DNA of 64,000 bases from Nitrospinaceae bacterium (lineage in GTDB: Bacteria > Nitrospinota > Nitrospinia > Nitrospinales > Nitrospinaceae): contig OZ245011.1 in the NCBI GenBank assembly GCA_965223665.1, positions 2,656,001 through 2,720,000 on the forward strand. The letters run 5' to 3'. Below, piece by piece: positions 1 to 64,000 of this stretch. A program made the position numbers and the translations under genes. Each line of letters opens with the position of its first letter. Position 1 is the stretch's first letter. Under the pieces are notes generated by a model. That model did not search any database, was not told the DNA's origin, and worked only from the letters and a program-made list of their open reading frames with translations.

Positions 1-794
1 TTATTTTTGTGTTGAGATTTTTCATCCTGACAGGTGACCACTAATCCAGTGGGAGCATGCGTGATACGTACAGCAGAGTCGGTCGTGTTTACACTTTGTC
101 CACCCGGACCGGATGACCGGAAAACATCTACTTTTAAATCTGCCGGGTTGATTTGCACATCCACATCTTCAACTTCTGGAAGAATAGCAACGGTTACTGC
201 GGAAGTATGAATTCGTCCCTGTGTTTCGGTGGTCGGTACTCTCTGTACTCTATGGGTTCCCGCTTCATATTTTAATTTGCTAAAAACTCCTTTGCCCTGA
301 ATATTACAGGTGATTTCTTTATACCCGCCCACACCGGTCAAACTACTATTTAAAATTTCAACAATCCACTTTTTGCTTTCAGCATACCGCAAATACATTC
401 GATAAAGGTCTGCCGCAAACAAACCCGCCTCATCACCCCCCGTTCCGGCCCGAATCTCCATAATGACGCTTTTTTCATCCCTCGGGTCTTTGGGCAACAG
501 AAGAACTTTTAATTGGTTCTCACTTTCTTCTCTTTGCTTTACCAAAATTTCGCACTCGCTTTGTGCCAACTCGATTAATTCCTCATCCTTTTCATCTTCT
601 AAGATTTTTTTGTTTTCTTCCAACTCTTTAACTGTCTTTTTCCAGGCACGGTACTCATTAATAACCGGAGTAATTTCTGATTGTTCACGAGCATATTTTT
701 TAAATTCTTGTTGGCGAGAAATGATATTTGGATCACTCAATAAATTATTGAGTTCTTCATAACGTTTTTCAATTTCTTCTAACTGCTCAAACAT
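1..794 (-). CDS. prfA: Peptide chain release factor 1 (partial, runs off window start)
   Basis: Manual translation from ATG at 794 gives [15 protein letters not shown]...; contains GVHRVQRVP-like segment with PTT and [11 protein letters not shown] (GGQ motif); follows rpmE. Confidence 0.95.
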
Positions 795-874
795 TTATGG
801 AATCCTAAAAATGAGGAATGAAGGCACAAGGCCATAGAGAGGTCAAAAACAATAAAGGAAAGGGGAGGAATTAA

Positions 875-1111
875 CTAATTGGGTGCGGCTTGTTCTTTTG
901 GTTCGGTTGTCTGGGCTTTTTTATATTTTCTATTAAACTTCTCAATACGCCCTGCACTATCTACTAACTTCTGTTTTCCAGTATAAAAAGGATGACAGGC
1001 AGAACAAATTTCTACACTGAGATCCTTAGATGTAGAAAAAGTTTTCATTTCATTACCGCAAGCACATTTTACGGTAATTTCAAAATATTCCGGATGAATT
1101 CCTGCCTTCAT
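875..1111 (-). CDS. rpmE: 50S ribosomal protein L31 (Cys-containing type)
   Basis: MKAGIHPEY...CACG...[13 protein letters not shown]; start trimmed to MKAG. Confidence 0.97.
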
Positions 1112-1129
1112 TTCTAACTCCAAAAAAAA

Positions 1130-2380
1130 TTACGAGTTCATTGTTTGAATAAACTCGGCGTTGGTCTTTGTCTCTTTCACTTTCTGTAGAAGGAGGTCCA
1201 TCGTATCATGAACACCCATGGGGAGCAAAACTTTTCTCAACAACCAAATCCGTTGGAGTTCCTCCTGTTCCATAAGGAGCTCCTCTTTTCGGGTGCCCGA
1301 ACGGTTGATGTCAATTGCAGGGAATGTACGTTTTTCTGCCAATTTTCTATCCAGTACGATTTCCAAATTACCAGTTCCCTTAAATTCCTCAAAAATAACA
1401 TCATCCATCCGGCTACCGGTATCTACCAGTGCTGTTGCGATAATGGTCAAGCTACCACCTTCTTCCAAATTTCGGGCCGCTCCAAAAAATCGTTTAGGCC
1501 GCTGGAGTGCATTGGAATCCACACCACCACTCAAAACTTTTCCACTCGGTGGGACAATGGCATTATACGCTCGCGCCAACCGAGTAATACTGTCTAAAAG
1601 AATCACTACATCCTTTTTGTGTTCTACTAAACGTTTTGCTTTTTCAATTACCATTTCTGCAACTTGCACATGACGCTGTGCCGGCTCATCAAATGTAGAG
1701 CTAATCACTTCTCCTCTTACCGACCGCTGCATATCCGTAACTTCTTCAGGACGTTCATCAATAAGAAGTACGATCAAGGCGACTTCAGGAAAATTAGTGC
1801 TAATACTATTCGCAATGGATTGCAAAAGCATGGTTTTCCCGGTACGCGGGGGTGCAACAATTAATCCACGCTGACCTTTTCCAATAGGGGTCATAAGATC
1901 CATGATACGTGCGCTATAATCTGTACAACCTGGAGTTTCCAACCGCAGTCTTTCTTCGGGATATAAAGGGGTTAAGTTATCAAAAAGTATTTTATCTTTT
2001 GTCTTATCCGGGTTTTCAAAGTTTATAGCCTCTACTTTTAAGAGCGCAAAATAACGTTCATTTTCTTTTGGAGGACGAATTTGTCCAGATATGGTATCGC
2101 CAGTATGCATATCAAATTTCCGAATCTGCGATGGTGAAACATAAATATCATCTGGACCCGGAAGATAATTGTATGTAGGAGCTCTTAAAAACCCAAAGCC
2201 ATCAGGCAAAATTTCTAATACACCTTCACCAAACATCAAACCATCTTTTTCGATTTGCGCCTGAAGAATTTTAAAAATTAAATCTTGCTTTCTTAAACTG
2301 CTATGACCTTGAATCTTGAGCGTTTTTGCTAAATTTGTTAATTCAGAAATGGTTTTTGATTTAAGTTCTTCGATATTCAT
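1130..2380 (-). CDS. rho: Transcription termination factor Rho
   Basis: [36 protein letters not shown]. Confidence 0.99.
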
Positions 2381-2592
2381 TTGTGGTGGTAATTTAAGGT
2401 TAAATGGATGGATTAAATTGTGTGGTTAATAACTTTTGTTCTAGTTTAATCTCTTTTAAAAAGGTTAAGTATGAGGATATTTCGGAGTCCTTCAGAATCC
2501 CCTACGAGATCCTGGATTAAGTGTTTTCGTTAGCAGGATTCCGATTGCAAAAGAGGTTAAATGGAGCCTTGCTATAAGGGGTATAATTACAA

Positions 2593-2619
2593 ATTATACG
2601 GTTCTACTTTCTTTGTCAA
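2593..2619 (-). promoter_or_regulatory. Candidate sigma70 promoter for rho
   Basis: Minus strand TTGACA-N15-TATAAT; perfect hexamers but short spacer. Confidence 0.4.
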
Positions 2620-2843
2620 TCCTTTTCTTTTGAAAAACCCCTTTTACCGACGAATTGGGAAGGAAGACTTTTAGAAGCAAATCCATTTACTTCTTACTTA
2701 ATAATATAAATGTCTATGAATCAAAAGCAATAACTTTCTAGAACTTTCGCCATTTTTTCACTTCGTTAATGTAAAATATTTTCTATGCATTCTAACAACC
2801 GAAGAAGACAGGATATAGAAAACTTTTACTATAATTAAACATT

Positions 2844-4436
2844 ATGGCCGCCTTTACCCTGAGCAGAGTCGATCTCTTAATACTAATATTGTACTTTGTA
2901 TTTATTTTATGGCTCGGTCTTCGGTTTGTAAAAGCTCATGAAAATGCTGAGGAATATTTTTTGGCTGGGCGTAGGATGACTTGGCCTTTCATAGGAATTT
3001 CTCTATTTGCTTCCAATATCTCCAGCACCACCCTCCTCGGATTATCGGGTGCAGCTTATAGCCATGGAATATCAATTTATAATTATGAATGGATGGCTTC
3101 GATTATTCTTGTTTTCTTTGCTATTTTCTTTTTACCTCTCTATTTAAATTCCCGGGTTTTTACAATGCCCGAATTTTTAGAAAGACGCTTTGACATACGA
3201 TCCCGGTATTTTCTTACCGGAATCACTTTGATCGGCAACATCGTAATTGATACTGCAGGGAGTTTATTTGCCGGGGGGATTGTTCTGAAATTAATCTTTC
3301 CTGAAATTCCAATGGAATACACCATCGGAGGACTCGCTTTGATGGCAGGACTTTATACCATTGCAGGAGGATTGGCCGCGGTAATTTATACGGATGCGGT
3401 ACAAACAGTGCTTATCTTGTTAGGTTCTATATTAATTAGCGTTGCTGGTTTAAATAAAGTGGGCGGGTGGAATGCAGTTACTCAAGTAACCCCTCCTGAA
3501 ATGTTAAGTTTAATACGACCAATAGATGATACAAGCGTTCCATGGACTGGATTGGTTTTTGGGGTTTCCATTTTAGGGTTTTATTTTTGGTGTAATAACC
3601 AGTTTATGGTTCAACGTGTACTTAGCGCAAAAAACTTAAACCATGGAAGATGGGGTGTATTATTTGCAGCTCTTTTAAAACTGCCCGTACTTTTCATTAT
3701 GGTTTTTCCCGGAACCATGGCTCGAGTCTTATATCCTGATTTAACAGATTCCAATATGGTGTTTCCTGTTTTAGCTTTTGATTTGCTTCCCATCGGAGTT
3801 GTTGGTTTGGTTATCGCGGGTCTTCTTGCAGCAATCATGTCCAGTATAGACTCAACTCTAAATTCCGCTTCTACTTTGGTAACTATGGATTTTGTGGCAA
3901 AACTTCGGCCAGATTTTACCAGTGAAAGATTAATGTGGGTGGGCCGCGTCACTACTTTTATTTTTATGGCACTTGCCGCTTTTTGGGCTCCACAAATTGC
4001 AAATTTTGAATCTCTATTTGGTTATTTACAAAGAATCCTGGCATATTTATCCTCGCCGGTAGTGGCGGTTTTTCTTTTAGGGGTATTTTGGAAACGCGCT
4101 AATTCGCAGGGCGCATTTTGGGGATTACTCTCGGGACTTGTAGTCTCTATTTTTCTTTTTTATTTTAATGAGATAAATCTGATTATTTGGAAAAAACCCA
4201 TCCATTTTTTACATATTGCTCCTCTTTTATTCGGAATCAGTGCATTCGTTATTATATTTGTAAGTCTTTCAACCCCACCACCCCTTCCTCATAAAACCCA
4301 ACAATATTTATGGACAAAAAAGACTTGGACCTTGGATTCAATGGAATTATTGAATACCCCTTGGTATCAAAACTACCGAATACTTTCAGTAATTTTAATT
4401 TTTTTTACAACCGCAGTGGTTTTCATCTTTCGGTAA
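2844..4436 (+). CDS. Sodium:solute symporter (SSS/SLC5 family)
   Basis: EYFLAGR, SLFASNISS, FTMPEFLERRF, AAIMSSIDSTLNSAST; many TM segments. Confidence 0.93.
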   Translation: MAAFTLSRVDLLILILYFVFILWLGLRFVKAHENAEEYFLAGRRMTWPFIGISLFASNISSTTLLGLSGAAYSHGISIYNYEWMASIILVFFAIFFLPLYLNSRVFTMPEFLERRFDIRSRYFLTGITLIGNIVIDTAGSLFAGGIVLKLIFPEIPMEYTIGGLALMAGLYTIAGGLAAVIYTDAVQTVLILLGSILISVAGLNKVGGWNAVTQVTPPEMLSLIRPIDDTSVPWTGLVFGVSILGFYFWCNNQFMVQRVLSAKNLNHGRWGVLFAALLKLPVLFIMVFPGTMARVLYPDLTDSNMVFPVLAFDLLPIGVVGLVIAGLLAAIMSSIDSTLNSASTLVTMDFVAKLRPDFTSERLMWVGRVTTFIFMALAAFWAPQIANFESLFGYLQRILAYLSSPVVAVFLLGVFWKRANSQGAFWGLLSGLVVSIFLFYFNEINLIIWKKPIHFLHIAPLLFGISAFVIIFVSLSTPPPLPHKTQQYLWTKKTWTLDSMELLNTPWYQNYRILSVILIFFTTAVVFIFR

Positions 4437-4514
4437 AAATTAAAGGGTATATATTTAAAGTATAGGAATACTTTAGTGAAAACTTATACCCCAAGAAAAT
4501 GGGTAGGGGGGATT

Positions 4515-4628
4515 ATGAGAAACAAAATAACCTTTCAATCCCAGGTGCTTGCTTTCATTTTTCTTATCTTGTTTTTGATAATCCTGTTCACTTGGGTAAA
4601 TGTGGAATTTAACGTCTCGATGTATTAA
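4515..4628 (+). CDS. Candidate 37-aa single-TM small protein
   Basis: AGGGGG RBS-like, then MRNKITFQSQVLAFIFLILFLIILFTWVNVEFNVSMY*; below ORF-track cutoff. Confidence 0.45.
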   Translation: MRNKITFQSQVLAFIFLILFLIILFTWVNVEFNVSMY

Positions 4629-4905
4629 TAACAATTGAATTGTTGACGAACTTTTTAAGATTGATTCCACTTAAAATCCCTTTTAATCTAAAGATAATAA
4701 GTCTACAAAAATCTACAGGACCACAACCCCTAGACGAAGAATAAAAAGTTGGCAATGCAGGGGTAAAGTGTTACTTTTTAAATAGATAGAAAGCTCGATC
4801 TTTAGTTACCGAAATACCTACTTAACCCTTGAGTCATAACTTTTACATTTCATTCTGATGAATTAATTTTTTTCTTTTCATTTTCTGGACCAAGAACTTT
4901 TTCTG

Positions 4906-6327
4906 ATGCAACCATCTTCTTTTCCTATAATTGAAAAAGAAATCTCCAAAGAGTTTACAAAATCATCTGAAATTGCAATTAAAGTAGAAAATCTGAGTAA
5001 GTGCTACCAGATTTTTAATAAACCTCATGACCGCCTTTTACAGATGCTCTATCGGGGACGCAAAAAGTTTTCACGCGATTTCTGGGCTCTTAACAATATT
5101 TCATTTGAAATTAAAAAAGGGGAAACCATTGGGATTATCGGCAAAAACGGTTCCGGTAAATCTACGCTCCTTCAATCGATTTGTGGAACTTTAAATCCCA
5201 CTTCCGGATCCATTCAAACACATGGACGTATTGCAGCTCTATTGGAACTAGGCTTTGGGTTTGACGTTGAGTTTACTGGTCGTGAAAATATTTTAATGAA
5301 TGCAATGTTGTTAGGACTTTCTAAAGAGGAAATCGAAACTCAGTACGATAAAATTGTAGATTTCGCGGATATCGGTGAGTTTATTGACCAACCGCTTAAG
5401 ACATATTCAAGTGGGATGACAGTACGTTTAGCTTTTGCCGTGGTTGCTCATGTAAAAGCGGATATTTTAATTATTGATGAAGCCTTGAGTGTCGGCGATG
5501 CTTTTTTTGTGCAGAAGTGCATGCGTTTTCTTCGCAATTTTATGAAAACCGGAACCATCTTATTTGTAAGCCATGATATGGGTGCCATATTGAATTTTTG
5601 CAACAAAGCAATTTGGCTTGAAAACGGCAGTATCAAAGCCCAGGGCAAACCTAAGGAAATCACTGAACTCTATTTAGAAAAACAATACAAAGCAGAGTCC
5701 GGGGAGGAGCTTTACCCAAGCAATGGAAGCAGCATCCCAGACGAAGAGCAAAAAAGCCCACTCCCTTTAAAAGAAAACGGGAAACAACCAAGAGATATGC
5801 GGTTGGATTTTATTAATCAAACCAATCTAAGAAACGATATTGAACTGTTTCCCTTCACACCTGATTCTTCTGAATTTGGGATCGGCGGTGCAAAAGTTCT
5901 TAGTGTCCAACTAACAGACTCAAAAAATCAACCTTTGTCTTGGGTTGTTGGGGGAGAAGCTGTCCGGCTGGTGATTCACGCTGAGGTAAATAAAGATATT
6001 GATAATGTGATTATAGGGTTTCAGGTCAAAGATCGATTAGGCCAAGTCGTATTCGGGGATAATAGTTTTTTGAAATATTTATCCAATCCCGTCCATGCAA
6101 AACCTAATGACCACTTGGAGGGAATTTTTGATTTCCAAATGCCACTTTTACCCAATGGAGACTATACCATCATGGTTGCCATTGCCGATGGAACTCAAGA
6201 AAAACATCTCGTTTTAAACTGGATTCATGATGCCCTCGCCTTCAGGGTACATACCACCTCTGTAGTTCATGGTCTCATTGGAGTCCCCATGAAAGACATT
6301 CAAGTCCATTCCAAAAAGTGTCGCTAA
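4906..6327 (+). CDS. wzt: Polysaccharide ABC exporter ATPase with C-terminal Wzt_C domain
   Basis: GKNGSGKST, YSSGMTVRLAF, IIDEALSVGDAFF, VSHD; C-terminal beta domain. Confidence 0.9.
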   Translation: MQPSSFPIIEKEISKEFTKSSEIAIKVENLSKCYQIFNKPHDRLLQMLYRGRKKFSRDFWALNNISFEIKKGETIGIIGKNGSGKSTLLQSICGTLNPTSGSIQTHGRIAALLELGFGFDVEFTGRENILMNAMLLGLSKEEIETQYDKIVDFADIGEFIDQPLKTYSSGMTVRLAFAVVAHVKADILIIDEALSVGDAFFVQKCMRFLRNFMKTGTILFVSHDMGAILNFCNKAIWLENGSIKAQGKPKEITELYLEKQYKAESGEELYPSNGSSIPDEEQKSPLPLKENGKQPRDMRLDFINQTNLRNDIELFPFTPDSSEFGIGGAKVLSVQLTDSKNQPLSWVVGGEAVRLVIHAEVNKDIDNVIIGFQVKDRLGQVVFGDNSFLKYLSNPVHAKPNDHLEGIFDFQMPLLPNGDYTIMVAIADGTQEKHLVLNWIHDALAFRVHTTSVVHGLIGVPMKDIQVHSKKCR

Positions 6328-6334
6328 AGAGAAT

Positions 6335-7177
6335 ATGGAAAACAATTTACAATTAACCGAAATGAAAGAAAAATTTTGGCGAGATGGTTACGTAAAGCTG
6401 GGAACCATTTTTGACACAAATGAAGTTTCTATTCTTCTCAAAGTAATCGCAAATTTTGAAGGAATGAAACAAAGACACCACGAAGTGAAGCAAAAGTTTG
6501 ATCAAGGAAATTATCCTTCTTTTGAATCCATTTTTGTTATGGATGATGTGTTTAGCGACAATATTTTCGCCCTGGCCACTCGGAAAAAAATAATCCTGGA
6601 TAACCTCTCTTATTTTTTTAATGATGATGCTTATCTCTATCATTGCAAGGTTCCATTAAAATACCCGTCAATGCCAGGTTTTAAATACCATCAGGACTAT
6701 TATTATTGGTATCAGATGGGTTGCATATATCCTGATATGGCCACCTGCTTTATTGCTCTTGACCCTTCAACAAAAGAAAATGGATGCCTCAAGTTTATTC
6801 CCCAATCACATAATTGTGGAAGGATAGATCATATCCTTCACAATGGATTTTCTGATAGCGAAGCCAACCCGGAAAGAACCCGGATTCTAAAAGAACGAAA
6901 CGGCGAAGAATTGATGGAATTGAATCCCGGAGAAGCCGTGGTATTTCACGGTAACCTTTTACACGGCTCGTCGACTAATGACTCCCCTCATTCTCGAATT
7001 GCATTAATCGGATGCTACAACACCAAACACAACAGCCCCATTAATCGTGACTGGACACACCCACCTTACGCAAAGCAAGAAAGATTCGATGGAAAATTAG
7101 ATGAATCTTACCTGAATAAACTTCCGGACATGTCCGTCTCATTCAAAGAAACACTCCCCTCCACCGCATCTTTTTAA
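6335..7177 (+). CDS. PhyH-family 2OG/Fe(II) dioxygenase
   Basis: HQDYYYW, IALD..TKENGCL.FIPQSH, LNPGEAVVFHGNLLHGS..N.S...R. Confidence 0.88.
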   Translation: MENNLQLTEMKEKFWRDGYVKLGTIFDTNEVSILLKVIANFEGMKQRHHEVKQKFDQGNYPSFESIFVMDDVFSDNIFALATRKKIILDNLSYFFNDDAYLYHCKVPLKYPSMPGFKYHQDYYYWYQMGCIYPDMATCFIALDPSTKENGCLKFIPQSHNCGRIDHILHNGFSDSEANPERTRILKERNGEELMELNPGEAVVFHGNLLHGSSTNDSPHSRIALIGCYNTKHNSPINRDWTHPPYAKQERFDGKLDESYLNKLPDMSVSFKETLPSTASF

Positions 7178-7486
7178 ATCTAAACAAGTTCCCAAATTAT
7201 TAAAGAAATTCAATCTCGATATGTGATACAAGTAGTTTGTTAAAATCAGAATCATGTGGGGGACATGCTGGGATTCAGTGAGGTTGCAAATCCCATAGAA
7301 GCACATAAAGGTTACGACAATGATGACCGGGTAATCGCCTTGCTAACACATGGATTTAGAAATCAAAAAATGTCATCACTGATTCAAGAACGATGCGAAT
7401 GGATTGAGTTGGCGCAATAGTTTTAAAATTATGTCTTATACTGTTACGAAGAGCAGAAACTTTTTCTCCATTGACCCAATATAAAA

Positions 7487-7888
7487 ATGAGAAATCCTAA
7501 AAACGTATTTCACTTAGCGATTCCCTGTGCTTCATTAGATGAAACCGAGAATTATTATGTCAATAAACTCGGAGTAAGGTTGGCTCGGCGATATTCGGAT
7601 CGAATCACTTTGGACTTTTTTGGTGACCAAATCGTTTGCCATTTATGCCCGGAAAAAGTAGATCCCGTTCCACAAATGTATCCCAGGCATTTTGGGGTAA
7701 CTTTTAAAGATAAAAAAGAGTTTGATAGTTTATTAAAACTGGCTCAACAACAGGGACTGGAATTTTTCAAAAAACCTTTTGTCAGGTTTGAAGGGATGGA
7801 AGAAGAACACCACACTTTCTTTTTGATAGATCCCTCCAATAATCTTTTAGAATTTAAGTATTACAAAAATTCTAAAATGATGTATTAA
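7487..7888 (+). CDS. VOC/glyoxalase family protein
   Basis: FHLAIP, DFFGDQIVCHL, PRHFGV, FFLIDPSNNLLEFK. Confidence 0.85.
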   Translation: MRNPKNVFHLAIPCASLDETENYYVNKLGVRLARRYSDRITLDFFGDQIVCHLCPEKVDPVPQMYPRHFGVTFKDKKEFDSLLKLAQQQGLEFFKKPFVRFEGMEEEHHTFFLIDPSNNLLEFKYYKNSKMMY

Positions 7889-7939
7889 AAAAGTTCCTTT
7901 TTTAACATCTCCGAGACTTAAGCTAGAATTTTTTCCAAA

Positions 7940-8040
7940 ATTAATTTGGCGGGGACTACCGAACAAAACTTACAAGGTCAATTAATAAAAAGCGTTTCTT
8001 CAATTCAATTTTTCCAACATGCCCCCAAAGTTGCCCCTAA
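7940..8040. mobile_element. Candidate distal island end (att-like core plus integrase arm-type sites), outer copy
   Basis: TTGGCGGGGA at 7946 followed by GCCCCCAAAGTTGCCCCTAA at 8021-8040; same layout as 18882-18980. Confidence 0.55.
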
Positions 8041-8117
8041 ATGGTAAAGACCTTATTCAAAATTTCTTTTTACTAAGAATAATAATTGAAATTAAGTTTT
8101 GAAGTTTTTAAAAAGGA

Positions 8118-8149
8118 AAAGGGCTAAAACCCAAAAGCTTTAGCCCTTT
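8118..8149 (-). terminator. Intrinsic terminator downstream of giant surface protein gene
   Basis: AAAGGGCTAAA...TTTAGCCCTTT stem, T-rich tail on minus strand. Confidence 0.7.
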
Positions 8150-8223
8150 CAAATTCCAATCAAAAATATTCCAAGTCAGATCAAATAGTTACTTTAAAAT
8201 CATTTTTTAAAATGCTAAACAAG

Positions 8224-11200
8224 TTAACCAGAACAATCCAACTCTATATTATACGAACCGGTGCTCACTAAAAATCTATCATTGATACGAACAATGTATG
8301 TTCCTGTTTCCGACAATACAAACTGCCGCTGGGTATTAGCATCGAACGTTCCCAACGAAGCTCCACTAGGCGCAAACACCGTGAACCGAGCTGTAAAACC
8401 AGAAGACGTTAATACCAAATCCACCGTTGCTCCCGCATTACCGCTAAATTGAAATAAATCCACTTCAGCTGAAGCATCGATCGTTCCAGCATGGTTCTCA
8501 CCGCAACTGATCAAAGTCGGTGTCGGAGAAGCAGGAATTAAACAAGTAAGACTCAAATTATACGAACCGGTGCTCACTAAAAATCTATCATTGATACGAA
8601 CAATGTATGTTCCTGTTTCCGACAATACAAACTGCCGCTGGGTATTAGCATCGAACGTTCCCAACGAAGCTCCACTAGGCGCAAACACCGTGAACCGAGC
8701 TGTAAAACCAGAAGACGTTAATACCAAATCCACCGTTGCTCCCGCATTACCGCTAAATTGAAATAAATCCACTTCAGCTGAAGCATCGATCGTTCCAGCA
8801 TGGTTCTCACCGCAACTGATCAAAGTCGGTGTCGGAGAAGCAGGAATTAAACAAGTAAGACTCAAATTATACGAACCGGTGCTCACTAAAAATCTATCAT
8901 TGATACGAACAATGTATGTTCCTGTTTCCGACAATACAAACTGCCGCTGGGTATTAGCATCGAACGTTCCCAACGAAGCTCCACTAGGCGCAAACACCGT
9001 GAACCGAGCTGTAAAACCAGAAGACGTTAATACCAAATCCACCGTTGCTCCCGCATTACCGCTAAATTGAAATAAATCCACTTCAGCTGAAGCATCGATC
9101 GTTCCAGCATGGTTCTCACCGCAACTGATCAAAGTCGGTGTCGGAGAAGCAGGAATTAAACAAGTAAGACTCAAATTATACGAACCGGTGCTCACTAAAA
9201 ATCTATCATTGATACGAACAATGTATGTTCCTGTTTCCGACAATACAAACTGCCGCTGGGTATTAGCATCGAACGTTCCCAACGAAGCTCCACTAGGCGC
9301 AAACACCGTGAACCGAGCTGTAAAACCAGAAGACGTTAATACCAAATCCACCGTTGCTCCCGCATTACCGCTAAATTGAAATAAATCCACTTCAGCTGAA
9401 GCATCGATCGTTCCAGCATGGTTCTCACCGCAACTGATCAAAGTCGGTGTCGGAGAAGCAGGAATTAAACAAGTAAGACTCAAATTATACGAACCGGTGC
9501 TCACTAAAAATCTATCATTGATACGAACAATGTATGTTCCTGTTTCCGACAATACAAACTGCCGCTGGGTATTAGCATCGAACGTTCCCAACGAAGCTCC
9601 ACTAGGCGCAAACACCGTGAACCGAGCTGTAAAACCAGAAGACGTTAATACCAAATCCACCGTTGCTCCCGCATTACCGCTAAATTGAAATAAATCCACT
9701 TCAGCTGAAGCATCGATCGTTCCAGCATGGTTCTCACCGCAACTGATCAAAGTCGGTGTCGGAGAAGCAGGAATTAAACAAGTAAGACTCAAATTATACG
9801 AACCGGTGCTCACTAAAAATCTATCATTGATACGAACAATGTATGTTCCTGTTTCCGACAATACAAACTGCCGCTGGGTATTAGCATCGAACGTTCCCAA
9901 CGAAGCTCCACTAGGCGCAAACACCGTGAACCGAGCTGTAAAACCAGAAGACGTTAATACCAAATCCACCGTTGCTCCCGCATTACCGCTAAATTGAAAT
10001 AAATCCACTTCAGCTGAAGCATCGATCGTTCCAGCATGGTTCTCACCGCAACTGATCAAAGTCGGTGTCGGAGAAGCAGGAATTAAACAAGTAAGACTCA
10101 AATTATACGAACCGGTGCTCACTAAAAATCTATCATTGATACGAACAATGTATGTTCCTGTTTCCGACAATACAAACTGCCGCTGGGTATTAGCATCGAA
10201 CGTTCCCAACGAAGCTCCACTAGGCGCAAACACCGTGAACCGAGCTGTAAAACCAGAAGACGTTAATACCAAATCCACCGTTGCTCCGGAAGATCCTCTA
10301 AATCTAATAAAATCTTCTTCTGCGGGTGCATCAATCGAATCAGAGACGAGCCCTCCGCATCCAATACCCGGAAGATATGTGAAACCATTCACCAGAGTAT
10401 CTGTTCCCAATGGATTACTCACTTGAACATCAACCAAAATATTAGGCTGAACAAATGGACCTGCAGGTGTAAACGCCGTTATGGTTTGCATATCTACCCA
10501 TGTGACATCTGTTGCAGGAACACCATCGATCAATACATCCGTATTGTGGGTGAAATTGGTACCCGTAATCGTCACAAAATCCCCACCAATGGACAATCCT
10601 TCATTCGGAGAAATGTTACTGATGGTCGGAGGTGAATTAATCACGGTTACCACCTGTGTGTCTGTAGCCGAATTACCGGCAGCGTCCATCGCGGTCCAGG
10701 TTACAATCGTATCCCCTAAAGGAAACGCACCCAACGGAGCGTCGTGTGTGACACTCACTACTCCAACATTATCAGACGTGGTTGGAGTACCTAATTCTGT
10801 AGTCAAAGTCGGTCCCGGAAGAGTCCACTTAATATCCGGTGGTGCAACAATCATGGGTGGTTGGGTATCTCCCCCACCAATTACATATTCGATGGTAATC
10901 TTAGGTTTACCGGAAGGGGCTTCACTAGAGTTGAAATCGATGCCATCATTCACGCCGGAAGCATTGCGAACAATGATTCCGTTATTGGAAATACTACCGC
11001 TGATCCATGCTTGTACCAGATTGATGCCATCGGGATTCAAATTAATGATATTCTCCCCAAACTGACCGGGAGTGATAGTTCCCAACAAAGCGCTTCCAAT
11101 AGTAGTAATATCGTTCCAAGTCACCGTTCCTTCATTCCAGGAATTGTCCACAGAATACAACTCATAAGGACCTCCACTAATATTGGTCAGGTTAAAATGA

Positions 11201-13119
11201 ACGCTCACCGACTGCACATTCGCATTCGTGGGTATGCCGGACAAATCCCAATGAATGACTGAGCGCACTTCACCAAAACCGTTTGCATCTTGGTCAGACC
11301 CATCCGCCAAAAGAACAGTATCGGAGCCAAAGTTATCGGTTGGGCTGGACTCACGAATTGTAGCGTCCTCGTCTGCATCCTCCATCACCATCACTTCCGA
11401 ACCTGGTGAAGTGTAGGTGACTTTCAAAGTCGGTCTTCCCGAAGCGGCTTCTTTGGAGTTCATGTCAATTCCGTTGGTGGTGCCACCAGTACGAATAGCC
11501 ACCCCATTATTGGGAACATTTCCATCCACCCAGTCCTGAATCAAATCGATACCATCCTGGTTCAAATCAACCACATTCTCATTGAATATAAAGGGTGGGA
11601 TGGTTCCCAATGGAGTGGTGCCAAAATTAGAAGCCAAACTATTCCACGTCACAGTACCTTCATCCCAAGCCGTATCGTTGGAAACAATATTATAAGGGCC
11701 ACTGCTGACATCGAACAGATTAAGAGAAATGCTTGCAGATAGAATTGTTGACCCTGCGGGAATTGTGCTCAAGTCCCATCCAATCACCGTGACCAACTCT
11801 CCACCACCGTCATCGCCATCGGCACTGAGAAAGGTTTGACTGCCAAAGTTGGTATTCGGTGCGTTTTCACTGACGTAAGAATCTTTTATCGATTCCAGGC
11901 TTTGCATAATTATTGGGGGAGGAGAATCGCTGAAGACTATTTTAAGTTCAGGCCGCGTGGTTGCCCCTGCCGCTTCGCTGGAGTTCACAACAATTCCATC
12001 ATTAGTACCTCCCGACTTAATCACTACACCATTGTTATCGATTGAGCCATCGATCCAACCCTGCACCAAATTCTTGCCGTCATCGTTAAGGTCGACCACA
12101 TTCTCACCAAACTGTCCCGGGGTAATGGTACCAAGCAAAGTTGTGCCGACACTTGGCGCAATGCCATTCCAATTAACCGTGCCTTCGTTCCAAGATGTAT
12201 CAACCGAATAGATTTCATAAACACCGGAACTCACATTTGATAATTCGAGAATAATGCTGGCAGATTGAACCATGGCAGTAGAAGAGATAGAAGAAATATC
12301 CCATTTGATCACCGACTGTAATTCACCGAACAACCCGTTGCCGGGATCTTGTGAAACACCATCTGCACTTAATGAGGTATCGTTACCAGCATTACTGGTG
12401 GGGGATGTCTCACGTATGGAAGAATCTTCCGTTCCCGCATAGGCAGGGCTGGGGGACACACCATTCTGAAAACTCTGCATTGTTGCAGATGCGGTTGTGT
12501 AATCAACTGTCAGTTTGGGCCGCGTGGTTGCCGAAGCCGCTTCCCGACTATTGGCATCGATTCCATTGTTGGTGCCGCCACTGCGAATGATAATTCCATT
12601 ATTCGGGGTACTGCCGTTAACCCATCCTTGAACTAAACTGATTCCCGCGGGGTTTAAAGAAATAACATTTTGTCCAAAAGTTCCGGGAGAAATGGTACCT
12701 AATATCGTACTACCTATATCTGATGCGATATCACCGTATGTAACACCGCTTTCGGTCCAGCCTGTATCTACTGAATAAATATCATAAGGCCCACTACTGG
12801 TATCGGTGATTTCCAGAGTGATACTGGCAGACTGTACCATTGCCCCTGTGGGAATGGTTGAGACATCCCATTGAATTACAGACACGACTTCACCAAAAAG
12901 ACCATTGCCTGGGTCTTGATCGGTTCCGTCAGCACTTAAAAAAGTTTCAGAGCCAAAGTTACTGGTGGGAGAGGTTTGTCTAAGAAAAGAGTCCTGCGTT
13001 CCCGCATAAGTTCCATCGGGAAACACTCCGTCTTGAAACTCGGTCGTGGTTTGAGCGAAAGCTAAAGAATTTAAAAACAGGAATAACAGGAAAACAAGTA
13101 CGGAAACTATTTTCTTCAT
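8224..13119 (-). CDS. Large secreted/surface protein: signal peptide, 4 DNRLRE/CBM96-like domains, HYR-like, IPT/TIG, 7 PPC-like beta-sandwich repeats
   Basis: MKKIVSVLVFLLFLFLNSLAFA signal; four D.....P..N.G...WD.S.I...W.E..VT...W..G...NNG...S.EA...P.L units; DTQPP...TWTAMDAAGNSAT; PTISNISP.EG...GG..VTITGTNF; 103-aa repeats. Confidence 0.85.
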   Translation of the reverse strand: MKKIVSVLVFLLFLFLNSLAFAQTTTEFQDGVFPDGTYAGTQDSFLRQTSPTSNFGSETFLSADGTDQDPGNGLFGEVVSVIQWDVSTIPTGAMVQSASITLEITDTSSGPYDIYSVDTGWTESGVTYGDIASDIGSTILGTISPGTFGQNVISLNPAGISLVQGWVNGSTPNNGIIIRSGGTNNGIDANSREAASATTRPKLTVDYTTASATMQSFQNGVSPSPAYAGTEDSSIRETSPTSNAGNDTSLSADGVSQDPGNGLFGELQSVIKWDISSISSTAMVQSASIILELSNVSSGVYEIYSVDTSWNEGTVNWNGIAPSVGTTLLGTITPGQFGENVVDLNDDGKNLVQGWIDGSIDNNGVVIKSGGTNDGIVVNSSEAAGATTRPELKIVFSDSPPPIIMQSLESIKDSYVSENAPNTNFGSQTFLSADGDDGGGELVTVIGWDLSTIPAGSTILSASISLNLFDVSSGPYNIVSNDTAWDEGTVTWNSLASNFGTTPLGTIPPFIFNENVVDLNQDGIDLIQDWVDGNVPNNGVAIRTGGTTNGIDMNSKEAASGRPTLKVTYTSPGSEVMVMEDADEDATIRESSPTDNFGSDTVLLADGSDQDANGFGEVRSVIHWDLSGIPTNANVQSVSVHFNLTNISGGPYELYSVDNSWNEGTVTWNDITTIGSALLGTITPGQFGENIINLNPDGINLVQAWISGSISNNGIIVRNASGVNDGIDFNSSEAPSGKPKITIEYVIGGGDTQPPMIVAPPDIKWTLPGPTLTTELGTPTTSDNVGVVSVTHDAPLGAFPLGDTIVTWTAMDAAGNSATDTQVVTVINSPPTISNISPNEGLSIGGDFVTITGTNFTHNTDVLIDGVPATDVTWVDMQTITAFTPAGPFVQPNILVDVQVSNPLGTDTLVNGFTYLPGIGCGGLVSDSIDAPAEEDFIRFRGSSGATVDLVLTSSGFTARFTVFAPSGASLGTFDANTQRQFVLSETGTYIVRINDRFLVSTGSYNLSLTCLIPASPTPTLISCGENHAGTIDASAEVDLFQFSGNAGATVDLVLTSSGFTARFTVFAPSGASLGTFDANTQRQFVLSETGTYIVRINDRFLVSTGSYNLSLTCLIPASPTPTLISCGENHAGTIDASAEVDLFQFSGNAGATVDLVLTSSGFTARFTVFAPSGASLGTFDANTQRQFVLSETGTYIVRINDRFLVSTGSYNLSLTCLIPASPTPTLISCGENHAGTIDASAEVDLFQFSGNAGATVDLVLTSSGFTARFTVFAPSGASLGTFDANTQRQFVLSETGTYIVRINDRFLVSTGSYNLSLTCLIPASPTPTLISCGENHAGTIDASAEVDLFQFSGNAGATVDLVLTSSGFTARFTVFAPSGASLGTFDANTQRQFVLSETGTYIVRINDRFLVSTGSYNLSLTCLIPASPTPTLISCGENHAGTIDASAEVDLFQFSGNAGATVDLVLTSSGFTARFTVFAPSGASLGTFDANTQRQFVLSETGTYIVRINDRFLVSTGSYNLSLTCLIPASPTPTLISCGENHAGTIDASAEVDLFQFSGNAGATVDLVLTSSGFTARFTVFAPSGASLGTFDANTQRQFVLSETGTYIVRINDRFLVSTGSYNIELDCSG
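8248..10287. repeat. 309-bp tandem repeat, ~6.6 units (7 cores), identical at DNA level
   Basis: Shadow ORFs recur every 309 bp (8261, 8570, 8879, 9188, 9497, 9806, 10115); units read identical by eye. Confidence 0.97.
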
Positions 13120-13360
13120 AATCCCCCCCTGAATGGAATAATGGTAAGAAAGGTTAGCCTAATTTTGCTAGGAACATGGAGCATGCAAGATTAGGCCAAT
13201 AATAAATCAAAATTATTTATAGTCAACTAATTTAAAGCACCTGATTACTGAAAAAAATATTCACTAAATTCATTCCATGTCATTATGGGCTAATATCACC
13301 TAAAAACTTTTTAATAAAACAATTTGAATTAGTCCTTTTTGACTACCGACAAAATTATAT

Positions 13361-14494
13361 TTATGTTTCGATCAAGGGATAAAAGTCTTCTTCTCTTAAT
13401 TGAAATGTCCAGGCTACCGCTTGCTTCGCAGTTCTCATCGTATCTGGGACTCTGATATAAAAAGATTTATAAGTTCCATCCTTCTCTGGAGTTGCATTGA
13501 ATACCTTTACCATGGTAAGTGGCTCGTCATTGGTCAACTCTTTGGTAAATAGAACTCCATATTCATCTTGATGAACCATTTTTGGATTAGATTCGATAAG
13601 GTATCGCTCTAAGCCAAACCGTTCTAACATCACTCTCCGAACAGAGGGATCAGTTTCTCTATCTATTTGATACGAAGTAATATTATGAGATCGTTCAATA
13701 ACTTCTTGAGGAACCCTTGTACCATGCCATTGATAAATTCCTCTCAGATTTGACCAAAGGATTGCGGGACGACTTTCATCATGAAGCCGTTCCTGTTCAT
13801 CCATTAATATATGTATTGGCTTTTCTACGAGGATGGCTATTTTTTTAAAAGGAAAAAATAGACTCGTATTTTGGGCAAGGGCCAAAGCCCACTCTAAAAT
13901 GCTAGATCTACTGAAATCACATAATTGAGAAAATAAACCATAAGTCATCAAACTTAAGGATTCCTTGGTATCAAAACTCCTACAGCGAATGTTGTTCCAA
14001 AGAAACCAGTACTTTTGCTGATCCCACTCAAGGGCTTTAAGATTTAAGAGTAAATCCAATTTAGAGTTTAGTTCATCCAGGATACAATCATCCACAAAGT
14101 CCCCGACTTGGTGGTGAATTGCTTCATTCTGCACAGGAACCCAAACCTGCCGGCGCAAATTTCCTTTAATGCGATGTACCATCCGTGTTATTAGAAGTCC
14201 CCAGTCCTCTTGCTTTTCAATTTCCTCATAAACGGTATTTCGTAACTTAGAAGTTAATCGTTTCACTGGGGAATTTGAAAAAAATTCACTGATATCTTCA
14301 TATACCTGAGCTAAGAGAAAATTAACCTGAATCGCTTCAAAAGGAGACTGATACCAAACAATGGGAGGAACTTCTTTCCCGTAAAACTGATAAATTTCAC
14401 GCAACGCTTTTTCCGCTTCATCCCTATTGACCGGACCGGTGGCCCACTTTTGATTTCGCCAGTTGTTTTTGAGATCAGCAATTTCTTGATACAT
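13361..14494 (-). CDS. DUF6745-like protein
   Basis: RLHDESRPAILWSN..GIYQWHGTRVP, RRVMLERFG, VKVFNATPEKDGT...RVP...TAKQAVAWTF; probable start MYQEIA at 14494 after GGGAGAGGA. Confidence 0.7.
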   Translation of the reverse strand: MYQEIADLKNNWRNQKWATGPVNRDEAEKALREIYQFYGKEVPPIVWYQSPFEAIQVNFLLAQVYEDISEFFSNSPVKRLTSKLRNTVYEEIEKQEDWGLLITRMVHRIKGNLRRQVWVPVQNEAIHHQVGDFVDDCILDELNSKLDLLLNLKALEWDQQKYWFLWNNIRCRSFDTKESLSLMTYGLFSQLCDFSRSSILEWALALAQNTSLFFPFKKIAILVEKPIHILMDEQERLHDESRPAILWSNLRGIYQWHGTRVPQEVIERSHNITSYQIDRETDPSVRRVMLERFGLERYLIESNPKMVHQDEYGVLFTKELTNDEPLTMVKVFNATPEKDGTYKSFYIRVPDTMRTAKQAVAWTFQLREEDFYPLIET

Positions 14495-14519
14495 GTGTCC
14501 TCTCCCTTGGATTAAGGTT

Positions 14520-14845
14520 TTAATCTTGGACATAGCGATTGTTCTCTGGGGAGTACTCACGTTGCCGGATAACTTGATAAGTTCCTCTCGGTAGTGAAAT
14601 AAAATTGTGCTCTTCATGTTGCAGGGGAACTTTTTGGTTGACTACTAAAAATAAGAGGTTGTTGTGACCGGCAAAGAGTTCTGCCCCTTCTTATAAATAG
14701 CGTGCGCATGGCCTGTTGCCTCACCTTCGGCTAAAACCAGTTTTTGGTCCCTGGAGTTTCCCACCTTTTGTAGAGTGGGTTGATATTCTTGAAAGTGTTT
14801 CCAACTGATTTCTTTCACCAAAACATCTCCTTGTCGATACTGCAT
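14520..14845 (-). pseudogene. Small His-motif protein (usual DUF6745 neighbour), split by one frameshift near 14690
   Basis: MQYRQGDV...LAEGEATGHAH / shift / AELFAGH...LQHEEHNFISLPRGTYQVIRQREYSPENNRYVQD*; frameshift may be real or sequencing error. Confidence 0.7.
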
Positions 14846-15007
14846 AGCAACCTCCAACCTAAACGCATTTAATATTTGTTGTTAAATTTGATCTGAAAAA
14901 ATTCTCAAGTATGAACTAAAATAAATCTCTTCATACAATTCGCTTTTACCATTTGCAGTAAGGAAATAAAATCCAATTTAAAAGGATGAAGGGTTTTTGT
15001 AAAACAG

Positions 15008-15060
15008 ATGCATTCCTTAATAAATTATTTAAATGAATTATTCATTTTGCATGCATTCCT
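15008..15060. promoter_or_regulatory. Candidate operator between divergent genes
   Basis: ATGCATTCCT at 15008 and 15051 flanking perfect palindrome AAATGAAT-T-ATTCATTT (15031-15047). Confidence 0.45.
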
Positions 15061-15171
15061 ATTATTTATTTACCTTTTGGATTTTTATATTTCCGGTTTG
15101 AATGCTAAATCAAATTAGTGTAGTAGTGGGTTCAAAATATTGCTCATTGTCCAATCATTAGAGGAGGGTTT

Positions 15172-16338
15172 ATGGATAATATCCCCCAAGCTCATATTGA
15201 TGTGGTTGCAGTTTGCAAGTTGGCTGCGGAAGGAAATACCCAAGAGGAGATCGGTCGTACTTTAAAGATGAATCAAGCAAAAGTGAATCGAATTTTAAAG
15301 GACCATGGAGCCACCTATATTAAAACCTTTAAAACTTTTATTGAAAATGAGGGCGATCCCAAAGGAATCATGCAATTAGTTCAGGATCGAATCACAAGAA
15401 AGGACTTGCAGGATCAATTGAGCCAGGAGGCAAAAGACCCTAATTTTAAATTGCGAGTATTTACTCTGCCCAGTGGTTCTCCACAATGGCGCTTGGAACG
15501 TTTTGGGATTTTATGCGCGGGTTACGTAAAAGATTTATTCTCTTCTTCCCGATATTGTGGAGTGACTTGGGGAACTCATCTGGACAGCCTAACCAATGCC
15601 TTAAAAGGGTTTATCATAAATAAACCACGGAGGAACAAAATTGAGTTCATTCCATTATCCGGAGAACCCTTGGGAATAAGCCCCAGCTATTTTTCCAGTT
15701 CCACCTTGGCTCTTCGACTAAATCAAATTGTCAATGGCAACACCAAATCTGAACCCTTTTCTTTGTCCGCTGTTCCTGCCTTCATTTCCCCTATGAATTT
15801 AACCCCTTCTGAATTAAGAGGAATCTGGAAAATGATCGGAGAAGTGGAAGCTTACCAAAAAGTGTTTGGCAGACCCTTGTCCAAAAATAATCCACAAAGA
15901 CCCAAAGTGGAGCAATTGGATATGTTATTAACCAGCCTGGGAGGAGGTGGGGTAATGTTGCGTTATGGTGACCATGAAATGATTCCTAAAAATGTTATAG
16001 AGGATACTGGCCTAAACCAATTAGCATTGGGAGATTTGGGTGGCGTGCTTATTCCCAAAGATTCATCTAAAAAAAAAGCCATAACCCAAATTCAAAAACG
16101 ATGTACGGGTTTAACCATGGGTCATTTACAAAACTGCGTTAACAAGGCAAAGAATAGCAAGAGCAAAAATAAACCTAAAGGCGTGATTGTTCTCGCTTTG
16201 GGAGAACAAAAAGCAGAACTCGTTCTGGCCTGCATCCGATTAGGCTTGATCAACCAACTTTTGTGTTGTAATGCTTTGGCGGATAAATTGTGGAGTTTTT
16301 TGACGGCAACGGATTTGAATTTTATTAGCAAGAAATAG
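15172..16338 (+). CDS. SorC/DeoR-type transcriptional regulator (HTH plus sugar-binding-like domain)
   Basis: TQEEIGRTLKMNQAKVNRIL HTH; GVTWGTHL; ALGDLGG; ALGEQKAELVLACIRLGLINQLL. Confidence 0.75.
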   Translation: MDNIPQAHIDVVAVCKLAAEGNTQEEIGRTLKMNQAKVNRILKDHGATYIKTFKTFIENEGDPKGIMQLVQDRITRKDLQDQLSQEAKDPNFKLRVFTLPSGSPQWRLERFGILCAGYVKDLFSSSRYCGVTWGTHLDSLTNALKGFIINKPRRNKIEFIPLSGEPLGISPSYFSSSTLALRLNQIVNGNTKSEPFSLSAVPAFISPMNLTPSELRGIWKMIGEVEAYQKVFGRPLSKNNPQRPKVEQLDMLLTSLGGGGVMLRYGDHEMIPKNVIEDTGLNQLALGDLGGVLIPKDSSKKKAITQIQKRCTGLTMGHLQNCVNKAKNSKSKNKPKGVIVLALGEQKAELVLACIRLGLINQLLCCNALADKLWSFLTATDLNFISKK

Positions 16339-16800
16339 TTTTTGAGTTTAAAAGATCCTTTGAGGAAATAATATGAGGTTTTTTTCTTTTGAGAATAAAA
16401 CTCTGGCATTTGTCCTCAACTCGGAATACTATTCTTGTGCCTAAGGAATATTCTCCAGCTAAAAATGGGCTGGACAAAACTTTAAAAATACCTCAGAACC
16501 TGCGCGTAAAAATATTTTTTCTTGGAACAAAATTTTTAATACCACAACCAAGCTCATATCTTTTATCATTTGTCATGAAGTGAATAGGAATAGAATAGGA
16601 CAGATCGACAAACGCTAAAGCTATTTGGTAGAAATTCCATTGTTGCTAAACCATAAAGGATTTTTCTGATTCCCAATTGTTCTAAATCACTAAAAGAGGA
16701 TCAAATGGAACACAAATCCACAACGCCTTACAAGAAAGACCACCAATAGGACAATTAATTCTTTATATCGGAGAAATTACTAAGAATTAGGAGAATTGTA

Positions 16801-17178
16801 ATGATTAAGGCCGGTTCTTACATGAGTCACCCTGTATTGACAACAACACCTGATGTCCTTGCCCATGAAGCCGTAGAAGAAATGCAGCAGAATAATGTAG
16901 GATCTATTCTGGTAGAATCTAACGGAGAGTATGTTGGGATATTTACGAAAACGGATTGGACTCATAAGTTCCTTAAAGGGGGCGACCCTAATTCCATTAA
17001 AGTTTCATCCATGATGGTGTCACCAATTATCCGTGTTGAAAAGGATGAGCCGATATCGAAAGCCAGTGAGTTAATGGAAGCCAATAAAATCCGCCATATT
17101 GCTGTAACAAATGAAGGGGAAATTGTAGGAATTTTGTCAGTAAAGGATTTAGAAAAGTGTTGGATAAACTGGAAGTGA
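16801..17178 (+). CDS. CBS domain protein
   Basis: Two CBS motifs: YVGIFTKTD, IRHIAV..GEIVGILSVKDL. Confidence 0.85.
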   Translation: MIKAGSYMSHPVLTTTPDVLAHEAVEEMQQNNVGSILVESNGEYVGIFTKTDWTHKFLKGGDPNSIKVSSMMVSPIIRVEKDEPISKASELMEANKIRHIAVTNEGEIVGILSVKDLEKCWINWK

Positions 17179-17244
17179 TTAAGGCTTACCTTTAAATCGG
17201 GAAGACTTTCATAGTCTGGTCAAATTTTATTCGCCAGAAATACC

Positions 17245-17967
17245 TTAAGTCACACTGGGTTTGGTTCTTTTAGATAGATTATAATCATTAAGCATCCCCG
17301 TGATAGTGTATTCATTCAAGTCCGACCATTGCTCATATGCTTCAGCGACAGCAAATCTTAAATCTTCGCGCACATTCGGGCAATAAACCTTGTCCACCTG
17401 CTTGGCTAAATCCTTTAAGGAACCCAAGTGCCCGGTAGGGACGGCCACAATCATTTGGCTTGGTCCACATTTACGAATGGCTTCCACTGCCACCTGCATG
17501 GTCACCCCCGTGGCCAGGCCATCATCCACAATAATCACAGTTTTGCCGTTACAATTTGGAAACGGCAGACCTTTTCTAAACACCTGATTCCGACGTTGAA
17601 CCTTGTGTCTGGTTCTTTCTTTATCCTCTTTGACCTCCTCATCACTAAGACCTAAGTTTGTGATAAACGATTGCCTGACCATTTCGGTACCATCAAAAGC
17701 TATCGCTCCATAACCTAATTCAGTGTTCCAATGCGGGGTTATCTTATTTGCCACTGCAATATCCAAGTTTAAGCGAAGTAAACGTGCAATGACTAACGCT
17801 ACTGGAACCCCCCCTGACGGTATTCCTAAAACCAAGGAATTGCTGTCCAATAAGCCTTCGAACATACTTCCGAGCACCTCCCCGGCATGTTCACGGTCCC
17901 TAAATACTTTCGGACGATTTCGTAGTTCAGGCACATCAATTATCACTTTTTCTGTCTCTAAATTCAT
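17245..17967 (-). CDS. Phosphoribosyltransferase-family protein
   Basis: FRDREHAG, VLGIPSGGVPVA, VIIVDDGLATGVTM. Confidence 0.88.
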   Translation of the reverse strand: MNLETEKVIIDVPELRNRPKVFRDREHAGEVLGSMFEGLLDSNSLVLGIPSGGVPVALVIARLLRLNLDIAVANKITPHWNTELGYGAIAFDGTEMVRQSFITNLGLSDEEVKEDKERTRHKVQRRNQVFRKGLPFPNCNGKTVIIVDDGLATGVTMQVAVEAIRKCGPSQMIVAVPTGHLGSLKDLAKQVDKVYCPNVREDLRFAVAEAYEQWSDLNEYTITGMLNDYNLSKRTKPSVT

Positions 17968-18076
17968 TACTTCCCGCTTCTTTTTCGGATTAAAACGTAA
18001 ATTCCTTCTTCTTTAAAATGATATTTGATACCTTAGAGTTGATAACAGGCTTCCATTCGCTTAAAAATTTTTTCTT

Positions 18077-18484
18077 TTACATGTGCGCGGCAAACTCAGG
18101 CTCAATGAGGCTTCTTAGAACATCACCTCTAGAAACAATTCCCACCAGCTTATCATCCTTAACAATGGGCAGTCGGATGATATTAAATTCCTCCATGATT
18201 TTAATAAATTCATCAACGGTTGCATCTTCCCTTGCAGTCACGACATCTCGGGTCATAATATCTTTGGCGGTGATTTTAACCAATTCATTTGTGTCTTTCA
18301 CGGCCTTTAAAAGATCAAGTTCTGTGATAATTCCTACAAGTTTTCCTTCCTCATTCGTAACAGGCATTCCGCTATAAAGACCCGTCATTAACTGTAGGGG
18401 CACATCCCGAGCAGAAGCATTTTCTCTCGCTGAAATCACGGGTCTTGTCATTATTTCTGAGGCCTTCCTGGTCAACTTAATCAT
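18077..18484 (-). CDS. CBS domain protein
   Basis: SGMPVTNEEGKLVGIITELDLL, RLPIVKDDKLVGIVSRGDVL. Confidence 0.88.
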   Translation of the reverse strand: MIKLTRKASEIMTRPVISARENASARDVPLQLMTGLYSGMPVTNEEGKLVGIITELDLLKAVKDTNELVKITAKDIMTRDVVTAREDATVDEFIKIMEEFNIIRLPIVKDDKLVGIVSRGDVLRSLIEPEFAAHM

Positions 18485-18710
18485 AGCTCACCTCCTTTTT
18501 TTCATGATAATATTTGAAGGACAAATTGACCCTCGCACGATAGGCGACTACCTTTCCATCTTCTACCTTCATATCAAGCTTGGATATTTCAGCGACTCTA
18601 AGGTCATCCAATGTTTTACCAGCGGTTTCAATCGCATTTTTAGCCGCATCTTCTCATGAAACTTCGCTTGCCCCAACAAGTTCAATAATTTTATAAACTG
18701 TATCACTCAT
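18477..18710 (-). pseudogene. Dodecin-family gene with in-frame TGA at codon 19
   Basis: MSDTVYKIIELVGASEVS*EDAAKNAIETAGKTLDDLRVAEISKLDMKVEDGKVVAYRARVNLSFKY; stop at 18654-18656 sits at the usual SW(E/D) Trp. Confidence 0.85.
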
Positions 18711-18881
18711 GAGATTCCTTTCAGTTAAAGCTTCCAAAAATACAAGGGCTATGATATTTAAAAAAATGTGTCTTCAGTTCACTAGCACACTCTAATATTT
18801 AAGATCGTTAGATGAGAAAAAATATTCCCAGGTAGAGGTGATATTGCTCAATCGGGGTTCAGCAGAGTCGGGGATGAGGTA

Positions 18882-18980
18882 TTGGCGGGGATACAACCAA
18901 ATAAATCTTGTAAATCCAATTTTATAAATACCTTAACTAAATTCAACTTTTTCATCTTGCCCCCCAAATTGCCCCTAATT
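18882..18980. mobile_element. Candidate distal end (attR-like) of the ssrA element
   Basis: TTGGCGGGGA (shares GGCGGGG with tmRNA 3' end) and GCCCCCCAAATTGCCCCTAATT, which matches inverted arm-like sites at 40360-40414. Confidence 0.6.
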
Positions 18981-19065
18981 TTTATATTGCCATTTCCTAC
19001 AAACCCAACCAATAGTTTAAATTCCAAAACAAAACTCTAGCCTATTAATTTAAATTTTGTTCATC

Positions 19066-19665
19066 TCAATATTTCAAACCCAGTTTCTGACTGATTCCTC
19101 TTAAAGAAATATCTATGTAGGCATCATGCTTACAGACTAATTTTTCAAAAGTTTTCCAATGCATTCCCTTAGGTTTCCAGCCGTTTCCATTTAGAAAACC
19201 CGGCTCCCATCCCAGTTTCTCCCTTATTTTATTCAGCTTTCTAGCGGCGCGGTCATAACTGACTTCCTGCTGGCTGGCATAGGCAAGCTCATAACAATGT
19301 CTACAAGCAAAAACGGTTTCTCCATAAAGGATAGCCACACGGCGTTCACACCCTACAGCAGGACAAAGAAACCAGGGTCGTTTTCCCCCAAAGTGACAAG
19401 AAGTCCAATCTAAATAAACAGAATACTTTTTATGCTGCCATTTGTCTTCATCCCATCTTTTATGATTGTAAGTCAGAATAATTCGGCCCGGTTCTACCCG
19501 AACTTGTATCGTTGCCACCGTTTCACCATTGCGTGACCAGTTCCAGGAAAAAGACTGATGCCCGGTCAACAACCCTCGGCGTTTCCAATCCCGGATATCA
19601 ATTTCCCTGTAATCATCGGTCGTATCCTTTTTATCCCATCTTTGCCCACTGCCATATCCACCCAT
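19066..19665 (-). CDS. Island hypothetical protein with Cys motifs (putative Zn finger)
   Basis: MGGYGSG, GGKRPWFLCPAVGC..RVAILY...FACRHC..LAYASQ, KPKGMHWKTF. Confidence 0.7.
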   Translation of the reverse strand: MGGYGSGQRWDKKDTTDDYREIDIRDWKRRGLLTGHQSFSWNWSRNGETVATIQVRVEPGRIILTYNHKRWDEDKWQHKKYSVYLDWTSCHFGGKRPWFLCPAVGCERRVAILYGETVFACRHCYELAYASQQEVSYDRAARKLNKIREKLGWEPGFLNGNGWKPKGMHWKTFEKLVCKHDAYIDISLRGISQKLGLKY

Positions 19666-19789
19666 AACTCCTCCTTTTTATCGAAATCATTAAGGAACTT
19701 TACCTTTTGACGTTGACTTTATTGCTTTTCAATGAACTATTCAGGTACTAATGAGACCTCATTTTTAGGTGCTATTTATTTTCGTTTTT

Positions 19790-20296
19790 TTAGTCGTTTT
19801 CCTTACTTTCCGACCCAATATCGCCCCCAAAAAGAACTTTGCACTCTAAAATCGTTCTTAACTCTTCCGGAGCGAGTGTTTTAACATCCAATTCAACAAG
19901 GTCCTTCTCCGTGAACACCGGCAAACTTTGATCGGGCACACATCGGGCAACAGATTTATCCTTCGCCAAATACAAGGCTTGATTCAAAATGATCGAGTAA
20001 ATTTTGACATACCCCAGCCTTCGATAATCTTCAATGGATTGCCTTAGCTGCAATACCCTTTTGTTTTTTAACACCAAGGCCAGCGCTTCCTCCTCAGCTT
20101 TTTCCCGGGAGAAATTTACTTTTTCAGAAGTCATCAATTGAACATATTCCTCGTAAATTTCTCTATCCACCTCGTTCAACAATGGCCAAGGTAGTTCATC
20201 ACTGTTTGATGAAACGACCAAAGGTTCTCGTTTTATTTCCTCTAAAGGTAAGGACGAGTCCTTCACCTGGCTGGCTAAATTCAAATATTTGCCCAT
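19790..20296 (-). CDS. Island hypothetical protein
   Basis: 168-aa ORF with AGGAGA RBS, co-oriented with replication module. Confidence 0.65.
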   Translation of the reverse strand: MGKYLNLASQVKDSSLPLEEIKREPLVVSSNSDELPWPLLNEVDREIYEEYVQLMTSEKVNFSREKAEEEALALVLKNKRVLQLRQSIEDYRRLGYVKIYSIILNQALYLAKDKSVARCVPDQSLPVFTEKDLVELDVKTLAPEELRTILECKVLFGGDIGSESKEND

Positions 20297-20321
20297 GGAA
20301 TTTTTTTCTCCTAACTGGAAT

Positions 20322-20390
20322 GCGAAAAAAGAGAATTAAGCGAAAAAAGTCCTTGAATCAAAGTTAATTCGCATTTTTCGCTTTTTTCGC
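20322..20390. repeat. Converging 9-bp iterons, candidate element origin
   Basis: GCGAAAAAA-type units at 20322, 20331 (degenerate), 20340; inverted units ending 20372, 20381, 20390. Confidence 0.55.
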
Positions 20391-21758
20391 ATCCCCTTTT
20401 TGTAAAAACCACCGTTCTACAGGTCGGCCACCACTACTCTCGACTTTGTAAAACGCAACTCCTTTTTCAAACAAAGCTTCCAGGGCGCGACCGATTTGTT
20501 GCGAATCCTTATGTCTTTTAAACAAAGCACTGATTTGGGTACGCGTCATTCCATTCGGGTAGATGTCCAAGGCCCTTTTTATTTCATCGGCAACCGGGTC
20601 ACCGAGCGATTTCCCAAACACAAACCCCGCGGAAGCCTCGCAATATTCCCAAATCGCTAAAGCGGCGAGCAAATGCTCTTCTTTTATTTTTGAGGAACAA
20701 TCCAACAGAGCATAGATCATTGCCAATCGCATCACCTGGGCTTCCGCTCTTGCAATGGCCGCACCCAAAAGACCCGGTTTTCCTTCACTCAGTTCAGGAT
20801 AAACTTGTGCCCAGGTCCTGCGTGCGAAATCATCTCGCTTGAGTTCCCCCATCACTCGTGCTTCGTTCAAAGTCTCTCTTAGTCTAGTGATCAAAGGATT
20901 TAAATCGACTTCGTGCAACCGTCCCCCTTCAGGTAGAACTTTGGATCGCTTGACACACACCAATAAAAACCGATTCACGAATCCGTTACAAAGCTCTGTA
21001 GCTGTTATCTGACGAAACAATTCATCCTTGGTGATATGCCCCACAACGGAAATATGAGGTTCGCTGGCTCGAGCCTGACTGTTTTTGGTCAAGGTCCGCA
21101 AATCACGTCCATCCCATGCGTTTCTTACAATAGGGGATAACGTATTACCCTCACGATTCAAAACTTTCAAAGGCGAGGCAAACTCTGATTCCAGTATCAA
21201 AGCCCGTTTGTCTTCAATACCCGGGTCAATTATTTCATCTTCATAACCAACGATTCTCTTTTTTTCTCGAATCGCCACTTTCTTCTTAATTTCATCACGA
21301 ATCAACCAGATCAATCCTTCTCCACTGGAGAGACCGGAATGAATGCATTGCTTGGACCAAGGGTCATCGACCACAGAAAACAAACTCTCAATTTGTCCCC
21401 AACTGGTACCTTTGCGTCCTTTTGCCGAGGCTCCCACCATAACAGTGAACAGGTTTGGATAATGCTTGTCGGCTTCCGCTTTAAAATAAGCTCCACGACC
21501 GACACAATTTCCAAACGCAGTCAGCAGTTGAAGCAACAAGGAAGCGGGGTCAGCTTCCGTATGCGGCTCCAGGGTTTTAACAATATCTCCGGCCAATCCG
21601 TAATAAGCCATGTCCTCGAGAGGAGACGGCCAATCAATCCTCAAACCGTTTTCACTCTGACCTCCCGATTCAGGAGTAAAGGATTGGGCAGAGTTTTGAA
21701 AAGGGTTATCAGGTGAAATGGTGTCTGAAACTGCTGGGCCAATATTATTTTCAGCCAT
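20364..21758 (-). CDS. DUF3987/YfjI-like replication protein (helicase-like)
   Basis: TEADPA, PNLFTVMVGASAKGRKGTS, GLSSGEGL, ESEF, RNAWDG, NGFVNRFL; start MAENN after GGAGG. Confidence 0.75.
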   Translation of the reverse strand: MAENNIGPAVSDTISPDNPFQNSAQSFTPESGGQSENGLRIDWPSPLEDMAYYGLAGDIVKTLEPHTEADPASLLLQLLTAFGNCVGRGAYFKAEADKHYPNLFTVMVGASAKGRKGTSWGQIESLFSVVDDPWSKQCIHSGLSSGEGLIWLIRDEIKKKVAIREKKRIVGYEDEIIDPGIEDKRALILESEFASPLKVLNREGNTLSPIVRNAWDGRDLRTLTKNSQARASEPHISVVGHITKDELFRQITATELCNGFVNRFLLVCVKRSKVLPEGGRLHEVDLNPLITRLRETLNEARVMGELKRDDFARRTWAQVYPELSEGKPGLLGAAIARAEAQVMRLAMIYALLDCSSKIKEEHLLAALAIWEYCEASAGFVFGKSLGDPVADEIKRALDIYPNGMTRTQISALFKRHKDSQQIGRALEALFEKGVAFYKVESSGGRPVERWFLQKGDAKKAKNAN

Positions 21759-22773
21759 AAACCACCTCCGTTTGACGAAGAACATCTAACCAATCCACCG
21801 AGTTTTTATCATTAGGAATATCCATAGGAGGCACACAGATTTTGATACGCGTTTTCTCCTCTTCCCAAAGCCGGTTTCCAAGGATTTGTGCTGCCCGCTC
21901 CCCTCTTCCATTCCTGTCTTTATCGCAGGCGATCCAGATTTCGTTTGCGTTAGAAGGAACAACCACTTTTTCAAGACCGGTTGCAGTCAGACAAGCCCAG
22001 ACTGGGAAATCGGACAACTCATGAATGGCGATTGCCGTTTCAACTCCCTCGGTTAGGACCAAAGGATGGTCTGCGCGCACCTCATAAAGTTTGACAGCCC
22101 CTCCGTTGATCGACTGAGCGCATCGATATGTTTTCTTGGGACTCTCAACAGGCGCTTTGCCCAAACCATCCGGGTCCAACCAAATGCGATGAATGCCAAC
22201 CAGCTCATCCTTAAAAGTGATCGGTGCCACAATAGCGGGATAAGCTCGCATAAACTTTTTTCCTGAAAAATAGGAAAGGCTGGAACAAAAACGTAAACAG
22301 TTCGGAACCACACCACTCAATCCGCGATATTCTAAATATTCAGATATGCGGCCCGGATCAGAGGAGGTTTGTTTAAGAATGGTTTTTACTTTTTCACTTC
22401 TCTTTTTAATTTCGTAACCTTTATTGAATGAAATTCTGGTCAACGGTTTGGAATGACAGGAAGGAGAGCCATCCTGATCCAATCCAAGATAACGGGCAAC
22501 TGCCTCCAACGTTTCAACAAAGTTCCAACCCTTCACCCACATCAACAAGCTGATTCCGTCATGGAAGGGTCCGTTTAGGTTGCAAACCCCTCCACCCTTC
22601 TCATTGGCATCAGGAAACAATCGAAACCCGTCTTTCTCGCCATGACATAAACAGCGAACATGTCGCCCTGGCTTTTGACAAGCATCATCCAATTCAGGTG
22701 CCAACGCGCAAAATATGCTCAGCCAGTTTCCCGAAGCGCACTCTTTCAGGTCATCAATATTGATTTTATTCAT
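21751..22773 (-). CDS. Primase with P4-alpha-type Zn-binding and Toprim domains
   Basis: RHVRCLCHGEKDGFR, YLEYRGL, GIHRIWL, LTEGVETA, IACDKD..GRG. Confidence 0.82.
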   Translation of the reverse strand: MNKINIDDLKECASGNWLSIFCALAPELDDACQKPGRHVRCLCHGEKDGFRLFPDANEKGGGVCNLNGPFHDGISLLMWVKGWNFVETLEAVARYLGLDQDGSPSCHSKPLTRISFNKGYEIKKRSEKVKTILKQTSSDPGRISEYLEYRGLSGVVPNCLRFCSSLSYFSGKKFMRAYPAIVAPITFKDELVGIHRIWLDPDGLGKAPVESPKKTYRCAQSINGGAVKLYEVRADHPLVLTEGVETAIAIHELSDFPVWACLTATGLEKVVVPSNANEIWIACDKDRNGRGERAAQILGNRLWEEEKTRIKICVPPMDIPNDKNSVDWLDVLRQTEVVYG

Positions 22774-22888
22774 TTTTATTCTCCTTCCGCTTGGATACCC
22801 AAAGAGCAAACCAAATGGGCAGCCATCCCCAAACCGCTAAAGTCCGGATGATTTCTTTCAACCATTGAAATAGTTTTGAGCAGTTCAT
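22766..22888 (-). CDS. 40-aa Trp-rich small protein between alpA and primase
   Basis: MNCSKLFQWLKEIIRTLAVWGWLPIWFALWVSKRKENKNE*; ATGA overlap with alpA stop, GGAGG RBS, overlaps primase start. Confidence 0.65.
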   Translation of the reverse strand: MNCSKLFQWLKEIIRTLAVWGWLPIWFALWVSKRKENKNE

Positions 22889-23103
22889 CTGTTCTGCCCT
22901 CCATCCTCATTCAGTTCCTTACGGCTCGCTTCAATTTTTTTGGCTATCCATTCATCAATTTCTGATTCGATCCATCCAACCGCACGATCTCCAAGAGATA
23001 CAGGAGGCGGAAAAAATCCTTGAGACACTTTTTGATAAATTGAGCTACGGGAAAGTCCTGTGCGGTGTTTGACTTTTGGAAGTCTTAAAATTCGATTTTG
23101 CAT
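22885..23103 (-). CDS. alpA: AlpA family regulator/excisionase
   Basis: RILRLPKVKHRTGLSRSSIY....G.FPPPVSLGDRAVGWIESEIDEWI. Confidence 0.93.
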   Translation of the reverse strand: MQNRILRLPKVKHRTGLSRSSIYQKVSQGFFPPPVSLGDRAVGWIESEIDEWIAKKIEASRKELNEDGGQNR

Positions 23104-23340
23104 TATTAGTCTCCATTAGGATTTATTAAACATAATGGAACCAATTTAGTTGTGCGATTTGGGCGAAGGAAGCCCCCCGAAGCGAAAGTGGAGATTTCTG
23201 AAACCCTTATCAATACAGGGTCAAAAAATTAATTTTGGGAAAGTTTCTGTTGGAGAAGAAAAGTAGAAAATTGTTAAAACTTTTAATAATAAAGGTTTGC
23301 GGTAACTTGAATTGGGCGTAAATTTTCCGCCCAACTTTTT

Positions 23341-24120
23341 TTATTTTTTCATGTTTTTTCGAATGGTTTCCGAGCTATAGCCTTGTCCGATAGGCATCCT
23401 GGAAATCTGAATAGCGCACCAATTATCCGATTGCCCTGGATTCTTTCTCTTGATTTTTCGATATTCAGTTCCCCAACCGGAATGTCTTGTCTTTGTATCC
23501 TGTTTCCGAGCTTCACGTTTAATGACTGATGGTTGATACTGATTGGAAGGGGGTGAATAATCTACAAACTTTAAAATTTTCTTAAGATTGACTTGAATTA
23601 AGTTTTTTTTAACAGTAAATAATTCAATCAATGGACTAGAAGCGTTAGACGCTTTCAAAGAAACCGGAGCTTGACAATCCAATTGGAGAAGACCAGACTT
23701 TGTCTTTCCTTGGTAGTTTCCTAAATGAATCGTTCCGGATTTTTTATCTTTTTTGGGTTTCCCTTTGATTCCCAGTGAACGGTTAACCCATCGCGCCACT
23801 TGATCTTGGGTGAGTTTCCATTGTTGCAGCATCTCCTGAGGAATAGGGATGCGTCCCATATCATCCCGGTAATCACAGGCCACATAAATTCGTGTAGGTT
23901 GACCATTTTTTGTTTGAGCATGCACTGGCATGAAACAGTTTTCTTCACATCCTGGGCAAACTACTGACTTAGCAAATAATGCTGGTTTAATCCATCCCTC
24001 ATTCTGAAACAGTTCAATGGCACCCTCTGGCCACCGTTGGACCTGGTCCCAGGAAATTGTTTTGTCTCCACTCTGTTCTAATCTTAAAATCAAATCTTCC
24101 AAAACATCTTCAAGAGTCAT
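23341..24120 (-). CDS. Island hypothetical protein (CPGCEENC motif, C-terminal HTH-like)
   Basis: 259-aa ORF with ATGA overlap to upstream gene. Confidence 0.7.
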   Translation of the reverse strand: MTLEDVLEDLILRLEQSGDKTISWDQVQRWPEGAIELFQNEGWIKPALFAKSVVCPGCEENCFMPVHAQTKNGQPTRIYVACDYRDDMGRIPIPQEMLQQWKLTQDQVARWVNRSLGIKGKPKKDKKSGTIHLGNYQGKTKSGLLQLDCQAPVSLKASNASSPLIELFTVKKNLIQVNLKKILKFVDYSPPSNQYQPSVIKREARKQDTKTRHSGWGTEYRKIKRKNPGQSDNWCAIQISRMPIGQGYSSETIRKNMKK

Positions 24121-25307
24121 GCAGCATTCTCATCATTTTGTTCTTCTTTTTTTATGGGTTCAATTCCAGAGTCGATCAACATTTTTCGTATAATCAAATC
24201 CCGACCATCATGACGTAAGGCACACCAATTGGGATAACTGATCTTGAACCTTCGAGTATGACTTCTTGTTTCGGGGTTATGGACAAAATTAACTTTGATC
24301 TCTGCTTGAGACACATGAAAAGGAGGCAAATGGAGTTGGTCTATTAAATCAAAAATCGCATTTCTGTCATAGCTTGGATCAGCTTCCACAGTGACTCGCT
24401 TTTTATTTCCAGTTTTCAGACTCAATCGAAGCTGAGTGATCATCACTTCATCAATTCCGGAATCTATAGAATATTTAAAAGAAAAGTTCCTGTCCACTAA
24501 GTCGTCCAAATCATAAACAAGTTGATTCGCACCAAATTCATCGAGTTCATCCATTCCCAAAATAGATTTGGCAAATATCTGTTGTAATACGGGAACCGAC
24601 TTGGTGTTTCTGGGAGCATAAATATCTAAAGAACCTTCCACCTGTGTATAGACGAAAATGATTTCAAAGGCAGGATGACGTGCTTGAGGGGATAATGAAT
24701 TACGCACCCACTCAATACTGGACTGCGCAAAATCTTCCGGGTAGGCAAAAAAATATTCCTTTTCATGCCGACGAAAAACATCCACCATACAGTTGCGACC
24801 TCTTCCCTCTTTTTTATAAAAATGATCACTAATGGCCTGCGATAATTTTTCAATGTCCCCTTCTTCCACCTTTGGTGGCAGGTCCGGTAAATCATTTCGC
24901 TTCTTCCATTTCGAAACCGAAATACTATCCGAATGTAAAAATCCCCTACCCCCGGACCAATATCGGGGATGCTCCAGATAGGTCCACATCACTTTTCCAT
25001 GGAACCCCTCAATTTTTGCTATTTCTTTCAAAAACTCGGAATCTTGGTGAAAGTCAGCTTCATCCGATAGCGCGGTCACTCCCCCTTGACAGGCCATGGT
25101 ATCAATATCCTGAAACTCCGCTTCCATTTTCGTCTGTTTCTCCGGAGGCAAGGCAATAAAGGCCTCAAAGATTGGGTCTATCGTAGTTTCGTTCAACTCT
25201 TCAAAGTCGATGTCTTCCAAAACATTTTGCTTAACTTGAAAATATTGAGCGAGGAAACGATTGGGAACTTGCCGAAAAAACTGTTTATGTGAATATTGAC
25301 GAGCCAT
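24117..25307 (-). CDS. Island hypothetical protein
   Basis: ~396 aa from MARQYSHKQFFRQVPN; divergent from cas3. Confidence 0.7.
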   Translation of the reverse strand: MARQYSHKQFFRQVPNRFLAQYFQVKQNVLEDIDFEELNETTIDPIFEAFIALPPEKQTKMEAEFQDIDTMACQGGVTALSDEADFHQDSEFLKEIAKIEGFHGKVMWTYLEHPRYWSGGRGFLHSDSISVSKWKKRNDLPDLPPKVEEGDIEKLSQAISDHFYKKEGRGRNCMVDVFRRHEKEYFFAYPEDFAQSSIEWVRNSLSPQARHPAFEIIFVYTQVEGSLDIYAPRNTKSVPVLQQIFAKSILGMDELDEFGANQLVYDLDDLVDRNFSFKYSIDSGIDEVMITQLRLSLKTGNKKRVTVEADPSYDRNAIFDLIDQLHLPPFHVSQAEIKVNFVHNPETRSHTRRFKISYPNWCALRHDGRDLIIRKMLIDSGIEPIKKEEQNDENAA

Positions 25308-25446
25308 TTGTGCATTCCTTATGAGGAATTTTTCATGTAGTATACCCTTATCCATTAGAATTTCGCAAAAAACTAAAAAAGTTCCATTTACTTTTTTGGA
25401 AATCTCTTCACAAATTAATTTTCATATTTAATGTAGGTGAAAAATT

Positions 25447-27681
25447 ATGGAGAAATTTTTGAGTGAAAACCTGAAGAAGAACACAATTCTTGCCCACGTC
25501 TTAAAAGACTCTTCAGAAAAATGGATTGAACATGATTTACTAGAGCATTTAGTTTGTGTTGGAAAACTTGCCAAAAAATTTGCCGATAAATTTAATAATG
25601 GCGATTGGGCTTATTTAGCTGGACTTTGGCATGATTTAGGCAAATACAATCCCAAATTTCAAAGTTATATCAAAATCAAAAGCGGATACGATCCAGATGC
25701 ACATCTTGAAACTAATCCTGGCAAAGTCAACCATTCGAGTGCGGGTGCCTTGCACGCGATAGAAAAATTTGGGAAAAAAGGGAGAATTCTTGCCTACCTC
25801 ATTGCTGGGCACCATGCCGGGTTAGCTGATTGGTATTCAAAAAATCAAGGAATTGGATCGCTATCAAGTCGGTTGAATGAAAAGAAACATTTAATAGAAA
25901 CTCTTTCAGTCACTCCCCCTTCAAAAATCTTAAATCAGGAATTTCCCACCTCTAAACCTAATACATCATCCAGACATATCCATTTGTGGATTCGTCTGCT
26001 GTTCTCATGTTTAGTAGATGCCGATTTTTTGGACACCGAGCAGTTTATGGATTTGGAAAAATCAAAACTTCGCTCCAATTTCCCCCATCTTTCCCTGCTA
26101 TTAAATCAATTCAACCAATATATGCAAAAAACCTTTTCTAAGGCATTATCCAGCCCTGTCAATAAAATACGATCAAACATTCTTAAACAATGCAAAGAAA
26201 AAGCATTAAATCCTTCGGGAATTTATTCTCTTAACGTTCCTACGGGTGGAGGAAAAACTTTATCTAGCCTAGCCTTTGCATTAGAGCATGCCATTCATTT
26301 AAAAAAAGATCGAGTTATTTATGTAATTCCTTATACAAGCATTCTGGAACAAACTGCAGATATATTTCGTAACATTTTTTCTGAAGGTGTAGTTGAACAC
26401 CATAGCAATCTCGATTCAGAAAAAGAATCTCCCAAAAGTCGATTAGCCTGTGAAAATTGGGATGCTTCTATCATCGTAACCACTAATGTACAATTTTTTG
26501 AATCTTTATTTGCAACTCGAACCAGTCGCTGCCGCAAACTCCATAACATTATTAACAGTGTTGTCGTTCTGGATGAAGCTCAATTGTTTCCCACGGAATT
26601 TTTAGACCCCATCCTTTCAGTTATTAGTGAACTTTTCAATAATTACAAAGTTAGTTTCCTCATTTCTACAGCCACACAGCCCGTTTTTAAGGAACAAATA
26701 ACTTTCGATTATCATTTTAAGGGTTTACCACGGATAGAGGAAATCATTGAAGATCCAATCAAACTCCATGAATCTCTTAAGCGGGTACAAGTAAACCATT
26801 TTAATAATTTACAAGCACTGCAGAATTGGGAAGTCCTTGCCAAACCATTGAAACAACATGAAAAAGTTTTATGTATTGTCAATACCCGGCGAGACTGTCG
26901 TACTCTTTTTCGTTTAATGCCAGAGGGAACCTATCATCTTTCCGCTCTCATGTGCGGGGAACATCGCTCAAAAATAATTTCTGAAATAAAAGAAAAACTC
27001 ACCCAAAATTATCCCATCCGAGTTATCAGCACACAACTCGTGGAAGCGGGTGTGGATTTTGATTTTCCCGTGGTTTATAGAGCGCTGGCAGGCTTAGACT
27101 CCATAGCCCAGGCCGCCGGTCGTTGCAACCGGGAAGGGTTATTACCGTATGGAACGCTTATGGTTTTTGTTCCCCCAGGAAATAAACCCCCGACCTTTTT
27201 GAAAAAGCAAGTTTCCACTGCTTTACAAATCATTAACTCCAATACCGGCGAACTTTTATCTCCCCAAAACTACGCACAATACTTCGAGCACATTTATTGG
27301 AAAGCACCTAATTTGGATGCAAAAGGGATTTTGCAAGAATTAAAACCCGGTCAAGACGGAGAAGTTCAATTTCGAACCGCCGCACAAAAATTCAAACTCA
27401 TCGAAGACGATTTTCAAAAGCCCATTATTGTTATCTATCGCAATGAGGATTTAATAAATCAATTACGAGAAAAAGGACCAGAACGAAAACTTTTGCGTTC
27501 ATTACAGCGTTACGTAGTTAACATTCAAAAAATTGCCCACGACCTTTTATTAAACAAAGGAGATATTGAAGAACTGCATCCAGGAATTTTTGTCCAAATC
27601 AATCCTGGTTCTTATGACCAACAATTTGGTTTTGTTGGAGACATACCCGAGGCTCATGATCCAAATGATTATATGTTTTGA
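25447..27681 (+). CDS. cas3: CRISPR-associated helicase/HD nuclease Cas3
   Basis: HDLGK, GHHAGL, LVDADFLDT, VPTGGGKT, DEAQ, STQLVEAGVD, QAAGRCNREG. Confidence 0.97.
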   Translation: MEKFLSENLKKNTILAHVLKDSSEKWIEHDLLEHLVCVGKLAKKFADKFNNGDWAYLAGLWHDLGKYNPKFQSYIKIKSGYDPDAHLETNPGKVNHSSAGALHAIEKFGKKGRILAYLIAGHHAGLADWYSKNQGIGSLSSRLNEKKHLIETLSVTPPSKILNQEFPTSKPNTSSRHIHLWIRLLFSCLVDADFLDTEQFMDLEKSKLRSNFPHLSLLLNQFNQYMQKTFSKALSSPVNKIRSNILKQCKEKALNPSGIYSLNVPTGGGKTLSSLAFALEHAIHLKKDRVIYVIPYTSILEQTADIFRNIFSEGVVEHHSNLDSEKESPKSRLACENWDASIIVTTNVQFFESLFATRTSRCRKLHNIINSVVVLDEAQLFPTEFLDPILSVISELFNNYKVSFLISTATQPVFKEQITFDYHFKGLPRIEEIIEDPIKLHESLKRVQVNHFNNLQALQNWEVLAKPLKQHEKVLCIVNTRRDCRTLFRLMPEGTYHLSALMCGEHRSKIISEIKEKLTQNYPIRVISTQLVEAGVDFDFPVVYRALAGLDSIAQAAGRCNREGLLPYGTLMVFVPPGNKPPTFLKKQVSTALQIINSNTGELLSPQNYAQYFEHIYWKAPNLDAKGILQELKPGQDGEVQFRTAAQKFKLIEDDFQKPIIVIYRNEDLINQLREKGPERKLLRSLQRYVVNIQKIAHDLLLNKGDIEELHPGIFVQINPGSYDQQFGFVGDIPEAHDPNDYMF

Positions 27682-27721
27682 TGAGCCTTAACATAGAAAT
27701 CATTCTCAATAAGGAGGGACA

Positions 27722-28378
27722 ATGAGTACTTTTTGTCTTAAAGTGTGGGGCGATTACGCGTGCTTCACCCGCCCTGAAATGAAAGTAGAGCGAGTCTCTT
27801 ATGATGTAATGACACCCTCGGCAGCAAGAGGAATACTGGAAGCCATACTTTGGAAACCGGCCATTCACTGGGTGGTCACCCGAATTGATGTCCTCAAGCC
27901 CATCCAGTGGTTTTCCATCAGGCGAAATGAGGTGGCTTCTGTCATCAGCAAAAGAAACGTTTCACAGGCAATGAAATCCGGCAAAAAAGATTTAGCGATT
28001 TATGTAGATGAAGATCGCCAACAAAGGGCCAGCACACTTCTGCGTGATGTTGCCTATTTGATTCACGCTCGATTTGACCTGATAAACCCAGGCCCAGAAG
28101 ATACGGAAGGAAAATTCTTGGGCATGTTTGAGCGCCGCGCATCCAAAGGGCAAAGTTTTCACCGGCCCTACCTGGGAACTCGTGAATTTGCCGCCCAGTT
28201 TGAATTGATTCCCAAAGACAACCCCTTGCCAAAACCCATCGACAAAACGGAAGAACTGGGTTGGGTGCTTTACGATTTGGATTATGAAGATCATTACCGG
28301 CCTCGATTCTTTAAAGCCCGGTTGGAACAGGGAAGAATGACAATCCCTGCCTGGAACAGTGAGGAGGTGCGCGGATGA
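27722..28378 (+). CDS. cas5c: Type I-C Cas5c (Cas5d)
   Basis: VWGDYACFTRPEMKVERVSYDVMTPSAARGILEAILWKP, PYLGTREF. Confidence 0.97.
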   Translation: MSTFCLKVWGDYACFTRPEMKVERVSYDVMTPSAARGILEAILWKPAIHWVVTRIDVLKPIQWFSIRRNEVASVISKRNVSQAMKSGKKDLAIYVDEDRQQRASTLLRDVAYLIHARFDLINPGPEDTEGKFLGMFERRASKGQSFHRPYLGTREFAAQFELIPKDNPLPKPIDKTEELGWVLYDLDYEDHYRPRFFKARLEQGRMTIPAWNSEEVRG

Positions 28379-30122
28379 TTTTACAAGCTTTGAACGAATA
28401 CTATGAAAGAAAATCAAAGCTGCAAGATTCCGGCTTGCCTCCTCTCGGTTTCGAATGGAAAGAACTTCCCTTTCTTATCGTAATTGGTGAAAAGGGACAA
28501 TTTATAGATATTGAAGACACTCGAGAAAAAGAAGAAAAGAAAAACAAGACTAAATCTTTTTTAGTACCACAGAGTGTTAAAAAATCAGTCAATATAGCAG
28601 CAAATTATTTTTGGGGAGCGATTGGTTACGCTTTGGGCAAAGACAATAAAAGCAAACCAAAGCGTTTGCTTGAGATGCACCAAGCTTTTTTGGATCTCAT
28701 ACAGTCCAGTTTTCCAAATCCTCAGGAAGAGAAAGGAGTGAATGCGCTTTGGTTATTTCTGAATTCATCCAATAAAACAGAAACCTTTAAACATCCCTTA
28801 TGGAAGGAAATGCTTGAGATCAGCCCCTTCATTTCTTTTCGCCTCCAATCAGAGAATTTGTTGATTTGCCAGAGAGAAAAAGTTCGCGAAGCTTGGCAGA
28901 ATAAGAACCAAGCAGAACTTGCAAAAAAACAACTTTGTCTCGTAACAGGAAATTACGGTGAAATCGAACGCATTCATCCCTCCATAAAAGGTGTAAGAGG
29001 CGCCCAGTCTTCAGGCGCAGACATTGTTTCTTATAACAAACCTGCCTTTACTTCATTTAACAAAGAGCAAGGAGACAATGCCCCTATTAGCCAATTAGCT
29101 GCTTTTTGCTACACCACTTCTTTGAATTATCTTTTAAGAAAAAATTCTCCACAAAAATTGCCAAATTGGAGATGCGACTACTGTTTTTTTGGGCGGATAA
29201 AGAACATCGAACAGAAACTCTATTAAGTGAATTGTTTGAGGAGTCACCTGATGATCCCGACCGAAATGCTCGAGCAGTCGAAAGTCTTTATAGTTCTCCA
29301 CATACTGGTGCACTACCCCTTGAAGAAGATAATACCAAATTTTATGTTCTCGGTTTATCGCCCAATGCCGCACGTCTCTCAGTTCGTTTCTGGCACGTCA
29401 CCACTGTTGCTGACTTGGCCAAAAACATCAAACAACATTTCGAGGATATTTCCATTATTCACTCTCCACAGGAAAAAAAAGTTCTTTCTTTATTCCGGCT
29501 TTTAGTGAATACGGCCGCATTAGGTAAATCCGAAAACATCATTCCCAACCTTTCAGGTGAAACCATGCGCAGTATATTGCAAGGTACCCCTTACCCAAGA
29601 ACTCTACTGCAACAGGGTATTAATAAGATGTCGTGCCGAGCAATCTTCCAGCGAGAAAAATGTAAATTATCCTCGAGCGGCTTTAATCAAGGGCTGCTTA
29701 AACCGAATCATTAGAAATTTTTCAACCGCAAGAAAAGGAGATCACCGTGTCATTGGATACCAGCAATCACAACACAGGTTATTTGTTGGGCCGCTTATTC
29801 GCTGCTCTGGAAAAAATCCAGGAAGAAACCCATCCTGGAATCAACGCCACCATTCGAGATCGATACTATGGTGCAGCCTCTGTAAGACCAAGTATGGTTT
29901 TTTCTTCTCTCTTAAAACTTAAAAATCATCATGTCTCCAAATTGGAACACCAAGGACGTAAAGTGTTTTTTGAAAAGCTTTGTGGGGAAATTATTGATGG
30001 AATTAAAAATAATTTTCCATCCGTTCTCAATTTTGGAAGATCAAGGCCGTTTTGCCATTGGCTATTACCACCAACGTCAAGAATTTTTCAAAAAACACGA
30101 AACAGAAGAAAAAGGAGAATAA
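28375..30122 (+). pseudogene. cas8c: Type I-C Cas8c (Csd1), split by five apparent +1 frameshifts
   Basis: [55 protein letters not shown] lie in successive frames; possibly assembly error. Confidence 0.9.
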
Positions 30123-30124
30123 TT

Positions 30125-30986
30125 ATGAGCATCGAAAATCGATATGACTTTGTTTTGTTATTTGATATCAAAGATGGCAACCCCAATGGCGACCCTGATG
30201 CTGGAAATCTGCCGCGCCTGGACCCGGAAACAGGCCACGGCCTTGTGACTGATGTCTGCCTCAAAAGGAAAGTGAGAAACTATGTCCAAATGCTTAAAGA
30301 ACAGCAAACTGGTTTTAATATATTTATAAAAGAAAAAGCTGTTTTGAACCAATTAATTGATAGTGCTCACGAACAACCAGAAGTTAAGATAAAAGAAAAA
30401 GGAGATAAAACCGAGGCGGCTCGTAAGTATATGTGTGAACAATTCTATGACGTTCGGACTTTTGGAGCCGTAATGTCCACCGAAAAAATGCTGGTCAAGT
30501 TCGCGGGCCGATCCAGCTTTGCTTCGGCAGAAGTTTAAACCCAATTTTTCCCTATGGAACACTCCATCACCCGCATGGCAGTAGCGACTGAAAAAGAAGC
30601 AGAAAAGCAACAGGGTGATAACCGCACCATGGGAAGAAAGAATACTATCCCTTATGGACCTGTATCGAACCCATGGGTTCGTATCCGTTCCATTTGCCAC
30701 CCAAACCGGCTTTTCCGAAGATGATCTTTCCTTATTTTTTGAAGCTTTAAAAAACATGTTTGATCATGATCGGTCTGCTTCCAGAGGAGAAATGGCAAGC
30801 CGACGACTTATCATATTCAAACATAACGACAAATATGGCAATGCACACGCTCATGAATTGTTTGACCGGGTTCAGGTTGAGCTAAAAGATAAATCCAAAC
30901 CTCCACGCAATTTTGATGATTATGAAGTAACACTCGATGAATCCAATCTTAATGGAGTTTCGATTGATAAAGAAAGAAGCTTTTAA
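30125..30986 (+). pseudogene. cas7c: Type I-C Cas7 (Csd2), three apparent indels
   Basis: [67 protein letters not shown] across frames. Confidence 0.9.
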
Positions 30987-31709
30987 TGGAAAATTCCTCA
31001 ACATCTTTATTTTCCGAAGAAGAGTTACTGCCCATTTCGGCGTTGCAGCATTTGGTGTTTTGCGAGCGCCAGTGGGCGCTCATCCACTTGGAACAGTATT
31101 GGCAGGAGAATCCATTAACTCTGGAAGGCCAGTTCCTGCATCAAAAAACCGATGAAAACCAAACTGAAGTCAAAGGTCCCCTGCGCATTGCGCGGGGGCT
31201 GCGGCTTCGTTCTCTGAAGCTCGGGTTGATTGGCCGTGCCGATGTCGTCGAATTTCATCGCGTTCCATCAGTCGAATAAAAAATTAATGTCCTCAGCCAG
31301 CCTTTCCCTCAAAGGAGCCGCCGGTCTCTGGCAGCCTGTTCCTGTAGAATACAAACGCGGTCGCCCCAAGTTTTTAAATTGCGACAAAGTCCAACTCTGT
31401 GCTCAGGGAATGTGTTTGGAAGAAATGCTGCACGTTTCTATCCCGAAAGGATTTATTTATTACGGTAAAACCCGTAAACGGCTAGAAGTTCCGTTCGACT
31501 CCTCGTTAAGGGAAGAAACCGGAACACTTGCAAAACGCTTGCACGAATACACGCAAAAACAATTCATGCCCAAAGCTCAATATGAAAAAAAATGTGAGAG
31601 TTGCTCCTTACTTGACCACTGCATGCCCAAACAATTAGATCATAAAGGAGAATCCCAAAAATATCTGCAACGGCAAATTCATTCCCTTCAGGAAGACTCA
31701 GGAGAATAA
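30986..31709 (+). pseudogene. cas4: Cas4, one apparent +1 frameshift near 31265
   Basis: ISALQHLVFCERQWALIH, GRADVVEF / PVEYKRG, VQLCAQ, CESCSLLDHC. Confidence 0.9.
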
Positions 31710-31713
31710 CTCA

Positions 31714-32739
31714 ATGAAAAAATTATTGAACACACTTTATATAACGCAGTCGGAAACCTATCTTTCTAAAGAAGGCACAACAATACGAATTGAAAAAAAC
31801 GCCGATCCTCCATTAAAAATTCCCATCCACAATCTGCAAAGCATCATCTGCTTTGGGTCCGCAACGCTTTCGTCTCCATTGCTGGCTTTATGCAGCGAAC
31901 ACAACGTCAGCGTCGCTTTTTACACCGAATGGGGAAAGTTTCAAGCTAGAGTTCATGGTCCCGTTTCCGGGAATGTTTTGTTGCGCCGCGAGCAATACCG
32001 AAGGGCCGATCAAGAATTGTTTTCAACTACCATGGCTCAATCTTTGCTCATCGCAAAAATTGGAAACTCCCGTGTCGTGCTCATGCGCGCCGCACGTGAG
32101 GGAAAAGTTTCGCCCACACCTTTAAAAGAAGCTGCCAACAAATTAGCGGCATTAATTAAAGACATTCCAAACCAAAAAACATTGTCCTCGCTACGTGGCA
32201 GAGAAGGCGAAGCTGCAAAAATATACTTTAATGTATTCGACTCCTTGATCACCAAAAATAAAAATACTTTCTTTTTTAAAGAAAGAAACCGACGTCCTCC
32301 GTTGGACAATGTAAACTCCCTTCTCTCATTTTTATATACCCTGCTAGCGCATGATGTCACCTCTGCATTGGAGGGAGTGGGACTCGACCCTGCAGTAGGG
32401 TTTTTACATCGAGATCGGCCCGGACGCCCTAGCTTGGCCCTGGACCTGATGGAGGAGTTCCGACCTTACTTAGCGGATCGATTGGCTTTGGCACTGATCA
32501 ATCTCCAACAAGTACAACCCAAAGGATTTCGAAAAACCGAGACCGGAGCCATTCTAATGGACGATGAAACCCGAAAGACCGTTTTAGTGGCTTATCAAAA
32601 ACGAAAGCAAGAAGAAATTAAGCATCCCTTTCTAGGCGAAAAAGTAGCAGTGGGTTTGTTACCACACATTCAGGCTCAGTTATTAGCCAGACATTTACGC
32701 GGCGACTTGGATGTGTATCCGCCGTTTTTTTGGAAATGA
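31714..32739 (+). CDS. cas1: Type I-C Cas1
   Basis: MKKLLNTLYIT, GNVLLRREQYR, LRGREGEAAKIYF, RNRRPPLDNVNSLLSFLY, LALDLMEEFR. Confidence 0.98.
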   Translation: MKKLLNTLYITQSETYLSKEGTTIRIEKNADPPLKIPIHNLQSIICFGSATLSSPLLALCSEHNVSVAFYTEWGKFQARVHGPVSGNVLLRREQYRRADQELFSTTMAQSLLIAKIGNSRVVLMRAAREGKVSPTPLKEAANKLAALIKDIPNQKTLSSLRGREGEAAKIYFNVFDSLITKNKNTFFFKERNRRPPLDNVNSLLSFLYTLLAHDVTSALEGVGLDPAVGFLHRDRPGRPSLALDLMEEFRPYLADRLALALINLQQVQPKGFRKTETGAILMDDETRKTVLVAYQKRKQEEIKHPFLGEKVAVGLLPHIQAQLLARHLRGDLDVYPPFFWK

Positions 32740-32773
32740 TTATGAAAACTGTGCCCAAAAAGGAAACTGCCCA

Positions 32774-33064
32774 ATGATGGTTCTAGTCACTTACGATGTC
32801 AATACTGAAACAACAGCAGGAAGAAAACGGTTGCGCCGCGTTGCCAAAACCTGTGAAAACTATGGCCAACGAGTCCAACACTCCGTTTTCGAATGCCTGG
32901 TCGACCCCACACAATGGACACAACTCAGCCATACATTAGTGAATGAAATAGACAAGAAAAAGGACAGCTTACGCTTTTACTATTTAGGAAAAAACTGGGA
33001 ACGCCGTGTAGAGCATATCGGAGCAAAACCAACTTATAACCCGGAGGGACCCTTAATAATATAA
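32774..33064 (+). CDS. cas2: Cas2
   Basis: MMVLVTYDV, RLRRVAKTCENYGQRVQHSVFEC, DSLRFYYLG. Confidence 0.97.
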   Translation: MMVLVTYDVNTETTAGRKRLRRVAKTCENYGQRVQHSVFECLVDPTQWTQLSHTLVNEIDKKKDSLRFYYLGKNWERRVEHIGAKPTYNPEGPLII

Positions 33065-33245
33065 TCGAGCGCGAACCCCTAATGAGGGTCAAAAGCCTAC
33101 TAGGTTCGCGGATAATTAAACTCTTTGAAAAAAAAGGTGAAAATATCGATAATTTTTAAACAATAGAAATAATTGAAAGGTGAAAACGAAGTTAGCGAAA
33201 AAGGAGGATAAAGCCGAAAATAATCAAAAGCTTAGGTATTATACT
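33065..33245 (+). promoter_or_regulatory. CRISPR leader
   Basis: AT-rich, between cas2 and first repeat; inverted motif CGCGAACC (33070) / GGTTCGCG (33103) as seen in I-C leaders. Confidence 0.8.
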
Positions 33246-38416
<5,171 letters not shown>

Positions 38417-38683
38417 TGACCTTATCGGAATTTGGTTTTATATTATTTTCAGGATTGCTTTGACCACCGCCCGTATTCCTGTTTGAGGATGTAATGCTGT
38501 TCTGACCGAATTTTAACTCCTCGGGATTTGCAGGGTGAGGTGGGCCGCTGGATTCGGATGCGGCGGATTGGGTAGCGGGGCCTCTTCTTAGAAGCAATCT
38601 CAACTTACCCTCTTTCTCCAAATTCAAAACATTAATTCAGGTTTTTGCCAAGACATTTTGGACCTCATAAAACACGCTTCCTT

Positions 38684-39892
38684 TTATGTTTGTTTCGATA
38701 GATAATTAAATTCAAGGTCAACTTTAATTTTATCTAAATAATCCGCCCAGTCTTGCATCATCTTTTTACGTTCGGGGAGGTGGGCGGTGCGGTTATAGGC
38801 GCGTCCGTTGGGATCGCGTACGGCGTGGGCGAGTTGGTGCTCGATAAAATCGGGACGAACGCCTAACACCTCGTCTAGTATGGTTCGGGCCATTGCCCGA
38901 AATCCGTGACCACTCATTTCTTCTTTTCCAATTCCCATCCTTCGCATCGCCGCTAAAATCGCATTATCGCTCATCGGTCTGTCTTTACTCCGCGTACCTG
39001 GAAAAACAAAACGACCATTTCCCGTAAGAGGTTTTAATTCTCTCAAAATTTCCAAAGCTTGTCTGGATAATGGAACAATATGTTGTGATCTAGTTTTGGT
39101 CACCATGAAACGCCACTCTGCTTTTTCTAAATCTATGTCTGCCCATTCTGCTTTGCGAAGTTCCCCTGGTCTCACGAACACCAACGGAGCAAGCCGCAAT
39201 GCACAACGGACAATGAGAGAACCTTCATAACCATCCATCACTCGCAAAAGTTTTGCCACTTCTCCGGGTTCAGTCACCGCGGGAAAATGACCTCCTTTCA
39301 CAGGAGTCAATGCTCCACGAAGATCACGAGTGGGATCACTTTCCGCCCGTCCTGTAGCCACAGCATAACGAAAGACTTGACCGCAATTTCCTAATGCACG
39401 GTGCGCGGTTTCTATGGCTCCGCGTTTTTCGATACGTTGAATGACAGTGAGAATTTCCGGGGGTTTTAGTTTTCCAATTGAAGTTTCCCCAATCCAGGGA
39501 AAGATATCTTTTTCAAAACGACGGATAATTCGACTGCCGTGGTCCGGTGCCCAGTTACTGGAATATTTAGAAAACCATTCCCTCGCCACCACTTCAAAAC
39601 TGTTTTTTCCATCAGCCCCGGAGGCCTTTTGGGCTTTCCGGTACTCGCTAGGATCAATGCCATTGGCGACTAGCTTCCGGGCCTCATCCCGTCGCTCCCG
39701 CGCATCCTTTAAACTCACATCAGGAAACACCCCAAGAGATAACTGCTTTTCCTTACCATTGAATCTGTATTTCAATCTCCACCACTTCCCCCCTGAAGGA
39801 GAAATAAAAAGCAACAATCCCCGCTCATCATAGAGTTTATATGATTTTTTTCCAGGCATGGCTTTTCGAACAGCAATATTCGTCAGAGGCAT
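38684..39892 (-). CDS. P4-like tyrosine integrase with N-terminal Arm DNA-binding domain
   Basis: DERGLLL...GGKWWRLKYRFNGKEKQLSLGVFPDVSL; catalytic R (VRPGELR), HGFR, QLAH, AYNR. Confidence 0.95.
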   Translation of the reverse strand: MPLTNIAVRKAMPGKKSYKLYDERGLLLFISPSGGKWWRLKYRFNGKEKQLSLGVFPDVSLKDARERRDEARKLVANGIDPSEYRKAQKASGADGKNSFEVVAREWFSKYSSNWAPDHGSRIIRRFEKDIFPWIGETSIGKLKPPEILTVIQRIEKRGAIETAHRALGNCGQVFRYAVATGRAESDPTRDLRGALTPVKGGHFPAVTEPGEVAKLLRVMDGYEGSLIVRCALRLAPLVFVRPGELRKAEWADIDLEKAEWRFMVTKTRSQHIVPLSRQALEILRELKPLTGNGRFVFPGTRSKDRPMSDNAILAAMRRMGIGKEEMSGHGFRAMARTILDEVLGVRPDFIEHQLAHAVRDPNGRAYNRTAHLPERKKMMQDWADYLDKIKVDLEFNYLSKQT

Positions 39893-40359
39893 GAAGTCTC
39901 CTTGGAGTTAACCGCTTTTGTGGCATCCAAAAAAGTACGAAGCTCTAAAGTTTCTGCAGGAGTTAAAATCACACAGCGTTTACCCATTCGAAAGGAAAGC
40001 GCCCCGTCGTTATCGATAGCAAATCGAGTTTCTGCCATTTGCCTATCTTCTTCAGCACGTCTGGCCTCACGTTCCATTTTCACATGTTCACTAGGATTAA
40101 TCCCTTCCTTCAAAAGAGTTAGAAAAAAATCTCTTTTTTCCCTAGCTTCATCAAGTGATACCTCAGGGTAGATACCAAGCGAAAGCAATTTTTCCTTATT
40201 TCCATACCGATACCTGAACCGCCACAATTTCCTTCCCACAGGAGGAATCATTAGATAAAGGCCCCCTGAATCAAAAATTTTGTACGGTCTATTTGTCCGA
40301 TGACCCTTGGAATTAATTCCCGGTAGGGAAGCTTCAATGATTTCAGTGGTTAATGACAT
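39883..40359 (-). CDS. Stand-alone Arm DNA-binding domain (DUF4102-like) protein
   Basis: DSGGLYLMIPPVGRKLWRFRYRYGNKEKLLSLGIYPEVSLDEAR; no catalytic domain; overlaps integrase start. Confidence 0.8.
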   Translation of the reverse strand: MSLTTEIIEASLPGINSKGHRTNRPYKIFDSGGLYLMIPPVGRKLWRFRYRYGNKEKLLSLGIYPEVSLDEAREKRDFFLTLLKEGINPSEHVKMEREARRAEEDRQMAETRFAIDNDGALSFRMGKRCVILTPAETLELRTFLDATKAVNSKETSCL

Positions 40360-40414
40360 AATTGGGGCAACTCCATTTCCCAGCTTGGGGGAACCCTGAT
40401 AGTTCCCCCCAAAA
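40360..40414. promoter_or_regulatory. Integrase arm-type sites (attL side)
   Basis: AATTGGGGCAAC, TTGGGGGAAC, GTTCCCCCCAAAA; reverse complement matches TTGCCCCTAA at 8031 and 18969. Confidence 0.55.
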
Positions 40415-40467
40415 TTACTAGGATTTCATGAAACAATATTATCTCTTATCAGACTCAAATGCAATAA

Positions 40468-40493
40468 AAAACCCCTATTTTACTAGGGGTTTT
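40468..40493 (-). terminator. Terminator downstream of tmRNA
   Basis: AAAACCCCTA-TTTTAC-TAGGGGTTTT hairpin. Confidence 0.75.
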
Positions 40494-40524
40494 GGACTTC
40501 TTTGGATTTTATTGGATTAAATTT

Positions 40525-40883
40525 TGGTGGAGGCGGGGGGAATTGAACCCCCGTCCGAAAGTCTTCCACGAAAAGTCTCTACATGCTTATCCTGCGATTT
40601 GAATCTCGTCCAAGCTAACTCCCACAGGCAGGATTCCACTTGAACCAGTCTCTAAAAATTCGCTCTAAACTCCCGAGACAAAAAGCCAAGAACTAGTCCG
40701 CAAAAATGACGTCCCTCTCGGCCCCGCGAACAAAAACCGAGTGGACGGTAGCGGGTTTATTAAGCCGCTACTGCTACTTCATAATCGTTGGCGATTATGT
40801 AATATGCCGTTTTTTAACGGGCCAACGGCGTCCCGTGCATGCAACCTTTGCTTCTTTACTCCCGTCGAACCCAAATCGCCCCC
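40525..40883 (-). ncRNA. ssrA: tmRNA; tag peptide ANDYEVAVAA**
   Basis: 5' GGGGGCGATTTGGGTTCGAC, 3' GGTTCAATTCCCCCCGCCTCCACCA with G:U acceptor stem; tag ORF 40757-40792. Confidence 0.97.
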
Positions 40884-41077
40884 AATGGGGATTTTCTTTG
40901 GTATGAAAGGTCTTATAATCATAATATCATTTCCACAGATAACTTGCCAATTTGCGGTACTTCCGACAGGTAATTCTCAAGGAAAACATCGAAAATACCG
41001 TTGATTCTATGAGAGATACCTTAAACCAAAGATAAACAAACTTCCCGTTTTTTTCAGGGAGTTGCTTCGCAAATTCA

Positions 41078-42277
41078 TTGAATATTCTCACTTTACAATA
41101 CTTTTCCTTCCCAGATGCAATGGGTGGTGCCTGGCGCTATTCCTTTGAAGTAGCTCGTGGATTGGCCGATCGCGGTCATTCAGTCCATCTCATCACATGC
41201 AAACCGGAAGATGGATTAAGCGACCTTGAAGTCATCGATGGTGTGAGTTTTTACCGAATTAAAACCAAAGCAAGACAAAACATTTTCTCGTTATTTCGGG
41301 AATTAAGAAAAAAAGTGAAGACCATTACAAAGCACACCAGGATCGATCTTATCCATATTCATAATCCTTTAGTGGGTTTTCTTGTGGACCTTATCCCTAT
41401 GCTATGGGGAGTGCCCCGAGTTTATCACTTTCATAGCCTTTGGAACGATGAGGAAAAATATAATTTTAAAGGATCCTCTTATTCGATGAGTCAAAAATTC
41501 CGTCTGTTAATGATTCAACTCATTGAGTGGCATAGTTTTTTTTGGAGTCGGGCTGTCTTGTTTTTGAGTAATTACAGCAAAAAACGATTTAACAAATTTT
41601 ATCCATTTGGGAAAAGCAAATCCATGGTTGTTCAAGGGGGAGTCGATACAAAACGATTTTCTCCATTAAACGGCAAACAAACAAAAGGAAATTTAAGAAA
41701 AGATTTTAAAATCTTAGTTACCCCATTTACATTTCTTACGGTAAGACGATTAGAAGCAAGGATGGGATTAGACAATTTAATTCGAGCGGTTTCCCACCTT
41801 AAAAAACGCATTCCTAAAAAAAAATTCCAAGTGTTAATAGTGGGTTCAGGTTCATTAAAAAATTCATTGCTATCTCTGATTAAGGAGCTTGAGTTGGAAA
41901 GGCAGATAAAATTATGCGGAAAAGTTCCAGATTCTCAGCTTCCAAAATACTACCAGGCGGCAGACTTTTTTATATTGCCCACTTTAGCTATTGAAGGTTT
42001 TGGGCTTGCAACAGCGGAGGCTCTTTCTTCCGGTTTGCCAGCTTTGGGGACTCCCGTGGGTGCCACTCCTGAATTATTAGAACCCATTAACCCCCAATTG
42101 ATCTTCAAGGGGACGCAACCTGAAGATTTAGCGTCAGGAATGGAAACCGTTTTAAAAAATCCGAAACAGTTTACATCGATGTCCAAAAAGTGCAGAACTA
42201 TTGCAGTAAAAAATTATGGATGGGATACGGTAGTGGATAAAATCGAATCTGAATTTAAAAGGATAATGGCAAAGTGA
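41078..42277 (+). CDS. GT4 family glycosyltransferase
   Basis: GGAWRY, GVDTKRF, VRRLEARMGL, EGFGLATAEALSSGLP. Confidence 0.9.
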   Translation: MNILTLQYFSFPDAMGGAWRYSFEVARGLADRGHSVHLITCKPEDGLSDLEVIDGVSFYRIKTKARQNIFSLFRELRKKVKTITKHTRIDLIHIHNPLVGFLVDLIPMLWGVPRVYHFHSLWNDEEKYNFKGSSYSMSQKFRLLMIQLIEWHSFFWSRAVLFLSNYSKKRFNKFYPFGKSKSMVVQGGVDTKRFSPLNGKQTKGNLRKDFKILVTPFTFLTVRRLEARMGLDNLIRAVSHLKKRIPKKKFQVLIVGSGSLKNSLLSLIKELELERQIKLCGKVPDSQLPKYYQAADFFILPTLAIEGFGLATAEALSSGLPALGTPVGATPELLEPINPQLIFKGTQPEDLASGMETVLKNPKQFTSMSKKCRTIAVKNYGWDTVVDKIESEFKRIMAK

Positions 42278-44337
42278 AAAAAGCAATGCCATATTTAATC
42301 CTGACCTTAGCTATTGGGGCTCTCTATGGAAATACCCTATCACATTCATTTCATTACGATGATTTCCCATCGATATTGGAGAAACCCTGGATTCGCGGTT
42401 TGGATAAAATCCCCACCTTTATCACCAACATTTCAATCCGCCCTGTTGTAATTTTTACATTCAATCTGAATTATGCAATCAGTGAGTTTGAAGTTTGGAG
42501 TTATCATCTTTTCAATATATTGATTCACTTAGCGGTGGTTTTACTGATTTACCTTTTTACTAAGTTGATGGTTAATTTCCTTCACAGAACACAACCCAGT
42601 TTTCCATGGACATGGAAAAACGTGCCATTTATAGCTTCTTTCATATTTGCTATTCATCCCCTAAATACACAAGCTGTTACGTATATTTCGGGGCGTTCTT
42701 CTTTATTGGCTACAGTGTTCTTTTTAGCCACTTGTATATTATTTTTTAAAGGGTTTCCAAATAACCCTCAATCAAAAGAAAACTTTTCATTAAATCCTTC
42801 TACACTTAAATCCACTCTTTACTTTTTTTCCGCGATGGTTTGCTTAATTCTTGGGGGACTATCGAAGATAATTGTGATCACTTTGCCGGCTATTTTATTT
42901 CTTTGCCACTTCTATTTTTATTCGGAAAAAACTTTTCGTAATTGGATAACCACAGCTTATGTGCCCATCCTACTGATTGCCATGCCAATGGCTGCGTTTA
43001 TTGCTTATCGTTTTTTTTCAAAAGGTGGCATTCTACCTACAGGACCTACAGAGTTTTCCGCTTCCACTTATTTTTTAACTCAAACTTTTGTCATTCCTTT
43101 TGAGTATTTTTGGAAAATGCTCTTTCCCATCAATCAAAGCATTGAAGTGCATTACCCTATTATTTCAAATTGGAGTACCATCACGAACTATATTGGGTTG
43201 AGTGTATTAGGTATATTTGTAGCTATAACTTTTTGGGTATCTTCAATTTCAAGATTAGCAGGTTTCGGGTTGATGTGGATGTTCGTTACTGTTTTGCCAA
43301 CATCCAGTTTTGTTCCACTGCTTGATGTGGCTGTGGAGCATCGAACTTATTTACCCTTAATTGGTTTCTCTATTTTCTTTGCCACAACTATTAATGGAAT
43401 CATTCAAATTTTTAAAAACTCAGCTTTGAAGCGAAATTTTGCTTACGGATTTTGCGGATTTTTAGGAATTTGCATGGCGACATTACTGGTTCACCGAAAT
43501 TCAGTATGGAAAGATGATGTTTCCTTGTGGACAGATGCCAGAAGAAAAGCCCCACGGTTGGTTCGAGTGTACAACAATCTCGGAGAAGCTTACGATAAGT
43601 TAAGCCGATACCCGGAAGCTATTGAAGAATTTCAAGCCGCCTTAAAATTAGATCCCAATTACGTTTTTGCTTTAAATAATTTAGGAAACATTTATGGAAA
43701 AATGAATTACTTTAGTAAGGCTATTCCCTATTTCAAAAAAGTGATATCCATAAAAGAGAGATATGCCCCGGCACATTACAATTTGGCCAGAGCTTATCAA
43801 TCAACGAATCAAAATGAAAAGGCTCTAATTCATTACAGGAAAGCAATAGATATCATCCCGCACTTCGAGCAGGCCATTTACAACTATGCGCTACTTGCAA
43901 TACAGATCAAAAAACCAAAAATTGCAGTGGAATACTTTTATAAGTTTATTGAATTACAACCAAACAATGTAAGAGGATATTTTGGATTAGGAAATGCATA
44001 CGCCTATTCAAATCAGTTTGATCAAGCAATACAAATATTTAAAAAAGGAATTGAAATCGACCCGAATTACTTATTAACATATGTTAATTTGGCCACAGCT
44101 CAAATGCAGTCAGGAAAAATCAAAGAGGCCATATCTACCTATCAGCAAATTCTAAATAAAAACCCCGGTATTGCCGGTGTGCATAAAAATTTAGGTTTAA
44201 TTTATGCGCAACACCAACCCAACATCCAAAAAGCCATTTATCATTTTGAAAAATCCCTGCACTTGGATCCTAAACAACCAGAAGCCCCTATTATTCAAAA
44301 TGTATTATTGGAAATGAAAAACCAACCCAAACAATAA
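42274..44337 (+). CDS. TMTC-like multi-TM GT-C protein with TPR repeats
   Basis: FHYDD, YHLFNILIH, FAIHPLNTQAVTYISGRSSLL, EHRTYLP, RNSVWKDDVSLW, ~8 TPRs. Confidence 0.8.
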   Translation: MKKAMPYLILTLAIGALYGNTLSHSFHYDDFPSILEKPWIRGLDKIPTFITNISIRPVVIFTFNLNYAISEFEVWSYHLFNILIHLAVVLLIYLFTKLMVNFLHRTQPSFPWTWKNVPFIASFIFAIHPLNTQAVTYISGRSSLLATVFFLATCILFFKGFPNNPQSKENFSLNPSTLKSTLYFFSAMVCLILGGLSKIIVITLPAILFLCHFYFYSEKTFRNWITTAYVPILLIAMPMAAFIAYRFFSKGGILPTGPTEFSASTYFLTQTFVIPFEYFWKMLFPINQSIEVHYPIISNWSTITNYIGLSVLGIFVAITFWVSSISRLAGFGLMWMFVTVLPTSSFVPLLDVAVEHRTYLPLIGFSIFFATTINGIIQIFKNSALKRNFAYGFCGFLGICMATLLVHRNSVWKDDVSLWTDARRKAPRLVRVYNNLGEAYDKLSRYPEAIEEFQAALKLDPNYVFALNNLGNIYGKMNYFSKAIPYFKKVISIKERYAPAHYNLARAYQSTNQNEKALIHYRKAIDIIPHFEQAIYNYALLAIQIKKPKIAVEYFYKFIELQPNNVRGYFGLGNAYAYSNQFDQAIQIFKKGIEIDPNYLLTYVNLATAQMQSGKIKEAISTYQQILNKNPGIAGVHKNLGLIYAQHQPNIQKAIYHFEKSLHLDPKQPEAPIIQNVLLEMKNQPKQ

Positions 44338-44399
44338 TCTTAAACCCATAAACAAAGTTCATTGAGAAAAATACGGAAAAAAAGTGTTTTCAAAATTCT

Positions 44400-45167
44400 C
44401 TAAGGCGTGAATCGTGTAAATTTACTTTCCAACCAGTTGACTCCTTTTGCCAAAAGAAGAGTAAGGAACAAATAGACCAGGGCAATATAGGTGTAGGTTT
44501 CAAAATAGTTAAAATGTTTGGTCACATATTCATTACCTACTCTCAAAATATCTGAAATTGCTAAAACAGAAATCAAACTTGTATCCTTTAACATTCCCAA
44601 AGTTTGGTTTCCAATAGCTGGAATAATAGTCCTCAACGCTTGCGGGAAAACGATTTTAACCATTACTTGTTTTGAGGTCATCCCTAAACTCCGGGCTGCT
44701 TCGCCCTGTTCTTTGGGAATAGCTTCAATTCCTGCTCTGAAAACATCTGACATATAAGCTCCATAGCTCAATCCAAAACCAAGAATCGCCGCCATGAGCT
44801 TTGGAATTTGAATTAACTCCCCCAGCGCATAATATAAGTAAAACAGGAGCACCAGAAGCGGCATCCCCCGTAAAACTTCGGTATAAAGAGAAGCCGAAAA
44901 CCGGACTTCCTTCCTGGAGGACATTTTTCCCAAGCCTACAAATATTCCAATTAATATCGCAAAAAAACTTCCAGAAAGAGTCACTCCCAAAGTATATCCA
45001 ATCCCAATGGGCAATACTTTTAGCAAACCTAAATAACCGGCAGATTCATCTTTTAATAGAAAAGATTCTTTAGCTGGTAGATAGATCAAAAGAAAAAAAC
45101 TAACTAAAATTAAAATGTTCCAGGCAATGGAAGAATGAGTTGAAGTGGTTTTTTTCGAAGATTTCAT
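44400..45167 (-). CDS. Polar amino acid ABC permease
   Basis: RGMPLLVLLF, YGAYMSDVFRAGIEAIPKEQGEAARSLG, LKDTSL. Confidence 0.9.
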   Translation of the reverse strand: MKSSKKTTSTHSSIAWNILILVSFFLLIYLPAKESFLLKDESAGYLGLLKVLPIGIGYTLGVTLSGSFFAILIGIFVGLGKMSSRKEVRFSASLYTEVLRGMPLLVLLFYLYYALGELIQIPKLMAAILGFGLSYGAYMSDVFRAGIEAIPKEQGEAARSLGMTSKQVMVKIVFPQALRTIIPAIGNQTLGMLKDTSLISVLAISDILRVGNEYVTKHFNYFETYTYIALVYLFLTLLLAKGVNWLESKFTRFTP

Positions 45168-45198
45168 TTTTATAAAAATGCTGGGAGGGAAAAATTTT

Positions 45199-46029
45199 TT
45201 AAGATTTGGGCTGATTTTTTGGGACCATAGCGGCACGACCCAATTCCCATTTCGTGTGCAAGTCCTGCACAGTTCCATTCTGAATCAATTTACCCAATGC
45301 TTTGTCGATGGATTTTAAAAGAAGATTGTCCTTTTTTCTAACAGCAATCCCATAATACTCATTTGTCAAAATATCTCCCACCATTTTAATTTTTTTAAAA
45401 ATCGCATTTTCATTTTTCTTATAATAAAGAGTCCCTGTACTTTCTCCTAATACGGCATCCACTTCTCCTTTAATTAAATCCTGAATAGCGTGACCGTACT
45501 GTTCGTACCCAACACTGCGAACCCCTGAATGATCCTTTAAATAGAAATAAGCTGTTGTTCCACGTTGAGCGGCCACCAACAGGTTTTTCTCCTGCAAATC
45601 TTTCATTGTTGATATCCCCTCGCTATCCAGACGGACAACAATGGAAAGACCACTTTTTAAATACGGAATGGAAAATGCCATTTTTTCTTTACGTTCTTTT
45701 AAAATGGTAATTGAGCTAATTGCTGCATTATATTTTTGGGTTAACAATCCCCCCAAAAGACCAGCCCACTCTACATTTACAATTTCCAGTCCTACCCCCA
45801 TTTCCTTTGCAATGGCAGTAATTAAATCTTTTTCAAATCCATCAATTTTATTTTGGTCATTTATAAAAGACATGGGAACAAGAGTGGCATCGGTAGCAAC
45901 AACAATTTTATCAGGCAATTCTTGAGAACCGGGACCGCAACCCATTAACCCTATTAATCCAGTAATCAAAAAAACAAAAAAGTAATTCAACAAGGGTTCA
46001 ATTTGATAAAAATGTTTTGGCATTTTCAA
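45199..46029 (-). CDS. Polar amino acid ABC substrate-binding protein
   Basis: GFEKDL, ITILKERKEKMAFSIPY, QRGTT, YGIAVRK. Confidence 0.88.
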   Translation of the reverse strand: MKMPKHFYQIEPLLNYFFVFLITGLIGLMGCGPGSQELPDKIVVATDATLVPMSFINDQNKIDGFEKDLITAIAKEMGVGLEIVNVEWAGLLGGLLTQKYNAAISSITILKERKEKMAFSIPYLKSGLSIVVRLDSEGISTMKDLQEKNLLVAAQRGTTAYFYLKDHSGVRSVGYEQYGHAIQDLIKGEVDAVLGESTGTLYYKKNENAIFKKIKMVGDILTNEYYGIAVRKKDNLLLKSIDKALGKLIQNGTVQDLHTKWELGRAAMVPKNQPKS

Positions 46030-47102
46030 TTTATATTGGAAGGAAAAATAAAAGTACTATTTACCTGAACGTTAATTTTTATTGAGTGCTTTTTCAATCC
46101 TTTGATGGAATCCGAAATTAATTTTAAATAAATGAATGATCCATCAAGTAATTGAACTTTAATTTGGAAATAACTTCCATAAAAACTTTTTTCAATAATG
46201 TTTCCTAACAGTTCATTCGATTGGTGAATAAAATCCTCTTTATTGCTAAGAATCACTTTTTCTGGTCGAAAATAGCAATTTACCTGCTGTCCCCTTTTTA
46301 ATTCCTGAGGAGAAACACCTTGTAACTTTCCAATTTTTGGAATCATCACTTCTACTTTATCTTTGAAACATGATTCTACCTTTCCTTTAAGGCAATTAAC
46401 ATCTCCCAGGAATTCTGCCACAAATGGATGTCTTGGATGTAAATAAAGATCCTCAGGTGTCCCAATTTGCAAAAGCTTGCCATTTTCTAAAACGGCCATT
46501 CTATCAGCCAGAGTTAAGGCTTCTTGTTGATCATGAGTGACAAATAGGAAAGTGATTTCAAAAGCACGTTGCATTTCAATCAATTCCTCTCGAAGCCTTT
46601 GGCGCAAAGATTCGTCCAGAGCAGATAATGGCTCATCAAGCAAAAGAATTTTTGGACGATTAATGATCGCCCTTGCTAATGCGACTCTTTGTGATTCACC
46701 CCCACTCAACTGATGCGGCCATGCATTTTTTAAATTAGGAAGACGTATTAGTTTCAATAATTCATCAATTTGGTTAGCGATTTCAGATTCATTAATTCCT
46801 CGAATCCTTGGCCCTATGGCAATATTATCGTAAACTTGCAAGTGCGGAAACAACGCATGGCGTTGAAAAATAAAACCAACTGATCTCTTTTCTACCGGTA
46901 ATTGATTGACTTCTTTTCCTTCAATAAACAGATCACCCTGATCTGGTGTTTCGAAACCAGCAATTAATCTTAATAAAGTTGTTTTACCGCATCCGCTGGG
47001 CCCTAGTAAAACAAAGCGTTCTCCCTTTTTAATTTCTAAGGAAAAGTTTTTTAGGATAGGCTTATCATTATAGGCTTTTGAAATTCCTTCTAGGCGAACC
47101 AT
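46026..47102 (-). CDS. ABC ATPase, PotA/CysA-like with C-terminal TOBE-type domain
   Basis: GPSGCGKTT, LSGGESQRVALARA, LLLDEPLSALD, VTHDQQEA. Confidence 0.9.
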   Translation of the reverse strand: MVRLEGISKAYNDKPILKNFSLEIKKGERFVLLGPSGCGKTTLLRLIAGFETPDQGDLFIEGKEVNQLPVEKRSVGFIFQRHALFPHLQVYDNIAIGPRIRGINESEIANQIDELLKLIRLPNLKNAWPHQLSGGESQRVALARAIINRPKILLLDEPLSALDESLRQRLREELIEMQRAFEITFLFVTHDQQEALTLADRMAVLENGKLLQIGTPEDLYLHPRHPFVAEFLGDVNCLKGKVESCFKDKVEVMIPKIGKLQGVSPQELKRGQQVNCYFRPEKVILSNKEDFIHQSNELLGNIIEKSFYGSYFQIKVQLLDGSFIYLKLISDSIKGLKKHSIKINVQVNSTFIFPSNIN

Positions 47103-47326
47103 GCTTCTCTAAACAAATAAGTAAACATGCCTCGCATTGTAGAAGATTTTTGATTCTTATGCCACATAAGGTAAAAGGTATAAAAAGAGTATTAAATTGA
47201 CGAAAATAAATCCTATTTTATATTCAAATAAATTTCATTAATATAGTGATCCTTTAAGTTTGTTTCGCAGAAGATTTTTCTATAAAATCCGGATCACATT
47301 TAATTGAATTGTTAAGGGTGGAAAAA

Positions 47327-48592
47327 ATGAAAATACTTGTAGTTGGCGGTGGTGGACGCGAACATGCTCTTGTTTGGAAGATCAAACAAAGTCCTTTGGT
47401 AAAGGCGATTTTTTGTGCACCCGGAAATGCCGGGACTTCGGAATTGGCACAAAACATTTCTATTTCAGACGGAGATATTGAAAGCCTGCTAAAATTTGCA
47501 AAAGAAAATAATATCGACTTGACGGTTGTAGGGCCTGAAAAACCATTAGTGGAAGGAATTGTTGATCAATTTAATCAAAAAGGCCTGAATGTTTTCGGAC
47601 CTTCAGGAAAAGCGGCACAACTTGAAGGAAGCAAGGTATTTTCAAAAGATTTAATGAAAAAATATAACATTCCTACTGCAGATTATGAAACTTTTGAATC
47701 TGCAGAAATGGCCAATAAGTTTATCCAGGGCAAAAATAATTTGGTGGTAAAAGCAGAGGGTTTAGCTGCGGGAAAAGGAGTATTTGTTTGTGATAAAGAA
47801 GAAGAAGCGGCAGATGCAATTTCTCAAATAATGAACAACAAGTTATTTGGTAGCGCAGGGCTTAGAATTGTAATTGAAGAAAAACTTGTCGGACAGGAAA
47901 TTTCTTTTCTTGCTTTCACTGATGGTGAAACCGTATTGCCAATGGTCGCCGCCCAAGATCATAAAGCAATTTTTGAAGGTGATAAAGGACCTAACACAGG
48001 CGGAATGGGAGCCTATTCCCCCCCTCCTATTTTCACCGATTCCTTAAAACAAGAAGTGATGGATACAATCATGACTCCCACTATCCGTGCCCTGGCTTCA
48101 GAAAATATAAATTATAGGGGAGTATTATATGCAGGTTTGATGATCACCAATAAAGGGCCAAAAGTTTTAGAGTTTAATGCCCGTTTTGGCGATCCTGAAA
48201 TTCAGGCTTTAATTGCGCGAATGGATTTTGACATAGTCCCTGTTATGGAAGCTTGTACCCAAAATGGGAAATTAGCATCTATAAAATTAAACTGGAAGCA
48301 AAATGCATCTGTATGTGTTGTAATGGCTTCAGGGGGATATCCTGGATCATACGAAAAGGGAAAAGTAATCGATGGAATAATTGAGTCTAACGGATTAGAA
48401 AGAGTGACGGTATTTCACGCAGGAACAAAAATTGAAAATAATCAAATACTGACTAATGGAGGCCGGGTCCTTGGTGTTACTGCCCTTGGAGATAACATTG
48501 AAAGTGCCATAATCCAAGCCTATAAAGGTGTTTCCAAAATTAAATGGGAGGGAGCTTATTTTAGAAAAGATATAGGGAAAAAAGCTCTGTGA
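47327..48592 (+). CDS. purD: Phosphoribosylamine--glycine ligase
   Basis: GGGGREHAL, GPEKPL, LEGSK, GLAAGKGV, GPNTGGMGAYSP, EFNARFGDPE. Confidence 0.98.
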   Translation: MKILVVGGGGREHALVWKIKQSPLVKAIFCAPGNAGTSELAQNISISDGDIESLLKFAKENNIDLTVVGPEKPLVEGIVDQFNQKGLNVFGPSGKAAQLEGSKVFSKDLMKKYNIPTADYETFESAEMANKFIQGKNNLVVKAEGLAAGKGVFVCDKEEEAADAISQIMNNKLFGSAGLRIVIEEKLVGQEISFLAFTDGETVLPMVAAQDHKAIFEGDKGPNTGGMGAYSPPPIFTDSLKQEVMDTIMTPTIRALASENINYRGVLYAGLMITNKGPKVLEFNARFGDPEIQALIARMDFDIVPVMEACTQNGKLASIKLNWKQNASVCVVMASGGYPGSYEKGKVIDGIIESNGLERVTVFHAGTKIENNQILTNGGRVLGVTALGDNIESAIIQAYKGVSKIKWEGAYFRKDIGKKAL

Positions 48593-48605
48593 GGAATCAA
48601 AAATT

Positions 48606-48986
48606 CTAATCTAATTGTGGTTCTTTTGGATCGGGGACGGCTTTCATTTGCTTGCTGAAAAGTTTGGCTGATAGGATCCAAGTTCCCCAGGAAATTATTA
48701 CAATAATTCCAATTCCAATGCTTGCCCAAAGAACAACATTACCACTTTCAGACATGCCCCTTAAAAAAACAAACATTCCCAAAGGTAAAGCCATTATAAA
48801 TCCAAAACAAGAAAGCAGCATAGAGCTTCGCGCATAATATTTGGGCCGGACATCAATATTAAGTTCACTCAGATGTTTTTGATTTTCTGGAACAGCCGCA
48901 TCCAATAACTCTATCTGCCCGTCACACTTGGGACAAAACTGACCACCCCAAAACGCGTTTTTACATTGCAAACAAAATTTAACCAT
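48606..48986 (-). CDS. Hypothetical Zn-ribbon membrane protein
   Basis: CLQC...CPKC followed by two TM segments. Confidence 0.65.
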   Translation of the reverse strand: MVKFCLQCKNAFWGGQFCPKCDGQIELLDAAVPENQKHLSELNIDVRPKYYARSSMLLSCFGFIMALPLGMFVFLRGMSESGNVVLWASIGIGIIVIISWGTWILSAKLFSKQMKAVPDPKEPQLD

Positions 48987-49147
48987 TAGCTTATGAACAT
49001 TTTGTTAAAATTAACCTCAGTGAACAATTTTGCCGTAAGCTATTCTTTATTAAAAGTGAGCTAGTTGCAATAATAGAAAATTTGAATTATCTGAGGCCTC
49101 TTTATAATATATGATTCGATTTCCAGGTCAAGGGAGAAAGGTTTACC

Positions 49148-49942
49148 ATGTCCGAAAACAATTCAATTATTCTTACTCACGGTGGAGCGGGCTCCAAGTC
49201 CGACTTTTCCAATGGAACTGAAGCAGCCGGTCATGCGGGTATAAATGCCTTAAAAAATGGGGCTTCTGCTATTGATGCGGCCGTTCAATCTGTGATTGTT
49301 TTAGAAAACGACTCTCGCTTTAATGCTGGAATTGGTTCGGCACGTCGCTCGGACGGCTCTATCCAAATGGATGCTTCTTGTATGGACAGCCACCACCGAT
49401 TTGGCGCCGTGACTTCACTGGAGGGATTTAAAAATCCTATTAAAGTTGCCCGTGCTTTAATGGAATCCAATCCTCGAGTATTATCTGGAAACGGTGCCGC
49501 TAAGTTTGCCAAAGAAAATGGATATGAAATCCTCGATACTTCAGTTATTACAACCGGAGATTCCACCCCAACTTGTGATACGGTGGGGTGTGTGATTTTT
49601 GATGGAGAAAACTTTGCTGCTGCATTAAGTACAGGGGGAACTCGAAATTCATTACCAGGAAGAGTTGGAGATGTCCCATTTCTAGGCTGTGGTTTGTATG
49701 CTGGACCCTATGGGGCGGTGGCGGCTACCGGTTTTGGTGAAGCAATTATTATGAACTTGACCGCTTTTCGAGCCTATCAAATGTTAGAAGAAGGCATGGG
49801 ACCTAATTTTGTTTTAGATGAAGTTTTGGATTGGTTTGACGATTCAGAAGACATTGGTCTCCTACTCATCAATCGCAAGGACCATGCTGCTGGATCAAAC
49901 CGCACTATGGCTTGGTCGGCGGTAGATGCACAGCACACTTAA
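49148..49942 (+). CDS. Isoaspartyl peptidase/L-asparaginase (Ntn hydrolase)
   Basis: HGGAG, FNAGIGS, MDAS, DTVG, STGG, GRVGD, ATGFGE. Confidence 0.9.
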   Translation: MSENNSIILTHGGAGSKSDFSNGTEAAGHAGINALKNGASAIDAAVQSVIVLENDSRFNAGIGSARRSDGSIQMDASCMDSHHRFGAVTSLEGFKNPIKVARALMESNPRVLSGNGAAKFAKENGYEILDTSVITTGDSTPTCDTVGCVIFDGENFAAALSTGGTRNSLPGRVGDVPFLGCGLYAGPYGAVAATGFGEAIIMNLTAFRAYQMLEEGMGPNFVLDEVLDWFDDSEDIGLLLINRKDHAAGSNRTMAWSAVDAQHT

Positions 49943-49943
49943 C

Positions 49944-50921
49944 ATGGACAAAAAATACACAATCCAATCCAAAGATTTTGAGCCTGCTTATATGAAGCTT
50001 TTTCGGACCGGAGAGCTTTTTCGCCGGTCTCGCCAGGGAATTCGTCATTTAGAAAATTGCAAAGTTTGTCCCCGTGATTGTGAGGTGAACCGCCTTAATA
50101 ATGAATGGGCATTGTGTAAAACTGGTCGCTATGCCTGGGTATCCAGCTTTTTTCCTCACTTTGGAGAAGAGGATTGTTTGCGGGGATGGAACGGAAGCGG
50201 GACCATTTTCTTTTCCATGTGCAATTTGAAGTGTGTTTTTTGCCAAAATTATGACATCAGTCAACATCAAGATGGTCAGGAAGCATCAGCAGAATTATTG
50301 GCACAAATGATGTTAAGTTTGCAAGAAAAAGGGTGTCATAACATCAATTTTGTAACTCCAGAACATGTAGTTCCGCAAATTTTAGAGGCCCTCCCCTTAG
50401 CAGTTCAAATGGGGTTACGACTACCCTTAGTTTATAATACAGGAGCCTACGATTCATTGGAAAGCATTCAGTTGATGGATGGGATTGTAGATATTTATAT
50501 GCCGGACTTTAAATATTGGAATGAGGTAGATAGCAGTAATTACTTAAAGGCAAAAAATTATGCTTCAGTCGCTCGGAGAGTTATTAAGGAAATGCAGAGA
50601 CAAGTAGGAACTTTAAAATTTGATGAAACAGGCCTGGCAAAACGTGGGGTTTTAGTAAGACATTTAGTAATGCCAAATAATTCACATAATGTTCGTAACA
50701 TCATGAGATTTTTAGCTCAGGACATTTCTCCAGATACCTACGTAAACATGATGGAACAATACCGTCCGGCTGGTAAAGTAACGGAAGAACGGTACCCTCA
50801 GATTAATCGAAGCACTTCTAAAAAAGAACACGAGGAAGCACTTCAAATTGCCAAAGAAGAAGGTCTTTACAGATTTGATCAACGAGATCCATCGGCCTTT
50901 TCTTCAATGCTGACTTTTTAA
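49944..50921 (+). CDS. Radical SAM protein (PflX-like)
   Basis: CKVCPRDC, HFGEE, GSGTIFF, CNLKCVFCQN, YMPDFKY, VRHLVMP. Confidence 0.88.
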   Translation: MDKKYTIQSKDFEPAYMKLFRTGELFRRSRQGIRHLENCKVCPRDCEVNRLNNEWALCKTGRYAWVSSFFPHFGEEDCLRGWNGSGTIFFSMCNLKCVFCQNYDISQHQDGQEASAELLAQMMLSLQEKGCHNINFVTPEHVVPQILEALPLAVQMGLRLPLVYNTGAYDSLESIQLMDGIVDIYMPDFKYWNEVDSSNYLKAKNYASVARRVIKEMQRQVGTLKFDETGLAKRGVLVRHLVMPNNSHNVRNIMRFLAQDISPDTYVNMMEQYRPAGKVTEERYPQINRSTSKKEHEEALQIAKEEGLYRFDQRDPSAFSSMLTF

Positions 50922-51029
50922 TATCCCTGTATTTTTGGTTTTATCACAAGTAAAATTTCTAAATTCATTGATTAAAAACTAACCTCCAACCCGCTTTCTT
51001 CATGGGTAAATTTTTTGAAAGATCCCCAT

Positions 51030-51308
51030 ATGGTAGATCAAGCCGCCGTAAATAAAAGATGGAAACAACTTGGGTATAGTTGTGACCTTTGGACGGATCC
51101 CCCAGGGCAATGTTGGGAAAATTATGTGCATTTAATGGATGAACTGGTAATGGTAATTGATGGACAATTAGAGTTGGAAATGGATGGAAAGGTCTTACAT
51201 CCCATCCCCGGTGAGGAAATATACATTCCCGCCAATAAGGTTCACTCCGTCCGCAATATTGGAAAAATAACAGCTCATTGGCTTTATGGATATAAAAAAC
51301 AATATTGA
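51030..51308 (+). CDS. Cupin domain protein
   Basis: DPPGQ.W...H..DE.V.V..G, GEEIYIPANKVHSVRN. Confidence 0.8.
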   Translation: MVDQAAVNKRWKQLGYSCDLWTDPPGQCWENYVHLMDELVMVIDGQLELEMDGKVLHPIPGEEIYIPANKVHSVRNIGKITAHWLYGYKKQY

Positions 51309-51537
51309 AAGAATTTTAATTAGTTCAATTTCAATTTATATACTATTGGAATGTTTAAATGTCCTAAAGAGTAAAGAAAATTAATTTTTAATTTTAAAAT
51401 AAAAAAATAATTTTGAATGATTCATTAAAAAATCTTTTATTTCTTGAATGGATCGGTTTTAATAAATAGCATAAAGATGTTAAAATTCTTTACTTTATAT
51501 TCGCTAAACCCTGAACCTTGTTATTGAGGAAGTAAAT

Positions 51538-51975
51538 ATGCCAAAAAAAATTAAGGACCCTTGGGATCAATGTAAAAAATGCCTTCCCGCAAAATGTTGT
51601 ACCTATTTTGCTTTTGGAATAGATGAACCAGAAACTCGAAAAGACTATGAAGCCTTATTATGGCAGATTGCACATGAAGGTGTTTCATTTTATATCTACC
51701 GGAATGCTTGGTACTTTATGATGGATTCTGTTTGCAAATTCCTTACGCCAGACAACAAATGCGCAATTTATGAAACTCGTCCTTATATTTGTAAAGAACA
51801 TAGTATCGATTCCTGTGAATATGTTGGGGAGGATTATGGTTTTACAGAGCACTTTAAATCATATGAAGAATTGTTGGCTTGGATAAGAGAAAATACAAAC
51901 TTCCGATTCAAGCGCCAGCCAGTTACTCATGCAAAACACCCGCATAAAATGGAACCACTCCGCGTATCAGCATAA
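51538..51975 (+). CDS. YkgJ-family Cys-cluster protein
   Basis: CKKC...CC, CKFL....CAIYETRPYIC. Confidence 0.85.
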   Translation: MPKKIKDPWDQCKKCLPAKCCTYFAFGIDEPETRKDYEALLWQIAHEGVSFYIYRNAWYFMMDSVCKFLTPDNKCAIYETRPYICKEHSIDSCEYVGEDYGFTEHFKSYEELLAWIRENTNFRFKRQPVTHAKHPHKMEPLRVSA

Positions 51976-52096
51976 AGAGAAATGTTTGAAATTATTAATT
52001 AAAGGTTAATTTGGGAAATAAGATAACCCGACATTAGCGGGTAAGTGCAGAAAAGTAATATTCCGGGATTTGGAAAACAGGAAGGTTTTATTTAGA

Positions 52097-52729
52097 TTAC
52101 TTTTCGTCTTTCTTTTTGGAATCGTCTTTTTTAGCCGGAGTTTTCTTTTTTGGCTCCGGTTTTTCCTTTGGTTTGTTATCTTTTCCTTTAGCTTTGGACT
52201 CACCTTTATCTTTTTTATCTTCGGCTTTTCCTTTAGTTTCAGGTTTTTTTGATTCTTTTTTCTTTTCAGAAGCGCCTTTCTTTTCCCCTTTTTCTTTAGT
52301 ATCTGCCTTCTTTTTAGATTCCCCTTTCTTATCTTTTTTCTTATCAGGGACAGGGGGTGGTGCCGCTTCCTCTTCCCGATCAACTAATTCAATCAACGCC
52401 ATTGGTGCATCATCCCCTCGTCGATTACCGACTCGGATAATACGCGTATATCCGCCAGTTCGATTGGCATATCGTTCGGAAAGAGGTCCAAACAACTTAA
52501 GAAAAACTTCCTTATCGTTAACTACCCGGAGTGCCAAGCGCCGAGAATGAAGGGTTCCCTTTTTTCCAAGCGTAATGGTTTTTTCCACATGACTGCGTAA
52601 TTCTTTCGCTTTTGCCAAGGTTGTACGGATCCGCTCCTGTCGAATCAAAGCCGTGACCATATTTCGGAACAACGCTTTTCGATGCGCAGAGGACCGACCT
52701 AATTTTCTTCCAGATTTCAAATGACGCAT
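52097..52729 (-). CDS. rplQ: 50S ribosomal protein L17 with Lys/Glu-rich C-terminal tail
   Basis: MRHLKSGRKLGR, GGYTRI, RRGDDAPMALIEL. Confidence 0.97.
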   Translation of the reverse strand: MRHLKSGRKLGRSSAHRKALFRNMVTALIRQERIRTTLAKAKELRSHVEKTITLGKKGTLHSRRLALRVVNDKEVFLKLFGPLSERYANRTGGYTRIIRVGNRRGDDAPMALIELVDREEEAAPPPVPDKKKDKKGESKKKADTKEKGEKKGASEKKKESKKPETKGKAEDKKDKGESKAKGKDNKPKEKPEPKKKTPAKKDDSKKKDEK

Positions 52730-52799
52730 GACTAAACTACTCCGGTAAATTGAATGCCGCTAATTATAAAGAAATTTATCCTAAATTTCCTTAAGAAAT

Positions 52800-53825
52800 T
52801 TACGGCTGTTCTACTTCTGTTTCTATTTCTTTTTTCTTACGTAACGCTAATATTTGTTTTAAATCCTCATCCTCGATTTTCATACCAAGTGACAAACCCA
52901 TATCTTCAAGAATTTCCCGGATTTCATTTAATGATTTCCGACCAAAATTACGGGTTTTCAGCATTTCTCCATCACCTCTTTGAACCAATTCAGCAATAGT
53001 TTGAATATTAGCATTTTTCAAACAATTGTAGGATCGCACGGAAAGCTCTAATTCTTCCACGCTTTTGGCTAAATTGGTGATCATTTTTTGCTTTTTCTCA
53101 TCAACTTGTGGTTGAACCGGTTCAGGTTCTTCATCAAAATTAATGAAAATTTGCATGTGGTCTTTTACAATTTTTGCTGCGTGAGCCACTGCATCTTCTG
53201 GAGAAATACTACCATCTGTCCAAAGTTCCATGACCAGAGCATCAAAATCAGTGGACTGACCTACTCGAGTTTTCTCAACAGTATAATTCACCCTTTCAAT
53301 GGGAGAAAAAATAGCATCCACAGGAATCATTTGCACAGATTCTGTGGATAAATCATGTCGGTCTGCGGGAACATATCCACGTCCCTTTCGGACAATCACC
53401 TCAAGGTCCAAAGAACCATTACTATCCAACCTGGCAATTTCATGTTCGGGATTCAGTATTTCAATTTCAGGATCCGCCTGAAAATCCCCAGCTGTAACAG
53501 GGCCTGGGGTATCCTTTTTCAAATACATACGTTTACTCTCTTCAGCACCACTCATTTTGAGTTTTAAACCTTTAAGCTGAAGAATAATTTCCGTTACATC
53601 TTCCATAACACCTGGAATAGAAGAAAACTCATGAAAAATACCTTCAAATTTGGCGCCAATTATGGCAGCACCTTCAATTGATGAAAGAAGCATTCTTCTT
53701 AAAGAATTTCCAACCGTTACTCCGTAGCCACGTTCAAAGGGTCCGGCTCGGAATTTGGCAAAGTTTTCTGTTTTTGTTTTTTTATCAAAGTCAAGTCGCT
53801 TGGGTTTCACGATGCCTTGCATCAT
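52800..53825 (-). CDS. rpoA: RNA polymerase alpha subunit
   Basis: PFERGYGVTVGNSLRR, LELSVRSYNCLK, NFGRKSL. Confidence 0.99.
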   Translation of the reverse strand: MMQGIVKPKRLDFDKKTKTENFAKFRAGPFERGYGVTVGNSLRRMLLSSIEGAAIIGAKFEGIFHEFSSIPGVMEDVTEIILQLKGLKLKMSGAEESKRMYLKKDTPGPVTAGDFQADPEIEILNPEHEIARLDSNGSLDLEVIVRKGRGYVPADRHDLSTESVQMIPVDAIFSPIERVNYTVEKTRVGQSTDFDALVMELWTDGSISPEDAVAHAAKIVKDHMQIFINFDEEPEPVQPQVDEKKQKMITNLAKSVEELELSVRSYNCLKNANIQTIAELVQRGDGEMLKTRNFGRKSLNEIREILEDMGLSLGMKIEDEDLKQILALRKKKEIETEVEQP

Positions 53826-53910
53826 TGAGCAATTCCTCCGAAAGAATCTTTAGATATGTATGCAAAGTTAAGGTAAGACAATGTGCACGTTGAATCCTAA
53901 ATGAGGGAAG

Positions 53911-54537
53911 TTAACGCGAATACAATTCAACGATCAATTGTTCCTGAATAGGTAAGGTAATATCCTCACGGTTCGCAGGAGACTGCACGGTCCCTTGGTT
54001 TTTATCTGCATCAAACAATAGCCATGAAGGAAGGGTTTTACTCTTCATATTCTCCACGGCACTTTTAATAACCATTTTTTCTTTTTTATTTTCAGCGGGA
54101 GCGACAACGTCGCCTTGCTTCAAAATATAAGAAGCTACATTTACTTTTTTTCCATTAATGGTGAAAAATTTATGCCGAATCATTTGCCGGGCCTGATTTC
54201 TGGAGCCAGCAAATCCTAATCGATAGATCACATTGTCAAATCTCATTTCAAGAAGCTGCAGCAAATTTTCACCGGTAACCCCTTTCTTTCGATCTGCAAT
54301 GGCAAAATATTTTCGAAATTGGTTTTCTAAAACACCATAAATTCGGCGGACCTTCTGTTTTTCTCTCAATTGTTTTCCATATTCAGAAAACTTACTTCGA
54401 CCCTGACCATGTTGACCAGGAGCATATGCCCGCTTATCAATGGCGCATTTCGGTGTGGAGCACCGATCCGCTTTTAGAAACAACTTCATCCCTTCCCGCC
54501 GGCAGAGCCGACAAACCGATCCGATATATCTTGCCAA
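53911..54537 (-). CDS. rpsD: 30S ribosomal protein S4 (TTG start)
   Basis: [29 protein letters not shown]. Confidence 0.98.
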
Positions 54538-54562
54538 AATTGATCTCCTAAAATTAATAAAG

Positions 54563-54955
54563 TTACACGCGGCGACGCTTTCGGGGACGGCAACCATTAT
54601 GTGGAATAGGTGTCCTATCCCGAATCACGGTTATTTCCATACCCACGCCCTGCAATGATCGAATGGCCGACTCTCTGCCGGCACCTGGACCCTTAACATG
54701 TACTTCGAGTTTCTTCATTCCCATTTCCTTGGCCTTACCGGCTGCTTTTTCTGCGGCAACTTGAGCAGCAAAAGGAGTACTTTTTCTAGAACCCTTAAAT
54801 CCTTGAGCTCCAGCGCTGGACCAAGATATTACATTTCCGGAAAGATCAGTAATGGTCACAATCGTATTATTAAATGTTGCTCGAATATGAGCCATTCCTG
54901 TTTCGGGGGCAACTTTAACTTTCTTTTTGCCTCCACGCGTTTTCTTATCCGCCAT
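54563..54955 (-). CDS. rpsK: 30S ribosomal protein S11
   Basis: [24 protein letters not shown]. Confidence 0.99.
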
Positions 54956-54970
54956 AATTACCCTCTCTAA

Positions 54971-55342
54971 TTACTTTTTACTTTTTGACCCAACCGTTTT
55001 TCGAGGGCCTTTACGTGTTCTTGCATTGGTATGCGTTCTTTGCCCATGAACCGGCAAACCACGCCTATGCCTTAGCCCTCGATAACAACCAATATCCATC
55101 AAACGTTTCATATTCATATTAACGACACGCCGAAGATCTCCTTCGACCTCATACTCTTTTTCAATAATTTGTCGAATCTTTGTCACTTCATCATCAGTTA
55201 AGTTTTTGATTCGAATATCCGGTGAAATTTGAGCCTTTGTCAAAATTTCATGGGAAGTGGCTTTACCAACTCCAAAAATATAGGTCAAAGCAATGACCGC
55301 TCTTTTATCTCTTGGAATGTCTATTCCTGCAATTCGTGCCAC
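54971..55342 (-). CDS. rpsM: 30S ribosomal protein S13
   Basis: [24 protein letters not shown]. Confidence 0.99.
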
Positions 55343-55376
55343 ACTAAATTCCTTTCTTTAAGGGCCTTTGTTCCAT

Positions 55377-55490
55377 TTAACCCTGTCGCTGCTTATGTTT
55401 TGGGTTTTCACAAATCACTCGCACCACTCCGCCACGGCGTATGACTTTACATTTATTACAAATTTTTTTAACTGATGCTCGTACTTTCAT
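55377..55490 (-). CDS. rpmJ: 50S ribosomal protein L36
   Basis: Manual translation [37 protein letters not shown]. Confidence 0.98.
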
Positions 55491-55513
55491 AAATTCCTCT
55501 TGGGTTCACACGA

Positions 55514-55732
55514 TTACTTATAACGATAAGTGATACGCCCTCGGGTTAAATCATAAGGGGACAACTGCACTTTGACTTTATCACCGGATAAAATCCTAAT
55601 AAAATGCATTCTCATTTTCCCTGAAATGTGCGCTAAAATTTTATGTCCATTCTCTAATTCCACTCGAAACATAGCGTTCGGTAACGGCTCTAATACAGTT
55701 CCCTCAACTTCAATGGCTTCTTCTTTGGACAT
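55514..55732 (-). CDS. infA: Translation initiation factor IF-1
   Basis: [29 protein letters not shown]. Confidence 0.98.
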
Positions 55733-55737
55733 ATTAA

Positions 55738-56376
55738 TTAAATCATTCCGCAAACCCGGGAAAAAATATCATCAACGGTACCTCTTCCTGGTGCAGTTCG
55801 CAATTTCCCTTGTTGTTTATAAAATTCCTTAAGTGGTGCTGTTTTATTGGTATACTCTTCTAGCCGCTCTAAAATGGTTTCTTCTTTATCATCATCCCGC
55901 TGATAAAGTTCTCCTCCACATTCATCACATATTCCTGGTTCTTTTGGAGGCCTTGTCTTTAGATGAAACACCGCATTACAATTTCTACAAGTACTTCGAC
56001 CAGTGAGCCGAACCAATAATTCTCTGGAGTCGACTTCTAAATCAATCACATTATCTATTTCTTGCCCCATTCCTGAAAGAGTTTCATCTAACTTTTCCGC
56101 CTGGACAATCGTCCTGGGAAATCCATCCAGAATATATCCATTATTACAGTCAGACTCTTTTATTCTCTCTTTTATCAACCCTACAACAATCTCATCCGGA
56201 ACCAAACGTCCTTCATCCATAAAAGCTTTCGCTTCTTGTCCCAAAGCAGTATTTTCTTCTACAGCTGCTCGGAGGATATCGCCTGTGGATATCTTCGGAA
56301 CTTTAAACTTTTCTTGAAGCAAAGCTGCTTGAGTGCCCTTACCGGATCCCGGGGGGCCTAACAAAATTAACCTCAT
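55738..56376 (-). CDS. adk: Adenylate kinase
   Basis: [26 protein letters not shown], Zn lid. Confidence 0.98.
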
Positions 56377-56379
56377 GGA

Positions 56380-57696
56380 TTAGCCCCGACGACTTTTAAT
56401 CCTCCCCTTTTTTACGAATCCATCGTAATTTCTCATTACCAGGTGAGATTCAATTTGTTGCATTGTATCGAGGGAAACTCCGACGACAATCAATAAACTT
56501 GTTCCGCCAAAATAGAACGGAATGTTGAGATATTTTATCAAATAATCGGGCAAAATACAGACAAAAGATAGATAGATTGCCCCATAGAACGTCAGTCTAG
56601 ATAAAACAAAATCAATATATTCGGCCGTTTTTGGTCCAGGGCGAAGTCCCGGAATAAACCCACCATGCTTTTTCATATTATCTGCTACGTCTGTGGGGTT
56701 AAAAATGACCGCCGTATAGAAATAACAGAAGAAAAATATAGCCCCTATAAAAAACAAACTATAAATTAAAGTCCCAGGTGTAAACATTGCTGACACCTGC
56801 TGCATCCAGGGAATATTCGTAAATTGCGCAATGGATGCTGGAACCATAATGATGGATGAAGCAAAAATCGGGGGAATAACACCCGAAGTATTTACCTTTA
56901 AAGGTAAATGAGTACTTTGGCCACCATAAACTTTACGACCTACTACCCTCCTGGCATATTGAATTGGAATTCTTCTCTGGCCACCTTCAGTAAAAACTAT
57001 AGCTCCAATTACTGCAACCATTAACAACAACATGAACAATCCAACAATTACTGAAAGTTCGCCTGTCCCCATCAAGTCTAAAGATTGGAAAATAGCACTA
57101 GGCGCGCCAGCCACAATTCCGGCAAATATGATGAGGGAAATTCCATTCCCTATTCCTCGTTCGGTAATTTGCTCACCCAACCACATAATAAATGCAGTTC
57201 CAGCAGTAAGAGTGAGAATCGTCATTAAACGAAATCCCCAACCTGGTTCAATAACAATTGGGGCTCCACCAGGACTTTTCATTGCTTCGAGTCCCACACT
57301 AATACCCGAACTCTGGATCATACTAATAACAATTGTTCCATACCGCGTATATTGAGTGATCTTCTTTTGGCCCTGCTCACCTTCTTTTTTCAATCGCGCC
57401 AAATGCGGAGAAACAATGGTCAGCAATTGTAAAATAATAGAAGCACTGATGTAGGGCATAATGCCCAAGGCAAAAATTGTTAACCGGCTTAATGCTCCAC
57501 CGGAAAACATATCAAAGAAACCCAAGAAGGTTCCCTGAGCTTGTTGAAAAATTTCAGCTAACGCGGCACCGTCAATACCAGGAGTGGGAATGTGAGCACC
57601 AATCCGGTAAACGGTCAAAATTAAAAGAGTAAATAGAATTCTCCGTTTTAGCTCAGGAATTCTAAAAATATTGCCAAAGCTTTCCGCACCGCTCAT
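56380..57696 (-). CDS. secY: Preprotein translocase SecY
   Basis: FALGIMPYISASII, GIGNGISLIIF, FYFGGTSLLIVV. Confidence 0.99.
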   Translation of the reverse strand: MSGAESFGNIFRIPELKRRILFTLLILTVYRIGAHIPTPGIDGAALAEIFQQAQGTFLGFFDMFSGGALSRLTIFALGIMPYISASIILQLLTIVSPHLARLKKEGEQGQKKITQYTRYGTIVISMIQSSGISVGLEAMKSPGGAPIVIEPGWGFRLMTILTLTAGTAFIMWLGEQITERGIGNGISLIIFAGIVAGAPSAIFQSLDLMGTGELSVIVGLFMLLLMVAVIGAIVFTEGGQRRIPIQYARRVVGRKVYGGQSTHLPLKVNTSGVIPPIFASSIIMVPASIAQFTNIPWMQQVSAMFTPGTLIYSLFFIGAIFFFCYFYTAVIFNPTDVADNMKKHGGFIPGLRPGPKTAEYIDFVLSRLTFYGAIYLSFVCILPDYLIKYLNIPFYFGGTSLLIVVGVSLDTMQQIESHLVMRNYDGFVKKGRIKSRRG

Positions 57697-58136
57697 TTAA
57701 GGACTACGGCCTTTCCGCCAGATTTTTCGATCTTTTCAATGGCTGATTTGCTGAATTTATGGGCGTGAATGGTCAACCCATTTTTTAATTCTCCCGTCCC
57801 TAATATTTTCACTGCTTCTGTAGATCGAATAAACCCTTTTTCCTTCATCATTTCAGGAGTTAATGGTTCATTCAAATTCATCTCCGCAAGTTGACGAAGA
57901 TTGATCAACTCATAAGATTTTCTAAAGATGTTCGTAAATCCTCGCTTGGGTAATCGACGCTGTAATGGCATCTGTCCACCCTCAAACCAAGGATGCGGAT
58001 TCCCACCGGAGCGACTTTTTTGACCTTTTTGACCCCGGCCTGCGGTTTTCCCAGTTCCGGAACCAATACCTCGTCCAACCCGTTTTGGATTTTTTCGCGA
58101 ACCCTTATTTATTTTTAATTTAGAAAGTGAAAGCAT
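57693..58136 (-). CDS. rplO: 50S ribosomal protein L15
   Basis: GRGIGSG, FEGGQMPL.RRLPKRGF. Confidence 0.98.
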   Translation of the reverse strand: MLSLSKLKINKGSRKNPKRVGRGIGSGTGKTAGRGQKGQKSRSGGNPHPWFEGGQMPLQRRLPKRGFTNIFRKSYELINLRQLAEMNLNEPLTPEMMKEKGFIRSTEAVKILGTGELKNGLTIHAHKFSKSAIEKIEKSGGKAVVLK

Positions 58137-58139
58137 AAT

Positions 58140-58658
58140 TTAAGCAGATTTTTCCTTAACATCGTTATTAACCACTTTTCCCCTCAATTGTGAAACTTGT
58201 TGCCCATCACGTAAAGATAGCAAACCATTGATCGTCGCTTTCACTACATTATGAGGATTATTCGTCCGAATACATTTTGTCAAAATATCTTTTATTCCAA
58301 CGGCTTCTAATACAGCCCGAACCGCTCCACCCGCAATCAACCCCGTTCCTCGAGACGCTGGTTTTAATAGAACCCGTCCGGAACCAAAACATCCAATAGT
58401 TTCATGAGGGATGGTCGATCCATCTAAAGGAACCGATATTTGATTTTTCTTGGCTTTTTCCATTCCTTTGCGAATGGCTTCAGGAACTTCATTTGCTTTT
58501 CCAAGTCCCCAACCAACTTGACCCTCGCGGTTTCCCACTACCACCAAGGCGCTAAAGCTAAAACGCCGACCACCTTTAACAACCTTAGCAACACGTTTCA
58601 CCTTAACAACATTGTCAACGAGGTCTTGTTTCATGTTGGTTTTATCTTGCAAAATCAA
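58140..58658 (-). CDS. rpsE: 30S ribosomal protein S5
   Basis: [22 protein letters not shown]. Confidence 0.98.
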
Positions 58659-58686
58659 TCCTCCATTAATTGCCTAAATATTGGCT

Positions 58687-59052
58687 TTAAAATTTAATTC
58701 CTTTTTCTCGAACCGCATCAGCCAACGCCTTTACTCGGCCTGTATATATAAATCCATTCCTGTCATAACAAACTTCTTTGATTCCCTTTTCTACCGCTTT
58801 TTCGGCCAATAGGGTTCCAACTAAAACTGCAGCTTTTCTATTGCCTCCGTAAGCCATTTTTTCCTTAAACTCTTTACTTACTGTAGACGCAGAAACCAAA
58901 GTCTGGCGTTTACGATCATCAATTATCTGAGCATAAATATGCTTAGAACTTTTAAACACGGTCAAACGTAACTTGTCTTTATTTTTTTGGATTTTATTTT
59001 TAACGCGTCCCTTGCGTTTCATCCTCAAACTATATCGTAATGCTACACTCAT
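58687..59052 (-). CDS. rplR: 50S ribosomal protein L18
   Basis: RLTVFKSSKHIYAQIIDD, DRNGFIYTGRV. Confidence 0.97.
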   Translation of the reverse strand: MSVALRYSLRMKRKGRVKNKIQKNKDKLRLTVFKSSKHIYAQIIDDRKRQTLVSASTVSKEFKEKMAYGGNRKAAVLVGTLLAEKAVEKGIKEVCYDRNGFIYTGRVKALADAVREKGIKF

Positions 59053-59064
59053 AGAACCTCTTGA

Positions 59065-59616
59065 TTAAGCTCCGGTACTGCCGGCTGTTTTTCCTGCTTT
59101 TCTTCGAATACGCTCATCCGAATACATCACTCCTTTACCCTTGTATGGCTCCGGGGGTCGAAATTCACGAATTTCAGCAGATATTTGACCTACTTTTTGC
59201 TTATCAATACCTTTTACTTTTATCGTATTAGCTTTCGAGTCAACCTCAAACTCAATCCCCTCGGGAGCATCGTATTGAATTGGGTGTGAAAACCCTAACT
59301 GCAGGTTCAGCGCTTTTCCCTTAAGATCCACCTTATAACCCACACCTACAATATTCAGTTGCTTCATAAATCCCTCAGAAACACCAACCACCATATTATT
59401 TATTAATGCCCGAGTAAGACCATGCAATGCTCTATCTTTTCCAGCATCAGATGGTCGACTCACTACAACTTGCCCATCAGACATTTCAATTTTCATGTTG
59501 GGATGGAATTCTCTTTCAATCTGTCCCTTAGGCCCCTTTACATGGACCTTAGACCCATTTACTTTGAATTCGACACCAGAAGGAATTTTTATGGGTAATC
59601 TACCTATACGTGACAT
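59065..59616 (-). CDS. rplF: 50S ribosomal protein L6
   Basis: MSRIGR, GVGYK, PEPYKGKG. Confidence 0.98.
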   Translation of the reverse strand: MSRIGRLPIKIPSGVEFKVNGSKVHVKGPKGQIEREFHPNMKIEMSDGQVVVSRPSDAGKDRALHGLTRALINNMVVGVSEGFMKQLNIVGVGYKVDLKGKALNLQLGFSHPIQYDAPEGIEFEVDSKANTIKVKGIDKQKVGQISAEIREFRPPEPYKGKGVMYSDERIRRKAGKTAGSTGA

Positions 59617-59634
59617 AATTTCTAAACTCTGTCC

Positions 59635-60027
59635 TTACCAAACATAGCCTACTACTTCCCCACCAATACCTTTTTCTCGACATATTTCATCGGTGGTCAA
59701 ACCAGCAGAAGTAGAAACAATAGCAATTCCTAAACCGTTCAATACGTTAGGAAGGTTATCTTTATTAACATAAACTCTGCGTCCGGGCTTACTTACTCGC
59801 TTTATGCCACGGATAGCACCATCTCCATCAACATATTTAAGATAAACTCTCAGGACTCCTTGCTTCCCATCCTGCGCAACTTTAAAGTTCTTAATAAAAC
59901 CTTCGTCCTTTAAAATTTCTGCTAATCGAGTTTTCATCTTTGAATTTGGAATGTCCACTTTCGGATGCTTAACTTGCAAGCCATTTCGAATTCTTGTAAA
60001 CAAATCCGCTATGGGATCGGTCATCAT
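59635..60027 (-). CDS. rpsH: 30S ribosomal protein S8
   Basis: [23 protein letters not shown]. Confidence 0.98.
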
Positions 60028-60057
60028 AGATCAAAAGTCTCCTAATAAATAATCAGG

Positions 60058-60243
60058 TCACCAACTTGCTTTAGTTACACCCGGCACTTCTCCTAACAGA
60101 GCCCGGGTACGAAAGCAAATTCGACACAAACCAAATTTTCTTAAATATGCCCGCGGCCGCCCACAGACATTACAGCGGTTATAATTTCTTACTTTAAATT
60201 TTGGCTCTCGCTTTGATTTAGCGATCAAACTTTTCTTTGCCAT
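60058..60243 (-). CDS. rpsZ: 30S ribosomal protein S14 (Zn-binding type Z)
   Basis: [19 protein letters not shown]. Confidence 0.96.
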
Positions 60244-60247
60244 TTCG

Positions 60248-60787
60248 TTAGTTCCTAATCGGAAATCCCATTGTTTTTAACAGTACTCTACCCGCTTCAT
60301 CTGTTTCAGCGGAAGTGACGATCGTAATATTCATTCCCTTAATTTGGTCAATTTTATCAAAGTTAATTTCAGGAAAAATCAACTGCTCCTTAAGTCCAAG
60401 GGTATAATTCCCTCTGCCATCAAAAGCTTTTGGGGACAATCCCTTAAAGTCCCTTACTCGCGGTAAAGAAAAATTAACCAACCTCTCAAAAAACTCATAC
60501 ATGCGATTACCCCGCAGAGTTACCCGAACACCAATTGGCATTCCCTCTCGCAACTTAAAATTAGAAATGGCCTTCTTGGCCCTTGTCACTACAGGTTGCT
60601 GACCCGTAATGATACGAAGCTGTTCTACTCCTGCATCGATTAGCTTCCCATTCTGGATAGCCTCTCCTAACCCCATATTCACAATAATTTTTTGGAGCTT
60701 GGGAACCTGCATCACATTTTTCAAATTCAATTCTTTTTGAATTTGTGGTTTGTATGTTTCGTTATAAGTTTTCTTCAATGCGCTCAT
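60248..60787 (-). CDS. rplE: 50S ribosomal protein L5
   Basis: [22 protein letters not shown]. Confidence 0.98.
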
Positions 60788-60808
60788 TAATTCCTAATCC
60801 CAAACAAA

Positions 60809-61141
60809 CTAAACTTTATCCATTACTTCGCCACATTTAACACAAAGACGAACCCGCTTACCATCTTCCAGCTTCTTATGCTTAGTACGAACTCCTTTAC
60901 CACATTTATCACAAACCAATAGAAGATTGGAAATATGGATAGATCCTTCTCGCTCCAAAATACCGCCCTGCTTATTTTCATTTGAAGGCTTCATATGTTT
61001 TTTAAGCATATTAAGCTTTTCGACGGTCACCCTTCCTTTATCTGGAAATAGGGCAAGAACCTTTCCCTTTTTTCCTTTTTCTTTTCCGACGGTGACTTGA
61101 ACAATATCATCTTTTTTAATATGAAGCTTACTCGCCATCAA
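60809..61141 (-). CDS. rplX: 50S ribosomal protein L24
   Basis: [23 protein letters not shown]. Confidence 0.97.
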
Positions 61142-61506
61142 AGTACCTCCGGAGCCAGCGATAAAATTTTAAGAAATCTTTTTGCACGCAACTCCCTTGC
61201 AACCGGACCAAAAATACGGGTCCCCAAAGGTTCTTTTGACTCATTCACCAAAACTGCTGCATTACTGTCAAACTTAATATAACTCCCTTCAGGCCTACGC
61301 ATTTCTTTTCGAGTACGCACCACAACCGCTTTTTTCACTTCGCCTTTTTTAACATTGCTATTGGGTTCAGATTCTTTTACTGCAACCACAATGATGTCAC
61401 CTACTGAAGCATATCTTCGTCCGGTTCCCCCTAAAACTTTTATACACTGAACCTTTTTTGCTCCCGAATTGTCTGCAACTTCTAAAACTGTTCTTAACTG
61501 AATCAT
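61138..61506 (-). CDS. rplN: 50S ribosomal protein L14
   Basis: [20 protein letters not shown]. Confidence 0.99.
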
Positions 61507-61522
61507 TCAATAACACCAAGGC

Positions 61523-61783
61523 TCAATTGTTTGCGGATTTGATAATTTCTACTAACAACCAACGCTTATCTTTACTCAAAGGACGTACTTCTCTCATTGA
61601 AACAACATCTCCTACATTACATTTATTTTCTTCATCATGGCATTTATACTTTTTTGTGCGTTTAACCACTTTCTTAAATGTAGGATGATTAAACTTTCGC
61701 ACCACTTTAACAACTACCGTCTTATTCATTTTGTCACTGACCACAGTGCCAGTCATTAATCTTTTAGGCTTGACCTGACTCAA
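61523..61783 (-). CDS. rpsQ: 30S ribosomal protein S17
   Basis: [20 protein letters not shown]. Confidence 0.97.
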
Positions 61784-61819
61784 TTCTCCTCCTTTAATCG
61801 AAAACTTTCCTCGGTCATG

Positions 61820-62068
61820 TTACGAATCCTTTTTAGTTTCTTCTTTAGGCGGCTCTTTCTCAGATTTATTCGAAACCGCATTTTGAGCATCTTGAGCCCA
61901 CAAAGTTTTAATTCGAGCAATATCCCGTCGCATATGCTTTAAACGTCCAGGGTTTTCGATTTTTCCTGTAGCCAATTGAAACTTTAGGTTGAAATACTCT
62001 TCCTGCAAATCATCCAGTTTCTCTTGCCGCTCCTGAACAGATAATTCGCGAATTTCTTGCATTTTCAT
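61820..62068 (-). CDS. rpmC: 50S ribosomal protein L29
   Basis: FNLKFQ, RRDIARIKT; short charged tail. Confidence 0.95.
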   Translation of the reverse strand: MKMQEIRELSVQERQEKLDDLQEEYFNLKFQLATGKIENPGRLKHMRRDIARIKTLWAQDAQNAVSNKSEKEPPKEETKKDS

Positions 62069-62081
62069 TTAAACACCAAAT

Positions 62082-62492
62082 TTATGACTTATTAACAATC
62101 ACTCGTGTAGGCACTGGCAACTTATGAGAGGCGAGTCTCAAAGCTTCTCTTGCAATATCTTCGGGAACCCCAGCCATTTCATAAAGGATACGCCCAGGTT
62201 TAACAATTGCCACCCAAAATTCTGGGTTACCTTTTCCTTTACCCATTCGCGTTTCTGCAGGTTTTTTTGAAATTGGCTTATCTGGAAAAATCCGCAACCA
62301 AATTTTTCCACCCCGCTTCACATGGCGGGTCATTGCAATACGAGCAGCTTCAATTTGCCGATTAGAAATTCGACCACATCCCAATGTTTGCAGTCCAAAT
62401 TCTCCAAAGTTCATACTGCCACCACGAAATGCCGTTCCACGCATTCTTCCTTTATGCCTTTTTCGATATTTAACTTTTTTGGGCATCAACAT
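62082..62492 (-). CDS. rplP: 50S ribosomal protein L16
   Basis: [17 protein letters not shown]. Confidence 0.98.
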
Positions 62493-62531
62493 GATGCAAT
62501 TACTCCATTACATTAACTAAAATTTAGCGGG

Positions 62532-63200
62532 TTAACTCTCTACCGGTTCCTTTTCGGGAAGGCTTTTGCCATCATCAAAGATTTCACCTTTATAAACCCA
62601 AACCTTAATTCCAATAATTCCGTAAGTTGTCAATCCTTCTGCGGTACCATAATCAATATCAGCTCGCAAAGTATGAAGTGGCACTTGACCTTCTCGATAC
62701 CATTCACTACGAGCAATTTCCGCACCCCCTAACCTTCCGGAACATCGGATTTTAATTCCTTTCGCTCCAAAACGAAGAGAAGATTGCACTGCTTTTTTCA
62801 TTGCTCTTCGAAATGAAATTCGTTTTTGCAACTGTAAGGCAATATTTTGGGCAATCAGGGTAGCGTCTAACTCAGCACGACGAATTTCTTTAATATTCAA
62901 ATTCACTTGTTTGCCACCAATGATTTTCTGTAGCGCTTCTTTTAAACGATCCACTTCTAATCCCTTTTTACCAATTATGATGCCGGGACGCGCTGTATGA
63001 ATATTAATTCGAATTCGATTTGCTGACCGCTCAATCTCCAAATTGGACACCCCTGCATGAGATAAAGATTTCCTAAGGTACTTTCGGAGATTAATATCTT
63101 CCTGCAATAATTCCGGAAATTCTTTTTTTGCGTACCAATTGGACTTCCAAGGCTTATTAACCCCCAACCGAAATCCATAAGGGTGAACTTTTTGACCCAC
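62532..63200 (-). CDS. rpsC: 30S ribosomal protein S3
   Basis: [33 protein letters not shown]. Confidence 0.99.
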
Positions 63201-63212
63201 GATTTTCCTCCG

Positions 63213-63551
63213 CTATTCTTTATCGTTAAGAATAATTGTTATGTGGCTGGTTCGTTTTAAAATCATAGTCGCCATTCCACGGGCTCGAGGCATCTGCCTT
63301 TTCCACGCCACTCCTGGGTTTACAAAAACTTTTTTCACGACAAGATCATCCACATCCACCACCTTATGATTTTCTTCTGCATTAGAAATTGCCGACTTGA
63401 GTAGCTTTTGAAACATTCGAGCGGCCTTTTTTTCGGTGAAGGTCAAAATATTCATCGCTTCATTAACGTTCTTACCCCGAATCATATCGGCCACTAACCG
63501 AGCTTTTCTTGGCGCTGTCCGCGCATGCCTTAATTTAGCTTGTACATCCAT
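63213..63551 (-). CDS. rplV: 50S ribosomal protein L22
   Basis: PRKARLVADMIRG, PRARG, TSHITI. Confidence 0.98.
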   Translation of the reverse strand: MDVQAKLRHARTAPRKARLVADMIRGKNVNEAMNILTFTEKKAARMFQKLLKSAISNAEENHKVVDVDDLVVKKVFVNPGVAWKRQMPRARGMATMILKRTSHITIILNDKE

Positions 63552-63565
63552 TGATCAATTCACTT

Positions 63566-63850
63566 TTATTTAGGCGGTGGCGCCTTTTTGGTTTTACCGC
63601 TATGCCCTTTAAAGGTCCGCGTAGGAGAAAATTCTCCTAATTTATGACCCACCATATTTTCCGTAACAAATACAGGAATGAATTTCTTACCATTATGAAC
63701 AGAAAGCGTATGCCCAACAAAATCGGGAATAATGGTTGAACGACGAGACCACGTTTTAATAATTTTTTTCTCATTTTTCCTGTTCATCGCCTCAACTTTA
63801 TCCATCAAGGAATTATCGACAAAAGGTCCTTTTTTTAATGATCGCGCCAT
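63566..63850 (-). CDS. rpsS: 30S ribosomal protein S19
   Basis: [27 protein letters not shown]. Confidence 0.99.
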
Positions 63851-63863
63851 ACTATACCTTCAT

Positions 63864-64000
63864 TTATTTTTTCTTACGACTTAAAATATATTTGCTCGAT
63901 GGTTTTCGCTTTTTCCTGGTCTTAAAACCCTTAGCAGGAATTCCGAAAGGACTACAAGGGTGCCGACCTCCAGAAGAACGCCCTTCCCCTCCACCCATAG
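63864..64000 (-). CDS. rplB: 50S ribosomal protein L2 (3' end only)
   Basis: [25 protein letters not shown]. Confidence 0.95.

Follow-up and report, generated by a model that had tools for sequence, protein, structure and literature searches.

We found that the type I-C CRISPR–Cas system of this genome lies within an integrative island next to the tmRNA gene ssrA, and sequence comparison gives good support to the view that the system is cargo of this ssrA element, not an ancestral chromosomal locus. We consider it probable (roughly 0.75) that the element belongs to a widespread family of site-specific islands on the 3′ side of ssrA, and that it is a long-resident copy whose cargo has been exchanged and whose cas genes are intact. 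Excisable islands with CRISPR–Cas are already known in Vibrio; the present element would be a new example of a known route, bacterial immunity travelling on mobile DNA, in a slot that elsewhere holds restriction enzymes or other cargo. Coordinates refer to the window, the whole stretch of 64,000 nt that was analysed.

The ssrA island and its backbone

The island covers 21.6 kb (18886–40525) and adjoins the 3′ end of ssrA (40525–40883, minus strand; ARAGORN; Rfam RF00023, 202 bits). This tmRNA gene encodes the tag peptide ANDYEVAVAA, its 3′ end points into the element, and the region from 40492 is 98% identical to that of G001, a genome of the same genus. Inward from ssrA, the element contains a 158-aa ORF with an arm domain, an integrase, the CRISPR array, cas2-1-4-7-8c-5-3, the conserved genes p412 and p259, alpA, a Toprim primase, a DUF3987 helicase-like gene and two ORFs without assigned function (p168 and p199). 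The initial annotation had proposed an integrative element at ssrA, and this was borne out by the adjoining integrase and backbone and by the same frame at ssrA in relatives.

The right end (40360–40524), a putative attL region, contains an ssrA terminator-like hairpin (about 40467–40495), TTGGAT-type repeats and a single GGGGCAA motif at 40364. Positions 40448–40517 show 73–81% likeness to sequence beside ssrA in G030, G092 and the metagenome contig L132, and GGGGCAA is also present immediately upstream of int in G001. At the left end, comparison with G001 and motifs define a block (18880–18975) that is a candidate attR. It holds GGCGGGGATACAACC, a degenerate sequence similar to the ssrA 3′ end, and a minus-strand pair of GGGGCAA motifs at 18957 and 18969. 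The block is 87% identical to positions 7044–7133 of G001 contig L021 despite different neighbouring internal genes, and the G001 comparison supports a predicted left boundary at about 18882–18886. The whole window was searched for direct repeats of the ssrA 3′ end with none found, and no direct repeat of the ssrA-downstream region bounds the element. Given a paralogous second end block at 7944–8040, the unit may instead be larger, at 32.6 kb, or there may be two tandem islands.

The P4-type tyrosine integrase (38684–39892, minus strand, 402 aa) is intact, with the Pfam domains Arm-DNA-bind_3, Phage_int_M and Phage_integrase, a match to NCBIfam PRK09692 (E = 1e-76) and its catalytic motifs kept (RPGELR, HGFRAMAR, HQLAH and AYNR are all conserved). 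Its amino-acid identity is 92% to G001 and 76–79% to G030, G091 and G092. It had been placed directly after ssrA; the integrase type held, but the first ORF is the 158-aa protein (39883–40359, minus strand), which carries only an integrase arm-type DNA-binding domain (Pfam Arm-DNA-bind_3, E = 9e-22) and matches phrog_3423 (E = 1e-26) across the 157-position profile. Its stop overlaps the int start by 10 nt, and a homologue upstream of int in G092 (159 aa, 56% identical) also conserves the non-arm C-terminal part. We regard this ORF as a candidate recombination cofactor or regulator.

The alpA gene (22885–23103, minus strand) encodes an AlpA-family HTH regulator or excisionase (Pfam Phage_AlpA, E = 1e-22; phrog_2790, ‘excisionase and transcriptional regulator’). 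Beyond it lie the primase, with Zn ribbon, DUF7146 and Toprim regions (21751–22809, minus strand; Pfam; phrog_510 DNA primase, E = 3e-50), and the DUF3987 helicase-like protein (20364–21785, minus strand; Pfam). Their ORFs overlap by 35 nt, a 5,010-nt X2 contig spans the junction with zero differences, and the two are fused into a single protein of 776–801 aa in G030 and L131. The replication module described earlier therefore stands except for its small ORF: the alpA–primase gap is 75 nt and contains no meaningful ORF. The remaining genes, p168 (19790–20296) and p199 (19066–19665), both on the minus strand, had no match in Pfam, PHROGs, NCBIfam or PADLOC; p199 is the distal gene of the G030 element too, and L126 has a 54% identical copy on the far side of the primase. 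As first noted, no capsid, terminase, relaxase or T4SS genes are visible, and the scanned backbone ORFs gave zero matches to such families (Pfam, NCBIfam and PHROGs; the PHROGs scan covered eight of the nine ORFs, leaving out the integrase).

Two backbone genes between cas3 and alpA, p412 and p259, had been missed in the first reading; the cas genes and array do lie between int and alpA as described, with this pair as an addition. The p412 gene (24117–25355, minus strand), whose true start is likely M17 (giving 396 aa), is divergent from cas3 and marks one edge of the cargo slot. It matches phrog_37634 (unknown function; E = 1.5e-25) and zero Pfam or NCBIfam families, and every one of its 874 homologues is annotated ‘hypothetical’. 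With E ≤ 0.001 as the limit, its AF2 model (pLDDT 73) matched nothing in PDB or BFVD, and searches of IMG/VR and of 50,697 phage records gave no p412 hit. The gene is 93% identical to G001 in protein and 82% in DNA, and 63–64% identical in records named Gallionellaceae and Methylococcaceae. The p259 gene (23341–24120, minus strand; 119 homologues) encodes an invariant C-x-G-C...C...C motif (invariant residues C55, G57, C58, C62 and C82); its AF2 model (pLDDT 87.6) had no PDB match. It lies beside p412 in all five genomes and in 8 of the 14 metagenome loci compared.

A type I-C system as cargo

The cas genes, on the plus strand at 25447–33064, follow the type I-C order cas3-cas5c-cas8c-cas7-cas4-cas1-cas2 (Pfam, NCBIfam). 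Four are intact: cas3 (25447–27681; HD and helicase; Pfam; NCBIfam cas3_core and cas3_HD), cas5c (27722–28378; Pfam; NCBIfam TIGR01876 type I-C Cas5c, E = 4e-56), cas1 (31714–32739; Pfam Cas_Cas1, E = 6e-103) and cas2 (32711–33064; Pfam CRISPR_Cas2, E = 8e-27). The other three are split in the assembly: cas8c (Csd1; 28375–30122) into four frames by Pfam, profile search and tblastn, cas7 (Csd2; 30128–30986) into three by Pfam and tblastn of relatives' proteins, and cas4 (30986–31709) into two, with Pfam Cas_Cas4 matching both pieces and tblastn with relatives' Cas4. A presumed leader (33065–33245) precedes the array (33246–38393, plus strand), in which repeat analysis found 78 copies of a 32-nt repeat, separated by 77 spacers that are each 32–37 nt long. 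Gene order and array thus confirmed the full system with 77 spacers that had been claimed. Two internal duplications (34713–35012 equals 35307–35606; 36375–36575 equals 36576–36776) and one repeated spacer reduce the 77 spacers to 68 unique ones; two variant repeats are at 36105 and 37767. This array is the sole one with its repeat, and the locus the sole CRISPR–Cas locus found, in the genome.

The distribution of the system is patchy. Among 102 genomes of the order, eight gave a match to PF09709 (Cas8c), the present genome (G000) included. Cas1 of relatives is at most 64% identical, and the nearest Cas1 proteins among 185,579 species genomes, from many phyla, are at most 66% identical.

The same frame around other cargo

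G001 carries the same integrase (86% identical in DNA), p412-p259-alpA (82% in DNA) and left-end block at ssrA, with a slot that holds PDC-S18, a type IIG restriction–modification enzyme and a 159-aa ORF. Within the phylum, p412 is present in 5 of 120 genomes, in four of them demonstrably at ssrA (G000, G001, G030 and G091). The slot contains NOV_C and SNF2 in G030, and pilus genes in G091 (seven DUF4402 genes, a PapD-like gene and a POTRA protein); in G092 it is empty, at about 140 bp. Among metagenome contigs, it holds type I restriction–modification in L132, L133 and L135 and SNF2 in L131, and in L140 a Cas3-HD ORF lies next to a p412 fragment. L132 has the order tmRNA-int-cargo-p412-p259-alpA with a very different tmRNA tag and an ssrA that aligns over 68 nt only (81%). 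The search for homologous backbones with other cargo, suggested at the outset, was therefore positive: G001, G030, G091, G092 and L131–L135 carry int and/or p412-p259-alpA with the same slot and other or no cargo. The replication module varies as well, with an HTH protein and a second tyrosine recombinase in its place in G001 and G091.

The integrase is 76% identical in records with the source names Nitrosomonas oligotropha and Gammaproteobacteria, which equals the 76–79% within the order, where SecY is 84–85% identical. These comparisons clearly point to horizontal transfer of the frame family between phyla. For p412 and int, protein identity to G001 exceeds DNA identity, and by this measure the backbone genes are under purifying selection.

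We propose that the family frame consists, in order, of an optional small arm-domain protein, a P4-type integrase, a variable cargo slot, p412, p259, alpA and an exchangeable replication or recombination module. In the present element, the module would be the Toprim primase with DUF3987 and the slot would hold the canonical type I-C operon and its 77-spacer array. The integrase and AlpA, perhaps with the arm-domain protein, would mediate integration and excision at ssrA, and the primase and helicase would replicate the excised circle. Cell-to-cell transfer would need an outside vehicle, since there are no packaging or conjugation genes. Backbone divergence from G001 (82–86% DNA identity) equals that of the flanking chromosome (85%), and for this reason the present copy has probably been resident since the G000/G001 ancestor, with its cargo swapped in place and no sign of recent movement. 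Recombination in the conserved flanking regions, int and p412, probably brought in CRISPR–Cas or removed the other cargo.

Alternative readings and related systems

An ordinary, vertically inherited CRISPR–Cas locus that lies by chance between unrelated mobile-element fragments would fit the GC content of the cas genes (36–46%), which is not distinct from that of the genome (38%). This reading is very improbable, being already contradicted by the int...p412-p259-alpA frame that encloses other cargo in G001, G030, G091, L132 and L135 and none in G092, and by Cas8c, which was not found in G001 and is present in only 1 of 20 other family members. The initial annotation had named vertical inheritance of cas, or cas without the backbone, as evidence against itself; the Cas8c distribution speaks otherwise. 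An active phage satellite of the P4, PICI or PICMI type, in which a helper phage triggers AlpA, excision, replication and packaging in helper capsids and carries CRISPR–Cas with its spacers to new hosts, is unlikely. It would account for int, alpA and primase, exactly the three genes described as necessary for PICMI, for the int-overlapping ORF, which recalls the int-overlapping PICMI gene required for excision (PMC10803314), and for defence cargo, described as typical of satellites (PMC9122126); p412 matches a PHROG, and half of its look-alike clusters in the ESM Atlas are virus-labelled. However, the scanned backbone ORFs (Pfam; PHROGs without the integrase) matched no family for capsid remodelling and none of TerS, Psu, Sid or Delta, the element has no identified cos or pac site and no known helper, and IMG/VR gave no match. 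The primase module is swapped in G001 and G091, and family sizes run from about 9 kb (estimated for the empty-slot form) to 21.6 kb here. P4-like elements, with about 12 kb packageable, reportedly lack CRISPR–Cas and type I restriction–modification owing to capsid limits (PMC9122126), whereas the present family carries both. Excision, replication and helper dependence, as first proposed, gained no supporting result: besides the missing att direct repeat and IMG/VR match to p412, no circle (attP) or empty-site (attB) junction was visible in the contigs, which were taken over parts of the 22-kb span. Nor did movement of immunity together with its spacer memory find support, as the divergence points to an in-place cargo swap and not to recent arrival with spacers. 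Somewhat doubtful, but possible, is that the island was mobile in the past and is now a fixed fossil, in which an ssrA-side hotspot swaps cargo by homologous recombination while int, alpA and primase persist without mobilising. The degenerate candidate attR, the divergence equal to that of the flanks, the 43-aa integrase remnants at ssrA in G004 and G011 and the decayed p412 remnants beside chromosomal genes in L140 and L141/L142 are consistent with this. Against it, none of the integrase, arm-domain ORF, alpA, primase and DUF3987 is truncated, protein identity exceeds DNA identity, the left-end block is retained in G000 and G001 while adjacent internal genes differ, and the family was clearly, to judge from its sequences, transferred between phyla.

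The split genes raise a further alternative, that cas8c, cas7 and cas4 are truly frameshifted and the cargo is a decaying pseudogene cluster that no longer provides functional immunity. The assembly contains about nine apparent frameshifts within 3.3 kb: five in cas8c (29161, 29184, 29615, 29718 and 30031; pieces cover model positions 1–252, 262–424, 438–542 and 522–559), three in cas7 (near 30485 at A6, near 30545 at T5, and 30659) and one in cas4 (near 31285, at an A6 run by sequence context). They cluster oddly in cas8c–cas4, as cas3 has zero shifts despite 33 homopolymer runs of at least 5, and cas8c is likewise split in G069 and G024. However, in short-read contigs of run X1 a single base is missing at six of these sites (all five in cas8c, plus 30659), and at five of the six no contig of either run agrees with the assembly; at the remaining one, 29161, another X1 contig (3.6 of 9.1 depth) lacks the omission and instead has differences at 29151 and 29153. 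With the omissions applied, cas8c becomes a 580-aa ORF, similar to relatives of 569–611 aa, and neighbouring contigs are identical to the window at the same depth. All shifts except 30659 and 29615 sit at A/T runs of 3–7 bases, and indels at short A/T homopolymer runs are typical of long-read consensus errors. The pseudogene reading is thus distinctly improbable; the contig comparison suggests that the nine shifts are probably assembly errors and that the organism probably has intact cas genes.

The Vibrio island VPI-1 also sits at ssrA. The closest systems are V. cholerae GIVchS12/VPI-6 and GI-24, excisable genomic islands with CRISPR–Cas; like the present family, they have a tyrosine integrase and share backbone, att sites and location with islands of quite different cargo, and GIVchS12 combines the integrase and att sites of VPI-1 with CRISPR–Cas and T6SS genes in place of TCP (PMC5109276; PMC6360697). 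Their circular excision products were obtained by nested PCR and, as far as they are described, they are without a primase/helicase module or p412–p259 pair (PMC5109276; PMC6360697). They belong to another phylum, have integrases of a different lineage and carry CRISPR subtypes I-F and I-E in place of I-C, and their excision is demonstrated, whereas that of the present element is predicted.

The initial term ‘satellite-like’ holds for resemblance and not for membership: SatelliteFinder, as described, would class int, AlpA and primase as Type C PICI (PMC10085698). PICMI share the int, alpA and primase core, a small int-overlapping gene, defence cargo and the lack of capsid-remodelling genes, and are described as lying next to fis, a hallmark, averaging 6.7 kb and occurring in Vibrionaceae only (PMC10803314). 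The present element, by contrast, lies at ssrA, is 21.6 kb long and has p412–p259, and its relatives swap the primase for a second recombinase. E. coli CP4-57 is likewise at ssrA, with intA, alpA and yfjI (DUF3987). P4-like satellites resemble the present element in their P4-type integrase with an arm-binding domain, AlpA, a primase and helicase analogous to P4 alpha, and a cargo hotspot described next to the integrase (PMC9122126), but it has no Psu, Delta, Sid or epsilon.

Tycheposons of Prochlorococcus are islands built through successive integrations, and by analogy the second end block at 7944–8040 hints at the same process here. As described, they share a tyrosine recombinase, a primase/helicase replication module, cargo and integration beside tRNA genes and the tmRNA gene, and differ in their cyanobacterial hosts and mostly nutrient-acquisition cargo (10.1101/2020.12.28.424599).

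An integrative island beside the tmRNA gene

Comparison of the ssrA-side island (21.6 kb, window 18886-40525; the window is G000:C1:2656001-2720000) of this 4.35-Mb, six-contig genome (G000) with its counterparts in relatives supports the view that its type I-C CRISPR–Cas system is the cargo of an integrative element. Beside the tmRNA gene ssrA (40525-40883, minus strand) lie a 158-aa ORF consisting only of an integrase arm-type DNA-binding domain (39883-40359) and an intact P4-type integrase of 402 aa (38684-39892), the latter 633 nt from the ssrA 3' end with the 158-aa ORF in between. They are followed by a CRISPR array of 78 repeats and 77 spacers (33246-38393) and by the canonical type I-C genes cas2, cas1, cas4, cas7, cas8c, cas5c and cas3, from 33064 back to 25447. 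Leftward beyond cas3 come, in order, p412 and p259 (like p168 and p199, of unknown function), alpA, a Zn-ribbon/Toprim primase, a DUF3987 protein, p168 and p199. Apart from the corrections made here, the coordinates and gene list of the initial annotation were right; what can be kept of its interpretation, which saw a satellite-like element, is that the CRISPR–Cas system is carried as cargo on an integrative element whose frame is shared with islands bearing other cargo.

At the level of sequence, the decisive evidence on the cargo question comes from G001, a genome of the same genus. Between the two genomes, ssrA is 98% identical, the right flank 85%, the integrase 86% in DNA and 92% in amino acids, the alpA-p259-p412 segment 82% in DNA (p412 93% in amino acids) and a 90-bp block at the left end (18886-18975) 87%. 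The G001 slot between int and p412 holds a PDC-S18 candidate defence gene, a 1355-aa type IIG restriction-modification enzyme and a 159-aa ORF, and past alpA an HTH protein and a second tyrosine recombinase stand in place of the primase and DUF3987 protein. Therefore, the ends and the frame are common to both genomes, whereas the slot and the replication module differ.

A check proposed in the initial annotation comes out positive, in that the backbone recurs with other cargo: G001, two further relatives (G030 and G091) and metagenome contigs differ in the slot, which in another relative (G092) is empty. We found p412 in 5 of the 120 genomes of the phylum, and int lies beside the tmRNA 3' end also in G001, G030, G091 and the metagenome contig L132. 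In G030, ssrA and int are followed by NOV_C and SNF2 genes in the slot, then p412, p259, alpA, a fused Toprim-DUF3987 gene and p199. The G091 order is ssrA, int, a 9.7-kb slot with DUF4402 genes, a PapD-like gene and a POTRA protein, p412, p259, alpA, HTH gene and recombinase; across ssrA from the element, the glycosyltransferase and TPR genes are again the same. G092 has the arm-domain ORF, int, p412 and p259, with about 140 bp as its slot. The cargo of G091 (L127 12932-18265 and L143 274-3663), with seven DUF4402 genes, a PapD-like chaperone and a 1129-aa POTRA protein, is a surface-fibre cluster and not a defence system. Further examples were present on 14 metagenome contigs. A tmRNA with a different tag precedes int, a type I restriction-modification system, p412, p259 and alpA on L132; L133 and L135 carry type I restriction-modification together with a DUF4411/M78 pair, and L131 carries an SNF2 gene. 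On L140 (1-1351, on to 8042), a Cas3-HD ORF is divergent from a p412 fragment (residues 17-200) and Mrp antiporter genes follow directly; this contig may represent a decayed element whose cas genes stayed behind in the chromosome. The family offers a clean natural example of a plug-in slot. The same conserved integrative frame bears adaptive immunity in one species, innate defence systems in the sister species and in further lineages, and pilus genes in another genome, and in yet another it has no cargo.

The distribution of the cas genes is patchy. With G000 included, Cas8c was found in 8 of 102 genomes of the order; within the family, G000 apart, one genome of 20 has it, and none was seen in G001. 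The systems of relatives are distant, their Cas1 proteins being at most 64% identical to that of G000, and the nearest among species-representative genomes, at most 66% identical, are scattered over many phyla. The finding that would have refuted the initial annotation, namely relatives with this cas locus but no backbone, was not observed. The initial annotation also proposed looking for relatives with an empty ssrA site. Of 19 ssrA loci of relatives (L002-L020), 16, some of which end at a contig edge, had no integrase-like match within up to 1.5 kb downstream, two had 43-aa integrase remnants and one (G001) had the element. The nearest homologues are named Nitrospinales or Nitrospinota by their sources. 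Separately, two family members have islands of a different kind at this site: in L022 (from G004) and L023 (from G011), a 43-aa remnant of an integrase N terminus follows ssrA, and 51-77 nt of the ssrA-downstream region recur at a distance of 11.5-14.8 kb.

The type I-C locus and its apparent frameshifts

Pfam families were assigned to every ORF in the order cas3-cas5c-cas8c(Csd1)-cas7(Csd2)-cas4-cas1-cas2. Cas5c matches TIGR01876 'type I-C Cas5c' (E 4e-56), and no Cas6 family was matched among the ORFs scanned. Type I-C arrays have repeats of about 32 nt ending in ATTGAAAC; the repeat here is GTCGCTCCCCGTGCGGGAGCGTGGATTGAAAC (n = 78), and its first copy lies 181 nt past cas2. Because of two duplicated blocks and one recurring spacer, 68 rather than 77 spacers are unique. 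With the queries used, we found no other array with the same repeat and no other cas1 or cas3 in G000. The spacers had no self-target in the G000 genome (the best was 30 nt with 4 mismatches), no credible match among 50,697 phage records (matches were repeat-like or had E of at least 9e-4 on short stretches) and no match in the comparison loci. Exact 27-28-nt prefixes of 2 of the 68 unique spacers had no match in IMG/VR.

As assembled, cas8c is spread over four reading frames, cas7 over three and cas4 over two, amounting to about nine shifts within 3.3 kb, and runs of 3 to 7 A/T bases are found at seven of the nine shift sites. Two public sequencing runs (X1 and X2) from one sample, which is probably the source, contain the region as short contigs. 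An X1 contig omits exactly one base at each of 29161, 29184, 29615, 29718, 30031 and 30659, and at five of these six sites no contig backs the assembly version. At 29161, the omission is missing from another X1 contig (3.6 of 9.1 depth), which differs at 29151 and 29153 instead. Contigs neighbouring the shift sites have zero differences from the window at the same depth. With the six bases left out, cas8c becomes a single 580-aa ORF, and its relatives measure 569-611 aa. The contig evidence covers six of the nine sites, the other three being those at about 30485, 30545 and 31285.

On the strength of the single-base omissions at six sites and the restored cas8c, we put the probability that the frameshifts are consensus errors, and that the type I-C system is intact in the organism, at about 80%. 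The errors cluster in cas8c, cas7 and cas4, although cas3 contains 33 homopolymer runs of five or more bases and has no shift. The practical caution is that the apparent decay of these three genes is probably an assembly artefact. The type I-C loci of relatives were dropped as frameshift references because they are too distant (Cas1 47-64%), and loci with up to 66% Cas1 identity were used instead. We also observed cas8c in two pieces in type I-C loci of two relatives (G069:C1:2123057-2124708 and G024:C1:308261-310211). Within the array, contig cover in the runs is almost nil over 33616-38263; at 34548-35703 and 37038-37074, X1 and X2 contigs show other 28-29-nt inserts between the same repeats, which are either population variants of the array or the array of another organism with the same repeat.

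Relation to known satellites and islands

The backbone has the int-AlpA-primase core of minimal phage satellites, the best-studied of which, the P4-like satellites, are reported without systems this large. Of the seven-component P4-like model (PMC10085698), the element shares the integrase, an AlpA-type regulator and an alpha-like primase/helicase, the last as two ORFs in G000 and fused in G030 and L131. Neither the capsid-hijacking proteins Psu, Delta and Sid nor epsilon/Ash were among the matches of the backbone ORFs scanned with the general Pfam/PHROG profiles. By the five core components of PICIs in the same paper, the element is without a capsid-morphogenesis gene and a small terminase, neither of which had a Pfam or PHROGs match in the element; having only int, alpA and primase of the PICI components, it equals 'Type C' there. 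PICMIs (PMC10803314) share colocalised int, alpA and prim but integrate next to fis with a mean size of 6.7 kb, whereas the 21.6-kb element is found beside ssrA. For P4-like satellites, a lack of CRISPR–Cas and type I restriction-modification is reported and put down to capsid size (PMC9122126); unlike them, the ssrA family carries both. The element resembles the satellite core and fails the defining features of P4-like satellites, PICIs and PICMIs.

A close conceptual parallel is provided by tycheposons (bioRxiv 10.1101/2020.12.28.424599). Excisable islands with CRISPR–Cas cargo are established in Vibrio: according to PMC5109276 and PMC6360697, GIVchS12/VPI-6 combines the integrase and att sites of VPI-1 with alternative cargo and its circles were shown by PCR, and GI-24 carries a type I-E system. 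Such islands are already known, and the Nitrospinaceae island with its swappable slot extends them to a little-studied, mostly uncultured lineage. In the literature, supplementary tables aside, we found no satellite-type int-AlpA-primase element with a full CRISPR–Cas system.

The 158-aa arm-domain ORF matches phrog_3423, a 157-position family (E 1e-26), and has a 159-aa counterpart, 56% identical, at the same position in G092, with the non-arm C-terminal part also in common; its stop overlaps the integrase start. These three points rule out its being a stray integrase fragment. A gene overlapping int is required for excision of PICMIs (PMC10803314), and by analogy the 158-aa ORF may have an excision role. 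Structural models of the family-specific p412 (pLDDT 73) and p259 (pLDDT 87.6) had no PDB match at E<=0.001, and the p412 model had none in BFVD; no relative of p412 was found in IMG/VR or, by tblastn, among phage records. Look-alikes in the ESM Atlas were unnamed clusters only. For p412, p259, p199 and p168, PADLOC had no family, and Pfam and PHROGs gave no named one. With 874 and 119 homologues, respectively, p412 and p259 are widespread genes of unknown function that can be used as markers for such elements.

Mobility and the ends of the element

Comparison across lineages indicates that the family is mobile. Integrases 76% identical over their full length occur in records named Nitrosomonas oligotropha and Gammaproteobacteria; this equals the integrase identity of 76-79% within the order, where SecY is 84-85% identical. 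Similarly, the p412 of records with the names Gallionellaceae and Methylococcaceae shows 63-64% identity, and copies from other families of the order show 61-69%. For the G000 copy itself, the evidence on mobility is neutral to negative: the window contains no direct repeat of ssrA or its downstream region, the left block starts with what may be a degraded ssrA 3' end, and the backbone DNA has diverged from that of G001 as much as the flanks have. Pointing the other way, every backbone gene is full-length, with conservation higher in protein than in DNA, the left block is retained, and GGGGCAA motifs are placed at both ends. In the most economical history, the ancestor of G000 and G001 already had the frame at ssrA; relatives arriving later would have recombined with it in the conserved int and p412 flanks, so that cargo and replication modules were exchanged.

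In the mechanism that we propose, the integrase and AlpA, perhaps with the arm-domain protein, would catalyse integration and excision at the 3' side of ssrA, and the primase with the DUF3987 protein would replicate the circle. Because the element has no recognisable packaging or transfer genes, transfer would need a helper, through phage particles, vesicles, conjugation in trans or transformation. A wider reading, which we consider unlikely, is that the int-slot-p412-p259-alpA-primase elements form a new cross-phylum family of self-replicating, helper-dependent, ssrA-targeted hitchers. On this reading, p412 and p259 would serve the family in hijacking or induction, and the 158-aa arm-domain protein would act as an excision cofactor. 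Such a family would not be bound by a small capsid and could therefore shuttle whole CRISPR–Cas systems with their arrays, and type I restriction systems too; through decayed copies, of which L140 would be an example, it would be one source of 'chromosomal' CRISPR–Cas loci. Elsewhere in G000 there are three more integrase-alpA pairs, at C1:549362-551837, at C1:3026290-3035962 and on contig C3 (7.7 kb), which is small and separate and has no terminal overlap. Contigs C2, C4, C5 and C6 are 75-92% identical to parts of the main contig and appear to be variants from a strain or sister species that entered the same bin; C5 holds paralogues of window 13913-16289.

A search of the window for the 29-nt ssrA end, allowing 3 mismatches, returned one match, ssrA itself, and blastn-short of 40361-40640 against the window gave matches of at most 13 nt, with no direct repeat of ssrA or its downstream region. 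A similar ssrA-end search within G030 gave nothing convincing. The left end (18880-18895) has only a degenerate GGCGGGGATACAACC at the start of the left block, which resembles the ssrA 3' end (GGCGGGGGGAATTGAACC) in decayed form. The left block is kept in both G000 and G001 although the adjoining genes differ. In both genomes, GGGGCAA occurs as a pair at the left end and once upstream of int; this motif is not enriched across the window (11 found, 11.5 expected), and its placement at both ends is suggestive. Loose contig ends at 40523-40525 were rejected as evidence of an empty site, as they represent the ssrA of many organisms (depth 33 versus about 5). Among the run contigs, compared with stretches of up to 20 kb and thus with each end separately, no joint linked the two ends of the element; several joints in which one side was shorter than 30 nt were set aside.

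The left block has a second copy at 7944-8040, 73% like 18882-18978 and 83% like G001 L021 2553-2651. The two copies in G000 bracket a large repeat-protein gene and a further 5.6 kb of genes, the latter in G000 only; window 13242-18880 is absent at the corresponding place in G001. This arrangement points to an older island in tandem or to a composite unit that, at 32.6 kb, would be larger, and the paralogous block suggests that integrations followed one another, as is described for other hotspots at tRNA and tmRNA genes. The bracketed repeat-protein ORF (8224-13119, minus strand; 1631 aa) contains 6.6 perfectly identical 309-bp tandem repeats at 8248-10287; its G001 orthologue has 1057 aa, and the repeat number therefore varies between species. 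A 74-codon dodecin-like ORF, read from the sequence at 18486-18710 (minus strand), has an in-frame TGA at codon 19, which could reflect a pseudogene, a sequencing error or a recoded codon; a 75%-identical stretch is present elsewhere in G001.
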